Assembly: GCA_905478185.1 (NCBI GenBank)
Contig: CAJQHO010000001.1
Location: forward strand, 17,924-81,923
Reading direction: 5' to 3'
Length of the DNA: 64,000 bases
DNA from: an uncultured Flavobacteriales bacterium
GTDB taxonomy: Bacteria > Bacteroidota > Bacteroidia > Flavobacteriales > BACL11
Shown here: positions 1-64,000 of the stretch, in pieces
How positions within the stretch are numbered: the first letter of the stretch is position 1
Layout of the letters: each line of letters starts with the position of its first letter
Notes under the pieces: model-generated
Database searches by the model: none
What the model was told of the DNA's origin: nothing
What the model saw: only the letters and a program-made list of their open reading frames with translations
Position numbers and translations under genes: made by a program

Positions 1-692
1 ACTTTTCTTACTTGCTCATCAGCTGCTAACTCCTCAGCAGTACCTTGTTTTAGGATATTTCCTTCAAACAAAAGATATGCTCTATCTGTAATTTTTAGAG
101 TTTCATGCACATTATGGTCAGTAATCAAAATGCCAATATTCTTTTCTTTTAAAGCAGCGACTATCTGCTGAATATCCTCAACAGCAATAGGATCAACACC
201 TGCAAATGGTTCGTCAAGCAAAATAAACTTGGGGTTAGTGGCTAAAGCTCTTGCAATCTCTGTTCTTCTTCTCTCTCCTCCCGAGAGTAATCCCCCCATA
301 TTCTTACGCACATGTTGTAAGGTAAATTCATCAAGCAAAGATTCACATTTTTCCTTTTGCTCCTTCTTACTTAAAGCTGTCATTTCAAGTACAGCCAAAA
401 TATTATCCTCTACACTCATTGTTCTGAAAACTGATGCCTCTTGTGCTAAATAACCAACACCCATTTGAGCTCGCTTATACATAGGTAGTTTTGTGATATT
501 TACATCATCTAAAAAAACATTCCCTTCATTTGGTTTTACCAATCCAACCATCATATAGAATGAGGTAGTTTTACCTGCTCCATTTGGTCCTAAAAGCCCA
601 ACAATCTCACCTTGCTTTACCTCAACTGAAACACCTTTAACTACTGCTCGTTTCCCGTAATACTTTACTATTTTATCTGCTCTTAAAATCAT
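1..692 (-). CDS. lptB: LPS export ABC transporter ATP-binding protein LptB (C-terminus runs off the window start)
   Basis: Absent from the ORF track because it is open at the window edge. My minus-strand translation from the ATG at 692-690 reads [57 protein letters not shown]... It has Walker [12 protein letters not shown] signature LSGGERRR and Walker [16 protein letters not shown] start/stop overlap with tatC. Confidence 0.85.
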
Positions 693-1501
693 GCGTTTGC
701 TTTTTCTTGATTTTTAATAACCCTTGCCGAAATCTTAATACTCATCTCATAAAGTACAATTAAAGGCAATGAAACTAATATCTGTGATGTTACATCTGGT
801 GGTGTAATAATTGCTGATAAAATAAGAGTAACAACCATTGCGTGCTTACGGTACACTCGCATAAATTCAGGAGTCAATAAACCAATTTTAGTTAAGAAAT
901 AAACCAAAATAGGCAACTCAAATATTATTCCATTAGCAAAACTAACTGTTGTTACTGTAGAAATAAATGAAGTTAAACTTATCTGATTTGCAACTGTGCT
1001 ACTCACTTGATACGAACCTAAAAAGTTAACTGATAAAGGAGCAACAACATAATAACCAAACACTATACCAAACATAAATAGTAATGAACTGAAAAATACA
1101 ATTCCTTTAGCTAACTTTGTTTCTCCATCATGCAAAGCAGGTCTTAAAAAACGCCACATTTCCCAAAAAACATAAGGGAATGCAAAAATAAATCCTGCAA
1201 AAATAGAAGTGGTTATATGGGCAGAAAACTGACCACTCATACTAATATTCATCAAACTAAAAGGGGATTCTGTTAAGCATAAAGCATCTTCAAAACCTAA
1301 GAAACGAGAGATATTGCAAAGCACTTTGTAAGTTAGGAAGTTTGGGTCTTTTGGACCTAGAAGGATTACATCAAAAACAATATCCTTGTACATAAAAGCA
1401 ATAATTGCAAAAAACATAATTGCGGCTGCAGCTCTTATTAAATGCCATCTGAAAATTTCCAGATGATCTAAAAATGACATTTCTTTATCCTGTTTGCTCA
1501 T
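689..1501 (-). CDS. tatC: Twin-arginine translocase subunit TatC
   Basis: 270 aa polytopic membrane protein. The N-terminus [16 protein letters not shown] is typical of TatC. Confidence 0.9.
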
Positions 1502-1502
1502 C

Positions 1503-2468
1503 TTAAACTACTCCTTCTTTTAATATATCATGTAGATGAACTATCCCAACATATTTTGAGCTATCCATAACTATTAATTGACTAATATTACTTGCTTCCA
1601 TTAATTGCAATGCATCATAAACTAAAGTATCATTAGAAATTGTTTTAGGATACTCATTCATAATGTCATTAGCCTTCAAATCAGTGAATGAAGCACCATT
1701 TTCCAGCATCCTTCTCAAATCCCCATCAGTAATAATTCCTTTCAACTCATCATTATCTATTACAGCAGTTGCACCCAATCTTTTATTTGAAATCTCAATA
1801 ATTACTTCATTTATTGATGCCTCAACTTTAACTGTTGGATTGTTTTCTTCTGACAAAATATCAGATATTTTTAAATATAAACGCTTACCTAAAGTTCCTC
1901 CAGGATGAAAACGAGCAAAATCCTTATCCGTAAAATCTTTGCACGCTAACAAACTAACTGCAATTGCATCACCCATTACTAGTTGTGCAGTTGTTGATGA
2001 TGTTGGTGCTAAGTTATTCGGACAAGCTTCTTTTTCGACACTAACATCTAATGCAAAATCAGATTCTTTAGCTAAAAAGGAATTCATATTTCCCGCTAAA
2101 GCAATAATTGAATTTCCCATATTTTTAATAAGGGGAAGTAAAGCTGTAATTTCAGGAGTATTTCCACTTTTTGAAATGCAAATCACTACATCACCATTTT
2201 GAATATTGCCTAAATCGCCATGTATTGCATCAGCTGCATGCACAAAAATAGCTGGCTGACCAGTAGAATTAAAGGTAGCAACCATCTTATTTGCAATGTT
2301 TGCACTCTTCCCAATTCCCACTACAATCAGCCTACCTTTAGCATTAAGTATCAAATTGATAACATTTACAAAATCATCTTCTATTCTATTTAGTAATTTA
2401 GAAATAGCATCAACCTCAAGTAAGATTGTTTCTTTTGCAATTTTTTTTATTTCAGCTGAAGATTTCAT
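1503..2468 (-). CDS. kpsF: Arabinose-5-phosphate isomerase (KpsF/GutQ family, SIS + tandem CBS domains)
   Basis: SIS motifs VGIGKSANIANK and ISKSGNTPE, plus a C-terminal CBS pair. The track ORF starts at 2540, but the ATG at 2468 (MKSSAEIKK...) fits the family length and removes the overlap with recQ. Confidence 0.85.
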   Translation of the reverse strand: MKSSAEIKKIAKETILLEVDAISKLLNRIEDDFVNVINLILNAKGRLIVVGIGKSANIANKMVATFNSTGQPAIFVHAADAIHGDLGNIQNGDVVICISKSGNTPEITALLPLIKNMGNSIIALAGNMNSFLAKESDFALDVSVEKEACPNNLAPTSSTTAQLVMGDAIAVSLLACKDFTDKDFARFHPGGTLGKRLYLKISDILSEENNPTVKVEASINEVIIEISNKRLGATAVIDNDELKGIITDGDLRRMLENGASFTDLKANDIMNEYPKTISNDTLVYDALQLMEASNISQLIVMDSSKYVGIVHLHDILKEGVV

Positions 2469-2532
2469 AAAAATAAAGTAGTATATTCGTTCACACAAAA
2501 ACCGCAACAAAAGTATTACATTTTTATCATAA

Positions 2533-4716
2533 ATGAGCATATCTACAGAAACACTACATAAAAACCTAAAAGAAATCTTTGGGTTTAACGCTTTTAGATC
2601 TGATCAAGAAGAAATAATAATAAATCTTCTAGATGGAAATGACAGCATGGTAATCATGCCAACAGGAGGTGGAAAATCAATGTGCTATCAATTACCAGCA
2701 CTTATCTCTGATGGATGTGCTATTGTTGTTTCTCCTTTAATTGCTTTAATGAAAAATCAGGTTGATGTTTTAAGAGGGCATTATCATAATGAAAGTATTG
2801 CCCATGTTTTGAATTCTTCTTTATCAAAAACTCAGACTAATCAAGTAAAAGAAGATATTGCATCAGGAAAAACAAAACTACTTTATGTAGCACCCGAATC
2901 CTTAGTGAAAAAGGAAAATACTGAATTTTTCAGATCAGTTAAAATTAGTTTCTATGCTATTGATGAGGCACATTGTATCTCAGAATGGGGACATGATTTC
3001 AGACCAGAATACAGAAACCTAAAAAGAATTATTGATGATATTGGTCAAGCTCCAATAATTGCACTTACAGCAACTGCAACACCAAAAGTAAGGCATGATA
3101 TCATGAAAAATTTACACATGTTGGATAGTAAATTATTTCTTGACTCCTTTAATAGAAGCAACCTGTTTTATGAAATACAACCTAAAAAAGATGTCGCAAA
3201 ACAAATCATACAATATATTAATACCCGTAAAGGAGAATCAGGGATTATTTATTGCTTAAGTAGAAAAAAAGTAGAGGAAATTGCTGAAGTACTACAAATA
3301 AATGGAATTAATGCCTTGCCTTATCATGCAGGATTAGAAGCTAAAAAGAGAGTAGCTCATCAAGAGGCATTTTTAATGGATGATTGTGATGTAATTGTTG
3401 CAACTATTGCTTTTGGAATGGGGATTGATAAGCCAGATATTCGCTTTGTGGTGCATCATGATATTCCTAAAAGTTTAGAAGGATATTATCAAGAAACTGG
3501 GAGAGCAGGGAGAGATGGTGGAAAGGGGGACTTAGTTACCTTTTACGACTATAAAGATATTGAAAAGTTAGAAAATTTCTTACAAGGAAAACCTGTTGCT
3601 GAGCAAGAAGTTGGAAGACTTTTAATCATGGAAACTATTGCATTTTCCGAAACATCAATGTGTAGAAGAAAATATTTATTACACTACTTTGGTGAGGAAT
3701 TTGATGCTGTAAAATGTGAGGATATGTGTGACAACTGCAAGAATCCTAAAGAAAAGATTGAAGGTAAGGATTTTATAAAATTATTGCTTGAAGGAGTTGA
3801 GGGAGCAAGAGGAAGGTTTAAACCTAAAGAAATGGCAAGGATAATGATGGGAGAAAGCAACTCTCTTATCAAACAAAACATGTCGCAACTTGATGATGTA
3901 TTTGGAACAGGAAAAGATAAATCATTAGGATTTTGGCACTCAATAATCAGGCAAGCATATGTAAAACAACTTCTAACAAAAGAAATTGAAAGTTACGGAC
4001 TTTTAAAATTAACTGACGCAGGTAAGGAATTCATAAAAGAACCTTATAGTTTTATGATAACTGAAGATCATGATTACGACTCAGTTGCTACTAGCAGTAG
4101 TGGAAACCAGAAAGGACAAGCTGCAGACCCATTGCTATTTAAAATACTAAAAGATTTAAGGAAGAAAATAGCTAAAAAAGCTGGGCTACCACCAGCAATT
4201 TTATTCATGGAACCATCTTTAATTGATATGGCAAATCAGTATCCAATAACTATGGAGGAGCTTGCTCAAGTTCAAGGAGTAGGTACTGGAAAAGCAAAAA
4301 AATATGGTTTAGAATTTATCTCTACTATTAAGGAGTATGTTGAGGAACATGAGATTGATCGACCACAAGACATTGTAGTTAGAACTGTGGCATCTAAATC
4401 CTCTAATAAAATTTACATCATACAATCATTAGACAAAAAATTATGCATTGATGATATCGCAAAAGGAAAAGGATTATCTCCTAAGAATTTGCTGACAGAA
4501 ATGGAAGAGATTGTAGAGAAAGGTACTCGCCTAAATCTTGACCATATTATAATTGACATGATGGATGAAGAAGAAAGAGAAGAAATTCATGACTTTTTTA
4601 AAGAAACAGAAGAATTCTCTTTTGATGAAGCAAGAGTTGAATTTGATGAAGAAGAATTTTCTGATAATGAAATACGATTATTACGAATTGACTTTATCTC
4701 AAAAGTAGCAAACTAA
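2533..4716 (+). CDS. recQ: ATP-dependent DNA helicase RecQ
   Basis: Motif I PTGGGKS, DEAH box AIDEAHCISEWGHDFRPEY, Zn-binding Cys cluster CRRKYLLHYFGE...CEDMCDNC, C-terminal HRDC-like region and acidic tail. Confidence 0.95.
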   Translation: MSISTETLHKNLKEIFGFNAFRSDQEEIIINLLDGNDSMVIMPTGGGKSMCYQLPALISDGCAIVVSPLIALMKNQVDVLRGHYHNESIAHVLNSSLSKTQTNQVKEDIASGKTKLLYVAPESLVKKENTEFFRSVKISFYAIDEAHCISEWGHDFRPEYRNLKRIIDDIGQAPIIALTATATPKVRHDIMKNLHMLDSKLFLDSFNRSNLFYEIQPKKDVAKQIIQYINTRKGESGIIYCLSRKKVEEIAEVLQINGINALPYHAGLEAKKRVAHQEAFLMDDCDVIVATIAFGMGIDKPDIRFVVHHDIPKSLEGYYQETGRAGRDGGKGDLVTFYDYKDIEKLENFLQGKPVAEQEVGRLLIMETIAFSETSMCRRKYLLHYFGEEFDAVKCEDMCDNCKNPKEKIEGKDFIKLLLEGVEGARGRFKPKEMARIMMGESNSLIKQNMSQLDDVFGTGKDKSLGFWHSIIRQAYVKQLLTKEIESYGLLKLTDAGKEFIKEPYSFMITEDHDYDSVATSSSGNQKGQAADPLLFKILKDLRKKIAKKAGLPPAILFMEPSLIDMANQYPITMEELAQVQGVGTGKAKKYGLEFISTIKEYVEEHEIDRPQDIVVRTVASKSSNKIYIIQSLDKKLCIDDIAKGKGLSPKNLLTEMEEIVEKGTRLNLDHIIIDMMDEEEREEIHDFFKETEEFSFDEARVEFDEEEFSDNEIRLLRIDFISKVAN

Positions 4717-5228
4717 TGAAAACATTGATATTATCAAGTTCTCTTTCTGAGAACTCCCGTTCCTATTTACTATGCAAAGCTGTAAAGGAAGAACTAATTG
4801 CAAAAGGAAACAACATTACTTTTGTAGATGCTATGAATATACCCATGCAACCATTACACAGAGGAGGAACACCTGAAATGGAAACTTTAGCCAAGCAAGT
4901 GGATGAGGCTGACAATATCATTATAGGCATGGGCGTGCACTGTTATAGCGTAAATGATAGTTTAAAAATTTTATTAGATGCTTGTTTTGGAAAAGCAACT
5001 GGTAAGTTCTTTGGAATATTGTGTGCTGCAGGAGGAGAAAGAAGTTATCTATCTACAATGCAACTTACCCAAATATGCATGAATGAATGGCGCATGATGC
5101 AATTACCAAGAATTGTTTATGCTACCGGAAAAGATTTTAAAGAAGACATCATTATTTCATCTCAAGTACTAGAAAGAATAGCCCTTTTTTCAGAAGAGTT
5201 CCATACAATAGGGAATAAATTATCTTAG
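4716..5228 (+). CDS. NAD(P)H-dependent FMN reductase-like flavoprotein (flavodoxin-like fold)
   Basis: 170 aa. The N-terminal MKTLILSSSLSENSRS pattern and overall size fit the NADPH-dependent FMN reductase family. TAATG overlap with the recQ stop. Confidence 0.55.
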   Translation: MKTLILSSSLSENSRSYLLCKAVKEELIAKGNNITFVDAMNIPMQPLHRGGTPEMETLAKQVDEADNIIIGMGVHCYSVNDSLKILLDACFGKATGKFFGILCAAGGERSYLSTMQLTQICMNEWRMMQLPRIVYATGKDFKEDIIISSQVLERIALFSEEFHTIGNKLS

Positions 5229-6394
5229 TTTTTTATAGCCAGGTAAGCCATTAATCCCATCCCAATTTTTAATGATTGCTCATCAATATTAAAGCGAGAA
5301 GTATGCAAGCCATGGGTAATACCTTTACTTTTATTAGCTGTACCTAAACGATAAAAAGTGGACGGAACTTCATGGGAATAATAGGCAAAGTCCTCAGCCG
5401 TCATTCTAATAGGCAAGTCAATTACATTTTCTGTGCCTAAATATTCTTTTGCCAAAACTATAGCGCTTTCAGTTAACACTACATCATTAACTAATGATGG
5501 ATAGCCTTTTCGGATATCAAAATCAATTTCAAGTCCATAGTATTTTGCAACTTCCAAAGCAATTTTTTGCATTCTTTTATGGGCTGTAGCTCTAAAATCC
5601 TCATCCATTGCGCGCAAAGTTCCTTTAAGCTTAACCTTATCAGGGATAACATTAGTAGACCCTAAACCCTCAACAAAACCGATTGCCAAAACAGAAGGAT
5701 GATCTTTATCTTTTTTAAAAGATTCATCCAGTTCAGTAATTAATTTGGCAGCTGCTAATAGTGGACTGTTATATTTATGTGGCAATGCCGCATGCCCACC
5801 AATTCCTTTTACGCAAATATGTAATTCATCAGTTGAGGCCATGTATTTACCTGGGCGGAAACCTACTTTTCCAACCTCTAAATCAGGAAACACATGCTGT
5901 CCCAACATTTTCTCAACCTTAGGGTTTTCAAGCACACCATCTTTTATCATTTGCTGAGCTCCACCAGGAAGCATCTCCTCTGCAGGTTGAAAGATAAACT
6001 TCACGATACCTTCCCATTCCTGTTTTAGGTTATTTAATATTTTAACAACACCAAGCAAAGAGGCCGTGTGCACATCATGCCCGCAAGCATGCATGACTCC
6101 TTTATTTACAGAACAATAATCAATTTCATTTTCCTCAGTAATTGGTAAAGCATCAAAATCAGCACGCAAAGCAAGAGTTTTTGAACTTGGATTGTTTCCT
6201 TCTAACAAAACTACAATACCAGTATCGGCAATATCTTCAGTAAAAGAAATTCCCCAACCTATGAGTATGGTTTTTATGTAAGCAGAAGTTTTATGTTCAT
6301 AAAAAGATAATTCAGGGTTTTTATGAATGTATCTTCTAATCTCAACAATTTCATCAAATGAATCCTCTACTAATTGTTTTATCTTGTCTATCAT
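5225..6394 (-). CDS. M20D-family amidohydrolase (N-acyl-amino acid amidohydrolase / hippurate hydrolase-like)
   Basis: 389 aa. Metal-ligand region MHACGHDVHTA and the typical IRRYIHKNPELSFYEHKT N-terminus. Confidence 0.8.
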   Translation of the reverse strand: MIDKIKQLVEDSFDEIVEIRRYIHKNPELSFYEHKTSAYIKTILIGWGISFTEDIADTGIVVLLEGNNPSSKTLALRADFDALPITEENEIDYCSVNKGVMHACGHDVHTASLLGVVKILNNLKQEWEGIVKFIFQPAEEMLPGGAQQMIKDGVLENPKVEKMLGQHVFPDLEVGKVGFRPGKYMASTDELHICVKGIGGHAALPHKYNSPLLAAAKLITELDESFKKDKDHPSVLAIGFVEGLGSTNVIPDKVKLKGTLRAMDEDFRATAHKRMQKIALEVAKYYGLEIDFDIRKGYPSLVNDVVLTESAIVLAKEYLGTENVIDLPIRMTAEDFAYYSHEVPSTFYRLGTANKSKGITHGLHTSRFNIDEQSLKIGMGLMAYLAIKN

Positions 6395-6759
6395 TTTGTG
6401 AAAATCAATTTAATTGCAGCAAATAACATTACAACTCCAAATACTTTTTTTACAATTTCTGGATTTAAACTTAAAGAGAGTTTAGATCCAAAATAACCTC
6501 CAACCACAAAAGTAAGAGCTATAACAACAGCATATTCCCATTTTACATAACCAGATTTAAAATAGTTTATTGCAGCTAAAATTCCAATTGGAGGCAACAT
6601 TGCAACAAGAGCCGTTCCTTGTGCTTCAAACTGTGATAACCCCAAAAATATCATCAGTAAAGGAATCATCAAAATACCTCCACCAACTCCAACAAACCCA
6701 CTTAACATTCCTGCAAGTAACCCAATAATTATTAAAACAATAAATGTAGAAAAACTCAT
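6391..6759 (-). CDS. Half-size TSUP (TauE/SafE-like) membrane protein
   Basis: 122 aa from the ATG at 6759 (the track ORF is extended to 6816). Four hydrophobic segments and the glycine-rich motif GFVGVGGGILMIP typical of TauE/SafE transporters. Confidence 0.65.
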   Translation of the reverse strand: MSFSTFIVLIIIGLLAGMLSGFVGVGGGILMIPLLMIFLGLSQFEAQGTALVAMLPPIGILAAINYFKSGYVKWEYAVVIALTFVVGGYFGSKLSLSLNPEIVKKVFGVVMLFAAIKLIFTK

Positions 6760-6855
6760 AGCACAAATATAAAAATGAATTTTAGGGATGCCACACATGA
6801 ATCTTATAGTTTTCATACATTAATTAACATATCTTTGCAAAGTAAAAAATATACT

Positions 6856-7494
6856 ATGAAAGTTACAGCATTAACATTTAATCAATTTCAGGAAAACACT
6901 TACATTATTTCTGATAACACAAAGGATTGCATTATAATTGACCCTGGTTGCTATCAAGATTTTGAGAGAACTAAGTTGACCGATTTTATTAAAACCAAAA
7001 ACCTAAAACCAGTAAAACTTATCAATACACATTGCCATATTGATCATGTTTTAGGCAACAAATTTGTGAGTGAACAATGGAATTTAGAATTATATGCGCA
7101 CAAGGAAGATTTACCATTACTTACAAATGCAGGAGCAGTTGCCAAAATGTATGGACTTGAAAAATATGAAGGATCTCCTTATCCAAAACATTTCTTAGAA
7201 GAAGGTGATACGCTTAAATTTGGGGCAAGTGAACTTGAAATTATTTTTGCACCAGGACATGCGCCAGGACACATCTGTTTACTAAGTATAAAAGATGGGT
7301 TTATTATTGCTGGAGATGTGCTTTTTAATGGAAGTATCGGCAGGACAGATTTGCCAGGTGGAGATTACGATACATTAATTGAAAGTATTAAAACTAAACT
7401 TCTTCCATTGGATGAAAATACTATTGTTTATTGCGGGCATGGGCCTTCAACTAGCATTGGAAAAGAAAAAATGAATAATCCTTTTTTGGTTTAA
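6856..7494 (+). CDS. MBL-fold metallo-hydrolase (glyoxalase II-like)
   Basis: HxHxDH motif THCHIDHV and downstream APGHAPGH. Start moved to the ATG at 6856 (MKVTALTF...), since the track start at 6775 overlaps the divergent upstream gene. Confidence 0.85.
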   Translation: MKVTALTFNQFQENTYIISDNTKDCIIIDPGCYQDFERTKLTDFIKTKNLKPVKLINTHCHIDHVLGNKFVSEQWNLELYAHKEDLPLLTNAGAVAKMYGLEKYEGSPYPKHFLEEGDTLKFGASELEIIFAPGHAPGHICLLSIKDGFIIAGDVLFNGSIGRTDLPGGDYDTLIESIKTKLLPLDENTIVYCGHGPSTSIGKEKMNNPFLV

Positions 7495-8582
7495 ACCCTT
7501 TCAGTTTCTCCTTTTTGTTTTAAATCAGCAACAAATTGCTTTATTTTTTGCTCATCTTCTTTTTTACAAACCAGTATCGTCCCTTCATTTTCCACCACTA
7601 TATAACCATTTAACCCTTGTAGAACTACTAACTTATCATCAGAAACTTTCACCAAATTATCAGAAGAGTCATACATCATTACATTATTTCCCTGAATCGC
7701 ATTCTTATATTCATCTAATTCAAGATGAGAATATAATGAACCCCAAGTCCCTAAATCACTCCAACCAAAATCAGCAGGATAAACATATACATTCTCAGAT
7801 TTTTCCATTATTCCATAATCAATAGAAATATTTTTACAAGCCGGGAAAACCCTGTCAATAAATTCCTTTTCGTTAATTGTATTATAGAATTGCTTTCCTT
7901 CATCAAAAACTTCATGCATATCTCTTAAATGCTTACGATAAGCTAAAGTTATTGACTTTGCGCTCCAAATAAACATTCCAGAGTTCCATAAAAAATCGCC
8001 ACTATCTAAAAAATTAAGTGCTAACTCCTGATTTGGTTTTTCAGTAAAAGTTTTAACCTTTCTAGCTTTTTTAGATCCAGACAAATTATCTTCAGAAAAT
8101 TGAATATACCCATAGCCAGTATCTGGACGAGATGGCGTAATTCCTAATGTTAAAAGCACATCATTTTTAGCAACAATATCTAAGCAATCATTTGTTACTC
8201 TTACAAACTCATCCTCTTTTAAAATAATATGATCAGAAGCTGCAATTATCATATTAGCATCCTCATTCATACTTTGAATTTTGAAAGCTGCATAAGCCAC
8301 ACATGGAGCAGTATTCCTCATTGCTGGTTCACAAAGAATATTACTTTCTACAACATTTGGCAACTGTTCCAAACACAAATTCTTATAATTTGTATTTGTT
8401 ACAATAAGTATATTTTCAGGTGGGCAAATTCGTTCTAAACGTCTAAAAGTTTGTTGGATTAATGTTTCTCCTGTTCCTAAAATATCTAAAAACTGTTTTG
8501 GAAAAGAGGATTTACTCATTGGCCAAAATCTTGAACCTATCCCTCCTGCCATTATTACTGCATAATTATTTTTATTCATCAT
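7491..8582 (-). CDS. Mannose-1-phosphate guanylyltransferase (nucleotidyltransferase domain only)
   Basis: 363 aa. N-terminal AVIMAGGIGSRFWPMS nucleotidyltransferase signature of the ManC/CpsB family. Confidence 0.8.
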   Translation of the reverse strand: MMNKNNYAVIMAGGIGSRFWPMSKSSFPKQFLDILGTGETLIQQTFRRLERICPPENILIVTNTNYKNLCLEQLPNVVESNILCEPAMRNTAPCVAYAAFKIQSMNEDANMIIAASDHIILKEDEFVRVTNDCLDIVAKNDVLLTLGITPSRPDTGYGYIQFSEDNLSGSKKARKVKTFTEKPNQELALNFLDSGDFLWNSGMFIWSAKSITLAYRKHLRDMHEVFDEGKQFYNTINEKEFIDRVFPACKNISIDYGIMEKSENVYVYPADFGWSDLGTWGSLYSHLELDEYKNAIQGNNVMMYDSSDNLVKVSDDKLVVLQGLNGYIVVENEGTILVCKKEDEQKIKQFVADLKQKGETERV

Positions 8583-8635
8583 CTTATATCTTTTTCAAAA
8601 AATCGGTTGCTAAAATACAACAATTAACTAACAAA

Positions 8636-9223
8636 TTATTGCACACTTTCAACTTCTGCAAGCGGATGAAACAAATACACTTTATTTGTTTTAATTTCAA
8701 CACACTTAAAACGCTTCCTCAATTTTATTCCTTTTTCAAAAACTTTTCCATTACTCAGTTTAAATATAACTCCTTCTGATAAATCAGAAATAGTAAGTAA
8801 GTTTCTTGTATCATAATTTCTCAAAACTTTTGACAATTCAACATCAGAAAAAGTTGATGCTTTTGGAGTAATAATATGATTGCTCAAAACTTTTAAAATA
8901 TCCTGTGGGAAGTAATCAGGAGATAAAAAGTTTAACATCATAGACTTGAAAGTCAGCTTCCAACTATCACCATGAGGTTTAACTGAGTTTGTATGTTTTT
9001 TAAAGACAAAAGCATGAGCTAACTCATGAGTAAAAGTAATCAGAAAAGCATACTTATTCAGATTATTATTCACACTAACAATCAGCTTATTCCCTCTAAC
9101 TTTAAAATCACCTAACTTAGTTTTTCTAGGAGTTGAAACAACTACTGTTGCGTTTAACTCATCAACCCAACATTGCAATATATCAATACTTTTATCTGGA
9201 ACGAATGAGTGAAAGGTCAGCAT
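8636..9223 (-). CDS. SprT-like zinc metallopeptidase-domain protein
   Basis: 195 aa with the HExxH motif FTHELAHAF. Its start codon directly abuts the feoB stop (9223/9224). Confidence 0.6.
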   Translation of the reverse strand: MLTFHSFVPDKSIDILQCWVDELNATVVVSTPRKTKLGDFKVRGNKLIVSVNNNLNKYAFLITFTHELAHAFVFKKHTNSVKPHGDSWKLTFKSMMLNFLSPDYFPQDILKVLSNHIITPKASTFSDVELSKVLRNYDTRNLLTISDLSEGVIFKLSNGKVFEKGIKLRKRFKCVEIKTNKVYLFHPLAEVESVQ

Positions 9224-11299
9224 TTAGCTTAATAATTGAAATGCTATAAAACTAGATAAATAAGCCATTACACCCATGTACAAAAACTGAATGATTGGCC
9301 ATTTTATATGATTTGTTTCTCTATACACAATCGCAAGAGTACTCATACATTGCATTGCAAAAGCATAAAAAAGCATCAATGAGATTCCAACTGCTGGGGT
9401 AAAAAATTTCTCGCCATCCTGCCTCTTGACATCAGCCAATCTTTTTTGAATTGATCGAATATCATCATCACCAACACTATATATAGTAGACATAGTTCCT
9501 ACAAAGACTTCACGAGCTGCAAAAGAAGTAAGTAAAGAAATTCCTATTTTCCAATCAAAACCAAGTGGCTTAATTGCTGGCTCAATTGATTTTCCTATTA
9601 TTCCAGCATAAGAATGCTCTAATTTATCAGCTGAAATCTGCATTTCTGCATTTTCAATCCCTGCCCACTTTTGTTCAATTTGCTCAAACTTATTGCCAGG
9701 AGCAAAAGATGAAAGCACCCAAAGTACAATTGAAATTGCAATAATTATCTTACCCGCATCAAATAAAAACACTTTTACTTTTTCAATAATAGTATAAAGT
9801 ACAGTTTTCCAATCAGGAATTTTATAAGAAGGCATTTCTATTATATAATAGGATCGCTCTTTTGACTTTATAATAAACTTCATTAAGAACGCAATTGCGA
9901 TTGCAGACACAAAGCCTATTAAATAAAATGCCATCATTACTAATCCTTGCAAGTTAAATCCTAAAAATTCATCAGCAGGAATAACCAAAGAAATAATTAA
10001 AGTATAAACGGGTAAGCGAGCTGAACAACTCATTAATGGAGTAACCATAATAGTAATCAATCTTTCCTTCCATGATGAGATTGTACGAGCTGACATTATT
10101 GCAGGAACAGCACACGCAGCGCCACTCAATAAAGGAATAATTGACCTCCCGTTTAAACCCACTCCCCTAAGGAGTTTATCAGTAATAAAACTTACCCGAG
10201 CCATATAACCTGTGTCTTCCAGGAAAGCAATAAATGCAAATAAAAATGCTATTTGAGGAACAAATATAACAATCCCTCCAAGGCCAGCTAAAATACCATT
10301 TACTACCAAGTCATTCAGCATTCCTTTAGGCATTGAATCAGCTGTAAACTGCTGTAAATTTGTAAACAATTCATCAATCAATTCCATTGGGTATGCTGAC
10401 CAAGAAAATACTGCCTGAAAAAGTAAAAATAAAATTGATAAGAAAACTACGTATCCAAAAATTGGATGAATCAAAACATCATCAATCTTTTTTGTAAGCA
10501 TATACTTTCCAGTAGGGGTTCCTTTTTTTACGGTAGACTTTATTACTTTATCTATCTGAGCATATCTCTTTACTGTTTCCTTAGCCTGAGCTCTTTCAGG
10601 AATAATCTCTTCTTTTTTACAAAGTTGATTTAAAGCACATCTATTATCTATTTCGCCACTTAATTTTTGCTTACAAAGCGCCATAAAAGACGCAAAATTA
10701 TTTTCTACTCCTCTAATTTTATTTGCTTGCTCAATTACTCCTTTAAATAATTTAGCCACTTCTAAAAAAGGAGATTTAGGTTTTTTATCAATAGAATCAA
10801 TAATTAGCTCTTTCAAAGCAACAATCCCCTTTCGTTTCCTTGCATTTATTGCAACAACAGGAATTCCTAATTCTCTTGAAAGTAAATTAACATCTACAAC
10901 AATTCCTTTTTTAGTAGCAATATCAACCATATTTAAGGCCAAAACAACCTCCATATTCAAGTCAATAATTTGAGTAAGCAGAAATATTGAACGCCTTAAA
11001 TTAGTTGCATCAGCTATGACGACTGTTACATCTGGATAATCTTCATTATCATTATTACAGAGTGTTTGTTGCGCAACTTGTTCATCCATTGACTTTGGAA
11101 ATAAAGAATATGTTCCAGGTAAATCAATAATTTCTGCAAGAACTTTTTCTGATAGAATTGCCTTTCCAGTTTTCTTTTCTACAGTAATTCCTGGATAATT
11201 TCCAACTTTTTGTTTTAATCCTGTAAGTGCATTAAAGAGAGTAGTTTTTCCTGAATTAGGATTTCCTGTAAGAGCAATTTTTAAAGTTTCACTACTCAT
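9224..11299 (-). CDS. feoB: Ferrous iron transporter FeoB
   Basis: N-terminal G-domain GNPNSGKTTLFNALTG followed by a large polytopic membrane domain. 691 aa. Confidence 0.95.
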   Translation of the reverse strand: MSSETLKIALTGNPNSGKTTLFNALTGLKQKVGNYPGITVEKKTGKAILSEKVLAEIIDLPGTYSLFPKSMDEQVAQQTLCNNDNEDYPDVTVVIADATNLRRSIFLLTQIIDLNMEVVLALNMVDIATKKGIVVDVNLLSRELGIPVVAINARKRKGIVALKELIIDSIDKKPKSPFLEVAKLFKGVIEQANKIRGVENNFASFMALCKQKLSGEIDNRCALNQLCKKEEIIPERAQAKETVKRYAQIDKVIKSTVKKGTPTGKYMLTKKIDDVLIHPIFGYVVFLSILFLLFQAVFSWSAYPMELIDELFTNLQQFTADSMPKGMLNDLVVNGILAGLGGIVIFVPQIAFLFAFIAFLEDTGYMARVSFITDKLLRGVGLNGRSIIPLLSGAACAVPAIMSARTISSWKERLITIMVTPLMSCSARLPVYTLIISLVIPADEFLGFNLQGLVMMAFYLIGFVSAIAIAFLMKFIIKSKERSYYIIEMPSYKIPDWKTVLYTIIEKVKVFLFDAGKIIIAISIVLWVLSSFAPGNKFEQIEQKWAGIENAEMQISADKLEHSYAGIIGKSIEPAIKPLGFDWKIGISLLTSFAAREVFVGTMSTIYSVGDDDIRSIQKRLADVKRQDGEKFFTPAVGISLMLFYAFAMQCMSTLAIVYRETNHIKWPIIQFLYMGVMAYLSSFIAFQLLS

Positions 11300-11525
11300 T
11301 CTCTAATAATTTAACCACAATATTCATAGCATCTTCTTTTCTAATACTTAATACATATGACGAAATTAATATAGCTATTGGGCCTCCAAAAGGTGCTTTT
11401 CGGACAACTTCAAACTGCTCACCAGGAGTACATCCCATTTCTAACAATTTCTGTTCCAATAAATTATCTGAAATATCAAGCATTTCACCCTTTGCCCCTA
11501 TGCTTAAATCCGCTAAAATTTTCAT
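11292..11525 (-). CDS. feoA: Ferrous iron transport protein FeoA
   Basis: 77 aa small SH3-like protein directly upstream of, and overlapping, feoB. Confidence 0.85.
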   Translation of the reverse strand: MKILADLSIGAKGEMLDISDNLLEQKLLEMGCTPGEQFEVVRKAPFGGPIAILISSYVLSIRKEDAMNIVVKLLENE

Positions 11526-11573
11526 GGCGCGAATATAACTATTTAGAAGGATTCTAAACTAAATTACTTGAAA

Positions 11574-11693
11574 TTAATTAGCGTTTGATGAAAAATTAGG
11601 ACAAGTATTGCAACCATTTTTCTTTGTTGTTCCGCAAGAAGTAAGTAAAAACAAAGCAATAATAAATAAAAGATGATATTTTTGTATTCTCAT
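11574..11693 (-). CDS. Putative 39-aa Cys-rich lipoprotein (unannotated small ORF upstream of feoA)
   Basis: My translation: MRIQKYHLLFIIALFLLTSCGTTKKNGCNTCPNFSSNAN. It has a signal peptide plus lipobox LLTSC, and the mature 20-aa part carries 3 Cys. A TAAATTTG box sits at 11709-11702, just upstream on the same strand. Confidence 0.35.
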   Translation of the reverse strand: MRIQKYHLLFIIALFLLTSCGTTKKNGCNTCPNFSSNAN

Positions 11694-11734
11694 AAGTATC
11701 GCAAATTTAAACAAATTACTTAATTACTGCTCAA

Positions 11735-12475
11735 ATGTTAAAACTACTTGAACATCTAGGACAATACTTTATCATGATGAAGAAAGTGATGAGTAAACCT
11801 GAAAAATTTAAAGTTTTTTGGAAGCAATTATTGTTAGAAATTGAGAAAGCAGGGCTTAACTCAATAGGAATTGTACTTTTCATATCCTTTTTTGTGGGGG
11901 GGGTTGTGAGCATCCAAACTGCCATTAACATGAGTAATCCTTTACTCCCAAAATACTTAGTTGGATTAGCTAGCCGAGACTCATTAATTTTAGAATTTGC
12001 CCCAACTATGTTATCATTAATTCTGGCTGGAAAAGTAGGATCAAGCATTGCTTCTGAACTAGGAAGCATGAGGGTTAGTGAACAGATAGATGCCTTAGAA
12101 ATAATGGGAGTAAACTCAGCTTCATTTTTAATCCTTCCAAAAATCATTGCAACAATTTTCTTTTTCCCCTTTTTAGTAATAATTAGCATGGGTATAGGTA
12201 TGGTTGGTGCTTGGATTGGAGGGCTATCAGTAGACGTAACAACTGCAGATTTTCTATCAGGATTAAAATATGAGTTCAACCCTTTTTATGTGACCTATTC
12301 TCTAATAAAGACAGTAGTTTTTGCTTTTATCATAGCCTCAGTATCATCTTATTTTGGTTACTTTACAAAAGGAGGCTCAATTGCAGTTGGAAAATCCAGC
12401 ACAAAAGCAGTAGTATCTAGTAGTATTCTAATTCTAGTTTTTAATTTCATCCTTACAAATCTTCTTTTAGCATGA
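11735..12475 (+). CDS. ABC transporter permease, MlaE family
   Basis: 246 aa polytopic protein. EQIDALEIMG is the hallmark MlaE/Ttg2B motif. Confidence 0.85.
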   Translation: MLKLLEHLGQYFIMMKKVMSKPEKFKVFWKQLLLEIEKAGLNSIGIVLFISFFVGGVVSIQTAINMSNPLLPKYLVGLASRDSLILEFAPTMLSLILAGKVGSSIASELGSMRVSEQIDALEIMGVNSASFLILPKIIATIFFFPFLVIISMGIGMVGAWIGGLSVDVTTADFLSGLKYEFNPFYVTYSLIKTVVFAFIIASVSSYFGYFTKGGSIAVGKSSTKAVVSSSILILVFNFILTNLLLA

Positions 12476-13221
12476 TAGAAATTAAAAATATAGAAAAACA
12501 CTTTGGAGATAATCATGTTTTAAAAGACATTACACACAAGTTTGAACAAGGAAAAACAAATCTAATTATTGGAGAGAGTGGCTCAGGAAAAACTACTTTG
12601 CTGAAAATTTTAGTTGGGCTTTATAAAAATGACAATGGTTCAGTTTTTTTTGACGGAATAGATGTAAATAAAATGAAACGAAAAGAGGAGAAGGCTTTAC
12701 ACCAAGAAGTTGGAATGCTTTTTCAAGGAGGTGCGCTTTACGATTACATGACAGTTGAAGAAAACATTATGTTTCCACTCACAATGTTTACTGAAAAAAC
12801 TGAAGAAGAAAAACTTGAAAGAGTAAATTTCTGTTTAAACAGAGTAAACCTTAAAGGGGAAAATGACTTAATGCCATCTGAACTGAGTGGTGGAATGAAA
12901 AAAAGAGTTGCCATTGCAAGGGCAATAGTTATGCAACCTAAATATCTTTTTTGTGATGAACCAAACTCTGGGCTAGATCCAAAAACTTCAATTTTAATTG
13001 ATAACTTAATTCAAGAAATTACAAAAGAATACAATATTACAACTATTGTAAACACGCATGATATGAACTCAGTAATGGAAATTGGAGAGCATATTGCATA
13101 CATCAATAAAGGAGAGATTTGGTGGACAGGAAGCAAAGAAGATTTGATTAAATCAGAAAATAAAGAGTTAAATGACTTTGTATTTGCATCAGAATTATTC
13201 AAAAGAATAAAGAATGTCTAA
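12472..13221 (+). CDS. ABC transporter ATP-binding protein (MlaF-like)
   Basis: Walker A GESGSGKTT, signature LSGGMKKR, Walker B LFCDEPNSGLD. 4-nt overlap with the permease gene. Confidence 0.9.
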   Translation: MIEIKNIEKHFGDNHVLKDITHKFEQGKTNLIIGESGSGKTTLLKILVGLYKNDNGSVFFDGIDVNKMKRKEEKALHQEVGMLFQGGALYDYMTVEENIMFPLTMFTEKTEEEKLERVNFCLNRVNLKGENDLMPSELSGGMKKRVAIARAIVMQPKYLFCDEPNSGLDPKTSILIDNLIQEITKEYNITTIVNTHDMNSVMEIGEHIAYINKGEIWWTGSKEDLIKSENKELNDFVFASELFKRIKNV

Positions 13222-13973
13222 TGAAAAATGTAAGAGCTAAAAAACATCTTGGTCAACATTTTTTAAATGATGAGCAAATTGCATTTGATATAACAGATTT
13301 ATTATCAAATGGAGCGAAAAATGTGGTAGAAATTGGGCCAGGAATGGGTGTGCTAACTCAATACCTAGTAAAGAAAGATTGCAAAACAGAAGTAGTAGAA
13401 ATTGACAGAGAAAGTGTGTTTTATCTAAGATTAAACTACCCAGACTTAGAAATTCATGAAGGTGATTTTCTACAGCTTGATCTAAAAGAACAATACCCGT
13501 ACAGCTTTTCCTTAATTGGAAATTTTCCTTACAATATCTCCTCTCAAATATTATTTAAAGCATTTGAAAACAGAGATCAAATTCCTGAAGTTGTTGGGAT
13601 GTTTCAAAAGGAAGTAGCAGAAAGAATTGCCTGTAAAAAAGGTAAAAAAAGAGGAATACTTTCCGTTTTTCTGCAAGCTTTTTATGATGTTGAGTATTGC
13701 TTTACAGTTGATGAACATGTATTCAACCCACCTCCAAAAGTAAAATCAGGAGTAATAAAATTAGTAAGAAATAGCAGGAAAGAACTGCCTGTTGACGAGA
13801 AAAAATTTAAAAGAGTAGTAAAAGCAGGATATAATCAAAGGAGGAAAACTTTGAAAAATGCAATGAAACCATTTGAGTTAATAAATGAAAATGAAATTGC
13901 AGATTTATTAGCTTTACGAGCTGAACAATTATCAGTTGATGATTTTATAAAACTCACAAATCATGTCAGATAA
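13221..13973 (+). CDS. rsmA: 16S rRNA (adenine1518/1519-N6)-dimethyltransferase RsmA/KsgA
   Basis: N-terminal KKHLGQHFL, SAM motif VEIGPGMG, and IGNFPYNISS. Confidence 0.9.
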   Translation: MKNVRAKKHLGQHFLNDEQIAFDITDLLSNGAKNVVEIGPGMGVLTQYLVKKDCKTEVVEIDRESVFYLRLNYPDLEIHEGDFLQLDLKEQYPYSFSLIGNFPYNISSQILFKAFENRDQIPEVVGMFQKEVAERIACKKGKKRGILSVFLQAFYDVEYCFTVDEHVFNPPPKVKSGVIKLVRNSRKELPVDEKKFKRVVKAGYNQRRKTLKNAMKPFELINENEIADLLALRAEQLSVDDFIKLTNHVR

Positions 13974-15330
13974 AATAGAAATAAATAGCGCATATATTGA
14001 GGAGCTAACATCACTAATTGAAGCACAAAACTCAAAAGAGTTAATTTCAAGAATAGTAGAATTACACATTGCTGATATTGCTGAAATTATTGAAGATTTA
14101 TCATTAGAAAATGCAAAATACTTATTTGAACTTATCTCAGATGAGGAGAAATCAGCAGCAGTATTAGTTGAGCTAGAAGATGATACTAGAGAAGAACTAC
14201 TAGAGGATTTATCTGCTAAAGAAATTGCAAAAGAAGTAATTGATAACCTAGAATCAGATGATGCAGCAGATCTAATTGGAGAGTTATCAGAAGATAAAAA
14301 AGAAGAAGTTTTATCTCATATTGAAGATGAGGAGCTTGCAAGCGATATTAGCGATTTATTAAATTATCCTGAAGATACTGCTGGTGGGTTAATGGCAAAA
14401 GAGCTGATAAAAGTAAACGAAAACTGGAATACAGTTCAATGCCTTAAAGAAATGCGAAAGCAAGCAGATGATGTAAAGAAAGTTTACACTATATATGTAG
14501 TAGATGATAATGACAAATTACTTGGACTTCTTTCATTAAGAAAACTTTTACTTACAGAAAGATCAACTTCAATAAAAGATATTATCACTACAGAAATTAT
14601 ATCTGTAAAAGCTATAACTGATGATGAAGATGTTGCAAATATAATGCAGAAATACGATTTAGTTGCACTCCCTGTAATTGATGAATTAGGAAGATTAATT
14701 GGAAGAATTACAGTTGATGATGTAATGGATGTTGCAAAAGAAGAAGCCGAGAAAGATTATCAAATGGCGTCTGGCATATCAGAAGATGTAGAAAGCAGTG
14801 ATAGTGTATGGGAACTTACAAGAGCTCGATTACCTTGGTTACTTATCGGAATGATTGGCGGTTTATTAGGCGCAGAGGTTATTGGTATTTTTGATTTAAA
14901 AGAAAATCTTGAACTCGCATTTTTCATTCCCTTAATTGCTGCAATGGGAGGAAATGTTGGAGTGCAATCAGCAGCAATAGTTGTGCAAGGATTGGCAAAT
15001 GACTCCCTTAAAATGGAAAATTTATTTCAGAAATTGATAAAAGAATTAGGTGTAGGATTATTGAATGGGTTTATTTGTTCAGTTATTATTTTAGGTGCAG
15101 CTTTTGGTTTAGGATACAGTATGGAACTCAGCCTTACAGTAAGTATTTCACTACTAGCAGTCATTGTTTTTGCTGCAGTATTTGGGACATTTATTCCTTT
15201 AACATTAGAAAAATACAAGATTGATCCGGCATTAGCGACCGGTCCTTTTATCACTACAGTAAATGATGTACTTGGTTTGTTTATTTATTTCTGGATTGGA
15301 CAAGCTATTCTCGGGCAAGCCATACTATAA
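13963..15330 (+). CDS. mgtE: Magnesium transporter MgtE
   Basis: Acidic N-domain, CBS pair and a C-terminal 5-TM domain with the PFITTVNDVLGL motif. Confidence 0.95.
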   Translation: MSDKIEINSAYIEELTSLIEAQNSKELISRIVELHIADIAEIIEDLSLENAKYLFELISDEEKSAAVLVELEDDTREELLEDLSAKEIAKEVIDNLESDDAADLIGELSEDKKEEVLSHIEDEELASDISDLLNYPEDTAGGLMAKELIKVNENWNTVQCLKEMRKQADDVKKVYTIYVVDDNDKLLGLLSLRKLLLTERSTSIKDIITTEIISVKAITDDEDVANIMQKYDLVALPVIDELGRLIGRITVDDVMDVAKEEAEKDYQMASGISEDVESSDSVWELTRARLPWLLIGMIGGLLGAEVIGIFDLKENLELAFFIPLIAAMGGNVGVQSAAIVVQGLANDSLKMENLFQKLIKELGVGLLNGFICSVIILGAAFGLGYSMELSLTVSISLLAVIVFAAVFGTFIPLTLEKYKIDPALATGPFITTVNDVLGLFIYFWIGQAILGQAIL

Positions 15331-15331
15331 A

Positions 15332-16258
15332 ATGAAAATCCTTTTTATAGATACCATACATCCTCTTTTAAAAGGTGAATTAGAAAAAATAAACTACAAT
15401 TGCGATACAGCTTATAAAAAAAGTAAATCAGAAATTGAAGAAATTATCAGCAATTATGAGGGAATAATTATCAGAAGTAGATTTAAAATTGATAAGCAAT
15501 TTATTGACAAAGCAACTCACTTAAAATTTATAGCACGAGCAGGAAGTGGACTGGAAAACATAAACACAGAATACGCACAAAGTAAAAATATAAAATGCTA
15601 CAATGCTGCTGAAGGGAATAGACAAGCAGTTGCTGAACATGCACTTGGAATGCTCCTTTCTTTATTTAATAACCTTAATAAATCTGACCAAGAAGTGAGA
15701 AATGGAATTTGGGCAAGAGAAGCAAATAGAGGTGTAGAACTTTCAGGGAAGACTATAGGAATTATTGGTTTTGGGAATAACGGATCAGCTTTTGCAGAAG
15801 CATTAAAAGGGTTTGATGTGACTATATTAGCTTATGATAAATACCTAAATAATTACACCCACCAAAGTAGTATGGAAAACATCTTTAAAAAGGCAGATAT
15901 TGTAAGTCTACATATTCCATTAACTGAAGAAACTACTTGTTTGGCAGATGATGATTTTATAAATAGTTTTGAAAAGGATTTCTACCTGATAAATACTGCA
16001 AGAGGGAAATGCGTTAACACTATTAGCTTAGTAAAAGGGCTTAATAATGGAAAAATTAAGGGTGCTTGCCTTGATGTATTAGAATACGAAAAAACATCTT
16101 TTGAGAACTTGAGCAAAGACGGACTTACAACTGAAATGCAACACTTAATTGAAAGTGAAAAAACGATCCTCTCCCCTCATATTGCAGGCTGGACATACGA
16201 AAGTAACATTAAAATTGCTAAAATTTTGTTAGGGAAAATTACTTCTTCTCTTCAATAA
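15332..16258 (+). CDS. D-isomer-specific 2-hydroxyacid dehydrogenase (phosphoglycerate dehydrogenase-like)
   Basis: NAD motif GIIGFGNNGSAFA and catalytic-His region SPHIAGWT. Start moved to the ATG at 15332 (MKILFIDT...), because the track start at 15263 lies inside mgtE. Confidence 0.8.
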   Translation: MKILFIDTIHPLLKGELEKINYNCDTAYKKSKSEIEEIISNYEGIIIRSRFKIDKQFIDKATHLKFIARAGSGLENINTEYAQSKNIKCYNAAEGNRQAVAEHALGMLLSLFNNLNKSDQEVRNGIWAREANRGVELSGKTIGIIGFGNNGSAFAEALKGFDVTILAYDKYLNNYTHQSSMENIFKKADIVSLHIPLTEETTCLADDDFINSFEKDFYLINTARGKCVNTISLVKGLNNGKIKGACLDVLEYEKTSFENLSKDGLTTEMQHLIESEKTILSPHIAGWTYESNIKIAKILLGKITSSLQ

Positions 16259-18038
16259 GAGTTGCTATCTCCTCTCCCATTTTTTGCATACTAACAGCTG
16301 CATCATTTAATGAGTTAATAGCTGATTCCTTTACAGAATTAAAAGTGTCTCCAATAGAAGAAAACAATTCTTGATAATAGGAAATTCCTTCATTCATATT
16401 TGAAGTAAACCCATTCAAATATCTTCCTGATTTTCTTTCCCAATCTTCTTTGTGCTCTTCTATCTTTTCAGATAAGTATTTTAAATACATACCTAATTCA
16501 TTTACAAACATATGAGGCCTGTCAGTACGAACAATACCCTCATCACCATTATAGATGTGATGTGACATATCTTTTAGAGAAAGCTGCTGATTAAAATAAG
16601 CCATATTAGGACCAGGGCAAATTGAAACCCCTTTGCTTTCACGCGTCTCTATCCCATAGTTAATAACTGCTGTAGCTGCCAATCCCATACACAAACAGGT
16701 TTTGTCGGTAATTTGATCAGAAATTCCTTTCTCTTCAATTTTATTTTTTTGAAATAAACGAGAAGCGGTGCAAACTCCTTGCGTGCCATACTCATCACTC
16801 AATGCCAAGAATTTTCTAGGACAAGGACTCCCTGGTTTTCCCTCTTCAATTTTTTGAAATTTTTCTACATCTTTTGATGAATTTCTCAAGTTATTAAACG
16901 GAACTCCTAAAGGAGAGACATTACTTAAATACAAATCTTTTTCCTTTGCTTCTTGTAATTGTTTCATTGTCACTTTATCAACAGTAGTTGCTTCAGGAAC
17001 TAATAAAAATGGCGTCCCCCAACCTACAGTATCTAATTTGTAATGGTCAATTAAAAAATCATGTTCCTCAGCAGTTGCAACTCCACCTTGTGCTGTAATA
17101 GTAACAGCCAAAGTATCATTCGGCACTACTTTTCCATTAGCCTCTAATGCTGGTTTGCAAATTGCATAAAGTTCATCAACTAATTCTTGTCTTCTATCTC
17201 TGAATTCTGCTAATATTGGCCCCATTAAATAACCATCAGTTGCAAAGGCATGACCTCCACAATTCAATCCTGATTCAATACGATATTCTGAAATCCAAAG
17301 TCCTTTTTTAGCTAAAAATTTACCTTGAATAATTGCTGATCGATAATCAGAAACTTTTAAAATTATCTTCTTTTTAATATATCCGTTTGCATCAGGGAAA
17401 AAATCATCAAAATGAGCAATATACCCATACAGTCTTGGATTCATTCCTGCAGAGAAAATTACAGAAGAAGCTAAATCAGAATTAGCATATCCTCTTAATC
17501 CTGCATGAGCGTCATTATACTCTGAAGGTAACTCCTCTTTTTTAAAATAATTCTTCTTATCAACTTTAGTCATGATGTTTACATCAATGCTTCCCATTGA
17601 CAAATTATCCTTTAACCAAACTGATAAGTCCTCAAAACTAAATGAATTTTCAATTAAATTATTGAATTCTCGCTTAACATCACTACTGTCAGGCAACATT
17701 GCAAAATACTTCTTTACCTCTTCAAATTTATCTTTAGTAGAAGTAGTAAATTCATTAAATTTATCAGAAACAATTTTATTTACCACATCCAAATAAGCAG
17801 TAATTCTATCAGCTCTATAATCAACTGTATTATTCTTAATTTCATCATAATAAATATCATTCAAATCAGAATAATATTTTCTTAATCGCTCCAACAAAAC
17901 ATCATCAGCCAATGCAATTGCAGTATTGATACCATAATGCGCTACTTTTAATGGAGAATCTGCCGTAAAAGCTGTTCCCATTACAGGAATATGAAAAGTA
18001 TGTTGTGAAGTCATATTATCAATAAAAGTTGGCTGCAA
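16239..18038 (-). CDS. Large conserved-looking protein of unknown function (599 aa)
   Basis: Uninterrupted 1.8 kb ORF with no competing ORF, so it is coding-like. I cannot assign a family by eye. Notable strings are HIPVMGTAFTADSPLKVAHYGI and ESGLNCGGHAF, plus a C-terminal Cys cluster (CPRK, VCTA, TCLC, ICPGP). Confidence 0.6.
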   Translation of the reverse strand: MQPTFIDNMTSQHTFHIPVMGTAFTADSPLKVAHYGINTAIALADDVLLERLRKYYSDLNDIYYDEIKNNTVDYRADRITAYLDVVNKIVSDKFNEFTTSTKDKFEEVKKYFAMLPDSSDVKREFNNLIENSFSFEDLSVWLKDNLSMGSIDVNIMTKVDKKNYFKKEELPSEYNDAHAGLRGYANSDLASSVIFSAGMNPRLYGYIAHFDDFFPDANGYIKKKIILKVSDYRSAIIQGKFLAKKGLWISEYRIESGLNCGGHAFATDGYLMGPILAEFRDRRQELVDELYAICKPALEANGKVVPNDTLAVTITAQGGVATAEEHDFLIDHYKLDTVGWGTPFLLVPEATTVDKVTMKQLQEAKEKDLYLSNVSPLGVPFNNLRNSSKDVEKFQKIEEGKPGSPCPRKFLALSDEYGTQGVCTASRLFQKNKIEEKGISDQITDKTCLCMGLAATAVINYGIETRESKGVSICPGPNMAYFNQQLSLKDMSHHIYNGDEGIVRTDRPHMFVNELGMYLKYLSEKIEEHKEDWERKSGRYLNGFTSNMNEGISYYQELFSSIGDTFNSVKESAINSLNDAAVSMQKMGEEIATLIEEKK

Positions 18039-18062
18039 AGATACGGATTAAAAGGACATGAT

Positions 18063-19310
18063 TTACTTAGCTACTATTTGCAAAGTATTTCTAGATTTTT
18101 GTTCTAAAATCACATCTTTATTCTTAACAAGACTCTGTACTGACTCACTTGTATAGTGCCTGATAGTGTAAAGCCTTAAACTATCATTAAAAAATACCTC
18201 AAAATCATTTTTTAAATCCTCCAAAAGTCTTGGAACTTTATGAGCATCATTATCAACACAAATAGAAAATGAAACAGCTGAGTTTTGCATCATATTTACT
18301 CTAACACTATGTTTTGATAAAAGCGAAAATATCTTACTCATATGTGTTTCCACAATAAAAGACAATGAAGTATCAGAAATTGAAATCAGAATTTGATTCT
18401 CCTTAACAATATATGATGGTATTTTAGGGCTTGTTGCAATGCCTTCTGAAATTTTAGAACCACTTTCTCTTGACCTAACAAATGACTTAATATACAAAGG
18501 AATACCCTTCTGCTTTAAAGGCTGTATTGTTTTGGGATGTATCACTTTTGCACCAAAATAAGCCAACTCAATTGCTTCATCAAACGAGATTTTATCTAAT
18601 AAAGTAGCGTCACTATAATATTTAGGATCGGCATTCATCATTCCAGGTACATCTTTCCAAATCACAACCTCATCAGCATTTAAAGCAAAAGCCAAAATAG
18701 CTGCTGAAAAATCACTCCCCTCTCTACCTAAAGTTGAGGTAAAGTTTTCAGAAGTACAACCAATAAAACCTTGAGTAACTGAATGTTTTTCTTTAATTTG
18801 ATTATTGACAAAAGAAACAGTAGTTTTCCAATCTACTTTTGCATTTCTGTAAGCATTATCAGTTCTAATTAAATCACGAGCATCAAGCCATTTATTAGCA
18901 AAACCAATTTGATGCAAATAAGCACTCATAATTTTAGTTGAAAGAAACTCCCCAATAGAAACTATTTGATCGTAATCATAGGCATATTCTTGATTTGGAT
19001 CATCTTCCAAAATCCATTCAATCTCAACAAAAAGATTATTTACCTCATCATAAATAGCATGTTTCTCATCAAAAAGTTGTGATAAAATATTGTCATGAAA
19101 ATCTTTAACATCTTGCAATTTCTCAATTGAATCATTAGATTTTGTAACATAGGACTCCACTACTTTTTCAAGCATATTAGTAACTTTTCCCATTGCCGAA
19201 AAAACTACTACTAATTTTTCTGCATCATATGAAAGAAGAATCTCTCCAAGATTCTTAATGCTTTCTACATCTTTAATTGATGCCCCACCAAATTTAAATA
19301 CTTTGTACAT
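18063..19310 (-). CDS. Aspartate kinase (monofunctional)
   Basis: KFGGASI N-terminus, the TLGREGSDFSAA motif and C-terminal ACT-like regulatory region. 415 aa. Confidence 0.9.
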   Translation of the reverse strand: MYKVFKFGGASIKDVESIKNLGEILLSYDAEKLVVVFSAMGKVTNMLEKVVESYVTKSNDSIEKLQDVKDFHDNILSQLFDEKHAIYDEVNNLFVEIEWILEDDPNQEYAYDYDQIVSIGEFLSTKIMSAYLHQIGFANKWLDARDLIRTDNAYRNAKVDWKTTVSFVNNQIKEKHSVTQGFIGCTSENFTSTLGREGSDFSAAILAFALNADEVVIWKDVPGMMNADPKYYSDATLLDKISFDEAIELAYFGAKVIHPKTIQPLKQKGIPLYIKSFVRSRESGSKISEGIATSPKIPSYIVKENQILISISDTSLSFIVETHMSKIFSLLSKHSVRVNMMQNSAVSFSICVDNDAHKVPRLLEDLKNDFEVFFNDSLRLYTIRHYTSESVQSLVKNKDVILEQKSRNTLQIVAK

Positions 19311-19400
19311 TACAGGATTAAAAATCAGCTACAAAGTAAAGATTATTTTCTCATCAAATCCTTTAAATTTTTAGATATTTGCAATCAAATAACACTCAAA

Positions 19401-20591
19401 ATGAAGATTGCATTTTTAACATCTGGAGGAATTGCTCCTTGCTTATCAGCATCAATTGGCCGATTAACTGAAAATTACTTACGAGACTACCCTGATTCAG
19501 AAATTATTGGATACTTAAATGGATACAAAGGCTTGTTATTAGGCAACTCTATCAATTTTCCAAAGTCACTTTTAGGGAATGCTGATAAGTTTTACCAATT
19601 TGGAGGGTCTCCAATAGGAAATAGCCGAGTAAAACTAACTAATATTGAGGATTGCATCAAAAAATCATATATGAAAGAAGGTGAAAATCCACTTGAAGTA
19701 GCAGCCAATCAATTAGTAAAAGATGGGATAACAATACTACATACAATTGGTGGAGATGACACAAACACAACAGCAGCAGATTTATCAAACTACCTAAAAG
19801 AAAATAGTTACAATTTAACTGTAGTTGGTTTGCCAAAAACTGTGGATAATGATGTATTCCCAATCGCACAAACTTTAGGTGCTTGGACGGCAGCAGAACA
19901 AGGAGCAATATTTTTTGAAAATGTAGCAAATGAAAATACAACTTCTGATAGGCAGCTTATAATACATGAAGTAATGGGCAGACATTGTGGTTGGCTAACT
20001 GCAGCTACTGCATTAGCATACCGCAACAGATTAGATAACATCAATTTTATGCCTGAAGTGGGGGTTAGCAAAGAGAAGTGGGAGGTGCACTCGGTATTAT
20101 TACCTGAAGAAGAAATTAACTTTGAGAAAGAATGCGAACGCCTTAATAAAGTAATGGATAAATATGATTGTGTAAATGTATTTTTAAGTGAAGGTGCTGG
20201 AATGGATGTAATTATTACAGAAACTGAAAAAAGTGGAGAAACCGTTTTACGTGATGCCTTTGGACATGTTAGACTTGACGAACTAAACCCAGGACAATGG
20301 TTTGCGAAACAATTAGGAAAACGATTAAACGCTAACAAAGTACTCGTTCAAAAAAGTGGTTATTTTGGAAGATCATCAAAAGCAAATAAAGCTGATTTGG
20401 ATTTAATATTTGAAGTAGCTGATCATGCGGTAGAATCAGCAGTTGCAGGAATAAGTGGAGTTGCAGGATGGGATGAAGAGAACAATAATAAACTTACATG
20501 CATTGACTTTAACAGAATCAAAGGAGGAAAAGCATTTGATGTAAATCAAGATTGGTACAAGAAAATGATGAATGAAATCAAGGCAATATAA
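19401..20591 (+). CDS. 6-phosphofructokinase, predicted pyrophosphate-dependent
   Basis: PFK fold (LTSGGIAPCLS). The specificity positions read TIGGDDT (Asp where ATP-PFKs have Gly) and PKTVDND (Lys where ATP-PFKs have Gly), which is the classical PPi-PFK signature. Confidence 0.8.
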   Translation: MKIAFLTSGGIAPCLSASIGRLTENYLRDYPDSEIIGYLNGYKGLLLGNSINFPKSLLGNADKFYQFGGSPIGNSRVKLTNIEDCIKKSYMKEGENPLEVAANQLVKDGITILHTIGGDDTNTTAADLSNYLKENSYNLTVVGLPKTVDNDVFPIAQTLGAWTAAEQGAIFFENVANENTTSDRQLIIHEVMGRHCGWLTAATALAYRNRLDNINFMPEVGVSKEKWEVHSVLLPEEEINFEKECERLNKVMDKYDCVNVFLSEGAGMDVIITETEKSGETVLRDAFGHVRLDELNPGQWFAKQLGKRLNANKVLVQKSGYFGRSSKANKADLDLIFEVADHAVESAVAGISGVAGWDEENNNKLTCIDFNRIKGGKAFDVNQDWYKKMMNEIKAI

Positions 20592-23500
20592 TTGGGAGCA
20601 CAAGCACCATTACTTACTTATTTTGGAACTCCAAAACAGACTGATTCCTTAAAATCAGCTGTTGAAATTGACAACATAAAAATTCAACTTAAAGGTTTAA
20701 TTGGTTCCTCATTTGCAACAACAGCGAGTGCAGTTGTAAGAGAAAGCAACAAACCTCATCTTTTTATTTTTAGAGATAAGGAAGAAGCATCCTACTTTGT
20801 AAATGACATAGAAAACCTACTCAATAATGAAGTTTTCTTTTTTCCAGCATCATACAGAAGGGCTTACCAATTAGAAGAAACTGATAATGCCAACATCCTT
20901 TTAAGAGCAGAAGTCCTTAACAAACTTAACAATAAAAGAAATCCCATAATTGTAACTTATTCTGAAGCATTATCAGAAAAAGTAGTAAGCAGAAAAGAGC
21001 TTAAAAAACACACCATTACCCTTAAAAAAGGAGAGGATATTGCTATTGAAGATTTGGAAGAAATACTTCAAGACTTACATTTTGAAGCAGTTGATTTTGT
21101 GATTGAAGTAGGGCAATACTCTATAAGAGGAGGAATACTTGATGTTTACTCTTATTCAGATGAATACCCTTTTCGTTTGGAGTTCTTTGATACTGAAATT
21201 GAGAGCATCAGAACTTTTGATGTAAACACTCAGCTATCTCTACACTCTGAAGATAAAATAACAATTATCCCAAATACTGAAGCTAAAAAAAGTACAAATA
21301 CACAAGTAAGTTTTTTAGAATATCTTCCTAGCAATTCTATAATATGGACTAAAGACATCAAATACTCTAAAGGAATACTAACTGATTATTTTGCACGAGC
21401 TGAAGAAGAATATCAAAAGATAAAAGAGAGTGCAATACAGCACTTATACCCAAAATATTTATTTACAAATGGAGTGGATTTTTCAGAAGAACTGAAAAAC
21501 TACTGCATAATTGAAAATGCAAACAACACTTATTTTGATAGCGATAAAACCATAGTAGTAAACACTACTTCATTAACCAAAATTAACAAGCAGTTTGATT
21601 TACTAAAAGAGGATCTATTAAAGAATAAAGAACAAGGATTAGAAAATATTATTCTGTGCTCATCAGATGAGCAGGAAGAAAGATTTAATGCCATATTTAA
21701 ACACTCAGAGGAAGAACTGAATTACAAATGCATCCTATTTTCATTGCATGAAGGATTTATTGACTTTACCAATAAACAAGCAATATATACCGATCATCAG
21801 ATTTTTGACAGGCATCATAAATTTAAATCAAAAACTAAATTTACTGATAAGCAAGCCATAACAATAAAGCAACTTACACAGCTAGAACTTGGTGATTTTG
21901 TAACTCATATTGATCATGGTATCGGAAAATTTGAAGGCCTCCACAAAATTGAAAATAATGGGAAGTATCAGGAGGTAATAAAGCTGACTTATAAAGCTGG
22001 AGACATACTTTACATCAGCATACATTCACTTCATAAAATCGCTAAATTTTCAGGAAAGGAAGGAGGTGTTCCTAAAATCAATCAGTTAGGCTCACCAGTT
22101 TGGAAAAAAACAAAAGCAAAAACAAAAGTAAGAGTAAAACAAATTGCATTTAACCTCATTAACTTATACTCAAAAAGGAAACTGCAAAAAGGATTTGCAT
22201 ACGCACCAGATACTTATTTGCAACATGAGCTGGAAGCTTCATTTATGTATGAAGACACCCCTGACCAAAGCAAAGCAACCATTGCTATAAAAGATGATAT
22301 GGAAAAGGAAATGCCAATGGACAGATTAGTATGTGGAGATGTAGGATTTGGTAAAACTGAAATTGCAATAAGAGCAGCATTTAAAGCGGTAGCGGACAGC
22401 AAACAAGTTGCAGTTTTAGTCCCTACAACTATCTTAGCGCTACAACATTACAAAACATTTAAAAAGAGATTTAAACACTTACCTTGCACGGTTGATTACA
22501 TCAACAGATTTAAAACACCTAAGGAGCAAAGAGAAACACTCGAAAAAGTAGCGAGAGGAGAAATTGATATCCTTATAGGAACACACAGGATAGTAGGGAA
22601 AGATGTGAAATTTTTTGATTTAGGACTAATGATAATTGATGAAGAGCAAAAATTTGGAGTAAATATAAAAGATAAACTCAAGCTATTCAAAGAAAATATT
22701 GACACCCTAACCTTAAGTGCAACTCCTATCCCAAGAACATTACAATTTTCATTACTAGGCGCAAGGGATTTATCACTCATCAATACTCCACCTCCTAACC
22801 GACAGTCGGTAGAAACTAATATTATTGGCTTTAATCAGGAAATAATTCGTGATGCCATAAGTTATGAAATGGCCCGAAACGGACAAATATTTTTTGTACA
22901 CAATCGTATAGAAAACATAAAGGAAGTAGCTGGCTTATTACAAAGGCTATGCCCTGATGCAAAAATAAGAACTGGACACGGACAAATGGAAGGTAAGCAA
23001 TTGGAAGAGCTTATGATTGATTTTATGGAAGGTGATTTTGATGTATTGGTTTCCACCACAATTATTGAAAATGGAGTAGATGTGCCAAATGCCAACACCA
23101 TTATTATTAACAATGCACAGAATTTCGGACTAAGTGATTTGCACCAAATGAGAGGAAGAGTTGGGCGTTCCAATAAAAAAGCATTTTGTTATTTAATTAG
23201 TCCTCCACTCCATACAGTTTCAGAAGAAAGCAGGAAAAGACTTACTGCCTTAGAACAATTCTCAACCTTAGGAAGTGGCTTTAAAATTGCCATGCGTGAT
23301 TTGGACATAAGAGGAGCAGGAGATTTATTAGGAGCCGACCAAAGCGGATTCATTAATGAGATTGGTTTTGAAACCTATCAAAAGATATTGAATGAGGCTA
23401 TTGAAGAACTAAAACAAGAAAAATTCCAAGATTTATTTGAGGAAGAAACAGAACGATTTTATGTAAAAGATTGTGCTTTGGATACTGACCTAGAAATATT

Positions 23501-23915
23501 GATTCCTGACACTTATGTAAGTAACATTAGTGAACGCTTGAACCTTTACAAGGAACTAAATAATTTTACAAAGGAAGAAGAAATCACTGCTTTTATTGAG
23601 AGGTTAAGTGATAGATTTGGTAAAACTCCAAAAGCAATTTATTATGTTTGTGATGCCCTCCGATTAAGATGGTTGGCCAAAGAAATTGGCTTTGAGCGTA
23701 TCATACTTAAAGATGAAAGAATGCGTGCTTATTTCCCTTCAAAAGCAGATTCTCCATACTATAATTCTAATGCATTTAAAAAAGCTTTGGATTATTTAAA
23801 ACACCATTTTGACAGCTGTGAAATGACAGAAAACAAAGGAAAACTTTCTATGAGAATAAAAAATATTTCTGATGTAAAAGGAGCCTTAAAGGTATGTAAG
23901 GAGATAGTAGCTTAA
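20592..23915 (+). CDS. mfd: Transcription-repair coupling factor Mfd
   Basis: 1107 aa with a UvrB-homology N-region, helicase motifs GDVGFGKTE and IIDEEQKFG, and a TRG/C-terminal domain. The only in-frame start is a TTG immediately after the pfk stop codon. Confidence 0.95.
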   Translation: MGAQAPLLTYFGTPKQTDSLKSAVEIDNIKIQLKGLIGSSFATTASAVVRESNKPHLFIFRDKEEASYFVNDIENLLNNEVFFFPASYRRAYQLEETDNANILLRAEVLNKLNNKRNPIIVTYSEALSEKVVSRKELKKHTITLKKGEDIAIEDLEEILQDLHFEAVDFVIEVGQYSIRGGILDVYSYSDEYPFRLEFFDTEIESIRTFDVNTQLSLHSEDKITIIPNTEAKKSTNTQVSFLEYLPSNSIIWTKDIKYSKGILTDYFARAEEEYQKIKESAIQHLYPKYLFTNGVDFSEELKNYCIIENANNTYFDSDKTIVVNTTSLTKINKQFDLLKEDLLKNKEQGLENIILCSSDEQEERFNAIFKHSEEELNYKCILFSLHEGFIDFTNKQAIYTDHQIFDRHHKFKSKTKFTDKQAITIKQLTQLELGDFVTHIDHGIGKFEGLHKIENNGKYQEVIKLTYKAGDILYISIHSLHKIAKFSGKEGGVPKINQLGSPVWKKTKAKTKVRVKQIAFNLINLYSKRKLQKGFAYAPDTYLQHELEASFMYEDTPDQSKATIAIKDDMEKEMPMDRLVCGDVGFGKTEIAIRAAFKAVADSKQVAVLVPTTILALQHYKTFKKRFKHLPCTVDYINRFKTPKEQRETLEKVARGEIDILIGTHRIVGKDVKFFDLGLMIIDEEQKFGVNIKDKLKLFKENIDTLTLSATPIPRTLQFSLLGARDLSLINTPPPNRQSVETNIIGFNQEIIRDAISYEMARNGQIFFVHNRIENIKEVAGLLQRLCPDAKIRTGHGQMEGKQLEELMIDFMEGDFDVLVSTTIIENGVDVPNANTIIINNAQNFGLSDLHQMRGRVGRSNKKAFCYLISPPLHTVSEESRKRLTALEQFSTLGSGFKIAMRDLDIRGAGDLLGADQSGFINEIGFETYQKILNEAIEELKQEKFQDLFEEETERFYVKDCALDTDLEILIPDTYVSNISERLNLYKELNNFTKEEEITAFIERLSDRFGKTPKAIYYVCDALRLRWLAKEIGFERIILKDERMRAYFPSKADSPYYNSNAFKKALDYLKHHFDSCEMTENKGKLSMRIKNISDVKGALKVCKEIVA

Positions 23916-24038
23916 AAGATAGAATCAACCCTTAATCAACAATTAATTCAACTTATCAACAATTTATTTTTTTGATGTGATACACAGCATAAATCCCCTA
24001 GGATTTGAGTAAAATTGCAGTAGTATTAAGAAACTAGA

Positions 24039-25562
24039 ATGTCAGATAAGAGAACCATTAAAAACGCACTAATTTCCGTATTCCATAAGGACGGATTAAC
24101 ACTTATAGTAAAAAAACTAACAGAACTAGGAGTAAATATCTACTCAACTGGAGGTACGCAAAGCTTTATTGAAGAGCAAGGAATTGCTGTAAATCGTGTA
24201 GAAGACCTAACAAGTTATCCATCCATTCTGGGAGGAAGAGTAAAAACTTTACACCCAAATGTGTTTGGTGGAATTTTATCAAGAAGAGAATTAGCGAGCG
24301 ATAAACAGCAATTAGAGCAATACAACATTCCTGAGCTTGACTTAGTAATTGTTGACCTCTACCCTTTTGAAAAAACTGTTGATTCAGGTGCTGCTGAACA
24401 AGATATTATTGAAAAAATTGATATTGGTGGAATTTCATTAATACGGGCTGCTGCAAAAAACTTTAAAGATGTACTTATTGTTTCAGAAATGGAGCAATAT
24501 ACTGAGGCTTTAGAAATACTAAACAACAGTGGTGCTAGCACAACAATGGCTGAAAGAAAGAAATTTGCAGCTACTGCCTTTAATGTTACTTCACATTATG
24601 ACACTGCAATATTCAACTATTTTAATACTGATTATTCAACTGCACTAAAACAAAGTATTAGAGAAAGTAAAGCTTTAAGATATGGGGAAAACCCACATCA
24701 AACAGGAACTTTCTATGGTGATTTAGATGAAATGTTTACTAAACTAAACGGAAAAGAACTCTCGTACAACAACCTTTTAGATGTTGATGCTGCAGTAAAC
24801 TTAATTTCAGAGTTTGATGAAACAACATTTATCGTTTTAAAACATAACAATGCTTGCGGACTAGCAAGTAGAGAAAATTTAGTTGATGCTTGGAATGATG
24901 CCTTAGCTGGAGATCCTACTTCTGCTTTTGGAGGTGTGCTTATCACTAACAAAGAAGTGGATTTAGCAACTGCTACTGAAATTGACAAACTATTCTATGA
25001 AGTATTAATCGCACCTTCATTTGCAACTGATGCCTTAGAATTATTGAAAGGGAAAAAGAACAGAGTCCTTTTACAACAAAACGAGATAAAGATGCCAAAA
25101 GCACAAATAAGAACTGTGCTAAATGGAATGTTGCACCAAGATAAAGACCTTAAAACTGATGTAATTTCTGACATGAAAATTGCAACTAAAGTTGCACCTA
25201 CTGATACTCAATTAACTGATTTAGTATTTGCATCAAAAATATGCAAACACACTAAATCAAATACAATTGTATTTGCAAAAGGAAAGCAATTATTCGCAAG
25301 TGGAGTTGGGCAGACATCAAGAGTAGACGCACTAAAACAAGCAGTTGATAAAGCCAAAAACTTTGGATTTAATTTGAATGGCGCTGTAATGGCATCAGAT
25401 GCATTTTTCCCTTTCCCTGACTGTGTGGAGCTGGCAGATAATGCAGGAATAAAAGCAGTAATACAACCAGGAGGATCAATAAAAGATCAGTTATCAATTG
25501 ATTATTGTGACGCTAACAATATGGCAATGGTACTAACAGGGACAAGACATTTTAAACATTAA
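24039..25562 (+). CDS. purH: Bifunctional AICAR transformylase / IMP cyclohydrolase PurH
   Basis: 507 aa. MGS-like N-domain (ALISVFHKDGL, GGRVKTLHP) and an AICARFT C-domain ending in GTRHFKH. Confidence 0.95.
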   Translation: MSDKRTIKNALISVFHKDGLTLIVKKLTELGVNIYSTGGTQSFIEEQGIAVNRVEDLTSYPSILGGRVKTLHPNVFGGILSRRELASDKQQLEQYNIPELDLVIVDLYPFEKTVDSGAAEQDIIEKIDIGGISLIRAAAKNFKDVLIVSEMEQYTEALEILNNSGASTTMAERKKFAATAFNVTSHYDTAIFNYFNTDYSTALKQSIRESKALRYGENPHQTGTFYGDLDEMFTKLNGKELSYNNLLDVDAAVNLISEFDETTFIVLKHNNACGLASRENLVDAWNDALAGDPTSAFGGVLITNKEVDLATATEIDKLFYEVLIAPSFATDALELLKGKKNRVLLQQNEIKMPKAQIRTVLNGMLHQDKDLKTDVISDMKIATKVAPTDTQLTDLVFASKICKHTKSNTIVFAKGKQLFASGVGQTSRVDALKQAVDKAKNFGFNLNGAVMASDAFFPFPDCVELADNAGIKAVIQPGGSIKDQLSIDYCDANNMAMVLTGTRHFKH

Positions 25563-25574
25563 AAAATAAAGAAT

Positions 25575-26597
25575 ATGGGATGGTTTGATTTTATGCAAGA
25601 AGCAATTGCTATTGATTTAGGAACGGCAAACACACTAATTATTCATAACGGCAAAGTTGTTGTAGATGAACCGTCAATTGTTGCTAAGAATATTAGGACA
25701 GGCGAGATAGTTGCTATAGGTAAAAGAGCTCAACAAATGCACGGAAAAACGCATAAAGAAATAGAAACTTTGCGCCCACTAAAAGATGGAGTAATTGCTG
25801 ATTTCCAATCTTCTGAACAGATGATAAGAGGGTTTATTGATATGATTCAAAAGAAAAGATCACTCTTTTCTCCTGCTTTAAAAATGGTAATTTGTATTCC
25901 CTCAGGAGTAACTGAAGTGGAGAAAAGAGCCGTAATTGATTCAGCAGAACATGCCGGGGCAAAGGATGTGTGGCTGATACATGAGCCTATGGCAGCCGCT
26001 ATCGGAATTGGAATTGATGTATTGGAGCCAAAAGGCAATATGGTAATTGATATAGGTGGTGGAACTACCGAAATTGCAGTCATATCATTAGGAGGTATTG
26101 TTTGTGACAAATCAATAAGAGTTGCTGGAGATGAATTTACTGATAACATTAAAACCTATATGAAAACTAGACATAATATTGCAGTTGGTGATATTATGGC
26201 TGAGCAAATTAAAATACATGTAGGTTCCGCATTAACCGAATTAGAAGAACCACCTGCTAACTACCCTGTACATGGTAGAGATTTAATGAGTGGAATCCCT
26301 AAAGAAGTAATTGTAACTTACAAGGAAATTGCAGGAGCCCTTAACAATTCAATTGAACAAATTGAAGAGGCTGTAATGAGTGCACTATTCAATACTCCTC
26401 CCGCATTATCAGCCGATATTTACAATGAAGGATTGTATTTAACTGGAGGTGGTGCAATGTTAAGAGGACTTGATAAAAGAATTTCAAAGAAAACAAAATT
26501 ACCTGTGTATTTACCGGAAGATCCTTTAAGAGCAGTAGCTAGAGGAACTGGAATTGCTCTTAAAAATACCGATAATTATTCTTTCCTAATTCAATAG
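25575..26597 (+). CDS. mreB: Rod shape-determining protein MreB
   Basis: Actin-fold motifs IAIDLGTANT and DIGGGTTE. 340 aa. Confidence 0.95.
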   Translation: MGWFDFMQEAIAIDLGTANTLIIHNGKVVVDEPSIVAKNIRTGEIVAIGKRAQQMHGKTHKEIETLRPLKDGVIADFQSSEQMIRGFIDMIQKKRSLFSPALKMVICIPSGVTEVEKRAVIDSAEHAGAKDVWLIHEPMAAAIGIGIDVLEPKGNMVIDIGGGTTEIAVISLGGIVCDKSIRVAGDEFTDNIKTYMKTRHNIAVGDIMAEQIKIHVGSALTELEEPPANYPVHGRDLMSGIPKEVIVTYKEIAGALNNSIEQIEEAVMSALFNTPPALSADIYNEGLYLTGGGAMLRGLDKRISKKTKLPVYLPEDPLRAVARGTGIALKNTDNYSFLIQ

Positions 26598-26610
26598 CCG
26601 ATAAGAGCAA

Positions 26611-27423
26611 ATGCATAACCTTATACGGTTTATCAAACTCAATCAATTTCTATTATTATTTATTTTAATAGAAGGGTTTTCAATTACCTTGCTTTTACAA
26701 AACAATAGTTTTCAAGCGGCTAAAACTGTTGAATTCAGCACTCAATATACAAGTGCTTTCTACAATTCATCATCAAGTTTTTCTGACTATTTAGAACTTA
26801 AAGAGATTAATGATTATCTTATTACTGAAAATGCAAAGTTGCATTCTATTACAAATAACATTGAATATTTTACTGATTCTTTATTAATTCAAAATAAAAA
26901 CTACAATTATATTCCAACAAAAGTGATAAACAATTCAGTAAATAAAAGGAATAATTTTATCACCCTAAATAAAGGAAGTAAAAGTGGAATAAAAAATGGG
27001 ATGGGAGTTATTACAAATGAGGGTGTAATTGGTGTAGTGCATTCTGTAAGTAAAAATTATTCCTTAGTACTTTCTCTTTTGCATAAAAAAGCTGCAACAG
27101 GAATTTTTCTTAAAAAGAATATGCATACAGGAATACTAAAATGGCAAGGTTTTGATTACAGAACTGCAGTAATAAATGATTTACCAGTTCATATTCCATT
27201 AAACAAAGGGGATACAATTATTACAAATAGCTACAGCAATATTTATCCTGAAGGAGTAAATATTGGTACAATAGCTAATTTCAAAAAGAATTCAGATGAT
27301 GGCTTTTACACCATAAATATTAGCCTTTTTGAAGATTTTAACAACCTCAAATATGTGTATGTTGTTAATTCTACACAATCAGAAGAACAGCTTAAACTTG
27401 AACAATTAATGAAACATGAATAA
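26611..27423 (+). CDS. mreC: Rod shape-determining protein MreC
   Basis: 270 aa with an N-terminal TM segment. Placed by its position between mreB and mreD and by the beta-rich C-region (GMGVITNEGVIGVV). Confidence 0.8.
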   Translation: MHNLIRFIKLNQFLLLFILIEGFSITLLLQNNSFQAAKTVEFSTQYTSAFYNSSSSFSDYLELKEINDYLITENAKLHSITNNIEYFTDSLLIQNKNYNYIPTKVINNSVNKRNNFITLNKGSKSGIKNGMGVITNEGVIGVVHSVSKNYSLVLSLLHKKAATGIFLKKNMHTGILKWQGFDYRTAVINDLPVHIPLNKGDTIITNSYSNIYPEGVNIGTIANFKKNSDDGFYTINISLFEDFNNLKYVYVVNSTQSEEQLKLEQLMKHE

Positions 27424-27919
27424 GCACTATATAAAATATCTTAGCTTACTGCCTTTATTTGTTTTATTACAAGTATTAGTATTGAATGAAGTTTTATTTT
27501 TCAGTTATCTCAACCCTTATTTATATTTGGCTTTAATACTTAGTTTACCTCTAAAAATACCAAAGTGGTTTTTACTGGTATATGCTTTTTTCTTAGGTTT
27601 TTTTATTGATTTATTTTCAGGAAGTTTAGGGTTTCATTCTACTGCAACTGTTCTTTTAGCTTTTGTAAAACCTGCAATTTCCAGAATAAGTATTCCTCAT
27701 AATATCCTTGGGGATTATGACAAAATATCTATGCCTAAAATTGGAAGTAAATCATTTATCACTTACGCTTTTCTCCTTATTATAATACATAATACAGTAT
27801 TATTTTCTTTAGAACATTTAAGTTTTAGCTTCTCCATATTTGCAAAAATTGTTTCAAGTAGCATCCTTACACTTGTTCTTATTTTAATAATGGAATTGTT
27901 TCAGAATAAAAAGAAATGA
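27416..27919 (+). CDS. mreD: Rod shape-determining protein MreD
   Basis: 167 aa polytopic membrane protein in the mreBCD-mrdA-rodA context. Overlaps both neighbouring genes. Confidence 0.7.
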   Translation: MNKHYIKYLSLLPLFVLLQVLVLNEVLFFSYLNPYLYLALILSLPLKIPKWFLLVYAFFLGFFIDLFSGSLGFHSTATVLLAFVKPAISRISIPHNILGDYDKISMPKIGSKSFITYAFLLIIIHNTVLFSLEHLSFSFSIFAKIVSSSILTLVLILIMELFQNKKK

Positions 27920-29745
27920 GAAAGCATAAAGGTAGGCATAAAGTAGTTGTAGGAATTATTATGCTGATTGCTTTTATCTTTTTATCCAAACTTTTTTACA
28001 TTCAAGTCATTAATGAAAATTACACATTCTCAGCTAATAATAATGTTTTGCGGTATGATGTTCAAAATGCTGTAAGAGGGCTTATTTATGATAGAGACAG
28101 TGTTTTAATTGTAGCAAATGTACCTGCTTATGATTTAATGATTGTACCAAAAGATCTTGATGACAGAACTATTGATACTTTAAAATTCTGTGCTTTGGTT
28201 GGTATCACTAAAGAAGATTTTTTAGAAAAATACAAAAAAGCTGCTGATTACTCCAAATACAAAGAAAGTGTTTTTATCAAACATATTAATAAAGAAAACT
28301 CAAGCACACTTGGGGAGAGCCTTTATGAATTTCATGGGTTTTACTTAAGAAAACTGACTATGCGTGAGTATCCCACCAACTCAGCTACACACCTGGTAGG
28401 ATACCTAGGAGAGGTAAATAGAACTAAAGCTAAAACCAATCCTTTTTACACCAAAGGTGATTTGAATGGAGTAAGTGGAATTGAAGCAGCTTATGAAGAG
28501 GAATTGAGAGGAGAGAAAGGAATGGCAATAAAGTTAGTGGATGTTCATAATAGAGATCAAGGTAAATTTCAGGATGGGAAGTTTGATACACTACCAATTG
28601 CAGGAAACTCACTAAAATCAACTATTGATATTGAACTGCAAAAATATGGAGAGAAGCTCATGCAAAATAAAATTGGCGCAATAGTTGCAATTGAACCGTC
28701 AACTGGTGAGATTTTATCTTTAATATCAGCTCCTACTTATAACCCTAATTTACTTATTGGAAGGAAAAGATCAGAGAACTACAAGGTTCTATCAGAAGAT
28801 GAAAATAAACCTCTTTTTAATCGAGCATTACAAGGAACTTACCCTCCAGGCTCAACTTTTAAATTAATTAATGGGTTAATTGCTTTGCAAGAAAAGGGAA
28901 TTACTATTAACACTAATTTCAATTGCGCAGGAGATATGGGTTATACTTTTGGAATAAAGGGAAGGTTTGTAGGTTGTCATCCTCATACCACACCCTTAAG
29001 TTTAAAAAAGGGGATTGAGATATCTTGTAATGCTTATTTCTGTGGAGCTTATGATAAATATTTTAGTAAATTTAATTCTACTGTTGAGGCTTATGACAAT
29101 TGGCACTCCCATGTTTCTAGTTTCGGAATTGGGAATTATATGAATAATGACTTTATTTCTGGGTCGCCTGGAAAGTTGCCAAAATCATCCTATTTTAAAA
29201 AACTTTATAGAGGAAGTTGGAATGCAAATACTGTTATCTCAATGGCAATTGGGCAAGGGGAATTACTACTTACACCAATACAAATGGCAAACATGACGGC
29301 TATTATCGCTAATAGAGGATTTTACTATACACCTCACATTATAAAAGAAATATCTGGACAAGAAAATATTGACACTAACTTTACAAAAAAGAAATATTGC
29401 ACCATAGAAGCAAAATATTTTGAACCAATAATTGATGGGATGCTAAAAGTTACAACGGGGGAAGATGGTACGGCTCAAAATAGTCAAATTGCAAACCTTG
29501 ACATATGTGGGAAAACAGGAACAGCTGAAAATCCACATGGAGAAGATCATTCAATTTTTATTGCTTTTGCTCCAAAAGATAACCCAAAGATAGCTATTTC
29601 AGTTTATGTTGAAAATGGAGGCTGGGGTTCTACTTGGGCAGCTCCAATCGCATCATTGATGATTGATAAATATATCAATAAGAATATTTCAAACAGCCAT
29701 CAAGAGAAGTTTATACTAGACGGAAATCTAATTGCGGAAGATTAA
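27916..29745 (+). CDS. mrdA: Penicillin-binding protein 2 (elongasome transpeptidase)
   Basis: Transpeptidase motifs STFK, SCN and KTGT. 609 aa with an N-terminal TM anchor. Confidence 0.9.
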   Translation: MRKHKGRHKVVVGIIMLIAFIFLSKLFYIQVINENYTFSANNNVLRYDVQNAVRGLIYDRDSVLIVANVPAYDLMIVPKDLDDRTIDTLKFCALVGITKEDFLEKYKKAADYSKYKESVFIKHINKENSSTLGESLYEFHGFYLRKLTMREYPTNSATHLVGYLGEVNRTKAKTNPFYTKGDLNGVSGIEAAYEEELRGEKGMAIKLVDVHNRDQGKFQDGKFDTLPIAGNSLKSTIDIELQKYGEKLMQNKIGAIVAIEPSTGEILSLISAPTYNPNLLIGRKRSENYKVLSEDENKPLFNRALQGTYPPGSTFKLINGLIALQEKGITINTNFNCAGDMGYTFGIKGRFVGCHPHTTPLSLKKGIEISCNAYFCGAYDKYFSKFNSTVEAYDNWHSHVSSFGIGNYMNNDFISGSPGKLPKSSYFKKLYRGSWNANTVISMAIGQGELLLTPIQMANMTAIIANRGFYYTPHIIKEISGQENIDTNFTKKKYCTIEAKYFEPIIDGMLKVTTGEDGTAQNSQIANLDICGKTGTAENPHGEDHSIFIAFAPKDNPKIAISVYVENGGWGSTWAAPIASLMIDKYINKNISNSHQEKFILDGNLIAED

Positions 29746-31008
29746 ATGAGAAGCGCAAAAAATATATTTGACAATATTGATAATGTAAGCATCTTACTTT
29801 ATGGAATCCTAGTGTTTCTTGGTATTGTTAATATTTACGCTTCACAATATAATGCTGATACTTCATTTGCTTTTGACCTTTCAAGTAGGTACGGAAAACA
29901 AATTCTATTTGCTGGAGTTGCCGCATTCATTGCTTTTTTAATAGTTATAATTGATTGGAAATTTTTCTACTCTCTAACTTATTTGCTTTATGCAGTTGTA
30001 ATCCTACTACTGATAGGGGTGCTTTTTCGGGGCGCAATGACAGGTGGGGCAACATCTTGGTTTGAATTAGGGCCTTTTAAATTTCAACCTTCTGAATTTG
30101 CAAAATTTGCCACAGCATTAGCTGTAGCAAAGTATTACAATAACATTCATAGCAAGTACATTTCCTTGCAGGATAAATTGAAAACTTATGGAATAATTTT
30201 ACTTCCATTTTTACTGATTATATTACAAAATGATTTAGGAACTGCATTAGTTTATGCTTCTTTTGTATTAGTATTATACAGAGAAGGATTGTCAGGAAAC
30301 ATACTTATATTTGGATTAATTGTTGGTGTTTTATTTGTTCTTTCTTTACTATTAGATCAAATTTTACTCGTGAGTATTTTAAGCGGAATTGCTTTTATTA
30401 TTTTCCTAATTTCAAGAAAAAGAAAGAAAGAAATAATTGCACTTGGTGGAATTCTAATAGCTTCAATGGCATTTGTTTTAAGTGTGAATTATATGTTTGA
30501 TAACTTCCTGGCTCCTCATCACAAGGTGAGAATTGAGATATTGTTAGGGAAGAAAATTGATGCTCATGGTGCTGGTTACAACTTAATACAATCCAAAATT
30601 GCTATTGGAAGTGGAGGATTGTCTGGTAAAGGATTTTTAAACGGAACTCAAACTCGATTTGATTTTGTACCTGAACAAAGTACTGACTTTATCTTTTGTA
30701 CAATAGGTGAAGAATGGGGTTTTATTGGGAGTCTGTTTTTTGTATCGGTATTTATAGGACTTTTATTACGAATACTTTTTTTAGCTGAAAGGCAAAGATC
30801 AAACTTTAGCAGAATCTATGGATATAGTGTTGCTACTATCCTATTTATGCACTTTTTAATAAACATAGGAATGACAATTGGTTTAGTACCAGTAATTGGG
30901 ATTCCTCTTCCCTTTATTAGTTATGGGGGGTCTTCAATTGTAGGTTTTACTATCTTACTTTTCATTTTCTTAAATCTTGATTCCTACCGCTTACAGATTT
31001 TAAGATAA
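29746..31008 (+). CDS. rodA: Peptidoglycan glycosyltransferase RodA (SEDS family)
   Basis: 420 aa polytopic FtsW/RodA/SpoVE-type protein with a C-terminal GIPLPFISYGGSS motif. Confidence 0.9.
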   Translation: MRSAKNIFDNIDNVSILLYGILVFLGIVNIYASQYNADTSFAFDLSSRYGKQILFAGVAAFIAFLIVIIDWKFFYSLTYLLYAVVILLLIGVLFRGAMTGGATSWFELGPFKFQPSEFAKFATALAVAKYYNNIHSKYISLQDKLKTYGIILLPFLLIILQNDLGTALVYASFVLVLYREGLSGNILIFGLIVGVLFVLSLLLDQILLVSILSGIAFIIFLISRKRKKEIIALGGILIASMAFVLSVNYMFDNFLAPHHKVRIEILLGKKIDAHGAGYNLIQSKIAIGSGGLSGKGFLNGTQTRFDFVPEQSTDFIFCTIGEEWGFIGSLFFVSVFIGLLLRILFLAERQRSNFSRIYGYSVATILFMHFLINIGMTIGLVPVIGIPLPFISYGGSSIVGFTILLFIFLNLDSYRLQILR

Positions 31009-31014
31009 AAAAAA

Positions 31015-31036
31015 TGCCCATCATTTCTGATAGGCA
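31015..31036 (-). terminator. Rho-independent terminator-like hairpin downstream of the ppiD-like gene
   Basis: TGCCCATCA-TTTC-TGATAGGCA (9-bp stem, one mismatch). The A8 run at 31007-31014 reads as a T8 run after the hairpin on the minus strand. It lies between the convergent rodA and ppiD-like genes. Confidence 0.5.
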
Positions 31037-31058
31037 CTCTTAACATTTCGTTTAAATT

Positions 31059-33161
31059 TTAGTAGAAGTCTGATCTGTTATCTTGAACATTAGCTGTTTC
31101 CTTTAATGCATTATAAGATTGTCCATTAGCAGCAGAACTTGCTTGATTTACAATATTAGTTTTTTGTTGAGAGAAATTACCTTCTAATTTCTCATCATCA
31201 ATAGCAATTACTTCAACAACATATACTGCATTATTACCAGTAATTGGAGCTGAAATTGAATTCACATCAGTTCCAAAAATACTACCAACTAACTCTGGCT
31301 CATACCCAATTCCTTGTACACTCAAATTAGCCATAGTAGCTTTTTGAGCACTAACTACAGTAGTTGAATTACTAGATGCAATTGATGCTAAATCATTAGT
31401 TACAGTAATACTTTCAGCAATTTTATTAGCTTTCTTTTCTTTTATAACTAAAGCAGAAATCTGCTCTTTAATATCTTCTAATTCTGTAGTTCCTTCTTCA
31501 TATTCTTTAGTTAAATAAGCTACTACATAAGAGTTTTCAAATTGAAATACTTCAGAAACACTTCCAGCCTCATTAGTATTCATCCATCTTACCATTTCTC
31601 TTGAATTTGGCAAACCAACAATTGCTTGTTTATCAGAAGTTACTTTACTATCGCTTCTTTTAACTAAATTATTTTCAGCGATTAAGGAGTCAAAAGCAAT
31701 ACCTTCATTTAAAATTTTACCAGCAAATTGAGCTGCTTGAGAATAGTAAGTGTTAAAAGTTTCTGTACTTGGCTCAACTACTCTATCAATATAAGCAATT
31801 TTAACTTTCTTTACTTCTCTACTTGTTTTTGTTACTTCAATTAAATGCACACCAAATTGAGAAGTTACTACAGATAGATCACCTCTATTAGATGTAAAAC
31901 ATGCTTCATTAAATTCATCTACCATTGCTCCTTCTGAAAACCAACCTAAATCACCACCTTTAATAGCTGAACCTTTATCTTCTGAATTCTTTTGAGCTAA
32001 ATCAGCAAAATCTGCTCCCCCTTCAATAGCTAATTTTAAAGCATCTATCTTTTTATTTACTGAATCCATACTCATAGTTTGAGTTGGCTTAATTAAGATA
32101 TGTCTTGCTTCAACAGAATCTGCTCTGTTTTGAACAGCAGCTAATTTTGCAATTCTGTAAACACCTTGGCTAGCTTGATAAGGACCGTAAACAGTACCTT
32201 CCTTTGCATTAAAAATTTCTTTCCAATTTTGATCTTGTAATCCATCTTCAGTAGTAAAAATGAATCTTGAATTTGTATTGTCAGAATTTCTTCTTGCCAT
32301 CAATTCATAATCTTCAAAAATTTCAAAATCAGCAACTAAATCAGTAATTTCAGCTTTAGTAGTCGCATCATCTTCTACTGATGGAACAACTGAATACACT
32401 ACAAAATCAACATCTTTTGATGCATCTTGAGTGTAATCATCTTTATGGTTATTATAATAAGTATTAAGCTCACTTTCTGTTGGCTCAACATCTGCATCAT
32501 CAATTGAAGTAAATGGAATTGCAACATAATTGAAAGTTACATTTTGGCTATTCGAGTTGAAATCAATTCTTGCTTCTTCATCAGTAACATACATAGCTTT
32601 ATTTACCAATGCATTGTACTTTGAAGTTTTTATCAAACCAATAAGATATTTTTGGAATCCAATCCATCTTGTACGAGCATCACCCGTTTGATCTTGATCA
32701 ATTTGCTTTAAATACCCAAGAACTTTAGTTCTATCAAACTGTCCTGTTGCAGGATCCTGAAAAGCAGGAACCTTTGCAATTTCAGTATGCACATTTGCAC
32801 CTTGTAAAAGCTCAAAAAACTCATCATCAGAAACATCAATTCCTAATTTCTCAAACTCATTTTCCATAATTAACTCTCTAACATACTGATCCCAAATTTG
32901 CGATCTAATTTGAGCTGTAGTTGTTTGATTAAGTACACTCTGTGGGTTTTGAGATTGCCAGTTGTTAATTCCTTCTTCAACTTTCACTTCATAAGCTTGG
33001 CGCATTACATCTTCCCCTAGCACTTCCCCAACATATATGCTGCCACCACCGCCAGAACCTAGCGATGACATAAAGTCACCACCTATAAAAGCTAACATTC
33101 CTACTCCAATAACAACTAATAATAATCCTGATCTATTTCTAATTCTTCCTAATGTTGCCAT
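31059..33161 (-). CDS. Periplasmic chaperone / peptidyl-prolyl isomerase, PpiD/SurA-like
   Basis: 700 aa with an N-terminal TM anchor and a parvulin domain (ARHILIK...GGDLGWFSEGAMVDEFNEA). Confidence 0.8.
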   Translation of the reverse strand: MATLGRIRNRSGLLLVVIGVGMLAFIGGDFMSSLGSGGGGSIYVGEVLGEDVMRQAYEVKVEEGINNWQSQNPQSVLNQTTTAQIRSQIWDQYVRELIMENEFEKLGIDVSDDEFFELLQGANVHTEIAKVPAFQDPATGQFDRTKVLGYLKQIDQDQTGDARTRWIGFQKYLIGLIKTSKYNALVNKAMYVTDEEARIDFNSNSQNVTFNYVAIPFTSIDDADVEPTESELNTYYNNHKDDYTQDASKDVDFVVYSVVPSVEDDATTKAEITDLVADFEIFEDYELMARRNSDNTNSRFIFTTEDGLQDQNWKEIFNAKEGTVYGPYQASQGVYRIAKLAAVQNRADSVEARHILIKPTQTMSMDSVNKKIDALKLAIEGGADFADLAQKNSEDKGSAIKGGDLGWFSEGAMVDEFNEACFTSNRGDLSVVTSQFGVHLIEVTKTSREVKKVKIAYIDRVVEPSTETFNTYYSQAAQFAGKILNEGIAFDSLIAENNLVKRSDSKVTSDKQAIVGLPNSREMVRWMNTNEAGSVSEVFQFENSYVVAYLTKEYEEGTTELEDIKEQISALVIKEKKANKIAESITVTNDLASIASSNSTTVVSAQKATMANLSVQGIGYEPELVGSIFGTDVNSISAPITGNNAVYVVEVIAIDDEKLEGNFSQQKTNIVNQASSAANGQSYNALKETANVQDNRSDFY

Positions 33162-33240
33162 TTGTTTGTTTTGATTTATTTAAAGGTTGCGAATATACAA
33201 TTGTTATTTAAGATATTAAAATTTCATTAATTTGAAATTC

Positions 33241-34491
33241 TTATCTAGTAATAAGCTCTAATTGTACTTCTTGTATAGTAGTTTCATTTACTTTTATGAT
33301 GGTAAATTCGTATTCCTCAAGCTCAATTACATCATTAATTGTAGGGATTTCTTCAAAATGATGTAATAGCAAACCAGCTATTGTTTCGTATTCATCTGAT
33401 TCTGGGAGTTCTAAATTGTATTTCTTATTTACCATCTCCACATCAATTTTAGCCAGTAATCTATAACTATTTTTAGACAGCTGTTCATCTGTCAATTCTT
33501 CAATATCATGTTCATCAACTATTTCTCCTACAATCTCTTCAGTAACATCTTCTATTGTAATCATTCCTGAAGTTCCTCCAAATTCATCAACAACTAAGGC
33601 AACACCTTTATTGTTTTCAATAAACTGATTAAGCATATCCATAGCTAACATGCTTTCTGGGACAAAAGAAATAGGAAGCAAAACAGACTTCACATTTTTA
33701 GGATTTTTAAATAAATCAGAAGAATGGACATAGCCAATCACTCTATCAATAGTTCCTTTATAAATTAGTAATTTAGATAGCTTTGTTTTAATAAATTTCT
33801 CTTTTACATCATCAATAGTAGATAAAACATCCATAGCTATAATATCAGTTCTTGGGACCATACATTCCCTTACTTTTTTATCAGTTAAATCTAGTGCATT
33901 TTGTAACATTTCAACTTCTACTCTTGTATCCTCTACTCCTTCTGCTGACTTTACATTACTTAAAAAATCATCTAAATCCGTTTTTCCAAAAACTTGTTTA
34001 TCATTAGATATTTTCTGATTTAAAACATATTTCAAAATTAAATTTGCTAAATTTAACATTAACAATGCTAAAGGTCTAAACATTACAAAAAACAACCAAA
34101 TTGGTAACGAAAATACCTTAAGTATCTGATTAGGGAAAATTCTGAAAATTGCTTTCGGTAAGAATTCAGCAGTAATTAAAACAATCATAGTTGTAATGAA
34201 AGTTTGTACTAGTAGGAGTATTAATGCTGAATTAAAATAACCAGAAAATTGTGGTGTAAGAATTTGAGTCATAACAATACCGTAAACTACCAAAGCGATA
34301 TTATTTCCTACCAACATAGTAGTAATGAAATCAGATTCATTCTTAGTGAAATACGTAATTATTTTAGATGGGAATTTCCCAGTATTTTTATCTAACTCTA
34401 ATTGCAATTTATTAGCTGAAATAAAAGCAATTTCAACTCCTGAAAAAAAAGCAGAAAAAAGTAAAGAGATAATAGCAACTGTAATTAGCAT
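33241..34491 (-). CDS. CNNM/HlyC-type membrane protein (DUF21 + CBS pair + CorC_HlyC)
   Basis: 416 aa with an N-terminal 4-TM DUF21-like region, a CBS pair and a C-terminal CorC/HlyC-like domain. Confidence 0.85.
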   Translation of the reverse strand: MLITVAIISLLFSAFFSGVEIAFISANKLQLELDKNTGKFPSKIITYFTKNESDFITTMLVGNNIALVVYGIVMTQILTPQFSGYFNSALILLLVQTFITTMIVLITAEFLPKAIFRIFPNQILKVFSLPIWLFFVMFRPLALLMLNLANLILKYVLNQKISNDKQVFGKTDLDDFLSNVKSAEGVEDTRVEVEMLQNALDLTDKKVRECMVPRTDIIAMDVLSTIDDVKEKFIKTKLSKLLIYKGTIDRVIGYVHSSDLFKNPKNVKSVLLPISFVPESMLAMDMLNQFIENNKGVALVVDEFGGTSGMITIEDVTEEIVGEIVDEHDIEELTDEQLSKNSYRLLAKIDVEMVNKKYNLELPESDEYETIAGLLLHHFEEIPTINDVIELEEYEFTIIKVNETTIQEVQLELITR

Positions 34492-34510
34492 AATGTAAAA
34501 ATACTAAAGA

Positions 34511-35044
34511 TTATTCGTTTGGAGTTTCAAAATTGAAAGTTCCATGTATTTTAAAAATTGAATATTCAGTAAAGTCAGGGTTAGAAACAAAACCTTCACC
34601 TTCTATCACTTCTTTTCCTGTAGTTATTTTCACTTTTTTATCAGTATAAATCTTAGTATTCTTTTCGTCCCAAATCAATTCCTCTGACTCCAACTTTTTT
34701 CCTGCTATATTTGTTAAAATAACATTTTCTTTTGCTGTCATTAACTTTTTTTCGTCATTGATTTCAGCATATTCTGCTTTTAAAGTAGACTGAACCAAAG
34801 CAGAATCATTATAAAAATAAACTACTAGATGATTAGAGAAAACGAGTTGAGGTTGTTGGTTATGGAATCGTTCTATGGTAGTTGCAACAATCTTTACTTT
34901 TAGTTTTCCATTCTCAGTATGTAACATTTCAGCTCCTTCAATTTTTTCAATTGGCAAAACTTCAGATGAGACAAATTCCTGCACCAATTTAGGATCGTTT
35001 GAACACGAAACAAAAATAAGAACAAGAAAAAATAAAAAACGCAT
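34511..35044 (-). CDS. lptC: LPS export periplasmic protein LptC-like lipoprotein
   Basis: 177 aa. Lipobox LIFVSCS and a beta-jellyroll-like repetitive beta pattern typical of LptC/OstA-like proteins. Confidence 0.65.
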   Translation of the reverse strand: MRFLFFLVLIFVSCSNDPKLVQEFVSSEVLPIEKIEGAEMLHTENGKLKVKIVATTIERFHNQQPQLVFSNHLVVYFYNDSALVQSTLKAEYAEINDEKKLMTAKENVILTNIAGKKLESEELIWDEKNTKIYTDKKVKITTGKEVIEGEGFVSNPDFTEYSIFKIHGTFNFETPNE

Positions 35045-35053
35045 TTTTATGAT

Positions 35054-36352
35054 TTAATCACTAGTGCGAGCTGTAGTAGTTTTATTGATCCAGCAAGCTA
35101 CAGTATGTGGTTTCCCAGCTTCAAGTCCATTAAAGAAACAATTTTCTTTTGTAGGGAAATACTTAGAATATGTATTGATACTTTTACTTGCTCTATCACT
35201 AGTTTCTTCATCTGTACGAGCTTTTCTAAACGCATCAACAGCTACCCAATAAACAGTTGATTTATCAAAATCACTACCACAGTTTTTAGCACCAGCAATA
35301 TAGATATTTCCTAAATTCATATATGCTTCTCCCCATCCATTTCTAAGCTCCAACGCACTATATACTGCATTTCGTGCTGAAGCGTATGAACCACCATTAC
35401 GATAAGCATCTGCCAAACCTAAGTAGTAAATAGCTTTTTGATTTGCATCTTCTTCTAACTCAATTGCTTGTTTTGCAAAAGCAATTGCATTTGATGATTT
35501 TCCTTTAGCGATACTCATTTTTGACATTTGATCGGCTGATGCTGCTGAAGGTTCTAACTCATAAAATCTGCTTGAAGCACTGAAAAACAAATCAGAATCT
35601 GTACATTTTTTATTGTCTAATACTTTAATAATTCTTTTAAGTAAATTAACATCTTCAGTAGCTGGATCAAATTTTACTGAGAATAATGCAATCAAATCAT
35701 CACAATTTGCATAAGGAGTAAATAGTTCCTCAACTTTCTCAGAATATTTAACAAAGTGAACTGCCATTTTTGTTTCGTTAACAATATTGTAATCAATCAC
35801 CTCCGAAACAACTGAGTAAGCCTCAATTACATCAGACTTTGCTTTAACACCTGATTTTTCTAGATTTACAATTGCTTTCATATAACCAAAAACTGCTTGT
35901 ACGCTAGCGTTATTACCCTCCAATTCAATTGAACGTTTCAAATAACCTAATGCTTCCTCACTTCTGCTTTTATCAACCCCAATTAACTCATATCCTTTAA
36001 TTCCAAGCACGTATCCTTCCTTACCAAAATACTTAATTCTATCATCAAAAACCATCATTAAAGTATCAACATAAGCCGATTTATTTACTTTATCAGCTTT
36101 CATTTTAGCTTTTAAAATCTTAGGTGCATTCTTAAATATATTCCCACTTGACTCAGGGCAGTTCACATAAGCCCATCTCCAAGGGTTATAAGCATCATCA
36201 TAATTCTTTTGCTTGTAGTACTCTCTAAACATTGAAAGATTCTCTTTGCATTTTTGCTCATCTGCACCATATTTACTTTGAGCACCTAAACTAAAAACTG
36301 CTAAAATAGCAACAACTAAAACTAAAAACTTTTTCATAATTTTATTAATCAT
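35054..36352 (-). CDS. Secreted TPR-repeat protein, function unknown
   Basis: 432 aa with a signal peptide (VLVVAILAVFSLGAQS) and TPR-like A/Y/G-patterned helical repeats. Confidence 0.55.
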   Translation of the reverse strand: MINKIMKKFLVLVVAILAVFSLGAQSKYGADEQKCKENLSMFREYYKQKNYDDAYNPWRWAYVNCPESSGNIFKNAPKILKAKMKADKVNKSAYVDTLMMVFDDRIKYFGKEGYVLGIKGYELIGVDKSRSEEALGYLKRSIELEGNNASVQAVFGYMKAIVNLEKSGVKAKSDVIEAYSVVSEVIDYNIVNETKMAVHFVKYSEKVEELFTPYANCDDLIALFSVKFDPATEDVNLLKRIIKVLDNKKCTDSDLFFSASSRFYELEPSAASADQMSKMSIAKGKSSNAIAFAKQAIELEEDANQKAIYYLGLADAYRNGGSYASARNAVYSALELRNGWGEAYMNLGNIYIAGAKNCGSDFDKSTVYWVAVDAFRKARTDEETSDRASKSINTYSKYFPTKENCFFNGLEAGKPHTVACWINKTTTARTSD

Positions 36353-37598
36353 ATTTTCTTTTTACAAACCAAATTCCATCATAAGAAACACTTAAACCTA
36401 AACGAACAAATTGTTCTTTTATTAAATTATCATCAGTAATACCTCTTTTCCCTATAGTACAAGAAAAATCATATTTTGTTCTTGATTTTTTAACAGGTAT
36501 ACCAAAACCAAAACTAACACTCATTTCTTGTAATTGATTTCCATCAAAAAGCAAAGGAGTATTACTATAGGAACCTCCTAAACGGTAATCCATTCGCTTA
36601 TAATATTTTGTAATTGAATTAAAATCTGGAGTGAATTGCATACCTCCAGAAATTCTAGTGCTATTTGCTAAATCATCTGATTCATCCAATAAACTATAAT
36701 CAGACCAATTTTGAATGCTATAATCAGCAACAAAAAGCCATTTTTTCCCATTCCTGTAAGTTAAACCCCCACAAACATATTTAGGTAAGTTAACATCACC
36801 CCATTCTATCTTGTTCACAAAAGTATCTTTAGGTGTTTCAAAAAATCCAGAATACTCAAAAGACTCCACTAACTCAGTTCTCTTAGATCTAATTTTGGAA
36901 TCATTGTTAGTAGTAAAGCCGAAAGAAATTTGTTTTTCCTCTGAAATATTATGTTTATATAATAATCCTAATTCATAATAATACCCTTTTAGGTTTATAG
37001 TGCTATTTGCTCTACTATTCATAAAAGATTCATCATCAAAAATAAGTTGTTTTCTCCTGTTGAGTCCTCCAAAAAGATAAGAAGCTTTTAAGCCTATAGA
37101 GAAATTCTCAATAGGTTCATACGCACCTCCAAAATATATTTTACTAATTCCTCCATCACCAAAGTAATTCATATCAGCATTATAGTCTTCATCTCTAGCA
37201 TTTATTTCATAACCCACACTACTATAAGGCAACATTCCCATACTAGCTCCCCATTTTTCTGATAAAGGAAAACCTACAATAAGATGGCTAAAAGCATTAT
37301 TGTTTACCGTATGTTCTTCAGTTTTATTTTGCATTCTGGTAGTCTTGTGCCAACCACCAGTTGAAAATAGAAAAGAATTTGGCTTAAAAGAAGTAAAAGA
37401 GGCAGGGTTATTCGGATTTACAGTTGAACTGTTATTGAAAGCAGTTGAAGCTCCTCCAAAAGCTGAAAATTCAGGAAGAACATTTTCATGTAAATCACCT
37501 AAACCAAAACGAGAGTAAGGAGAACTAGTAGCAATTTGTGCAGAAGTTTGCAATGCTAAACCACTAATTATTACAACTAAACTAAATATTTTATTCAT
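36345..37598 (-). CDS. Predicted outer-membrane beta-barrel protein
   Basis: 417 aa with a signal peptide ending TSAQ, the N-terminal SPYSRFGLGDL motif, and alternating aromatic/Gly-rich beta-strand patterning throughout. Confidence 0.5.
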   Translation of the reverse strand: MNKIFSLVVIISGLALQTSAQIATSSPYSRFGLGDLHENVLPEFSAFGGASTAFNNSSTVNPNNPASFTSFKPNSFLFSTGGWHKTTRMQNKTEEHTVNNNAFSHLIVGFPLSEKWGASMGMLPYSSVGYEINARDEDYNADMNYFGDGGISKIYFGGAYEPIENFSIGLKASYLFGGLNRRKQLIFDDESFMNSRANSTINLKGYYYELGLLYKHNISEEKQISFGFTTNNDSKIRSKRTELVESFEYSGFFETPKDTFVNKIEWGDVNLPKYVCGGLTYRNGKKWLFVADYSIQNWSDYSLLDESDDLANSTRISGGMQFTPDFNSITKYYKRMDYRLGGSYSNTPLLFDGNQLQEMSVSFGFGIPVKKSRTKYDFSCTIGKRGITDDNLIKEQFVRLGLSVSYDGIWFVKRKYD

Positions 37599-38307
37599 TA
37601 TAATCTAAAATTTCATTCAACCCAATTAACACTAAATTAGGATTTGCAAATATGCTATTTTTTAATTCCTTTTCAAAGTAAAAACTATCCCCACCTGTAA
37701 AGACAAAAACAGTATCGGTATTTTGGCTTTTATACTCTGATATTATTGTTTTTACTTCAGCTAAAATTCCTTGCTGTACACCACTAATTATTGATGTTTT
37801 AGTATCATTACCAATAACTAATGTATTTTTTTCACTTTTAATTAACGGCAACTTATCCGTAAAAGTATGTAAAGCATTGTATCTCATTTCAATTCCAGGG
37901 GATATTCTACCACCTACATATTCTTTATCCGAATTTATAAAATCAATAGTTAAGCAAGTTCCCGCATCAAAAACTAAAACATCTTTTCCAGGATATAATA
38001 CAGAAGCGCCTACAACAGCAGCTAACCTATCTTTCCCTAAAGTAAGTGGAGTTTTATAATTATTTATGATTGGAAGTGGGGTTTTTTCCGACAATACGTC
38101 AGCAGAATACACCTCAACAATAGCTGATATTTCAGCATTAATCTCTTTTACTGACGAAAGAATTGATGAAGTTATTTTATAATTTTGGCCAAATAACTTC
38201 ACTTTACTAAGATCTAAATCAGGTAAAGTAGTATTCTTAACTAACTCTTTTCCATCAAACAGTGCAATTTTTGATGTTGTATTTCCTATGTCAATAATTA
38301 GTTTCAG
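37591..38307 (-). CDS. coaX: Type III pantothenate kinase CoaX (N-terminus extended beyond the track ORF; non-canonical start)
   Basis: The track ORF starts at an internal GTG (38202). The same frame stays open upstream and encodes LKLIIDIGNTTSKIALFDGKELV, i.e. the DIGNT phosphate-1 motif of the family. No ATG/GTG/TTG lies between the upstream stop (38340-38338) and that motif, and the CTG at 38307-38305 is the best candidate start. Confidence 0.8.
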   Translation of the reverse strand: MKLIIDIGNTTSKIALFDGKELVKNTTLPDLDLSKVKLFGQNYKITSSILSSVKEINAEISAIVEVYSADVLSEKTPLPIINNYKTPLTLGKDRLAAVVGASVLYPGKDVLVFDAGTCLTIDFINSDKEYVGGRISPGIEMRYNALHTFTDKLPLIKSEKNTLVIGNDTKTSIISGVQQGILAEVKTIISEYKSQNTDTVFVFTGGDSFYFEKELKNSIFANPNLVLIGLNEILDYNE

Positions 38308-38392
38308 AGAATGTGAATTTTTGTCAAAAATATAAAATTACAATGCGATATGATGATTTAGTCTAAAAATTTCTTCAACTAAAAAAAAGAAT

Positions 38393-38400
38393 TAAATTTG
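38393..38400 (+). promoter_or_regulatory. Bacteroidota-type -7 promoter box (TAnnTTTG) upstream of tRNA-Phe
   Basis: An exact TAAATTTG ends 15 nt before the mature tRNA 5' end. There is no convincing -33 TTTG partner. Confidence 0.35.
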
Positions 38401-38415
38401 CAGCCCAATTTAGTT

Positions 38416-38488
38416 GGTGCTATAGCTCAGTTGGTAGAGCAATGGACTGAAAATCCATGTGTCCCTAGTTCGAATCTTGGTAGCACCA
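38416..38488 (+). tRNA. tRNA-Phe (anticodon GAA)
   Basis: 73-nt cloverleaf folded by hand. Acceptor GGTGCTA/TAGCACC, D arm GCTC-AGTTGGTA-GAGC, anticodon arm ATGGA-CTGAAAA-TCCAT, variable loop GTGTC, T arm CCTAG-TTCGAAT-CTTGG (one T-T mismatch), discriminator A. CCA is not encoded. Confidence 0.93.
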
Positions 38489-38500
38489 CTTTTAAAAAAA

Positions 38501-38518
38501 CCCACTCTAACGAGTGGG
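38501..38518. terminator. Bidirectional rho-independent terminator
   Basis: CCCACTC-TAAC-GAGTGGG hairpin flanked by A7 (38494-38500) and T6 (38519-38524). It serves tRNA-Phe on the plus strand and the convergent T9SS cargo gene on the minus strand. Confidence 0.7.
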
Positions 38519-38545
38519 TTTTTTGTTATTTATATTATTTAAGAA

Positions 38546-40471
38546 TTACTCAACAATAACTTTCTCCACATAAGTAGAACTATTATTCTTCAGTTCTACA
38601 GTATAAACACCTTTACTGTAAGAAGATAAATTAATAGTTGTAATAACATCATTAATAGTTGATGAGTAAACAGTTTGTCCTAACGCATTATTTACAGTGA
38701 TATCATGTTTTTCAGTAGCATCTAACTCAATTGTAAATACTCCATTTGTAGGATTAGGATAAACATTAAAAATAGATTGTTTAACATCAGTAATTGTATT
38801 TACATTACCTGGATCAAAATTCATACGAACCATTGGTGCTCTTGTAAGATAATACCATGTTGGTGTTCCTAAATTTGCAGGGTCATTTGGATTCAAACCA
38901 AACTCATCAAATAATGAGTGTTCTCCATTATATAAAGAATTATCTGTTGTGCCAATATAAACACTATCAGTGGGATGTTGAAATCCTGCTATACCAAATT
39001 CATAAGCATAACCATTAAACAAATTTATAGGACTAACAAATGGGATATCAACCCATGATCCCAAATCACCAGAAGTAATTGTATAATTATCAGATTCATC
39101 TAAAAGAACAACACCCCCTGAAGCAGCAGCAACATTTGTATCTAACTCATACAATATTGCTTTTACTTCACTACCAACAACAGATTCATCAGTGATATAT
39201 ACTCTTAATGCACTAAGCACCTCGTCAGCATACATCTCAAATCGTGTTGTAAAATGCCACTGATCACCAGGACCACCAAGAATCCATGAGTTATTAGAAT
39301 TTGCTTCTCCTAAGTCTTTAGCATAGATATATTCTGAGATTTCCATCATCTTATATGTTGTATCTGAAACAGTTGTAATTACACCTGAAGAATCAGATTC
39401 TCCCCAAATAGCAATCCCATAACCTCCAATTGCAGGAGATAAAGGTGGAGTAGTTGTTACAATCATTGAATCAACAGTATTTGTAGGGGAAAAAGCAAGA
39501 ACAGAAGTTGAAGCAGAAGCGCCTGAATAAGTACCTGTTCCATATGTCTCATATCTCAAAATAGATTCTTGATCAGAAGCCCCTGAATTTCTTAAAACAC
39601 CTTCAATAACATAAGGATGATTTGCCAATTGTGATGTTGGAGTAACAGTATAGTCTAATCCAACAATACCATTAAAACCTAAACCTGAATAGTTTGCGTA
39701 ATCAAGCCAGAAACCTCCAATAACAACATCCTCAATTTCAATAATATTTGCTGGAGTTTCAGCTAAAGTTAAATCATCAATCTGCCAAAAATAATAGCCA
39801 GTAAAACCATTATTAGAATTTGTTGATCCCTCAAATACAAAACTCATTTGAACATCTGAATTCCCTACGACACTAAAAGGCACTCTTACTAATGCTATTT
39901 CATCCGTAAACGTAGCATCATTTACAGCAATATTCGCATGCACCTGTACTCTTTCTACAAAAACACCTGCAACATAGAAATCAACAAAAGCTTGGCCAGC
40001 AAATGTTCTGTAGTAGGAATTAAAAGTTAACAAAACATCAGCATAAGCTGACATATCTATCATATCAGTCCTCAAATCTCCATTATGAGGTGTAGGATAC
40101 ATTCCTGTTCCAAATGCTCCTGCTACACCATTATTATCATAAAAGTCAGAATCAAAAATAATAAAGCCATTAGATGCTGTTGCTGAAGCAATTGGATTGC
40201 CAGCACTTGCATAAGCACCTTGACTCCCTGTTGAGTTAGATGGACTTGTTGATGCTCCTCTATACTCCCATGGTGCAGTAGAATTAGTCCATGTTGCAGG
40301 TATTCCATTTGCAAAATCTTCTGACCAAAAAGGAGCAGATTTTTCAGCATTCATTAGAATTGATTTATTAGATTTTTTTCCTTTAGCTACTGTAAAAGCA
40401 TCCAAAGATGATTGCGCAATAGCACTAACTGAAATAGCTAAAGCACAAATAGAAATATAAATTTTTTTCAT
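38546..40471 (-). CDS. Secreted T9SS cargo protein, paralog A (signal peptide, MAM / choice-of-anchor-J-like N-domain, T9SS C-terminal sorting domain)
   Basis: 641 aa from the ATG at 40471 (MKKIYISICALAISVSAIAQS). The first domain ends in the FWQIDDLTLAE-type string. The C-terminal ~75 aa (IFNVYPNPTNGVFTIELD...KGVYTVELKNNSSTYVEKVIVE) match the type-A Por/T9SS sorting-domain pattern. Confidence 0.85.
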   Translation of the reverse strand: MKKIYISICALAISVSAIAQSSLDAFTVAKGKKSNKSILMNAEKSAPFWSEDFANGIPATWTNSTAPWEYRGASTSPSNSTGSQGAYASAGNPIASATASNGFIIFDSDFYDNNGVAGAFGTGMYPTPHNGDLRTDMIDMSAYADVLLTFNSYYRTFAGQAFVDFYVAGVFVERVQVHANIAVNDATFTDEIALVRVPFSVVGNSDVQMSFVFEGSTNSNNGFTGYYFWQIDDLTLAETPANIIEIEDVVIGGFWLDYANYSGLGFNGIVGLDYTVTPTSQLANHPYVIEGVLRNSGASDQESILRYETYGTGTYSGASASTSVLAFSPTNTVDSMIVTTTPPLSPAIGGYGIAIWGESDSSGVITTVSDTTYKMMEISEYIYAKDLGEANSNNSWILGGPGDQWHFTTRFEMYADEVLSALRVYITDESVVGSEVKAILYELDTNVAAASGGVVLLDESDNYTITSGDLGSWVDIPFVSPINLFNGYAYEFGIAGFQHPTDSVYIGTTDNSLYNGEHSLFDEFGLNPNDPANLGTPTWYYLTRAPMVRMNFDPGNVNTITDVKQSIFNVYPNPTNGVFTIELDATEKHDITVNNALGQTVYSSTINDVITTINLSSYSKGVYTVELKNNSSTYVEKVIVE

Positions 40472-40528
40472 TGTTTGTTTATTAAAATTATTAAGTGTGT
40501 AAATGTATGAAAAATTAAGCATAAAAAA

Positions 40529-40547
40529 AGCCCGGATAAACCGGGCT
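40529..40547 (-). terminator. Rho-independent terminator between the two T9SS cargo paralogs
   Basis: AGCCCGG-ATAAA-CCGGGCT hairpin. On the minus strand it follows the paralog B stop (40573) and is followed by a T-run (the complement of the A-run at 40523-40528). Confidence 0.65.
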
Positions 40548-40572
40548 CTTATTGATTCAAATAATTTAAAAA

Positions 40573-42438
40573 TTACTCAACAATAACTTTCTCAGTAAAT
40601 GTTGCATCATTGTTCTTTAACTCAACAGTGTAAACGCCTTTATCAAAGTTTGATAAATCAATAGTAGTTTCCATTGTATTAGTTAAAGTTGCGTAAACTG
40701 TTTGTCCTAAAACATTAGTAATAGTTACATTATATTTTGCTGTAGCATCTAAAGCAATTACAAACTCACCATTTGATGGGTTAGGGTAAACATTAAAGAT
40801 TGTTTGTTTAACATCAGCAACTGCAGAAATAGTTGACGGGTTAAGGTTCATTCTTAACATTGGAATGTCAGAAATAGTCCACCATTGAGCCCCAGATGCT
40901 CCATCAAAAACATTTTCATTATCCCAAATACCTTGTGAAGAATACTCTCCTAAACCTGAAAGGTCAATACCAACAGTATCAGTAGGATGTTGATTTGCAC
41001 CAACAGAAATTCTATATCCTGTTCCTGCTAATAATGATTGAGAAGAAAGGAATGGGATATTAACCCATGCACCTAAATCAGCAGGAGTAATAGTATAATC
41101 ATCTGTTACATCTAATGGAATTGGATCTCCACCAGAAATATCTTCTTCATACAAAGTTGCATAGACTACAGAACCAACTATTGACCAATCAGAAATATGA
41201 ACGTCTACAGAATATAAGTCATCATCAGCAAAGATATCGTAAGTAGAAGAAACTTCAAAACCACCTGTAGGTCTATTTAATCTCCAATACCCATTAGCAG
41301 AACCATAGTCTTTTCCGTATTGGTCATCAGTAACAAATGACATTTTAGTTGTAGTATCAGTATAAGTTATCGTGTTACCTAAACCTGCCGAATCAGCAAC
41401 AGAATATATTTCCATAGTATATAAGCCAGTATTTGCTGGAGTAAATGTTGAGTTTGCAGCTACTGTATCTTGCTCACCGGCAGCAATTGTTAATACATTC
41501 GCAGTTGTTGATAATACATTAGTTCCTGAAGCATCTTCAGTAACTTCTACATGCATAGTAACATCTTGTGTTCCTATCCCTCCATTTCTTAATACAGCCT
41601 CAAAAGCATAAGGATTAGCAGTTGCTTGAGAAATAGGGTTAAAAGTATAATCTTGACCTAAACCACCAGTAGTTTGGTAGCCGATCCACCAACCACCCAT
41701 CACTTCTTCTGAAGAAACAACCAAATTGTCAGGTAATTCAGAGATAGCAATATCATCAACAGCCCAGTACCAAGCCCACATATCATTATCATTGTAATAG
41801 AACTGAACTAAAACCTCTGACATTCCGCCAGCAACTGAAGATATATCATAAGTAGATAAATGTGGATTATCAGAAGATTGATTTGGATAAGTATAACCCT
41901 GGTCATTAGTAATCTCATCAATCTCAATCCAAGTAGTACCATTATCAGGAGATATTCTTACTACTCTTGTATCTTGCCACCATCTGAAATTATGCTGGAA
42001 TGTTAACTGCACATTAGGATACATAGATAAATCAATTGGAGCAGCATTAGTAAACTCACAAGAGATAGTTGTACCGTCATTATCTGTAGGGCCTCCATCA
42101 GCATCAGAACTTACCATCATGTAACCATTAGCAGCTGAATTAGATGCCATTGGAGTTAATGAACCTCCAGCTGGAGTAGCATTAGGATCCATTTCAATAG
42201 CCCAATCAATATTTAATGTGCTTGAATTAGTAAAAACCCAAGTAGAAGCAGATGAACAATCATCTGACCAAATTGTTGCCGGAGCAGCTGCTGAAGCTGT
42301 AGGCGTAAAATTAGGAGTAGTTGATAGAGTCGAATACCCTTTTGTTAAATTGTCATTTGGCATATTAACCAAATTTGATTGTGCAAAAGTTGCAATTGCA
42401 ACTACTAGAGCACAAACAGCAAGTAAAAATTTTTTCAT
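40573..42438 (-). CDS. Secreted T9SS cargo protein, paralog B
   Basis: 621 aa from the ATG at 42438 (MKKFLLAVCALVVAIATFAQS). Same architecture as paralog A (WAVDDIAISE string; CTD IFNVYPNPSNGEFVIALD...KGVYTVELKNNDATFTEKVIVE). The two 3' ends share an identical run, aattactcaacaataactttctc. Confidence 0.85.
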   Translation of the reverse strand: MKKFLLAVCALVVAIATFAQSNLVNMPNDNLTKGYSTLSTTPNFTPTASAAAPATIWSDDCSSASTWVFTNSSTLNIDWAIEMDPNATPAGGSLTPMASNSAANGYMMVSSDADGGPTDNDGTTISCEFTNAAPIDLSMYPNVQLTFQHNFRWWQDTRVVRISPDNGTTWIEIDEITNDQGYTYPNQSSDNPHLSTYDISSVAGGMSEVLVQFYYNDNDMWAWYWAVDDIAISELPDNLVVSSEEVMGGWWIGYQTTGGLGQDYTFNPISQATANPYAFEAVLRNGGIGTQDVTMHVEVTEDASGTNVLSTTANVLTIAAGEQDTVAANSTFTPANTGLYTMEIYSVADSAGLGNTITYTDTTTKMSFVTDDQYGKDYGSANGYWRLNRPTGGFEVSSTYDIFADDDLYSVDVHISDWSIVGSVVYATLYEEDISGGDPIPLDVTDDYTITPADLGAWVNIPFLSSQSLLAGTGYRISVGANQHPTDTVGIDLSGLGEYSSQGIWDNENVFDGASGAQWWTISDIPMLRMNLNPSTISAVADVKQTIFNVYPNPSNGEFVIALDATAKYNVTITNVLGQTVYATLTNTMETTIDLSNFDKGVYTVELKNNDATFTEKVIVE

Positions 42439-42469
42439 TTTTTTGTTTTTTAAATTATTTAATTGGTCG

Positions 42470-42477
42470 CAAATATA
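42470..42477 (-). promoter_or_regulatory. Bacteroidota-type -7 box (TATATTTG) upstream of T9SS cargo paralog B
   Basis: Exact TAnnTTTG match on the minus strand, 32 nt upstream of the ATG, with an ATTG 19 nt further upstream as a possible -33 element. Confidence 0.4.
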
Positions 42478-42522
42478 AGATAAGTATCGCAATTAGCAAT
42501 ACTAAAATTATCAAAGTCTTAT

Positions 42523-45408
42523 CTACTCAATATAATCAGAAATAGGAGTACAAGAACAAATTAAATTTCTATCACCAAAAGCATCATTAATCCTCCTTAC
42601 ACTTGGCCAGAATTTATGTTCTTTTACCCAACTTAAAGGATAAAGAGCTTTTTGTCTTGAATACACAAAGTCCCATTTATCATTTACTGCAAGGTTAATA
42701 GTATGAGGTGCATTTTTCAATACACTTTCTTCAACTTTTACTTTTCCATCTACCACCTGATCAATTTCTGATTTTATTGAAATCATAGCTTCACAAAATC
42801 TGTCAATCTCAGCCTTACTTTCACTCTCAGTAGGTTCAATCATTAAAGTGCCTGCAACAGGAAATGAAACTGTAGGTGCATGAAAGCCGTAATCCATCAA
42901 TCTTTTTGCCACATCAACTACTTCTATACCATCTACTTTAAACATCCTGAAATCAATAATCATCTCATGTGCTATTCTAGCATTATCACCAGTATATAAA
43001 ATATCAAAATGTTCAGAAAGCACTTCTTTTATATAGTTAGCATTTAAAATTGCTATCTCTGTTGAAGACTTCAACCCTTTTGTACCAAGCAACTTTATAT
43101 ATGCATAAGAAATTGACAATACCAGAGCGCTACCCCAGGGAGCTGAAGAAATTGACATTCCTTTTTCTCCTCCCATCTTAACTAAAGGATTATTTGGTAA
43201 AAATGGCTTCAAATGCTCAACAACACCAATCGGACCCATTCCAGGACCACCTCCGCCATGAGGAATTGCAAAAGTTTTATGTAAATTTAGATGACAAACA
43301 TCTGCTCCAATAATTGCAGGATTTGTAATTCCAACCTGAGCATTCATATTAGCACCATCCATATAAACTTGCCCTCCATTATCATGAATAATCTTTGTGA
43401 TCTCCATTATTTCCTCTTCATAAACTCCATGAGTAGAAGGGTAAGTAACCATCAAACAAGATAAATTATCTTTATGTTCTTCCGCCTTTTCTCTCAAAGC
43501 TTCAACATCAATATTTCCATTTTCATCACATTGAGTAACTACAACTTTCATTCCTGCCATAACTGCTGATGCTGGATTTGTACCATGTGCTGAAGAAGGA
43601 ATCAAGCAAATATTTCTACTCTCATCACCTCTACTTTCATGGTAAGCTCTAATAACCATCAACCCAGCATACTCTCCTTGCGCACCAGAATTTGGTTGTA
43701 AACTCATAGCGTCAAATCCAGTAATTTCACAAAGCATTTCTTCTAGTTCATGAAACATAATATGATACCCCCTAGCTTGATGTGAGGGAGCAAAAGGATG
43801 TAAATTTCCAAATTCTGACCAGCTCAATGGAAATAATTCTGATGCAGCATTCAACTTCATAGTACATGACCCTAATGGAATCATTGAATGAGTTAATGAC
43901 AAATCTTTATTCTCTAAACTTTTCATGTAGCGCATCATCTCTGTTTCGGAATGATACTTATTAAACACTTCATGTTGCATAAATGATGATTTTCTATAAA
44001 GTGCTTCAGGAATTCTTGCAGTTGCTTCAGTATAATCACCACTCAACACTTCTTTTATCAAATCAGCAGAATCAGAATGATTACAACTTTTTGCAAATAC
44101 TTCCAAAATATCATTTATGTTTTCTAAATCATCTTTTTCATCAATACTAATAGACAATGTTTCATCATCAATATAATTCAAATTAATTTTTGCGTCCTCA
44201 GCATAAGTTTTGATATTTTCCATTGAGACATTTCCAATTCCAATTTTTAAAGTGTCAAAATAGTTTACGTTCTGTTGATGATAACTTAACTGAGTCAAAC
44301 CCTCAGCTAATGTAGCAGTTAACGAATGAATTTTTTTACTCATTCCTCTCAAGCCTTCCCCTCCATGATAAACAGCATACATCCCAGCCATTACCGCTAA
44401 AAGAACCTGTGCAGTGCAAATATTTGAAGTCGCTTTCTCTCTTTTAATATGTTGTTCCCTTGTTTGCAGTGCCATTCTTAATGCTCTATTTCCATCAACA
44501 TCTTCTGAAACTCCAATAATTCGTCCAGGAATACTTCTTTTATATTTCTCAAAAGTTGCAAAATAAGCAGCATGAGGCCCACCATAACCCATAGGGACAC
44601 CGAACCTTTGAGAAGTGCCGACAACAACATCTGCACCCCATTCTCCAGGAGGAGTCAATATACTTAAACTCAATAAATCAGCAGCTGCAACTACTCTTAT
44701 TTCATGCTCTTTAGCTGATTTTACAAATTCAGAATAATCTATTACTTCACCATATTTTTCAGGGTACTGCAATAAACATCCAAAATATGAATCATCAAGT
44801 TTCACCTCATTATGATTGCCAATAACTAAATCTATACCAAAAGGGATTGCTCTAGTTTTTACAATTTCTAAAGTTTGTGGGTAACACAACTCTGAAATGA
44901 AGAACTTTACAACATTTGCTTTTTTCTGAGCTCTACTCCTACTACTCAACAACATTCCCATTGCCTCAGCAGCAGCAGTTCCTTCATCTAGAAGTGATGC
45001 ATTTGCAATCTCCATCCCAGTTAAATCAGTAACCATAGTTTGAAAATTCAATAAAGCCTCTAATCTTCCTTGTGCAATTTCTGCTTGATAAGGGGTATAA
45101 GCCGTATACCAACCTGGATTTTCCAAAATATTTCTTTGAATCACTCCAGGAAGTATCGTGTTAAAATATCCCATTCCAATATATGAACGATAATTTTTAT
45201 TCTTCTTAGCTACTCCTTGCATATGCTCAACAAACCTACTTTCAGATAACGCTTCAGGTAAATTCATTTCTCTTCCTAAATGAATTTTTTCGGGAATTGT
45301 CTCATCAATTAATTGATTTAAAGATGAAGCATTTACTACTTTTAACATCTCAGTAATATCATTTGCTCTTGGGCCAATATGTCTGTCAGAAAACTTATAT
45401 GTACTCAT
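42523..45408 (-). CDS. gcvP: Glycine dehydrogenase (decarboxylating), glycine cleavage system P protein
   Basis: 961 aa single-chain P protein. PLP-lysine region NLHKTFAIPHGGGGPG and a typical N-terminus FSDRHIGP. Confidence 0.97.
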   Translation of the reverse strand: MSTYKFSDRHIGPRANDITEMLKVVNASSLNQLIDETIPEKIHLGREMNLPEALSESRFVEHMQGVAKKNKNYRSYIGMGYFNTILPGVIQRNILENPGWYTAYTPYQAEIAQGRLEALLNFQTMVTDLTGMEIANASLLDEGTAAAEAMGMLLSSRSRAQKKANVVKFFISELCYPQTLEIVKTRAIPFGIDLVIGNHNEVKLDDSYFGCLLQYPEKYGEVIDYSEFVKSAKEHEIRVVAAADLLSLSILTPPGEWGADVVVGTSQRFGVPMGYGGPHAAYFATFEKYKRSIPGRIIGVSEDVDGNRALRMALQTREQHIKREKATSNICTAQVLLAVMAGMYAVYHGGEGLRGMSKKIHSLTATLAEGLTQLSYHQQNVNYFDTLKIGIGNVSMENIKTYAEDAKINLNYIDDETLSISIDEKDDLENINDILEVFAKSCNHSDSADLIKEVLSGDYTEATARIPEALYRKSSFMQHEVFNKYHSETEMMRYMKSLENKDLSLTHSMIPLGSCTMKLNAASELFPLSWSEFGNLHPFAPSHQARGYHIMFHELEEMLCEITGFDAMSLQPNSGAQGEYAGLMVIRAYHESRGDESRNICLIPSSAHGTNPASAVMAGMKVVVTQCDENGNIDVEALREKAEEHKDNLSCLMVTYPSTHGVYEEEIMEITKIIHDNGGQVYMDGANMNAQVGITNPAIIGADVCHLNLHKTFAIPHGGGGPGMGPIGVVEHLKPFLPNNPLVKMGGEKGMSISSAPWGSALVLSISYAYIKLLGTKGLKSSTEIAILNANYIKEVLSEHFDILYTGDNARIAHEMIIDFRMFKVDGIEVVDVAKRLMDYGFHAPTVSFPVAGTLMIEPTESESKAEIDRFCEAMISIKSEIDQVVDGKVKVEESVLKNAPHTINLAVNDKWDFVYSRQKALYPLSWVKEHKFWPSVRRINDAFGDRNLICSCTPISDYIE

Positions 45409-45564
45409 TTTGATTTATTTAGGTTGCAAAAATACACTTTGTAGTAGATTAAAAAACAAAAATATAACTAGTTTTTTAGGAGTTGAAAACTTATAATTTG
45501 CATAAATCTTATATTTAACACAGTATTCTCCTATATAAGAGTAATTTTGCAAAAAATTTTAAGC

Positions 45565-47451
45565 ATGACATTTTCTGAAATAGGACTGAACATAAACTTA
45601 CAAAAAGCTATTGCCGATTTAGGTTTTGAGGCACCAACACCAATACAACAAGAATCAATTCCATATTTATTGGAAAATGAAAATGACCTTATAGCATTAG
45701 CTCAAACTGGCACAGGTAAAACTGCTGCATTCGGACTTCCAGTTCTTCATAAAGTTGAAGTTGATAGGAAATTACCTCAAGCAATTATCTTAGCCCCAAC
45801 AAGAGAGCTTTGCCTTCAAATTGCAAAAGACATGGATACTTTTGCTAAATATATTAAAGGATTAAAAATCACCCCTGTATACGGTGGTGCGAGCATTGTT
45901 CCTCAGATGAGATCATTAAAATCAGGAACGCAAGTTGTTGTTGGTACTCCTGGTAGAGTTATTGATTTAATCAACAGAAAAGCTCTTAGACTACAGGATA
46001 TTGAATTTGTTGTTTTAGATGAAGCTGATGAAATGTTAAACATGGGATTCAAAGATGATTTGGATACAATTTTAGCTGAAACACCAGAAGAAAAACAAAC
46101 ACTATTATTCTCAGCAACTATGCCTAAAGAGGTAATGAGGCTTAGTAAAAACTACATGCACAGCCCAAAAACAATTGAGGTTGCAAGTAGAAATGAAGGA
46201 GCAAAAAACATTGAGCACCATTACTATATGGTTCAAGCAAGAGATAGATATAAAGCATTAAGAAGAATTTGTGATGTAAACCCTGAAATCTATGGAATTG
46301 TATTTTGCCGTACAAGAAGAGAGACAGCTGACATTGCAGATAAATTAATGCAAGATGGATATAATGCTGATGCAATTCATGGAGAATTATCTCAAGCACA
46401 AAGAGATAATGTAATGGGGAAATTCAGAAAGAAGAAAATTCAATTACTAGTCGCTACTGATGTTGCTGCAAGAGGAATTGATATCAATGAATTAACACAT
46501 GTTATCAACTACAACTTACCTGACGATAATGAAGTTTATGTTCATAGATCTGGAAGAACTGGAAGAGCAGGAAACAAAGGTATTTCTATTATTATTGCAC
46601 ACAGCAGGGAGGGTAGAAAGTTAAAATCAATCGAGAGAATGATTAAGCATGACTTGATTCTTAAAAAATTACCGAATGGTGATGAAATTTGTCAAATTCA
46701 ATTAATGAAGTTAATTGACAAAGTAGTGGCTACTGACGTAAATCATCAAATTGATAAATACTTACCGTCAATTGAAGAGAAATTAGAACACCTTGACAAA
46801 GAAGGGATTATCAAGCATTTTGTTTCTACAGAATTTAATAGATTCTTAGCATTTTACAAGAATGCACAAGATTTAAATGTTACTGGAAATAGCAGAAACG
46901 ACAAAAATGATAGAAATGATAGAGGTAATAGAAAGAGAGGAGGAGGAGGAACTGGGCATGCTGAAGCTGGACATACAAGATTTTTTATCAATTTAGGACA
47001 AGAAAAAGATTTACAAGCTCATAATTTAATTGGATTAATTAATGAGTACACTCGTAACAGAAATATTCCTATCGGTAAGATTGATATTATGGGGAAATTC
47101 TCATTCTTTGAAGTTCCAACTGATTTTGAAACTGATATCATGAGTGGCTTAATAGATGCAAATTGGAATGGGAATAGAGTAAATGTAGAAGTTTCTCAAG
47201 CTCCTGGAACAAAATCAAGTAGAGGAGGTGAGAGAAGAAGACCAAGAAGTGGTGGTTCATATTCAGGAAGAGGAGGTGGAAAAAGAAGCAGTGGCGGAAG
47301 AAACGGAAGAATCTCTAATTCTAGAGGATCATCATCAACCAGAGGTAGCGGAAGTTCATCAAGAAGAAGTTCTGGTGGAGAAAGCAGTGGAGGAGGATCT
47401 TCCTTTAAAGGAAAATTTAATGCTGCTGCAAAAAGGAAAAGAAGAGACTAA
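45565..47451 (+). CDS. DEAD-box ATP-dependent RNA helicase with a DbpA-like RNA-binding domain and an Arg/Gly/Ser-rich tail
   Basis: Q-motif/GFEAPTPIQ, AQTGTGKT, DEAD (VLDEADEM), SAT, HRSGRTGRAG. The C-terminal FFINLGQEKDLQAHNLIGLI domain is followed by a basic low-complexity tail. Start placed at the ATG at 45565 (the track used a TTG at 45547). Confidence 0.9.
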   Translation: MTFSEIGLNINLQKAIADLGFEAPTPIQQESIPYLLENENDLIALAQTGTGKTAAFGLPVLHKVEVDRKLPQAIILAPTRELCLQIAKDMDTFAKYIKGLKITPVYGGASIVPQMRSLKSGTQVVVGTPGRVIDLINRKALRLQDIEFVVLDEADEMLNMGFKDDLDTILAETPEEKQTLLFSATMPKEVMRLSKNYMHSPKTIEVASRNEGAKNIEHHYYMVQARDRYKALRRICDVNPEIYGIVFCRTRRETADIADKLMQDGYNADAIHGELSQAQRDNVMGKFRKKKIQLLVATDVAARGIDINELTHVINYNLPDDNEVYVHRSGRTGRAGNKGISIIIAHSREGRKLKSIERMIKHDLILKKLPNGDEICQIQLMKLIDKVVATDVNHQIDKYLPSIEEKLEHLDKEGIIKHFVSTEFNRFLAFYKNAQDLNVTGNSRNDKNDRNDRGNRKRGGGGTGHAEAGHTRFFINLGQEKDLQAHNLIGLINEYTRNRNIPIGKIDIMGKFSFFEVPTDFETDIMSGLIDANWNGNRVNVEVSQAPGTKSSRGGERRRPRSGGSYSGRGGGKRSSGGRNGRISNSRGSSSTRGSGSSSRRSSGGESSGGGSSFKGKFNAAAKRKRRD

Positions 47452-47462
47452 CTTTTCTTCTT

Positions 47463-48119
47463 TCATACTACAAAATCTTTAAGGTAAAAAGGCTCAAAAT
47501 AAGCAACATCTTCAAAATCATTATTGGAATATTTTTGAAATGCTAAAGTCCGAATGTCTTTTGCTGAAGGATAGCATTCAATAAAATTTGCATTTTCATT
47601 ACTAATGATATCTGCACATTTTAATGCCCCATCACCAAAAAATAGGACTTCATTTTTTAAATATTCTGCATAAGTATTTACATCTACTACATCTGCATCT
47701 ACCTCTCTAATTTCATTGTTTTCTGAATCATACATTCCAGAAAAAACCTCCATCCTTCTAGCATCTATCATTGGGCAATACAAGGGAAAATCATAATTTT
47801 TAGAAATACCTAAAGCCATAGCTTTTAAAGTAGAAATAGCAATTAAAGGAATGTCTAAAGAATAACATAAACCTTTAGCAGTAGATGTTCCAATTCTTAA
47901 ACCAGTATATGACCCTGGTCCCATGCTTAAAGCAATAGCATTAAGATTATTAATGGAGATTTTTACTTCACTTAAAACTTCCTCAATAAATATTGTGAGT
48001 TGTTCGGCATGTGAATATCCTTCAGAGACTAGTTCTTTTAGTGCAAGTTGTTTTGCATCATCAAAAAGTGCAACTGAGCAATTTTTTGTAGTTGTTTCAA
48101 TTGCTAATATATAAGCCAT
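47463..48119 (-). CDS. tsaB: tRNA t6A37 biosynthesis protein TsaB
   Basis: 218 aa. The N-terminus MAYILAIETTTKNCSVALF and the GPGSYTGLRIG motif are characteristic. Confidence 0.85.
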   Translation of the reverse strand: MAYILAIETTTKNCSVALFDDAKQLALKELVSEGYSHAEQLTIFIEEVLSEVKISINNLNAIALSMGPGSYTGLRIGTSTAKGLCYSLDIPLIAISTLKAMALGISKNYDFPLYCPMIDARRMEVFSGMYDSENNEIREVDADVVDVNTYAEYLKNEVLFFGDGALKCADIISNENANFIECYPSAKDIRTLAFQKYSNNDFEDVAYFEPFYLKDFVV

Positions 48120-48350
48120 TAAAAATCGTAATAATGATTAGACAAATCAGTGACCAATCCAAAATTGATAAAATTAGTTTGCATTTCTGCTTCATAATTT
48201 ACTTCATCTCTAATTGTAATTCCAATGTTAATTTAAAGATTAGTTTTTGGATTAATAACATAAGTAATCAAAAATGATGCTACTAATGCAAAAAAAATAT
48301 TATAATCTGGGGGTAGCACTTTTCTGGTTTTGCCTGTAAAACTAAGAATT

Positions 48351-48854
48351 TTATTCAATAACAGACATTAATTCAGCTGTCCATTTAGCAAGAGTGTATT
48401 CATTATCTACTTTTACTGTATTTAAATTCATGCGATTTCCAGCCTCAATATCAGAATCTGAATCCCCAATTAAATAAGAGTTCTGACGATCTATCTCAGG
48501 AAAATCAGCAATTGCCTGATTAATCATTCCCGGGTTTGGCTTTCTGCAATTGCAATTTTCAGTATCTAAATGTGGACAAAAATATATTTTGTCAATTTTT
48601 CCATTTAATTTTCCAATTTCGGAAGTCATAAAACTATGCAATAAATTCAAATCATCTTCTGTCATTATACCCTTACCTATTGCCTGTTGATTTGTGACAA
48701 TTAAAATCCTTTTAAATAGTTTCGAAAGTTTTGAGATAGCAACTAATGCTCCTTGCATAAATTCAAATTCTTTAGAATTACTAACATATCTTGCTTCTAG
48801 TTTTACATTTATAACGCCATCTCTATCCAAAAAAAGGGTGTCTAAACTATGCAT
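48351..48854 (-). CDS. gmhB: D-glycero-D-manno-heptose 1,7-bisphosphate phosphatase GmhB (HAD-IIIA)
   Basis: LFLDRDGVIN (HAD motif I), VTNQQAIGKG, the Zn-site/loop CPHLDTENCNCRKPNPGM and GDSDSD. Confidence 0.8.
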   Translation of the reverse strand: MHSLDTLFLDRDGVINVKLEARYVSNSKEFEFMQGALVAISKLSKLFKRILIVTNQQAIGKGIMTEDDLNLLHSFMTSEIGKLNGKIDKIYFCPHLDTENCNCRKPNPGMINQAIADFPEIDRQNSYLIGDSDSDIEAGNRMNLNTVKVDNEYTLAKWTAELMSVIE

Positions 48855-49452
48855 TAGGAAACATTTCTTCTTCTATAAGCTGACAAATAATATGCCCAAC
48901 TAAAATATGAGCTTCTTGAATTCTAGGTGTGTCATCAGAAGGAACTTGTATCATTATATCGCAAATCTCTTTCATTTTTCCTCCTTTACATCCTGTAAAA
49001 CCAACTGTTACCATTCCAATTTCTTTAGCATTATGCATTGCTTTAACTACATTTGGAGAATTCCCAGAAGTAGAAATTCCAACTAAAACATCTCCTTTTC
49101 TTCCAGATGCTTCAACCATTCTCGCATAAGTTTCGTCATAACCATAATCATTAGCAACAGCAGTCATGTATGACGAGTTTACGTGCAAGGCTTCTGCATA
49201 TAAAGGAGGTCTATCCTTATAAAACCTACCACTAAGTTCAGACGCAATGTGCTGAGCATCACTAGCACTCCCACCATTTCCACAGAAAAGCATCTTTTTA
49301 TCATTCTTAAAAGCCTTAATACTATTAGTTACAATTCTTTCAATATTAATTTGAAGATTAGAATCATTCAAAACTCTAGTGTGATTTTCTACAGAACTTT
49401 TAATTCTACTTTTAATTCTACTTTTAATTCTACTTTTAATTCTACTTTTCAT
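48847..49452 (-). CDS. gmhA: Phosphoheptose (sedoheptulose-7-phosphate) isomerase GmhA with a repetitive N-terminus
   Basis: SIS domain motifs CGNGGSASDAQHIASEL and GISTSGNSPNV. The N-terminus is MKSRIKSRIKSRIKSRIKSS. 8-nt overlap with gmhB. Confidence 0.85.
   Translation of the reverse strand: MKSRIKSRIKSRIKSRIKSSVENHTRVLNDSNLQINIERIVTNSIKAFKNDKKMLFCGNGGSASDAQHIASELSGRFYKDRPPLYAEALHVNSSYMTAVANDYGYDETYARMVEASGRKGDVLVGISTSGNSPNVVKAMHNAKEIGMVTVGFTGCKGGKMKEICDIMIQVPSDDTPRIQEAHILVGHIICQLIEEEMFPNA
49396..49449 (-). repeat. Perfect 12-bp tandem repeat (AAAAGTAGAATT x4 plus a partial AAAAGT) directly after the gmhA ATG
   Basis: Read directly on the plus strand: aattctactttt occurs four times head-to-tail at 49402-49449, preceded by actttt at 49396-49401. 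It is in frame and encodes (KSRI)x4-KS. Confidence 0.95.
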
Positions 49453-49479
49453 ATTTATGATTTTGGTAAAAATACAAAA

Positions 49480-50625
49480 TTAAAGAGTTTCATATGCTAA
49501 CTTTGTAAGTCTGCCTATTTCATCCCATCCATATTTTGTATTTATTAATTCTATTCCTTTCTTTCTAACTATTTCTAAATTCTTTTTATCAGCCAAAATC
49601 TCAATTAATTTATCAGATAAATCATTTGAATTTTCTGTCTCAAATAAAAACCCATTTTCATTATCAGAAATCACCTCCATTAAAGGAGGTAAATTAGATA
49701 CAATAGCTGGCCTTTCATAACTAAGAGTCATCATTAAAACTCCACTTTGATAAATCTTTTTATAAGGCAACACAACTAAATCTGATGCACAATAATAATG
49801 CTCAACAACCTCATGGGGTATAAACTTAGCATGAAGAATAATATGTTTAGAGAGATTATTTCTATCTATTATCTTTTGATATTCATCAAAGTCATTTTCC
49901 CAAGGCTTTCCAGCAATAAGCAATACAATATCAGAATTTGTATCTACAACTTTTTTAAATGCTTCTAAAAGTATTTCAAGGCCTTTTACTTTTTTAATCA
50001 TACCAAAAAAGAGCAATATTGTCTTATCCTTTGGTAAATTTAATTTTTCTTTTGAATTATTTTTATCATTCTGAATAGAAATAAATGGAGTGTAATTTCC
50101 ATGCGGAATAATGTAAATGTTGCTAGATGATATAGAAGTTACTTTAATGATCTCATTTTTACTAAATGCATTATGAGTCAACACTATATCAGTTAAATTA
50201 TAAATAAACTTTGAAATAATTGTTGATTCGTTTTCATCAGCAAATGAAGTAACATCATGAACTGTAAGTACAACTTTACCAAAAAGAAGCTTAACTAAAA
50301 GAAGATTAAACAATATCAAAATATTTGTATAAAAAATATGGAAATGGAAAACTGAGGTACCTTGCAGCCTTGCGTGAAGTACAGACTTTAAAGTTCCAAC
50401 TACCCACCTTAAACCACTTATCCATTTATACTTAGAGGAAAACAAATTATTATAAAAGGAATAGAAATGAACTCCTTTTACATGAGGATTTTCAGTCTCA
50501 TTATTAGCATACAAACTAAGCTGAACTCCAGCATTAGACAATCCAATACACTGTCCAAAAGTATAAAAATGGAAAGAACCTCCATGAGCTCCAAGAGTAT
50601 CAATAATCGCTACTTTTCTTTTCAT
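49480..50625 (-). CDS. Glycosyltransferase, GT4 family (GT-B fold)
   Basis: 381 aa. C-terminal EX7E-type region (SYERPAIVSNLPPLMEVISDNENGFLFE) and general GT4 layout. Confidence 0.8.
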   Translation of the reverse strand: MKRKVAIIDTLGAHGGSFHFYTFGQCIGLSNAGVQLSLYANNETENPHVKGVHFYSFYNNLFSSKYKWISGLRWVVGTLKSVLHARLQGTSVFHFHIFYTNILILFNLLLVKLLFGKVVLTVHDVTSFADENESTIISKFIYNLTDIVLTHNAFSKNEIIKVTSISSSNIYIIPHGNYTPFISIQNDKNNSKEKLNLPKDKTILLFFGMIKKVKGLEILLEAFKKVVDTNSDIVLLIAGKPWENDFDEYQKIIDRNNLSKHIILHAKFIPHEVVEHYYCASDLVVLPYKKIYQSGVLMMTLSYERPAIVSNLPPLMEVISDNENGFLFETENSNDLSDKLIEILADKKNLEIVRKKGIELINTKYGWDEIGRLTKLAYETL

Positions 50626-51536
50626 TATTTCATTAAAATACCTTCAAAATAAGATCTATTAATTAACCACCAAGTAGAGAGATTTTTCCTGATTTGAGAA
50701 TTAATCACAAATTTAATATTGTTTTTAAAAAACAACCAAAAAATAAAGAAAAATGAAAAAACACCTCCTATTTGTTTTAAAAAATACACATGGTTTCTTG
50801 TATTCTGTTTAATAAAGAAATCACCTCTATAGGTTCTTTCTTTTTGCTTGTCAAATGATTTTGTTAAACTTCCAACTTTATGATAAAATTCGACATCAGG
50901 ATAATAAAACATTTTATGTCGACTATTCTTCCAGACTCTGTAAGAGAAATCTGTATCGTCAAAATAGACAAAATACTTTTCATTCATTAGGCCAACATCA
51001 TTAAATACTTCTTTTTTGGCTAATAAACAGCAAGTTGGAGCATACTCTACCTCAACAGTTTCATCATATCTTCCCTTATCCAATTCACCCATTCCTCTAT
51101 GTAAAGGCAAATACCCTTTACTTTTATCAAACCAGCTCCCAGCATACCAAATATGATTAGGATTATCAAAATACATCATTTTAGGACTTACCAAACTACA
51201 ACATTTATCTTCTTGTACTTTTAAAAGTTTTTCAATTAAAGTTGTCTCAAATTCTACATCATTATTAATAATTAGAATTTGATTACATCCATCATCAATA
51301 GCCTTTTTAATTCCTTGATTATTTGCTTTTGCAACACCAAAATTTGTTTCATTTTTTGAAACAACTAATCTAGAATCTTTATCATTTCTTAAGATATCTA
51401 AAGTTGTATCAGTTGATAAATTATCAACTACATAAAGCGTTAAATTTTCATGCGTTTGATTCCACACACTATCCAAAAATGGTTGTAAAACATCAGCAGA
51501 ATTATATGTAATAGTTACTAATCCTACTTTATCCAT
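50625..51536 (-). CDS. Glycosyltransferase, GT2 family (GT-A fold)
   Basis: 303 aa. N-terminal VTITYNS...FLDSVWNQT, VVDNLSTD and ILIINNDVEF motifs are typical of GT2 (rhamnosyltransferase-like) enzymes. Confidence 0.85.
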   Translation of the reverse strand: MDKVGLVTITYNSADVLQPFLDSVWNQTHENLTLYVVDNLSTDTTLDILRNDKDSRLVVSKNETNFGVAKANNQGIKKAIDDGCNQILIINNDVEFETTLIEKLLKVQEDKCCSLVSPKMMYFDNPNHIWYAGSWFDKSKGYLPLHRGMGELDKGRYDETVEVEYAPTCCLLAKKEVFNDVGLMNEKYFVYFDDTDFSYRVWKNSRHKMFYYPDVEFYHKVGSLTKSFDKQKERTYRGDFFIKQNTRNHVYFLKQIGGVFSFFFIFWLFFKNNIKFVINSQIRKNLSTWWLINRSYFEGILMK

Positions 51537-52390
51537 TTTGTATAATCTTTATTCAACAACTCACTCAGCTCATACACATCTTTCTCAAAATGCTTTTTCA
51601 AAAAATGTCTTGTTTCAACTTTCATTATTGGTTTCTTGTCACTTTTAAACAAAAAATTACGAGTACTTTTAATCATTTCTTTCGAAAAAATTGAAGTTAA
51701 CAGATTCCGCAAAGGAACAAAAGAATAAATATATCTGATAATTCTATTTTTAGGCATTGAATATGTATTATGCTTCTTGTTTAAGTTTGGCTGAAAATCA
51801 TCATTAACCCCTAAAAAGAAATAAGTCTTATTTACAACCCCCGCTACATCTTTTTTAAAATCTTCATAATCAATCAACAAAATATTCTCACGATTAAACA
51901 CATTCAAATACCTTTTTAACTGATTAGTATACTCCCCTACTTGAATGTATTGTTGGTAAAATAAATTTGCATATTTATGATTAGATTTTTTCTTTACAAT
52001 ATCCTCAAAACTTTCGGAAACTAAACCTAATCTATAATCCATTAAATAATGTGAAAATGCTCTGTCTATTGGATTTCTAAGCATTATAATAATTTTAGAA
52101 TCAGGATTATATTTCTTAATCTTATTAGGCACATCATCATAAAAGAAATAAGAAACACTCCCTTCTCCTCTTAATTTAGCTTGAGGGTTTACAAATAGGT
52201 TATTGTACTTATCTAAAGTATCAATTCTATTTTTACCATAATACATTCCTTGCTCATGCAAAGCATCATCAGAAAAATAATCAGGCTCTTTTTGGGAGCT
52301 CATCTCAACTTCAAGATGCTCGTTAAGATAATGGTACAAAGATGTTGTTCCTGCTTTTGGAGCTCCAACTATAAAAAAATCTACTTTCAT
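51524..52390 (-). CDS. PAPS-dependent sulfotransferase (ST1; Sulfotransfer_1-like)
   Basis: 288 aa. 5'-PSB loop GAPKAGTTSL at the extreme N-terminus and 3'-PB motif MLRNPIDRAFSHY. No signal peptide. Confidence 0.85.
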   Translation of the reverse strand: MKVDFFIVGAPKAGTTSLYHYLNEHLEVEMSSQKEPDYFSDDALHEQGMYYGKNRIDTLDKYNNLFVNPQAKLRGEGSVSYFFYDDVPNKIKKYNPDSKIIIMLRNPIDRAFSHYLMDYRLGLVSESFEDIVKKKSNHKYANLFYQQYIQVGEYTNQLKRYLNVFNRENILLIDYEDFKKDVAGVVNKTYFFLGVNDDFQPNLNKKHNTYSMPKNRIIRYIYSFVPLRNLLTSIFSKEMIKSTRNFLFKSDKKPIMKVETRHFLKKHFEKDVYELSELLNKDYTKWIK

Positions 52391-53395
52391 TTAAAAAAAC
52401 CTTTTTTTAATAACCTCAACCACATTCCCGAGTCTATGATAATTCAAAACAAAAGCTAAGCCTAATTTGAATGGGAAGGAGATGAAATGCAAAACTACCA
52501 TAATTGGAGGGAAAGTGAAAGTTTCCTTCTCGTATCCAAATTCATCCATCATATTAGAAGATAAATTTTGAGACAAATAAATTTCAGAGCTTGTCAGCCC
52601 GCCCTTCTTCCATTTACTAATTTTGGAGCTATCAATAACTAATTCAGATTTTGAATCATTTTCTGTTGAAGAACCAATAACCGGAACTTTCAACATATTT
52701 TCTTGAAAATCAATTTCTAAAAATTTACAAATCTCAGGCACTTGAATTCTTGAATCAAATAACAAATCTTCAAACTTTACAATTTTCACTCTAGAATTAC
52801 TTCTAAATTTAGAGGTCTGATATAATGAAGAATTCCAAACCTTAGCCGTTAATATTGGATGATAATTTACAAATGAGCGAATAGCTTCTATCATAGGTAT
52901 TGATTTAGCACCAAGAAATCTTCTTTTCCATTTGTTCTTTTGCGAAAGTAAAACATCTCTTTGGTCTCTTACCAAATTTATAACTTTTGCATCAGGAAAG
53001 AAATCTAAAATTTCCTCTAAATAATATAGGTTTTTAGGTGTTTGTTCACAAGAAATTGAACTGCCATTTTCTTTTGATATTGTTGCAAAAAATAATTCAT
53101 AAATTTTTAAAGGAGAAGAAATATCTTCTGCTAAAATTTTCTCTGATTTTCCTTTAAATTCTATAAAATTATTTTGATTGAATATCCCTCTCTCTTGTAT
53201 GCAAAATAATCTAGAGAGTAAATGTACTTGTTCTGCTCTGTTTAATTTTTTGTCGCTATTATTTGTCCAAATAGTCCCAAAAAAATGCAACTCTTTAAAA
53301 GTAAAAACATCAGAATGATTACCTAAAATACGTCCCATCATAGTAGTGCCACTTCTACTACTACCTACAATAAATATTTGTTTTGCTTTACTCAT
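52391..53395 (-). CDS. Sulfotransferase, divergent type (ST2; Sulfotransfer_3-like) with a hydrophobic C-terminal tail
   Basis: 334 aa. P-loop-like GSSRSGTTMM and LVRDQRDVLLSQ motifs. The C-terminus FPPIMVVLHFISFPFKLGLAFVLNY looks like a membrane-associating helix. Confidence 0.7.
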   Translation of the reverse strand: MSKAKQIFIVGSSRSGTTMMGRILGNHSDVFTFKELHFFGTIWTNNSDKKLNRAEQVHLLSRLFCIQERGIFNQNNFIEFKGKSEKILAEDISSPLKIYELFFATISKENGSSISCEQTPKNLYYLEEILDFFPDAKVINLVRDQRDVLLSQKNKWKRRFLGAKSIPMIEAIRSFVNYHPILTAKVWNSSLYQTSKFRSNSRVKIVKFEDLLFDSRIQVPEICKFLEIDFQENMLKVPVIGSSTENDSKSELVIDSSKISKWKKGGLTSSEIYLSQNLSSNMMDEFGYEKETFTFPPIMVVLHFISFPFKLGLAFVLNYHRLGNVVEVIKKRFF

Positions 53396-54726
53396 TAATC
53401 AATAATAAACTCTAATTGCAACTGCCCCTTAACATCAGCTTTATCAAATAAATTGGGGCTCTCATACTTTATTGATGCAACTGAACCTTTCTGAGAAAAA
53501 TCATCACAAATAATAACTTTAAATTTCCAATCAATCTTATAGTTTAAAATTTGATTATTCACTATATCAAAACATTGATACTCAAATAGCTCTTTATTCT
53601 TTATCCTCTCTATTCTTACAACATCATTTTCAAAAATTTTCCCTAACATTAAAAAAGGATAATATGTACTATGAATATGGATTTTATCTTTTTCATTTCT
53701 AAAAATTGAGCCAGTAAAATCTCTACCACCCAAATTATGGTAAGTAGTCAACTCAATAGCTGCTAATTCAGGATTACTTAACACCTCCAGCACATATTGC
53801 GAAACAAATAGGGATTGAAACAATGTATTAGCTGTTGTTTTAGACATCTGCAAATTCCATTCTGTGACCCAAATTGGTTTATCAAAAATATTTACATATT
53901 CCTGCACTTCTTTTGGGTAATCATCTTCTATATACTTTAATGCTCTAGCTTTATATAACTCAAAAGCCTTCTGTTTCCCTCCTTCATTTTCTTCTGAAAT
54001 CATTTGTCCGTACTCATCATCCCCTTTAATAACCTTTGAATAGGAATGAATAACAATAGCATCATAGAAATCTTCAGCTGCTAATTTACTATTCCAAACA
54101 TTATGTCTATGTCCCATCCTTTTTCCTAATGGTGCTGCAACAATAGCTGTTTTTATATCTGGGTATAGCAATTTCACTTTAGCTGAAACTACTTTAGCTG
54201 AGTACAAATAATCATCAATTGTATATCCATTTTTATAATAACTTCTGTTTGAAAGTTCAGTCCCTAACTCAACACCTATTACTTCAATATCATTTTTATC
54301 TAACTTACTTATCATATTTAATATGTCATCATTATTAATAAACATATTAGCTACTAAAATAGCTTTTGAATTTGTAGCTTTTGCTAATACAATAAAATCT
54401 TCAATATAGTCATATTCTTGATTCTTTTTTGTTCTATAATTTTCGAGACCTCTAGATCTTTTAGGGAATTTTCCTGAGTGGTAATTATCTATCTCTTCAA
54501 AATCAAATCCATACCCTTTGCCACCAAAATGATAGAAATTTCCTACAGCTCCACCCGGAAATCTTAATACTTTTGGATTTAACTCTTTTACTTTATCAAT
54601 AAATGATGGATCATTAACATCACAGTAGGTAAAAGTATTAGAAGTAGCAAATCCTAAAACATTCTCTCTTACTTCCTGTGCAATTGAGTTTAAGCCAAAT
54701 AAAAAAAAAAATAATATTAATCTCAT
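53395..54726 (-). CDS. Secreted glycoside-hydrolase-like (beta/alpha)8-barrel protein (clan GH-A-like)
   Basis: 443 aa with the signal peptide MRLILFFFLFGLNSIAQE. LRFPGG, VIGVELGTE (candidate acid/base) and IWVTEWN (candidate nucleophile) resemble clan GH-A families. The family was not determined. Confidence 0.5.
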   Translation of the reverse strand: MRLILFFFLFGLNSIAQEVRENVLGFATSNTFTYCDVNDPSFIDKVKELNPKVLRFPGGAVGNFYHFGGKGYGFDFEEIDNYHSGKFPKRSRGLENYRTKKNQEYDYIEDFIVLAKATNSKAILVANMFINNDDILNMISKLDKNDIEVIGVELGTELSNRSYYKNGYTIDDYLYSAKVVSAKVKLLYPDIKTAIVAAPLGKRMGHRHNVWNSKLAAEDFYDAIVIHSYSKVIKGDDEYGQMISEENEGGKQKAFELYKARALKYIEDDYPKEVQEYVNIFDKPIWVTEWNLQMSKTTANTLFQSLFVSQYVLEVLSNPELAAIELTTYHNLGGRDFTGSIFRNEKDKIHIHSTYYPFLMLGKIFENDVVRIERIKNKELFEYQCFDIVNNQILNYKIDWKFKVIICDDFSQKGSVASIKYESPNLFDKADVKGQLQLEFIID

Positions 54727-55853
54727 TTTAGCAGCCCTTTATTTTTGAGTTCGTTTAAAGACTGTTTATACTTATCTTCTTTTACCTCTTGAGTTTTCAC
54801 CCAATCTGCAAACCTAGAAATCCCTGTTTGAAAATCAAATTTTGCCGTAAATCCAAGAAGATTTTTTATTTTATTTAAATCTGCATAATTATGTCTAATA
54901 TCACCTAATCTAAAACTACCATCAATTGAAATATTTGCATTGGAATTATACAAGCTCTTTAAAGAATTTGCAACTTGACTTACTGTTGTCGCTTCCCCAG
55001 AACCAACATTAAATATCTGATGGTTCGCTTCTTCTTTTTCTAAAGCAAGTATTGTAGCCTCTACTACATCATCAATAAATACAAAATCCCTACTCTCTTC
55101 ACCATCCTCATAAATATCAATATCATTCCCATTTAACATTCTTGTAGAGAAAATAGAAAGAATTCCAGTATATGGATTGCTTAATGATTGCCCTGGACCA
55201 TATACATTTTGATATCTGAGTGCAACTGCAGGAATCCCTAATGATTTCCCCATTAATAGTATCATTTGCTCTTGTTGCTGTTTTGTAATACCATAAATTG
55301 AAGATGGATGAATCTTTGAATTTTCATCTGTTGGCATTAAATCTAATTCACCTCCACAAACATCACAAAATAGATCAAATTTTCCTTTCATCATATTAGA
55401 TGCTATTCTGTCATTAGGATAAACTACACCATGATTCTCACATTTATATTTACCCTCCCCATAAATTGACCTTGATGATGCAATTATCAACTTCTTTACA
55501 GAGTTTTTATTATTAGCCAAGAAATCAAGTAAATGAGATGTTCCTAAAATGTTTACATCATTGTATCTAGAAATCTCATACATAGATTGTCCTGTTCCAG
55601 TCTCTGCAGCTAAATGAATAACAGCATCTTGTCCTTTTAAAGACTTTTTCCAATCTTCTTCATTACAAACGTCTCCTAAAATAAATGTAGAGATTTCTTT
55701 AATAGAATTATATAATTCTGATTTTTGATCTTTTCCATGGATTTGCTTTGATAGATTATCTAAAATAGTGATATTATAACCTTTAGATACTAGTTTTTTT
55801 GTAAGATTAGATCCAATAAATCCTGCCCCTCCTGAAATTAAAATATTCTTCAT
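54723..55853 (-). CDS. NAD-dependent epimerase/dehydratase (extended SDR) with a Cys/His insertion
   Basis: GGAGFIGSNL Rossmann motif and catalytic YGITK (YxxxK). About 35 extra residues between the catalytic Ser region and the Tyr contain C138-x2-H141...C163-x2-C166. Confidence 0.85.
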   Translation of the reverse strand: MKNILISGGAGFIGSNLTKKLVSKGYNITILDNLSKQIHGKDQKSELYNSIKEISTFILGDVCNEEDWKKSLKGQDAVIHLAAETGTGQSMYEISRYNDVNILGTSHLLDFLANNKNSVKKLIIASSRSIYGEGKYKCENHGVVYPNDRIASNMMKGKFDLFCDVCGGELDLMPTDENSKIHPSSIYGITKQQQEQMILLMGKSLGIPAVALRYQNVYGPGQSLSNPYTGILSIFSTRMLNGNDIDIYEDGEESRDFVFIDDVVEATILALEKEEANHQIFNVGSGEATTVSQVANSLKSLYNSNANISIDGSFRLGDIRHNYADLNKIKNLLGFTAKFDFQTGISRFADWVKTQEVKEDKYKQSLNELKNKGLLK

Positions 55854-57103
55854 GCTATGTTTTGTTTGTGTGATGTTATTCTATAAAATATCTGATGAAA
55901 ACCTGAAATTATAAATATTAAAAAAAATGGACGCAATAATAAAGGTTCAGACATTACTGAGATAAATAATATTATCATAAATAACCACTTTTTATGTTCT
56001 ATTATTTTTTGTTTAAAAAACATATATAATAGAAGTAAAGTAGTAGGAAATCCAGTTCCAGCAAGTAAAAACATAACAGAGTTACTGCTGCTTTTATCAG
56101 ACACTTCTATTGTTGAAGGTATTTCTATAAATGAATTTGATGAAATATAAAATTCCTTTCTAATGTTTTGAAATTGAAAAACATCTAGACCAATGCCAGT
56201 CAATGGATTCTCCATAGCAATAAAAACTGGTTGTGTTAAGTCAAAGACTCTTTTTTGAAAGGAAGTCTTTCTTTCACCTTGTATTTTGTTATCAATATTT
56301 ACACTAAAAATAAAATAAAATGGCACTAGCAATATAGCAATTACAGCTAAGATTAGTTTATTATTTTTTCTTTCTTCTGTAAGATAAACCAAAGCTTGAA
56401 TTAATAAAATAGCTAAACCTGTAGTTGAATAGGACGTTAAAATAACAAAAGAAATAAACAATAAGAAAAGTTTGCTTTTTTTAACTACAAACGCCTCCAA
56501 AAAGAATAAAATATTTAGAAACACTTGTAAAACACCAGGTTCCCAAAACAAACCCTGGTTTCTGCAAAACTCAAAACCTTGAAGATTTACAATGCTTCTT
56601 TCTGTAGTATAAAAGAATAAATTAAGAAAAGTCTCGCATTCATGAAAAGTGGAAGTAATTGTAGATAAATTATCACTTACAAAGAAGTAAAAAAGAAAGT
56701 TTAATGCCGAATGAAATGCTATCAACTTAAGAACAAAGTAAAGTGTTTTTAAAAATTGATTAATATTTCTATTATTCTTAAAGTGAAAAAAAGTTAAAAC
56801 GGATAACGCAACAGATAATAAATAAAATAAATATTTCTCTATAGTCTGTTCTGTAATTGCGAAAATAAAATTAATTATACCTACACAAATAATGGAAATT
56901 AGAACTAGAATTGACGAATAAACAAATGGTTTTTTAAATTTATTACCAAAAAATAAAATTGAAAAAATTAATACTCCAAAGAACAGAACCGACATAACAT
57001 TACGATTAAACACAAACAACAATCCACCTGTACTCATTATTAACATAAATACAATTAAATTATCAATCATTCTTTGTTTAACAGTATATATCATAAATCC
57101 CAA
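55850..57103 (-). CDS. Wzy-type polymerase / O-antigen ligase family membrane protein
   Basis: 417 aa with about 10-12 hydrophobic segments and no soluble-enzyme motifs. Supported by its position in a Wzx-containing glycan locus. Confidence 0.6.
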   Translation of the reverse strand: MGFMIYTVKQRMIDNLIVFMLIMSTGGLLFVFNRNVMSVLFFGVLIFSILFFGNKFKKPFVYSSILVLISIICVGIINFIFAITEQTIEKYLFYLLSVALSVLTFFHFKNNRNINQFLKTLYFVLKLIAFHSALNFLFYFFVSDNLSTITSTFHECETFLNLFFYTTERSIVNLQGFEFCRNQGLFWEPGVLQVFLNILFFLEAFVVKKSKLFLLFISFVILTSYSTTGLAILLIQALVYLTEERKNNKLILAVIAILLVPFYFIFSVNIDNKIQGERKTSFQKRVFDLTQPVFIAMENPLTGIGLDVFQFQNIRKEFYISSNSFIEIPSTIEVSDKSSSNSVMFLLAGTGFPTTLLLLYMFFKQKIIEHKKWLFMIILFISVMSEPLLLRPFFLIFIISGFHQIFYRITSHKQNIA

Positions 57104-57978
57104 TACATTTTTCTATCTATAACCTCTTCAATAGCAATAATATCCTCTTTAAAGTAATTATTATACATCATTTTTCTTTGAATAATAGATAACTTTTCAG
57201 GTGTAAAAGTACTAATATTTGCTCTCTGTATTCTATTTTTAATAATCTGTCTTATTTTTAAAGAAGGAATCATTTTCTTTAAAAGAATCCTCCACCACCC
57301 TCTCTTTTTCATTATCCTTTTTAAAGTTTTTGATTTTTCTTGACTTGCAGGATTACTTTTAATATCTATTTTCAGATCAAAATTCTCAATTTCAAGAAAA
57401 TTTAAAATTTTAATCATTGTTTCTTCTCTATGTTTTATAAATTCATCCTCAAAATGGATGATTAAAAAATTATCTAATGAAAAATATTCTAAATATCTTT
57501 CTAACATATCAAAGTATAATCCTTGACTTACATATGATTGCCTTAAATAAGATAGATAATCACCATTTTCTTCATATTTCTTCAGCCTTGAACTTTCATT
57601 CATTAGAGCTTCTTTGAACTCTAAATCTTCATGATCATCTCTTTTGGAATGCAAATAATGGGAATAAGCTCTATCTACAGGATTTCTAAGAATTACAACA
57701 AATTTTACTTTATTGCCTAAGCTTTCAAAAATTCTTTTTGGAGCTTCTTTATCAAAGAAATAAGAAGGTGTAAAGTCAGCTACTATTTTTTGATTTGCAT
57801 TCTTAAAATAATTCTTTCCATACCAGTTAATTCCATTTTTATAATTTTCTGGGATATCAAAAAAGTGAGGTTCCTTAAAAGAAGGAATATATACATCAGG
57901 ATGTTGACGCAAGATATCGTAAAGAGTAGTTGTACCACTCTTTGCAGCTCCTAAACACATAAAATTTGGCAAACTCAT
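57091..57978 (-). CDS. PAPS-dependent sulfotransferase (ST3)
   Basis: 295 aa. GAAKSGTTTL 5'-PSB loop and ILRNPVDRAYSHY 3'-PB motif. No signal peptide. Confidence 0.85.
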   Translation of the reverse strand: MSLPNFMCLGAAKSGTTTLYDILRQHPDVYIPSFKEPHFFDIPENYKNGINWYGKNYFKNANQKIVADFTPSYFFDKEAPKRIFESLGNKVKFVVILRNPVDRAYSHYLHSKRDDHEDLEFKEALMNESSRLKKYEENGDYLSYLRQSYVSQGLYFDMLERYLEYFSLDNFLIIHFEDEFIKHREETMIKILNFLEIENFDLKIDIKSNPASQEKSKTLKRIMKKRGWWRILLKKMIPSLKIRQIIKNRIQRANISTFTPEKLSIIQRKMMYNNYFKEDIIAIEEVIDRKMYWDL

Positions 57979-58880
57979 TCTACCCAGAAGTTTAGATTTC
58001 TATTTAATAAGTCTGAGAGTTTCTTTACATCAATTTTGTAAAACTCCTTCAACATTATTCTATCTTTTTCAGTAATTTGTTTTACTTCTACAGAGTTTTT
58101 TTTCTGAATTCTTTTTCTTATAGATTTTCTTAATCCTTTAAATGGAATTAACATTTTTATTGCAGATTTTAGAGGATTCCTATTCATCATAAGTCTTTTC
58201 ATCTTTTCATTCTCCCATTGCCATCCTCCTACCATATGTCTTTTGTCAGATTCTATTTCAATATTTTCAACCTCTAAGAAATCAAATGCTTTATTCATCT
58301 CTGATTTGAAATCAGATTTATAATCATCATAAATAATTATATGCAGATTATCTTTAAATTCATTTAAATACGATTTTACCTGATTATAGTACAATCCTAA
58401 TTCTTGATATCTTGAAGCGGGCGTCATATCATTCTGATTAAAGTATCGTTCTTCTGACAATTTCCAAGCTTCTGTAAAATCTTGAATTTTCTCTTTTACA
58501 TTATATCTTTTTACATGATGGAAACCAGAATACGCTCTTTCTACAGGATTTCTTAACATGATAATTATCTTAGTGTTTTCTAAGTAATTGTTTTTAATCT
58601 TAGGAATTACAATTTCAGGATACATCAAATACATGACGGAAGATTCTCCTCTATATTTTTTATCTCCCCCTTCAAAAAATAAATTTTCATATTCTGATTT
58701 TTCAGTAACACCAACAGGAATTCTATCAACTCCTATTTCCTTATTTATTAGATAATGGGGTTCTTTCGGATTGCACATAAAAATATCAGGATGCTGATTT
58801 AGATAATTGTGAAGTGAAGTTGTTCCACTTTTTGCAGCTCCTACTATAAACAGATTTGGTTTCCCCATTATTTTGTCCAA
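57975..58880 (-). CDS. PAPS-dependent sulfotransferase (ST4)
   Basis: 301 aa. GAAKSGTTSL and MLRNPVERAYSGF motifs. Paralog of ST3, ST5 and ST1. Confidence 0.85.
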   Translation of the reverse strand: MDKIMGKPNLFIVGAAKSGTTSLHNYLNQHPDIFMCNPKEPHYLINKEIGVDRIPVGVTEKSEYENLFFEGGDKKYRGESSVMYLMYPEIVIPKIKNNYLENTKIIIMLRNPVERAYSGFHHVKRYNVKEKIQDFTEAWKLSEERYFNQNDMTPASRYQELGLYYNQVKSYLNEFKDNLHIIIYDDYKSDFKSEMNKAFDFLEVENIEIESDKRHMVGGWQWENEKMKRLMMNRNPLKSAIKMLIPFKGLRKSIRKRIQKKNSVEVKQITEKDRIMLKEFYKIDVKKLSDLLNRNLNFWVE

Positions 58881-59776
58881 TTCGTTAAATCTCTATTTAA
58901 TAAAGTTGATAATTGCTTTACATCCTCTCTAAAAAAATTATTTAACATGATTCTTGTATGACCCTTCATTGGGGTTACTTTATTTGTAGATGGTGTTACA
59001 AGATTATTTCTTATTCCTCTTCTTAACCCTTTTGGGATGATTCTTCTAAATATAGATTTAATTGGGTTTTCTTTCATAAAAAGGTATTTCACCTTATCAT
59101 TTTTCCATCTTTTCCCTCCAACATTATGTCTTGTTACATAATCGATATCTGCATTGTCTGAAATTCCCAAAAACTGATATGTTTTTTTCATTTCATTTTC
59201 AGTATCATCCCTAAAATCATCATAGATGATAACGTGAACATTTGAAAAATTTTCTTGAAACGACTTCACCATATCATGATACAATCCCATGTCTTTATAC
59301 ATAACCATAGGAGTTAAATTTCCATCTCTTTCAAGTCTACCATCTTCCATTTCTAATGATTTTTCAAATGAATTTTGTTCTTTAAATCCTCTAGAAACAT
59401 GTTGAAATGCAGAGTACGCTCTGTCAGCAGGATTTCTTAACATGATAATTATCTTTACATCATTGCCTAATTTCTCCTTTATATTTTTGATCGCATCTTT
59501 ATAATAATAAAGATATAACACAGTAGACTCACCAACTGCCTTTTCATCTGTTACATCACCAAAAAGACTCTTATATTCCTCCCAAGTCCATACTCCATTA
59601 TGCAACCTATGTTTTACCAAATCTTTAATTAAAAATCTAGGCTCTTTAACTTTCATTCCTTCAGAATTATATGACGGCATAAACACTTCTGGGTGCTGAT
59701 TTAAATAATTATGCAAAGAAGATGTTCCGCTTTTTGCAGCTCCTACAATCAGAAAATTTGGTAATTTATTTTTCAT
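58868..59776 (-). CDS. PAPS-dependent sulfotransferase (ST5)
   Basis: 302 aa. GAAKSGTSSL and MLRNPADRAYSAF motifs. Paralog of ST3, ST4 and ST1. Confidence 0.85.
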   Translation of the reverse strand: MKNKLPNFLIVGAAKSGTSSLHNYLNQHPEVFMPSYNSEGMKVKEPRFLIKDLVKHRLHNGVWTWEEYKSLFGDVTDEKAVGESTVLYLYYYKDAIKNIKEKLGNDVKIIIMLRNPADRAYSAFQHVSRGFKEQNSFEKSLEMEDGRLERDGNLTPMVMYKDMGLYHDMVKSFQENFSNVHVIIYDDFRDDTENEMKKTYQFLGISDNADIDYVTRHNVGGKRWKNDKVKYLFMKENPIKSIFRRIIPKGLRRGIRNNLVTPSTNKVTPMKGHTRIMLNNFFREDVKQLSTLLNRDLTNWTK

Positions 59777-61128
59777 CTTTTAATAAATGGGATATAAAAT
59801 GTATAAAATCCAAACTTCTTTTTAACGACAAAAACCATACTTACGTTCCAAATAATTAAGCTTGACATAGACGCAAAAGCAGCTCCATTAATTCCAACAA
59901 TATTAAATACAGCTAAAGGGCTTGTATCTGGTATAAGAATTAAATTTAGAGTGACATTTAGTATTGCTCCAACAAACAATATCTTAGCATAAATATTCTG
60001 ATTTCCTGTCATTTGTAAAATATTTCCAACAGAGCCTGAAAAGGAACTTATTAATCTTCCGCAAGATAAGAATATAAATGCAGTTACCCCAATTTTAAAT
60101 TCCTCCCCGAACAATCCTAATAAGAATTCAGGAAAAATAAAGAAAATTACAACAAGCGGTACAGAGGTCCAAAAAATTATTTTAGTGGATTGATGTACTA
60201 CTTTTTTCAGGCCTTCCATATCATTCTTACCAAACATTTCGGCAAATTTTGGGGAAGCAATACTGTTTATTGACATCAGTGAAACAGCCGCAAACATTGA
60301 AAGTTTAAAGGCAGTGTGATAAATCCCTACATCTTCTGAAGTTGTCATATTACCCAACATAAGTTTATCAGTCCAAGCTATAATAAACTGCACTGATTGC
60401 GCAAACATTAATGGAATAGAGATTTTCAATATTTCGGAATAACTTCTGACTTCTTTGTCAGCACTTTGCCTACCTTCTGATTTGTTTTTAATCCAATATC
60501 TATAAGATAAAAAGGATAAAAAGGCAACTATAGAAACACTAACTAAATAAGCATATACTGGAACCTCCGCATCTGTGGTAAATTGGTAAATTATTACAAT
60601 GGCAATTACAGAAAAAAGCGATTGCGACATTCTGTAAAAAAAGGAGAATTCCGCTATTCTTTTCAATCCTCTTAAACTCTGATAATGCAACATGAAAAAT
60701 GCCATTGGCATTACAAAAAATGCATTCAACTGAATATATCTTACATTTGTATTTATTAAATCTGCAATTGGCTCTGATAAAAAATACATCATTAAAGAAG
60801 CTACAATTGATGTAAAAGACAAAATAGGAACAACTTGTTTTCTGAAATAGAATATACTTGTCCATTTTTCTTGTAAAGCAAAAGAAGCTATAAAACGAAT
60901 GGAGGTTGTATCTAATCCTAATTTTGCAAGAAGAGTAAATAATCTTAAAACAGTAATAGCTAAAACATAATCTCCTAGCCCTCTAGCTCCAAATAAATTA
61001 GCGATTACTAGTGTAAGAAGATAACCTACTGCTAACCCTCCAAACCTTAAGAAAATTGACACTCCTCCTCCTTTTACTAATTCTGAGAAGTTTTTATCTT
61101 TTAATGCTTTTTTTATCTTAGTTTTCAT
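59773..61128 (-). CDS. Wzx-type flippase (MOP superfamily polysaccharide biosynthesis protein)
   Basis: 451 aa with about 12-14 TM segments. The N-terminal region (LVKGGGVSIFLRFGGLAVGYLLTLVIANLFG) is typical of Polysacc_synt/Wzx proteins. Confidence 0.8.
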   Translation of the reverse strand: MKTKIKKALKDKNFSELVKGGGVSIFLRFGGLAVGYLLTLVIANLFGARGLGDYVLAITVLRLFTLLAKLGLDTTSIRFIASFALQEKWTSIFYFRKQVVPILSFTSIVASLMMYFLSEPIADLINTNVRYIQLNAFFVMPMAFFMLHYQSLRGLKRIAEFSFFYRMSQSLFSVIAIVIIYQFTTDAEVPVYAYLVSVSIVAFLSFLSYRYWIKNKSEGRQSADKEVRSYSEILKISIPLMFAQSVQFIIAWTDKLMLGNMTTSEDVGIYHTAFKLSMFAAVSLMSINSIASPKFAEMFGKNDMEGLKKVVHQSTKIIFWTSVPLVVIFFIFPEFLLGLFGEEFKIGVTAFIFLSCGRLISSFSGSVGNILQMTGNQNIYAKILFVGAILNVTLNLILIPDTSPLAVFNIVGINGAAFASMSSLIIWNVSMVFVVKKKFGFYTFYIPFIKR

Positions 61129-61924
61129 TGGTTAACTTTACCAAAAACCAAGGGTTTAAAAGGTTTTCTTTATTGTATTCTACTGATTTTTCTGTATTAT
61201 ATTGCAAAACTTGAAACCCTGCCATTCTACAAATTGCATCTCCCGCACCCGTATCCCACTCCATTGTAGGTGCATATCTTGGGTATGCATCTGCTTTTCC
61301 TTCAGCAACCATACATAATTTAAGAGAAGATCCAACTGCCATAACTTCAACATTACCGTGTTCTTTTTTCTTTTCATCAAAAAACTCTTCTGTTTCTTCT
61401 GACATATGAGAGCGAGAACCAACAATAACATAATTCTCTCGCTTATAATCAATCGGAAGCTTATTAGACCTTTCAATTAAATCATCTAAATCAGAAATAA
61501 CAGCATCTCTACTAATTTTATAAGACCCAAGACCTTCCATTGCAAAATAAAGTTCTTCTTTAACAGGGACATAAATCACACCCATAATTGGATTTCCATT
61601 ATGGATCAAAGCAATATTCACAGTGAACTCCCCATTTCTTTTTACAAATTCTTTTGTGCCATCTAAAGGATCAACCAACCAAGAGTACTCCCATTTTTTT
61701 CTTTCTTCAAAAGAAATCTGAGCTCCTTCTTCACTTAATATAGGGATTTCAGTTTTAAGAAGAAAACTTTCTATTACATCATTACAATTTTTATCTGCAA
61801 GAGTTAAAGGAGATTTATCATCCTTATGTTCAACTGCAAAATCAGACGCATATACATCCATGATTGCATGCCCCCCCTCAATGGAAGCATTAATTGCTTT
61901 TACTAATAATTCTTTAAAATTCAT
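61118..61924 (-). CDS. cysQ: 3'(2'),5'-bisphosphate nucleotidase CysQ (PAP phosphatase)
   Basis: 268 aa. Inositol-monophosphatase-fold motifs ILSEEG, WLVDPLDGTKEF and WDTGAGDAI. 11-nt overlap with the flippase gene. Confidence 0.85.
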   Translation of the reverse strand: MNFKELLVKAINASIEGGHAIMDVYASDFAVEHKDDKSPLTLADKNCNDVIESFLLKTEIPILSEEGAQISFEERKKWEYSWLVDPLDGTKEFVKRNGEFTVNIALIHNGNPIMGVIYVPVKEELYFAMEGLGSYKISRDAVISDLDDLIERSNKLPIDYKRENYVIVGSRSHMSEETEEFFDEKKKEHGNVEVMAVGSSLKLCMVAEGKADAYPRYAPTMEWDTGAGDAICRMAGFQVLQYNTEKSVEYNKENLLNPWFLVKLTNEN

Positions 61925-61933
61925 TTTATTTTT

Positions 61934-62794
61934 CTATACTTCAGTAGGGTGCCAAATAGTTTTTATTTCTTGAGATCTTTCAATAAAATAAGGTGATTGA
62001 TTCTTTTGATCTCCCCAATTTTTTCGTTTATATATTTTTACTCTTTTTAAATTTTCTACTGATAGTTTCTCAATCTCATTCAATTCTTTATTATTATGTC
62101 CACAATAAATAATTGCATTTACATCCTTGTGTGATGCAAAATGACTTATCAGTTCTTTTCTTTTTCCTGTTAAAATATTTACAACTCCATGAGGAACATC
62201 TGAAGTATTTAATACCTCAGCAAATGAAATGCTCACCATTGGATTTTCTTCAGAGGATAAAACAATACAAGTATTCCCTCCAACAATGACTGGAGCAACT
62301 ACAGAAACCAATCCTAATAATGAAAATTTATTTGGAGCAATTACTGAAACAACTCCCATTGCTTGTGGAACGGAAAAATTGAAATGACTTGACGCAACAG
62401 GATTAACCGAACTGAAAATCTGCTGAAATTTATCACTCCAACCTGCATAATAGATTAAACGATCAATACTTTGTTCGACTTCTTTTTTTGCTGCAATTTT
62501 TGATGAACCACTCATCATTAACTCATCCATAAATTGTGATTTTCTACCTTCTAACATTTCTGCAATTCTGTACAAAACCTGACCTTTGTTTAGGGCGGAT
62601 GCGCTTTCCCAAGATTTTTGAACTTTTCTGGCAGCAACTACCGCATTTCTAAAATCCTTCCTGGAAGAAAGGCACATATTTGCTAATAATTCTCCAGTAT
62701 CATTTTTTACATGGAAATATCTTCCTGATTCTGTTCTCGGGAATTTTCCTCCAATAAAAATCTTATATGTTTTTAAAACGTCTATTCTTTCCAT
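61934..62794 (-). CDS. ALDH-like protein lacking the catalytic domain
   Basis: 286 aa. It aligns by eye to the ALDH N-terminal/NAD-binding part (YKIFIGGKF, YYAGWSDK, GVVSVIAPNKFSL, VNILTG) and to the ALDH C-terminal tail (EIKTIWHP). The ELGGK/catalytic-Cys segment is absent. ATGA-type overlap with the upstream ALDH gene. Confidence 0.6.
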   Translation of the reverse strand: MERIDVLKTYKIFIGGKFPRTESGRYFHVKNDTGELLANMCLSSRKDFRNAVVAARKVQKSWESASALNKGQVLYRIAEMLEGRKSQFMDELMMSGSSKIAAKKEVEQSIDRLIYYAGWSDKFQQIFSSVNPVASSHFNFSVPQAMGVVSVIAPNKFSLLGLVSVVAPVIVGGNTCIVLSSEENPMVSISFAEVLNTSDVPHGVVNILTGKRKELISHFASHKDVNAIIYCGHNNKELNEIEKLSVENLKRVKIYKRKNWGDQKNQSPYFIERSQEIKTIWHPTEV

Positions 62795-64000
62795 TATTCA
62801 AATTTTAAATATGCTTTCAATCCATGCAGCCCGCCTTCTCTACCAAAACCACTTTCTTTAAAACCTCCAAAAGGAGAAGTGGGATCAAATTTATTATATG
62901 TATTTGCCCAAACAACACCCGCATTTAATTCTTGTGTAAGTTTGAAAATTTTAGAACCTTTTTCAGTCCAAACACCAGCCGACAAACCGAAAGGAGTATT
63001 GTTCGCTTTCTCAATAACCTCATCAATTGTACGGAAAGTTTGAATTGCCAAAACTGGACCAAAAATTTCTTCCTGAACAATAGTATGTGATTGTGAAACA
63101 TTCAGAAATAAAGTTGGTGGGCACCAATTTCCTTTTTTAGAAATACTACATTTGGACTGGTAAATTTCACCTCCTTCTTCCTGGCCAATTTTTATGTACT
63201 TATTTATTGTAGCTAATTGTTCTTTGGAATTTATCGCTCCAATATCAGTATTTTTATCTAGAGGATTGCCAACAATTAATGAAGACATTCTATCTTTCAA
63301 TTTCTCAATAACTATATTAGCAACACTTTCTTGCACAAAAAGTCGAGAACCTGCACAACAAACATGACCTTGATTAAAAAATATTGCATTAACAATTCCT
63401 TCAACCGCTTGATCAATAGCAGCATCTTCAAAAATAATATTAGCTCCTTTACCTCCAAGTTCTAAAGTAGATTTCTTTTTAGTTCCGGAAATACTCTTCT
63501 GAATTAACTTACCTACATTTGTAGATCCGGTAAATGCAATCTTATCAATATCCGGATGATTTACTATCTCAGCGCCTGTATTTCCAGCACCAGTTACAAT
63601 GTTTACAACCCCTTTGGGAAGTCCACTTTCTTGAATAATTTCAGCAAGCTTAAGGGCCGTTAAAGAAGTTGTTTCAGCAGGTTTTAAAACAACTGTATTC
63701 CCACAAGCAATAGCTGGAGCTATTTTCCAAGCAGCCATTAGTAGTGGAAAATTCCAAGGGATTATTTGTCCAGCTACTCCTAATGGTTTAGGGGTTTTAT
63801 TAGGAAAAGCATACTCTAATTTATCTGCCCAGCCCGCATAATAAAAGAAATGATTTGCCGCCAAAGGAATGTCAACATCTCTAGATTCTCTTATAGGTTT
63901 TCCTCCATCCATACTTTCAATCACTGCAAATTCCTTTGCTCTTTCTTGTATCATTCTTGCAATTCTAAAAATGTATTTTCCTCTTTCTTTTGCCTTAAGT
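62794..64000 (-). CDS. Aldehyde dehydrogenase (N-terminus runs off the window end)
   Basis: Full ALDH catalytic set: WNFPLLM, FTGSTNVGK, ELGGKGANI and catalytic Cys in GHVCCAGSR, EEIFGPV. The frame stays open upstream of the track ATG (…LKAKERGKYIFRIARMIQERAKE), so the true start is beyond 64000. Confidence 0.9.
   Translation of the reverse strand, partial: LKAKERGKYIFRIARMIQERAKEFAVIESMDGGKPIRESRDVDIPLAANHFFYYAGWADKLEYAFPNKTPKPLGVAGQIIPWNFPLLMAAWKIAPAIACGNTVVLKPAETTSLTALKLAEIIQESGLPKGVVNIVTGAGNTGAEIVNHPDIDKIAFTGSTNVGKLIQKSISGTKKKSTLELGGKGANIIFEDAAIDQAVEGIVNAIFFNQGHVCCAGSRLFVQESVANIVIEKLKDRMSSLIVGNPLDKNTDIGAINSKEQLATINKYIKIGQEEGGEIYQSKCSISKKGNWCPPTLFLNVSQSHTIVQEEIFGPVLAIQTFRTIDEVIEKANNTPFGLSAGVWTEKGSKIFKLTQELNAGVVWANTYNKFDPTSPFGGFKESGFGREGGLHGLKAYLKFE

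What the first reader, a model, noticed from the sequence alone, without database searches (positions are those of the whole stretch)
48351..61924. Wzx/Wzy glycan locus carrying five sulfotransferases plus cysQ: candidate pathway for a multi-sulfated surface polysaccharide
Sixteen minus-strand genes run from the window end to 48351 with overlaps or gaps of at most 27 nt. In order they are ALDH, an ALDH-like protein, cysQ, a Wzx flippase, three tandem sulfotransferases, a Wzy-like polymerase, an SDR epimerase/dehydratase, a secreted GH-like barrel, two more sulfotransferases, GT2, GT4, gmhA and gmhB. Every sulfotransferase shows both PAPS-binding motifs, a 5'-PSB loop (PKAGTTS, AKSGTT(T/S), AKSGTSS, SRSGTTM) and a 3'-PB motif (RNPxDRAxS or its variant). 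All five start with the PAPS loop within about 20 residues and have no signal peptide, so sulfation is predicted to be cytoplasmic. That implies it acts on the lipid-linked repeat unit before Wzx flipping, so Wzx and Wzy would handle a highly anionic unit. Only two glycosyltransferases accompany five sulfotransferases, which implies a short repeat carrying several sulfate esters. Sulfated bacterial polysaccharide pathways are known only from a few examples, such as rhizobial LPS/Nod factor sulfation and the cyanobacterial xss/synechan cluster, so this density of sulfotransferases in a Bacteroidota Wzx/Wzy locus is unusual. No initiating phosphoglycosyltransferase, chain-length regulator, outer-membrane exporter or PAPS synthesis gene (cysDN/cysC) is present in the window.
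Basis: partly seen in the sequence, partly recalled or inferred. Interest (0 to 1): 0.8.

Follow-up and report, generated by a model that had tools for sequence, protein, structure and literature searches.

The report
Conserved sulfated-glycan operon, initiator gene deleted
An uncultured marine flavobacterium carries an operon, conserved in at least 52 related species, that looks built to make a surface sugar chain decorated with many sulfate groups, but this lineage has lost by a clean deletion the gene that starts the chain.

Summary
Window 48351-61924 (-) holds cysQ, wzx, three sulfotransferases (ST), a Wzy_C-family protein, an SDR 4-epimerase, a secreted glycoside-hydrolase-like protein, two more STs, GT2, GT4, and gmhA- and gmhB-like genes. 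All five STs pass Pfam thresholds and keep the PAPS-binding residues.

New context changes the picture.
1. cysC, cysD and cysN lie about 2 kb beyond the window end, so PAPS supply is adjacent.
2. The same locus, in the same order and at the same chromosomal site, occurs in 52 species-level genomes of uncultured marine Flavobacteriales (probably the BACL11 family), each with 3-5 STs where complete.
3. Most relatives end the locus with a WecA-type initiating transferase and a RemB/Wzi-like outer-membrane protein. In this lineage a 2,480-bp in-frame deletion between 12-nt direct repeats removed both. The scar is at 48119-48319.
4. The wzx-ST block is a swapped cassette: 27-58% identical to near relatives whose flanking genes are 82-99% identical.
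5. The "GH-like barrel" is a high-confidence clan GH-A fold (GH51/GH79-like) with no Pfam family.

Two things remain unresolved. The Wzy_C protein may be a polymerase or a ligase. The pathway may or may not still run in this lineage. I rate it a new variant of a known kind.

The parts
61118..61924 (-). cysQ, 3'(2'),5'-bisphosphate nucleotidase. It removes PAP, the sulfotransferase by-product. It is the first gene of the conserved operon and overlaps wzx by 11 nt.
   Evidence: TIGR01331 262.9 bits against a 228.8 cutoff. Present in every related locus that reaches this far.
59773..61128 (-). Wzx-type (MOP family) flippase. Part of the variable cassette.
   Evidence: Polysacc_synt 3.7e-15, MatE, Polysacc_synt_3. 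Eight or more hydrophobic segments. Identity is 55-58% to near relatives L018/L021 but 83% to distant L060.
58868..59776 (-). ST1, a cytoplasmic PAPS sulfotransferase of the heparan-sulfate-ST-like Sulfotransfer_1 family. Part of the variable cassette.
   Evidence: Pfam 2.1e-16. PDB 3rnl 1.5e-42, then NDST1 and 3-OST. Motifs AKSGTSS, KEP, RNPADRAYS.
57975..58880 (-). ST2, a cytoplasmic PAPS sulfotransferase. Part of the variable cassette.
   Evidence: Sulfotransfer_1 1.5e-17. 46% identical to ST1.
57091..57978 (-). ST3, a cytoplasmic PAPS sulfotransferase. Part of the variable cassette, with no counterpart in sister lineages L018/L021.
   Evidence: Sulfotransfer_1 7.9e-22. Best identity in L018/L021 is only 27-30%. 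Nucleotide homology to L020/L021 ends at 57104-57120.
55850..57103 (-). Wzy_C-family polytopic membrane protein: either the repeat-unit polymerase or a WaaL-type ligase.
   Evidence: Wzy_C 42.8 bits against 31.7. About 11 hydrophobic segments. AF2 pLDDT 75; the only fold match is WaaL 7tpg, TM 0.46. NCBI name is 'O-antigen ligase family protein'. Identity to relatives is 41-92% and mosaic.
54723..55853 (-). SDR nucleotide-sugar 4-epimerase (GalE/WbpP/WbgU-like) with a Cys-rich insertion of about 40 aa.
   Evidence: Epimerase 9.6e-52 in two stretches. Nearest PDB entries are 4zrm UDP-glucose 4-epimerase, WbpP and WbgU.
53395..54726 (-). Secreted clan GH-A glycoside-hydrolase-like enzyme (TIM barrel plus beta-sandwich) belonging to no Pfam family. 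Inferred role is periplasmic trimming or release of the glycan.
   Evidence: N-terminal signal-like peptide MRLILFFFLFGLNSIAQ. No Pfam or NCBIfam family. E157 and E289 are invariant in 50 homologues. AF2 pLDDT 93.1. Foldseek matches GH51 and GH79 at probability 1.0, TM 0.55-0.62.
52391..53395 (-). ST4, a Sulfotransfer_3-type sulfotransferase with Arg in the 5'-PSB loop and a C-terminal hydrophobic tail (probable membrane anchor).
   Evidence: Sulfotransfer_3 7.1e-25. Remote match to CurM/OLS ST. Hydrophobic segment at aa 298-316. Forms its own orthogroup of 37 sequences.
51524..52390 (-). ST5, a cytoplasmic PAPS sulfotransferase in the conserved part of the locus.
   Evidence: Sulfotransfer_1 2.6e-23. 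97% identical in L018.
50625..51536 (-). GT2 glycosyltransferase.
   Evidence: Glycos_transf_2 2.2e-22.
49480..50625 (-). GT4 glycosyltransferase.
   Evidence: Glycos_transf_1 2.7e-26.
48847..49452 (-). gmhA-like SIS sugar-phosphate isomerase. Its 5' end carries a 12-nt tandem repeat that varies between strains.
   Evidence: TIGR00441 205.8 bits against a 209.45 cutoff. Repeat at 49396-49449, 4.5 copies. Four units here, two in most sister strains.
48351..48854 (-). gmhB-like HAD-IIIA sugar-bisphosphate phosphatase.
   Evidence: PRK08942 1.3e-42, below its cutoff; HAD-SF-IIIA above its cutoff.
48119..48319 (-). Deletion scar. The first 21 codons of a WecA-type initiating transferase (48257-48319) are fused in frame to the last ~50 codons of a RemB/Wzi-like outer-membrane protein (48119-48268). 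The 12-nt microhomology lies at 48257-48268. A premature TAA at 48233-48235 occurs in this strain.
   Evidence: tblastn of relatives' OM protein: 64% identity over 50 aa, E 5.7e-15. Two blastn alignments to L018 (98% and 96%) overlap on ATTACTTATGTT, with 2,480 bp missing. The same junction is present in all 8 same-species contigs shown.
61934..64000 (-). ALDH-like N-terminal-half protein (61934-62794) and a full ALDH (62794 onward, running off the window). Co-directional with the operon but probably a deoC-linked aldehyde module, not part of the glycan pathway.
   Evidence: Aldedh hits. deoC lies upstream (TIGR00126 above cutoff). The trio is present in only some related loci.

Best explanation
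The region is the core of a conserved operon that builds a heavily O-sulfated oligosaccharide unit on undecaprenyl phosphate at the cytoplasmic face of the inner membrane and passes it through a Wzx flippase.

Proposed flow:
1. CysDN and CysC, divergently transcribed just beyond the window, make PAPS.
2. A WecA-type transferase, present in most relatives, starts the unit with a HexNAc-1-phosphate.
3. GT4 and GT2 add two sugars. Precursors come from the GalE-like 4-epimerase and the GmhA/GmhB-like pair.
4. Up to five soluble or tail-anchored sulfotransferases add sulfate esters. CysQ destroys the inhibitory by-product PAP.
5. Wzx flips the anionic unit.
6. The Wzy_C-family protein polymerises it, or ligates it.
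7. The secreted clan GH-A enzyme trims or releases it.
8. In relatives, a RemB/Wzi-like outer-membrane protein handles it at the surface.

The wzx plus 2-3 ST block (in some relatives with part or all of wzy) behaves as an exchangeable cassette. Related lineages should therefore differ in sulfation pattern, much as serotypes differ.

In the lineage of this window, a 2,480-bp microhomology deletion removed the in-locus initiating transferase and the outer-membrane protein. The pathway then either depends on an initiating transferase elsewhere in the genome or has recently been switched off.

Shown: gene identities, motifs, adjacency, conservation, the mosaic pattern and the deletion. Inferred: substrates, order of steps, polymer versus single unit, and current activity.
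For: Gene assignments:
- All five STs are above Pfam thresholds and keep the PAPS motifs. Those residues are nearly invariant in 196 clade STs.
- ST1 matches a solved sulfotransferase at 1.5e-42, then heparan-sulfate NDST/3-OST.
- cysQ is above its equivalog cutoff and overlaps wzx.
- cysC, cysD and cysN are all above their cutoffs. They lie next to the operon in the same species and in relatives.
- PMC11641403 calls the combination of PAPS genes and STs in a polysaccharide cluster a hallmark of sulfated polysaccharide synthesis.
- No ST has a signal peptide, and ST4 has a C-terminal anchor.

Conservation:
- 52 species-level genomes share the gene order cysQ-wzx-ST(2-3)-wzy-SDR-GH-ST(1-3)-GT2-GT4-gmhA-gmhB, usually followed by PGT and the OM protein, between cysCDN and tsaB.
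- dN/dS against the sister lineage L018 is 0.085-0.40 for the conserved genes. Housekeeping controls give 0.20-0.26.

Cassette:
- Against L018 and L021, flanking genes are 82-99% identical while Wzx is 55-58% and the STs 27-52%.
- The window's Wzx is 83% identical to that of L060, whose GH is only 42% identical.
- Nucleotide homology breaks at 56548-57120.

GH-like protein: pLDDT 93, GH51/GH79 fold, and an invariant Glu pair.

Deletion: mapped to the base and present in all same-species contigs shown.
Against: - No initiating transferase, PCP/Wzc, OPX/Wza or WaaL is present in the 64-kb window. No Wzc or Wza homologue was recognised within 10 kb of the locus in relatives, although my labelling panel did not include them.
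- The in-locus PGT is deleted here, so the pathway may be dead in this organism. The population is too clonal (99.1-99.98% identity) for a decisive selection test: 15 synonymous against 22 non-synonymous SNPs.
- The Wzy_C protein cannot be shown to be a polymerase.
- GmhA and GmhB score below their equivalog cutoffs, and no heptose kinase or nucleotidyltransferase is in the locus.
- There is no chemical evidence of sulfate esters for any member of the clade, all of which are uncultured.
Confidence: 0.7

Rival explanations
1. In this particular lineage the operon is a recently inactivated remnant. Loss of the initiating transferase and the RemB/Wzi-like protein abolished the glycan, for example as an escape from phage or grazers. 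The remaining genes simply have not had time to decay.
For: - A 2,480-bp deletion removes both genes and is fixed in all same-species contigs shown.
- The fused relic ORF has already acquired a stop codon in this strain.
- The deletion is young: the flanks are 96-98% identical to the intact sister L018, with dS 0.03-0.17.
- Population SNPs run 15 synonymous to 22 non-synonymous, which is only weakly purifying.
Against: - All 14 operon ORFs are intact, with preserved overlaps, in every short-read contig examined.
- There is no clear excess of lineage-specific amino-acid changes: 30 here against 21 in L018 over nine genes.
- A whole subclade (L041-L050) keeps the locus without an in-locus PGT, so initiation in trans is workable.
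- The lineage with the deletion is widespread: its proteins are indexed in 45-62 blocks of the assembly collection.
Confidence: 0.3
2. The Wzy_C protein is a WaaL-type ligase or a PglL-type O-oligosaccharyltransferase. The product would then be a single sulfated trisaccharide-scale unit capping lipid A-core or decorating proteins, not a polymer.
For: - Pfam Wzy_C is the O-antigen-ligase family, and NCBI names homologues 'O-antigen ligase family protein'.
- The only structural match is WaaL 7tpg.
- No chain-length regulator or OPX exporter lies in or near the locus.
- From my own knowledge, not tested here: Bacteroidota have a general protein O-glycosylation system that uses a Wzx.
Against: - The gene sits beside wzx and shows the deep, mosaic divergence typical of linkage-specific polymerases: 41-60% identity where neighbouring genes are 60-80%.
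- A dedicated secreted glycoside hydrolase and, in relatives, a Wzi/RemB-like protein fit better with a polymer.
- The fold match to WaaL is weak (TM 0.46). No Wzy polymerase structure appeared among the matches, so the comparison cannot discriminate.
Confidence: 0.25
3. The sulfotransferases act on something other than the lipid-linked repeat unit, such as a lipid, a small metabolite or the finished polymer outside the cytoplasm. Their position in the glycan operon would then be incidental.
For: No substrate is known for any of these enzymes. ST4 is remotely similar to polyketide-type CurM ST.
Against: - The STs are interleaved with wzx, wzy and the GTs, with overlapping stop and start codons.
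- This arrangement is kept in 52 species.
- Four of the five are closest to carbohydrate (heparan-sulfate-type) STs.
- None has a signal peptide. PAPS is a cytoplasmic metabolite, which is established biochemistry rather than something tested here.
Confidence: 0.05

Closest known systems
Synechan xss cluster of Synechocystis sp. PCC 6803 (PMC8205485)
   Same: Both are Wzx/Wzy-type clusters with sulfotransferases embedded among glycosyltransferases. In both, the unit is thought to be built and modified on the cytoplasmic side and then flipped. In both, the OPX exporter is not in the cluster.
   Different: - xss has 2 STs for 8 GTs (sulfate:sugar about 2:8). This locus has 5 STs for 2 GTs plus a PGT.
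- xss carries a PCP (XssK) and the XssQRS regulators, none of which is seen here.
- xss lacks cysQ, adjacent cysDNC and a secreted GH.
- xss is plasmid-borne in one strain. This locus is chromosomal, at a fixed site, and conserved in at least 52 species.
- Sequence homology to xss proteins was not tested.
Sulfated capsule/O-antigen loci of marine Gammaproteobacteria (Vibrio sp. KMM 8419, PMC11641403; Cobetia marina KMM 1449, PMC11766843)
   Same: Extra cysNDC copies and sulfotransferases sit inside a polysaccharide locus, which those authors propose as the hallmark of sulfated polysaccharide synthesis.
   Different: - The Vibrio capsule is ABC-transporter (Kps) dependent and has one ST per region within a 95-kb locus.
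- Those loci are strain-specific and rich in mobile elements.
- Their products are chemically proven, with one sulfate per repeat.
- Here nothing is chemically known, ST density is much higher, and the host is Bacteroidota.
Animal heparan-sulfate sulfotransferases (NDST sulfotransferase domain, 3-OST) and the bacterial structural-genomics enzyme 3rnl
   Same: Same Sulfotransfer_1 fold family, with the 5'-PSB K-[SA]-G-T-[TS] loop, the 3'-PB R...S motif and a K-E-P-H-F-F-like segment. That this segment corresponds to the 3-OST catalytic Glu/His region is my recollection, not tested here.
   Different: Identity outside the PAPS motifs is low (E 1e-5 to 1e-7). The animal enzymes are Golgi-lumenal and act on a finished polymer. 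These are cytoplasmic and presumably act on a lipid-linked unit.
PslG (GH39) and similar periplasmic hydrolases encoded in exopolysaccharide operons (recalled from the literature, not tested here)
   Same: A secreted two-domain clan GH-A hydrolase (TIM barrel plus beta-sandwich) encoded inside the biosynthetic operon of the polymer it presumably cuts.
   Different: The protein here matches no Pfam family. Its nearest folds are GH51 and GH79 at 9-15% identity. Its substrate would be sulfated.
E. coli K30 Wzi / Flavobacterium RemB outer-membrane proteins
   Same: The relatives' 522-550-aa protein is labelled RemB by NCBI. Several homologues carry a precomputed PF14052 (Caps_assemb_Wzi) hit.
   Different: hmmscan found no Pfam family at E<=0.01 for three members, and there is no PDB sequence match. 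In the window only the last ~50 codons survive.

Membership tests
PAPS-dependent sulfotransferases (Pfam Sulfotransfer_1 / Sulfotransfer_3) | Profile-HMM match above the curated gathering score | tested here: met
   All five score 60.5-89 bits against cutoffs of 22 and 27.
PAPS-dependent sulfotransferases (Pfam Sulfotransfer_1 / Sulfotransfer_3) | 5'-phosphosulfate-binding loop with a basic residue followed by [SA]-G-[ST]-[TS] | tested here: met
   K in ST1, ST2, ST3 and ST5; R in ST4. K or R in 193/196 clade STs.
PAPS-dependent sulfotransferases (Pfam Sulfotransfer_1 / Sulfotransfer_3) | 3'-phosphate-binding Arg and Ser | tested here: met
   R114 and S122 are invariant in the five. They occur in 195/196 and 189/196 across the clade.
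PAPS-dependent sulfotransferases (Pfam Sulfotransfer_1 / Sulfotransfer_3) | Measured sulfotransfer from PAPS to an acceptor | not testable with these tools
   Needs enzyme assays.
Wzx/Wzy-dependent glycan assembly pathway | MOP-family Wzx flippase | tested here: met
   Polysacc_synt, Polysacc_synt_3 and MatE are above their cutoffs. The protein is polytopic.
Wzx/Wzy-dependent glycan assembly pathway | Wzy repeat-unit polymerase, as distinct from a WaaL ligase | tested here: inconclusive
   Only the Wzy_C domain matches. No NCBIfam model hits. There is no PDB sequence hit. The fold matches only WaaL 7tpg, at TM 0.46.
Wzx/Wzy-dependent glycan assembly pathway | Initiating polyprenyl-phosphate sugar-phosphate transferase | tested here: not met
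   None is in the window. Only a 21-codon remnant remains at 48257-48319. Relatives have one: PF00953 at 1.4e-42, WecA-like at 154 bits.
Wzx/Wzy-dependent glycan assembly pathway | PCP (Wzc/Wzz) and OPX (Wza) export components | tested here: not met
   Absent from all window ORFs of 120 aa or more. Not seen in the Pfam tables of relatives' loci.
CysQ 3'(2'),5'-bisphosphate nucleotidase | Equivalog HMM above its trusted cutoff | tested here: met
   TIGR01331 262.9 bits against 228.8.
Clan GH-A glycoside hydrolases (GH51/GH79/GH39-like) | (beta/alpha)8 barrel plus C-terminal beta-sandwich fold | tested here: met
   AF2 pLDDT 93.1. Foldseek probability 1.0 to GH51 and GH79 structures, TM 0.55-0.62.
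Clan GH-A glycoside hydrolases (GH51/GH79/GH39-like) | Two conserved catalytic glutamates (acid/base and nucleophile) | tested here: met
   E157 (GxELGxE) and E289 (TEWN) are invariant in 50 homologues down to 24% identity. Their placement on strands 4 and 7 of the barrel was not checked residue by residue.
Clan GH-A glycoside hydrolases (GH51/GH79/GH39-like) | Membership of an existing CAZy/Pfam GH family | tested here: not met
   No Pfam family at gathering score. The only hit is Glyco_hydro_cc at 17.5 bits, under its 21-bit cutoff. Ten distant relatives match no GH family either. dbCAN is not available.
GmhA/GmhB nucleotide-heptose pathway | GmhA and GmhB equivalog scores | tested here: inconclusive
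   GmhA scores 205.8 against 209.45. GmhB scores 145 against 178 and 116.5 against 149.6.
GmhA/GmhB nucleotide-heptose pathway | Heptose kinase and nucleotidyltransferase (HldE, or HddA plus HddC) | tested here: not met
   None is in the locus here or in relatives. A ManC-like nucleotidyltransferase lies 40 kb away at 7491-8582.

The most novel reading that the evidence does not exclude
A whole family of abundant, uncultured, small-genome marine Flavobacteriales encodes a surface glycan with heparin-like sulfate density at a fixed chromosomal site shared across the family. That would mean up to about five sulfates on a three-sugar unit. Lineages would diversify its sulfation pattern by exchanging a wzx-sulfotransferase cassette, a 'sulfation serotype' system. 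If so, planktonic bacteria, not only algae, would be a source of hard-to-degrade sulfated polysaccharide in the sea. The natural deletion in this lineage would be a ready-made knockout for ecological comparison.
Probability: 0.35. Interest if true: 0.8.

Novelty: new variant of a known kind. Interest (0 to 1): 0.6.

Why it matters
**What is known.** Sulfated polysaccharides in the ocean are usually credited to algae. Bacterial pathways are documented in only a handful of cases: synechan, a few Vibrio and Cobetia capsules, and rhizobial LPS or Nod factors.

**What this adds.** The locus would put a dedicated, PAPS-supplied, multi-sulfotransferase glycan pathway into a widespread uncultured clade of marine Bacteroidota. 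Its ST:GT ratio is far above the known examples.

**What it makes testable:**
- Whether lipid-linked units can be multiply sulfated before Wzx flipping.
- Whether Wzx specificity tracks sulfation.
- Whether a new clan GH-A family cuts sulfated bacterial glycans.

**Possible practical use.** The clade offers 3-5 sulfotransferases per genome across at least 52 species as candidate carbohydrate-sulfating enzymes.

**Caveat.** Nothing is chemically shown, and the organism sampled here lacks the initiating gene.

Tried and rejected
**Looked for missing pathway parts in the window.** I ran Pfam on all ORFs of 120 aa or more. Only housekeeping genes turned up, with no PGT, Wzc, Wza or WaaL.

**Tested whether the ALDH pair belongs to the pathway.** I rejected this as unlikely:
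- They sit next to a true deoC.
- The trio is present in only some relatives.

**Tried to test ongoing selection after the deletion.** Neither test is decisive:
- Population SNPs: 15 synonymous against 22 non-synonymous.
- Lineage-specific substitutions: 30 against 21.

**Tried to separate polymerase from ligase for the Wzy_C protein.** All three approaches were uninformative:
- PDB sequence search found no hits.
- Homologue names are generic.
- AF2 plus Foldseek matched only WaaL, weakly.

**Tried to model the deleted outer-membrane protein.** Sequence search of the PDB found nothing, and Pfam hmmscan found nothing at E<=0.01.

**Searched the literature.** Five searches for a described Bacteroidota or Flavobacteriales sulfated-glycan locus found none. 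The library is open-access only, so absence there is not proof.

**Scanned for RNA features.** Rfam and tRNA scans found nothing near the locus.

**Considered a horizontally acquired island.** The locus has low GC, 0.26-0.29 against 0.32-0.35 in the flanks. I rejected the island reading for the locus as a whole, because it sits at the same site in 52 species. It is retained for the inner wzx-ST cassette.

Full report
**1.

ORF listing shows 16 contiguous minus-strand genes from 63954 down to 48351, with overlaps or gaps of at most 27 nt. In transcription order the genes are:
- ALDH, which runs off the window
- an ALDH-like N-terminal half
- cysQ (TIGR01331 262.9 bits against a 228.8 cutoff)
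- a MOP-family Wzx
- three sulfotransferases (ST1-3)
- a Wzy_C-domain membrane protein
- an SDR epimerase
- a 443-aa protein with no family
- two more sulfotransferases (ST4, ST5)
- GT2 and GT4
- a gmhA-like SIS isomerase
- a gmhB-like HAD-IIIA phosphatase

All five STs exceed the Pfam gathering scores (E 2e-16 to 7e-25). The quoted 5'-PSB and 3'-PB motifs are in the translations. ST1's best solved relative is a bacterial sulfotransferase (3rnl, 1.5e-42), followed by heparan-sulfate NDST and 3-OST enzymes. ST4 is a Sulfotransfer_3-type enzyme with Arg in the PAPS loop and a distant match to CurM ST. No ST has an N-terminal hydrophobic segment. ST4 has a C-terminal one at aa 298-316.

**2. Host and surroundings**

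The rest of the window is housekeeping: gcvP, a DEAD helicase, tsaB, mreBCD/PBP2/rodA, mfd, purH, feoB and others. It also holds two T9SS cargo proteins, which fits Bacteroidota. Exact-sequence look-ups name the source only as uncultured marine "Flavobacteriales bacterium".

One homologue of a locus protein comes from "Cryomorphaceae bacterium BACL11". The placeholder family BACL11 has 28-38.5% GC, genomes of about 1.7 Mb, and occurs in seawater (PMC7214798). That matches the window's roughly 32% GC, so BACL11 or a neighbouring family is my inference. The window holds no PGT, Wzc/Wzz, Wza or WaaL.

**3. What lies just outside the window**

Contigs of the same species are 99.1-99.98% identical to the window. 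They show that the ALDH is 484 aa long and is preceded by a true deoC (TIGR00126 197 bits against a 117 cutoff). Divergently transcribed from deoC are cysC, cysD and cysN, all above their NCBIfam cutoffs. PAPS synthesis therefore sits next to the operon, about 2 kb past the window end. No cysH or sir follows cysN in these contigs; what follows is an MFS transporter, DUF4286, a TPR protein and serS.

**4. The locus is conserved across a clade**

I used the unknown 443-aa protein as a probe. The search returned 354 homologues. Related loci found with them have the same gene order at the same chromosomal site, between cysCDN and tsaB/DEAD helicase. A scan of GTDB species representatives returned 65 loci. 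I labelled their ORFs by blastp against a reference panel.

Fifty-two of the loci, all from uncultured marine Flavobacteriales MAGs or SAGs, show this order:

[cysN cysD cysC]< [deoC (ALDH ALDH-like)] cysQ wzx ST(2-3) wzy SDR GH ST(1-3) GT2 GT4 gmhA gmhB [GMD] [PGT] [OM protein] tsaB

Loci that are complete carry 3-5 STs each. Across the 191 ST ORFs from those loci plus the five window STs (196 sequences), the PAPS-binding and K-E-P residues are nearly invariant. The STs fall into two deep groups: 159 Sulfotransfer_1-type and 37 ST4-type. The deoC/ALDH trio is present in only some loci, so I do not count it as part of the pathway.

**5. A deletion removed the initiating enzyme in this lineage**

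In most relatives the locus ends with two further genes:
- A WecA-type polyprenyl-phosphate HexNAc-1-P transferase (PF00953 at 1.4e-42; TIGR02380 at 154 bits, below its cutoff).
- A 522-550-aa protein that NCBI labels "gliding motility protein RemB". Some homologues carry a precomputed PF14052 (Wzi) hit.

In the window only 231 bp separate gmhB from tsaB. tblastn finds the last ~50 codons of the outer-membrane protein there (64% identity, E 5.7e-15).

Nucleotide alignment to the sister lineage L018 maps the event exactly:
- Window 48420-48257 matches L018 through the first 21 codons of the PGT at 98%.
- Window 48268-48051 matches the end of the OM gene and tsaB at 96%.
- The two alignments overlap on a 12-nt direct repeat, ATTACTTATGTT against ATTAGTTATGTT.

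So a 2,480-bp in-frame deletion fused the two gene ends into a 66-codon ORF. That ORF is called in most same-species contigs. In this strain it carries a premature TAA at 48233-48235. All eight same-species contigs shown have the deletion.

A separate subclade (L041-L050) keeps the OM protein but has no PGT in the locus. Initiation from elsewhere in the genome is therefore plausible. Tests for relaxed selection after the deletion lack power:
- dN/dS against L018 is 0.085-0.40 for locus genes and 0.20-0.26 for controls.
- Lineage-specific amino-acid changes number 30 here against 21 in L018.
- Population SNPs run 15 synonymous to 22 non-synonymous, with no frameshifts in short-read contigs.

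**6. A swapped cassette**

Amino-acid identities to the sister lineage L018 split sharply:

| Gene | Identity to L018 |
|---|---|
| cysQ | 95% |
| SDR | 96% |
| GH | 92% |
| ST4 | 99% |
| ST5 | 97% |
| GT2 | 98% |
| GT4 | 98% |
| gmhA | 96% |
| gmhB | 98% |
| tsaB | 98% |
| Wzx | 55% |
| ST1 | 50% |
| ST2 | 48% |
| Wzy | 48% |

L018 has only two STs in the block, and ST3 has no counterpart there. The window's Wzx and ST1-3 are instead closest to much more distant genomes: Wzx is 83% identical to that of L060, whose GH is only 42% identical, and 78% to that of L008/L071.

At the nucleotide level, homology to L020 and L021 runs at 93-95% from 48266 to 57104-57120, the Wzy/ST3 boundary, and then collapses. 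Against L018 it collapses inside wzy, at 56548. The cassette coincides with the lowest GC in the window, 0.26-0.29.

This is the pattern of serotype-determining regions. Here the exchanged unit is wzx plus two or three sulfotransferases, sometimes with wzy. That wzx travels with the STs fits the idea that the flippase sees an already sulfated unit. Physical linkage alone could produce the same pattern, so this is support and not proof.

**7. The unknown 443-aa protein**

It has a signal-peptide-like N-terminus and no Pfam or NCBIfam family. It has 583 relatives in the 50%-identity library, and none of the ten relatives I scanned matches a GH family.

Two glutamates, E157 in GxELGxE and E289 in TEWN, are invariant in 50 homologues down to 24% identity. 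The AlphaFold model is confident (pLDDT 93.1, pTM 0.91). It matches GH51 arabinofuranosidases and the GH79 beta-glucuronidase AcGlcA79A at probability 1.0, TM 0.55-0.62 and 9-15% identity.

It is therefore a secreted clan GH-A enzyme of an unnamed family. A role like that of PslG-type hydrolases encoded in exopolysaccharide operons is my inference from memory of that literature. A homologue sits beside Wzx, two STs, an SDR and a PGT in a marine Ekhidna MAG (L079), and beside an ST and a GT4 in a gammaproteobacterial MAG (L080).

**8. What remains uncertain**

- **Polymerase or ligase.** The "Wzy" protein matches only Wzy_C, the O-antigen-ligase family. It has no PDB sequence match. Its moderate-confidence model (pLDDT 75) resembles only WaaL 7tpg, at TM 0.46. 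Its mosaic hypervariability and its position next to wzx favour a polymerase. The lack of any chain-length regulator or exporter leaves a ligase reading open.
- **Sugar precursors.** The SDR is closest to UDP-hexose or UDP-HexNAc 4-epimerases. The GmhA/GmhB-like pair scores just under its equivalog cutoffs and lacks a partner kinase or nucleotidyltransferase in the locus. A heptose component is therefore only a possibility.
- **Chemistry.** There is none. Every member of the clade is uncultured.

**9. Comparison with known systems**

- **Synechan.** The xss cluster has 2 STs for 8 GTs and a sulfate:sugar ratio of about 2:8. It includes a PCP and regulators but no cysQ, cysDNC or GH (PMC8205485).
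- **Vibrio sp. KMM 8419.** This capsule locus combines cysNDC with single STs in an ABC-transporter system. Its authors call that combination the hallmark of sulfated polysaccharide synthesis (PMC11641403).
- **Pontiella.** Strain F21 encodes three putative GAG sulfotransferases, one of them in a GT-rich cluster (PMC7356697).

Five full-text searches found no report of a comparable locus in Bacteroidota. The present locus is the same kind of thing, a PAPS-supplied, ST-containing, Wzx-type glycan cluster. It differs in five ways:
- ST density
- the embedded cysQ
- the novel GH
- its fixed position across a whole clade
- the exchangeable wzx-ST cassette

**10. Verdict**

Most likely explanation (0.7): an operon for a heavily O-sulfated, lipid-linked glycan unit, conserved in a family of uncultured marine Flavobacteriales. 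In this lineage it has been stripped of its in-locus initiating transferase and outer-membrane partner by a recent deletion.

Two questions need genomes, expression data or chemistry that I could not obtain: whether the pathway still runs here, and whether the product is a polymer. I rate the finding a new variant of a known kind, with interest 0.6.

Noticed in passing
window 49396-49449 (5' end of gmhA): A perfect 12-nt tandem repeat encodes (SRIK)n directly after the start codon. There are 4 units in this strain and in L011, but 2 units in eight other contigs (seven same-species, plus the sister-lineage representative L020). It is in frame, so it changes the N-terminus rather than switching the gene off.
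   Followed up: partly
window 55335-55445 (SDR aa 137-173): The GalE-like epimerase carries a ~40-aa insertion with a C-x2-H ... C-x2-C pattern that looks like a zinc ribbon. It splits the Pfam match in two. A crude pattern search found such a motif in only 20 of 52 clade orthologues.
   Followed up: partly
window 61934-62794: A 286-aa protein matches only the N-terminal half of aldehyde dehydrogenases (profile positions 12-232 of 461), so it lacks the catalytic half. It is nevertheless conserved (84% identity in L009) and always sits directly after a full-length ALDH and deoC. Its function is unknown.
   Followed up: no
window 52448-52504 (ST4 aa 298-316): ST4 ends in a strongly hydrophobic segment (mean Kyte-Doolittle score 2.0). 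This suggests a tail-anchored sulfotransferase held at the membrane, next to the lipid-linked substrate.
   Followed up: partly
window 54723-55853, 53395-54726 and 61118-61924: Against L018, synonymous divergence is 0.15-0.17 in the three genes bordering the swapped cassette (SDR, GH, cysQ). It is 0.03-0.085 in genes further away. This looks like the footprint of recombination tracts that extend beyond the cassette.
   Followed up: partly
L079 (Ekhidna sp. MAG) and L080 (gammaproteobacterial MAG): Distant homologues (24-29% identity) of the 443-aa GH-like protein also lie beside sulfotransferases, a Wzx or a GT4 outside the Flavobacteriales clade. Chitinophagaceae homologues (L072-L078) showed no such neighbours with my labelling panel.
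   Followed up: partly
window 38546-42492: Two tandem paralogous secreted proteins (658 and 639 aa) carry T9SS C-terminal sorting domains and a DUF3244-like region. They sit next to a tRNA-Phe gene at 38416-38489.
   Followed up: no
window 6391-6816: A 141-aa ORF matches only the C-terminal half of the TauE/SafE sulfite-exporter family (profile positions 125-237 of 237). Its upstream part is overlapped by a metallo-beta-lactamase-fold ORF on the other strand (6775-7494). It may be a truncated gene.
   Followed up: no
window 7491-8582 and 1503-2540: A ManC-type sugar-1-phosphate nucleotidyltransferase and a KdsD/KpsF-like SIS+CBS isomerase lie about 40-47 kb from the locus. They are possible suppliers of GDP-sugars or Kdo for envelope glycans. 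Any link to this locus is untested.
   Followed up: no
window 16239-18038: A 599-aa ORF starting with TTG has no Pfam match at E<=1e-5.
   Followed up: no
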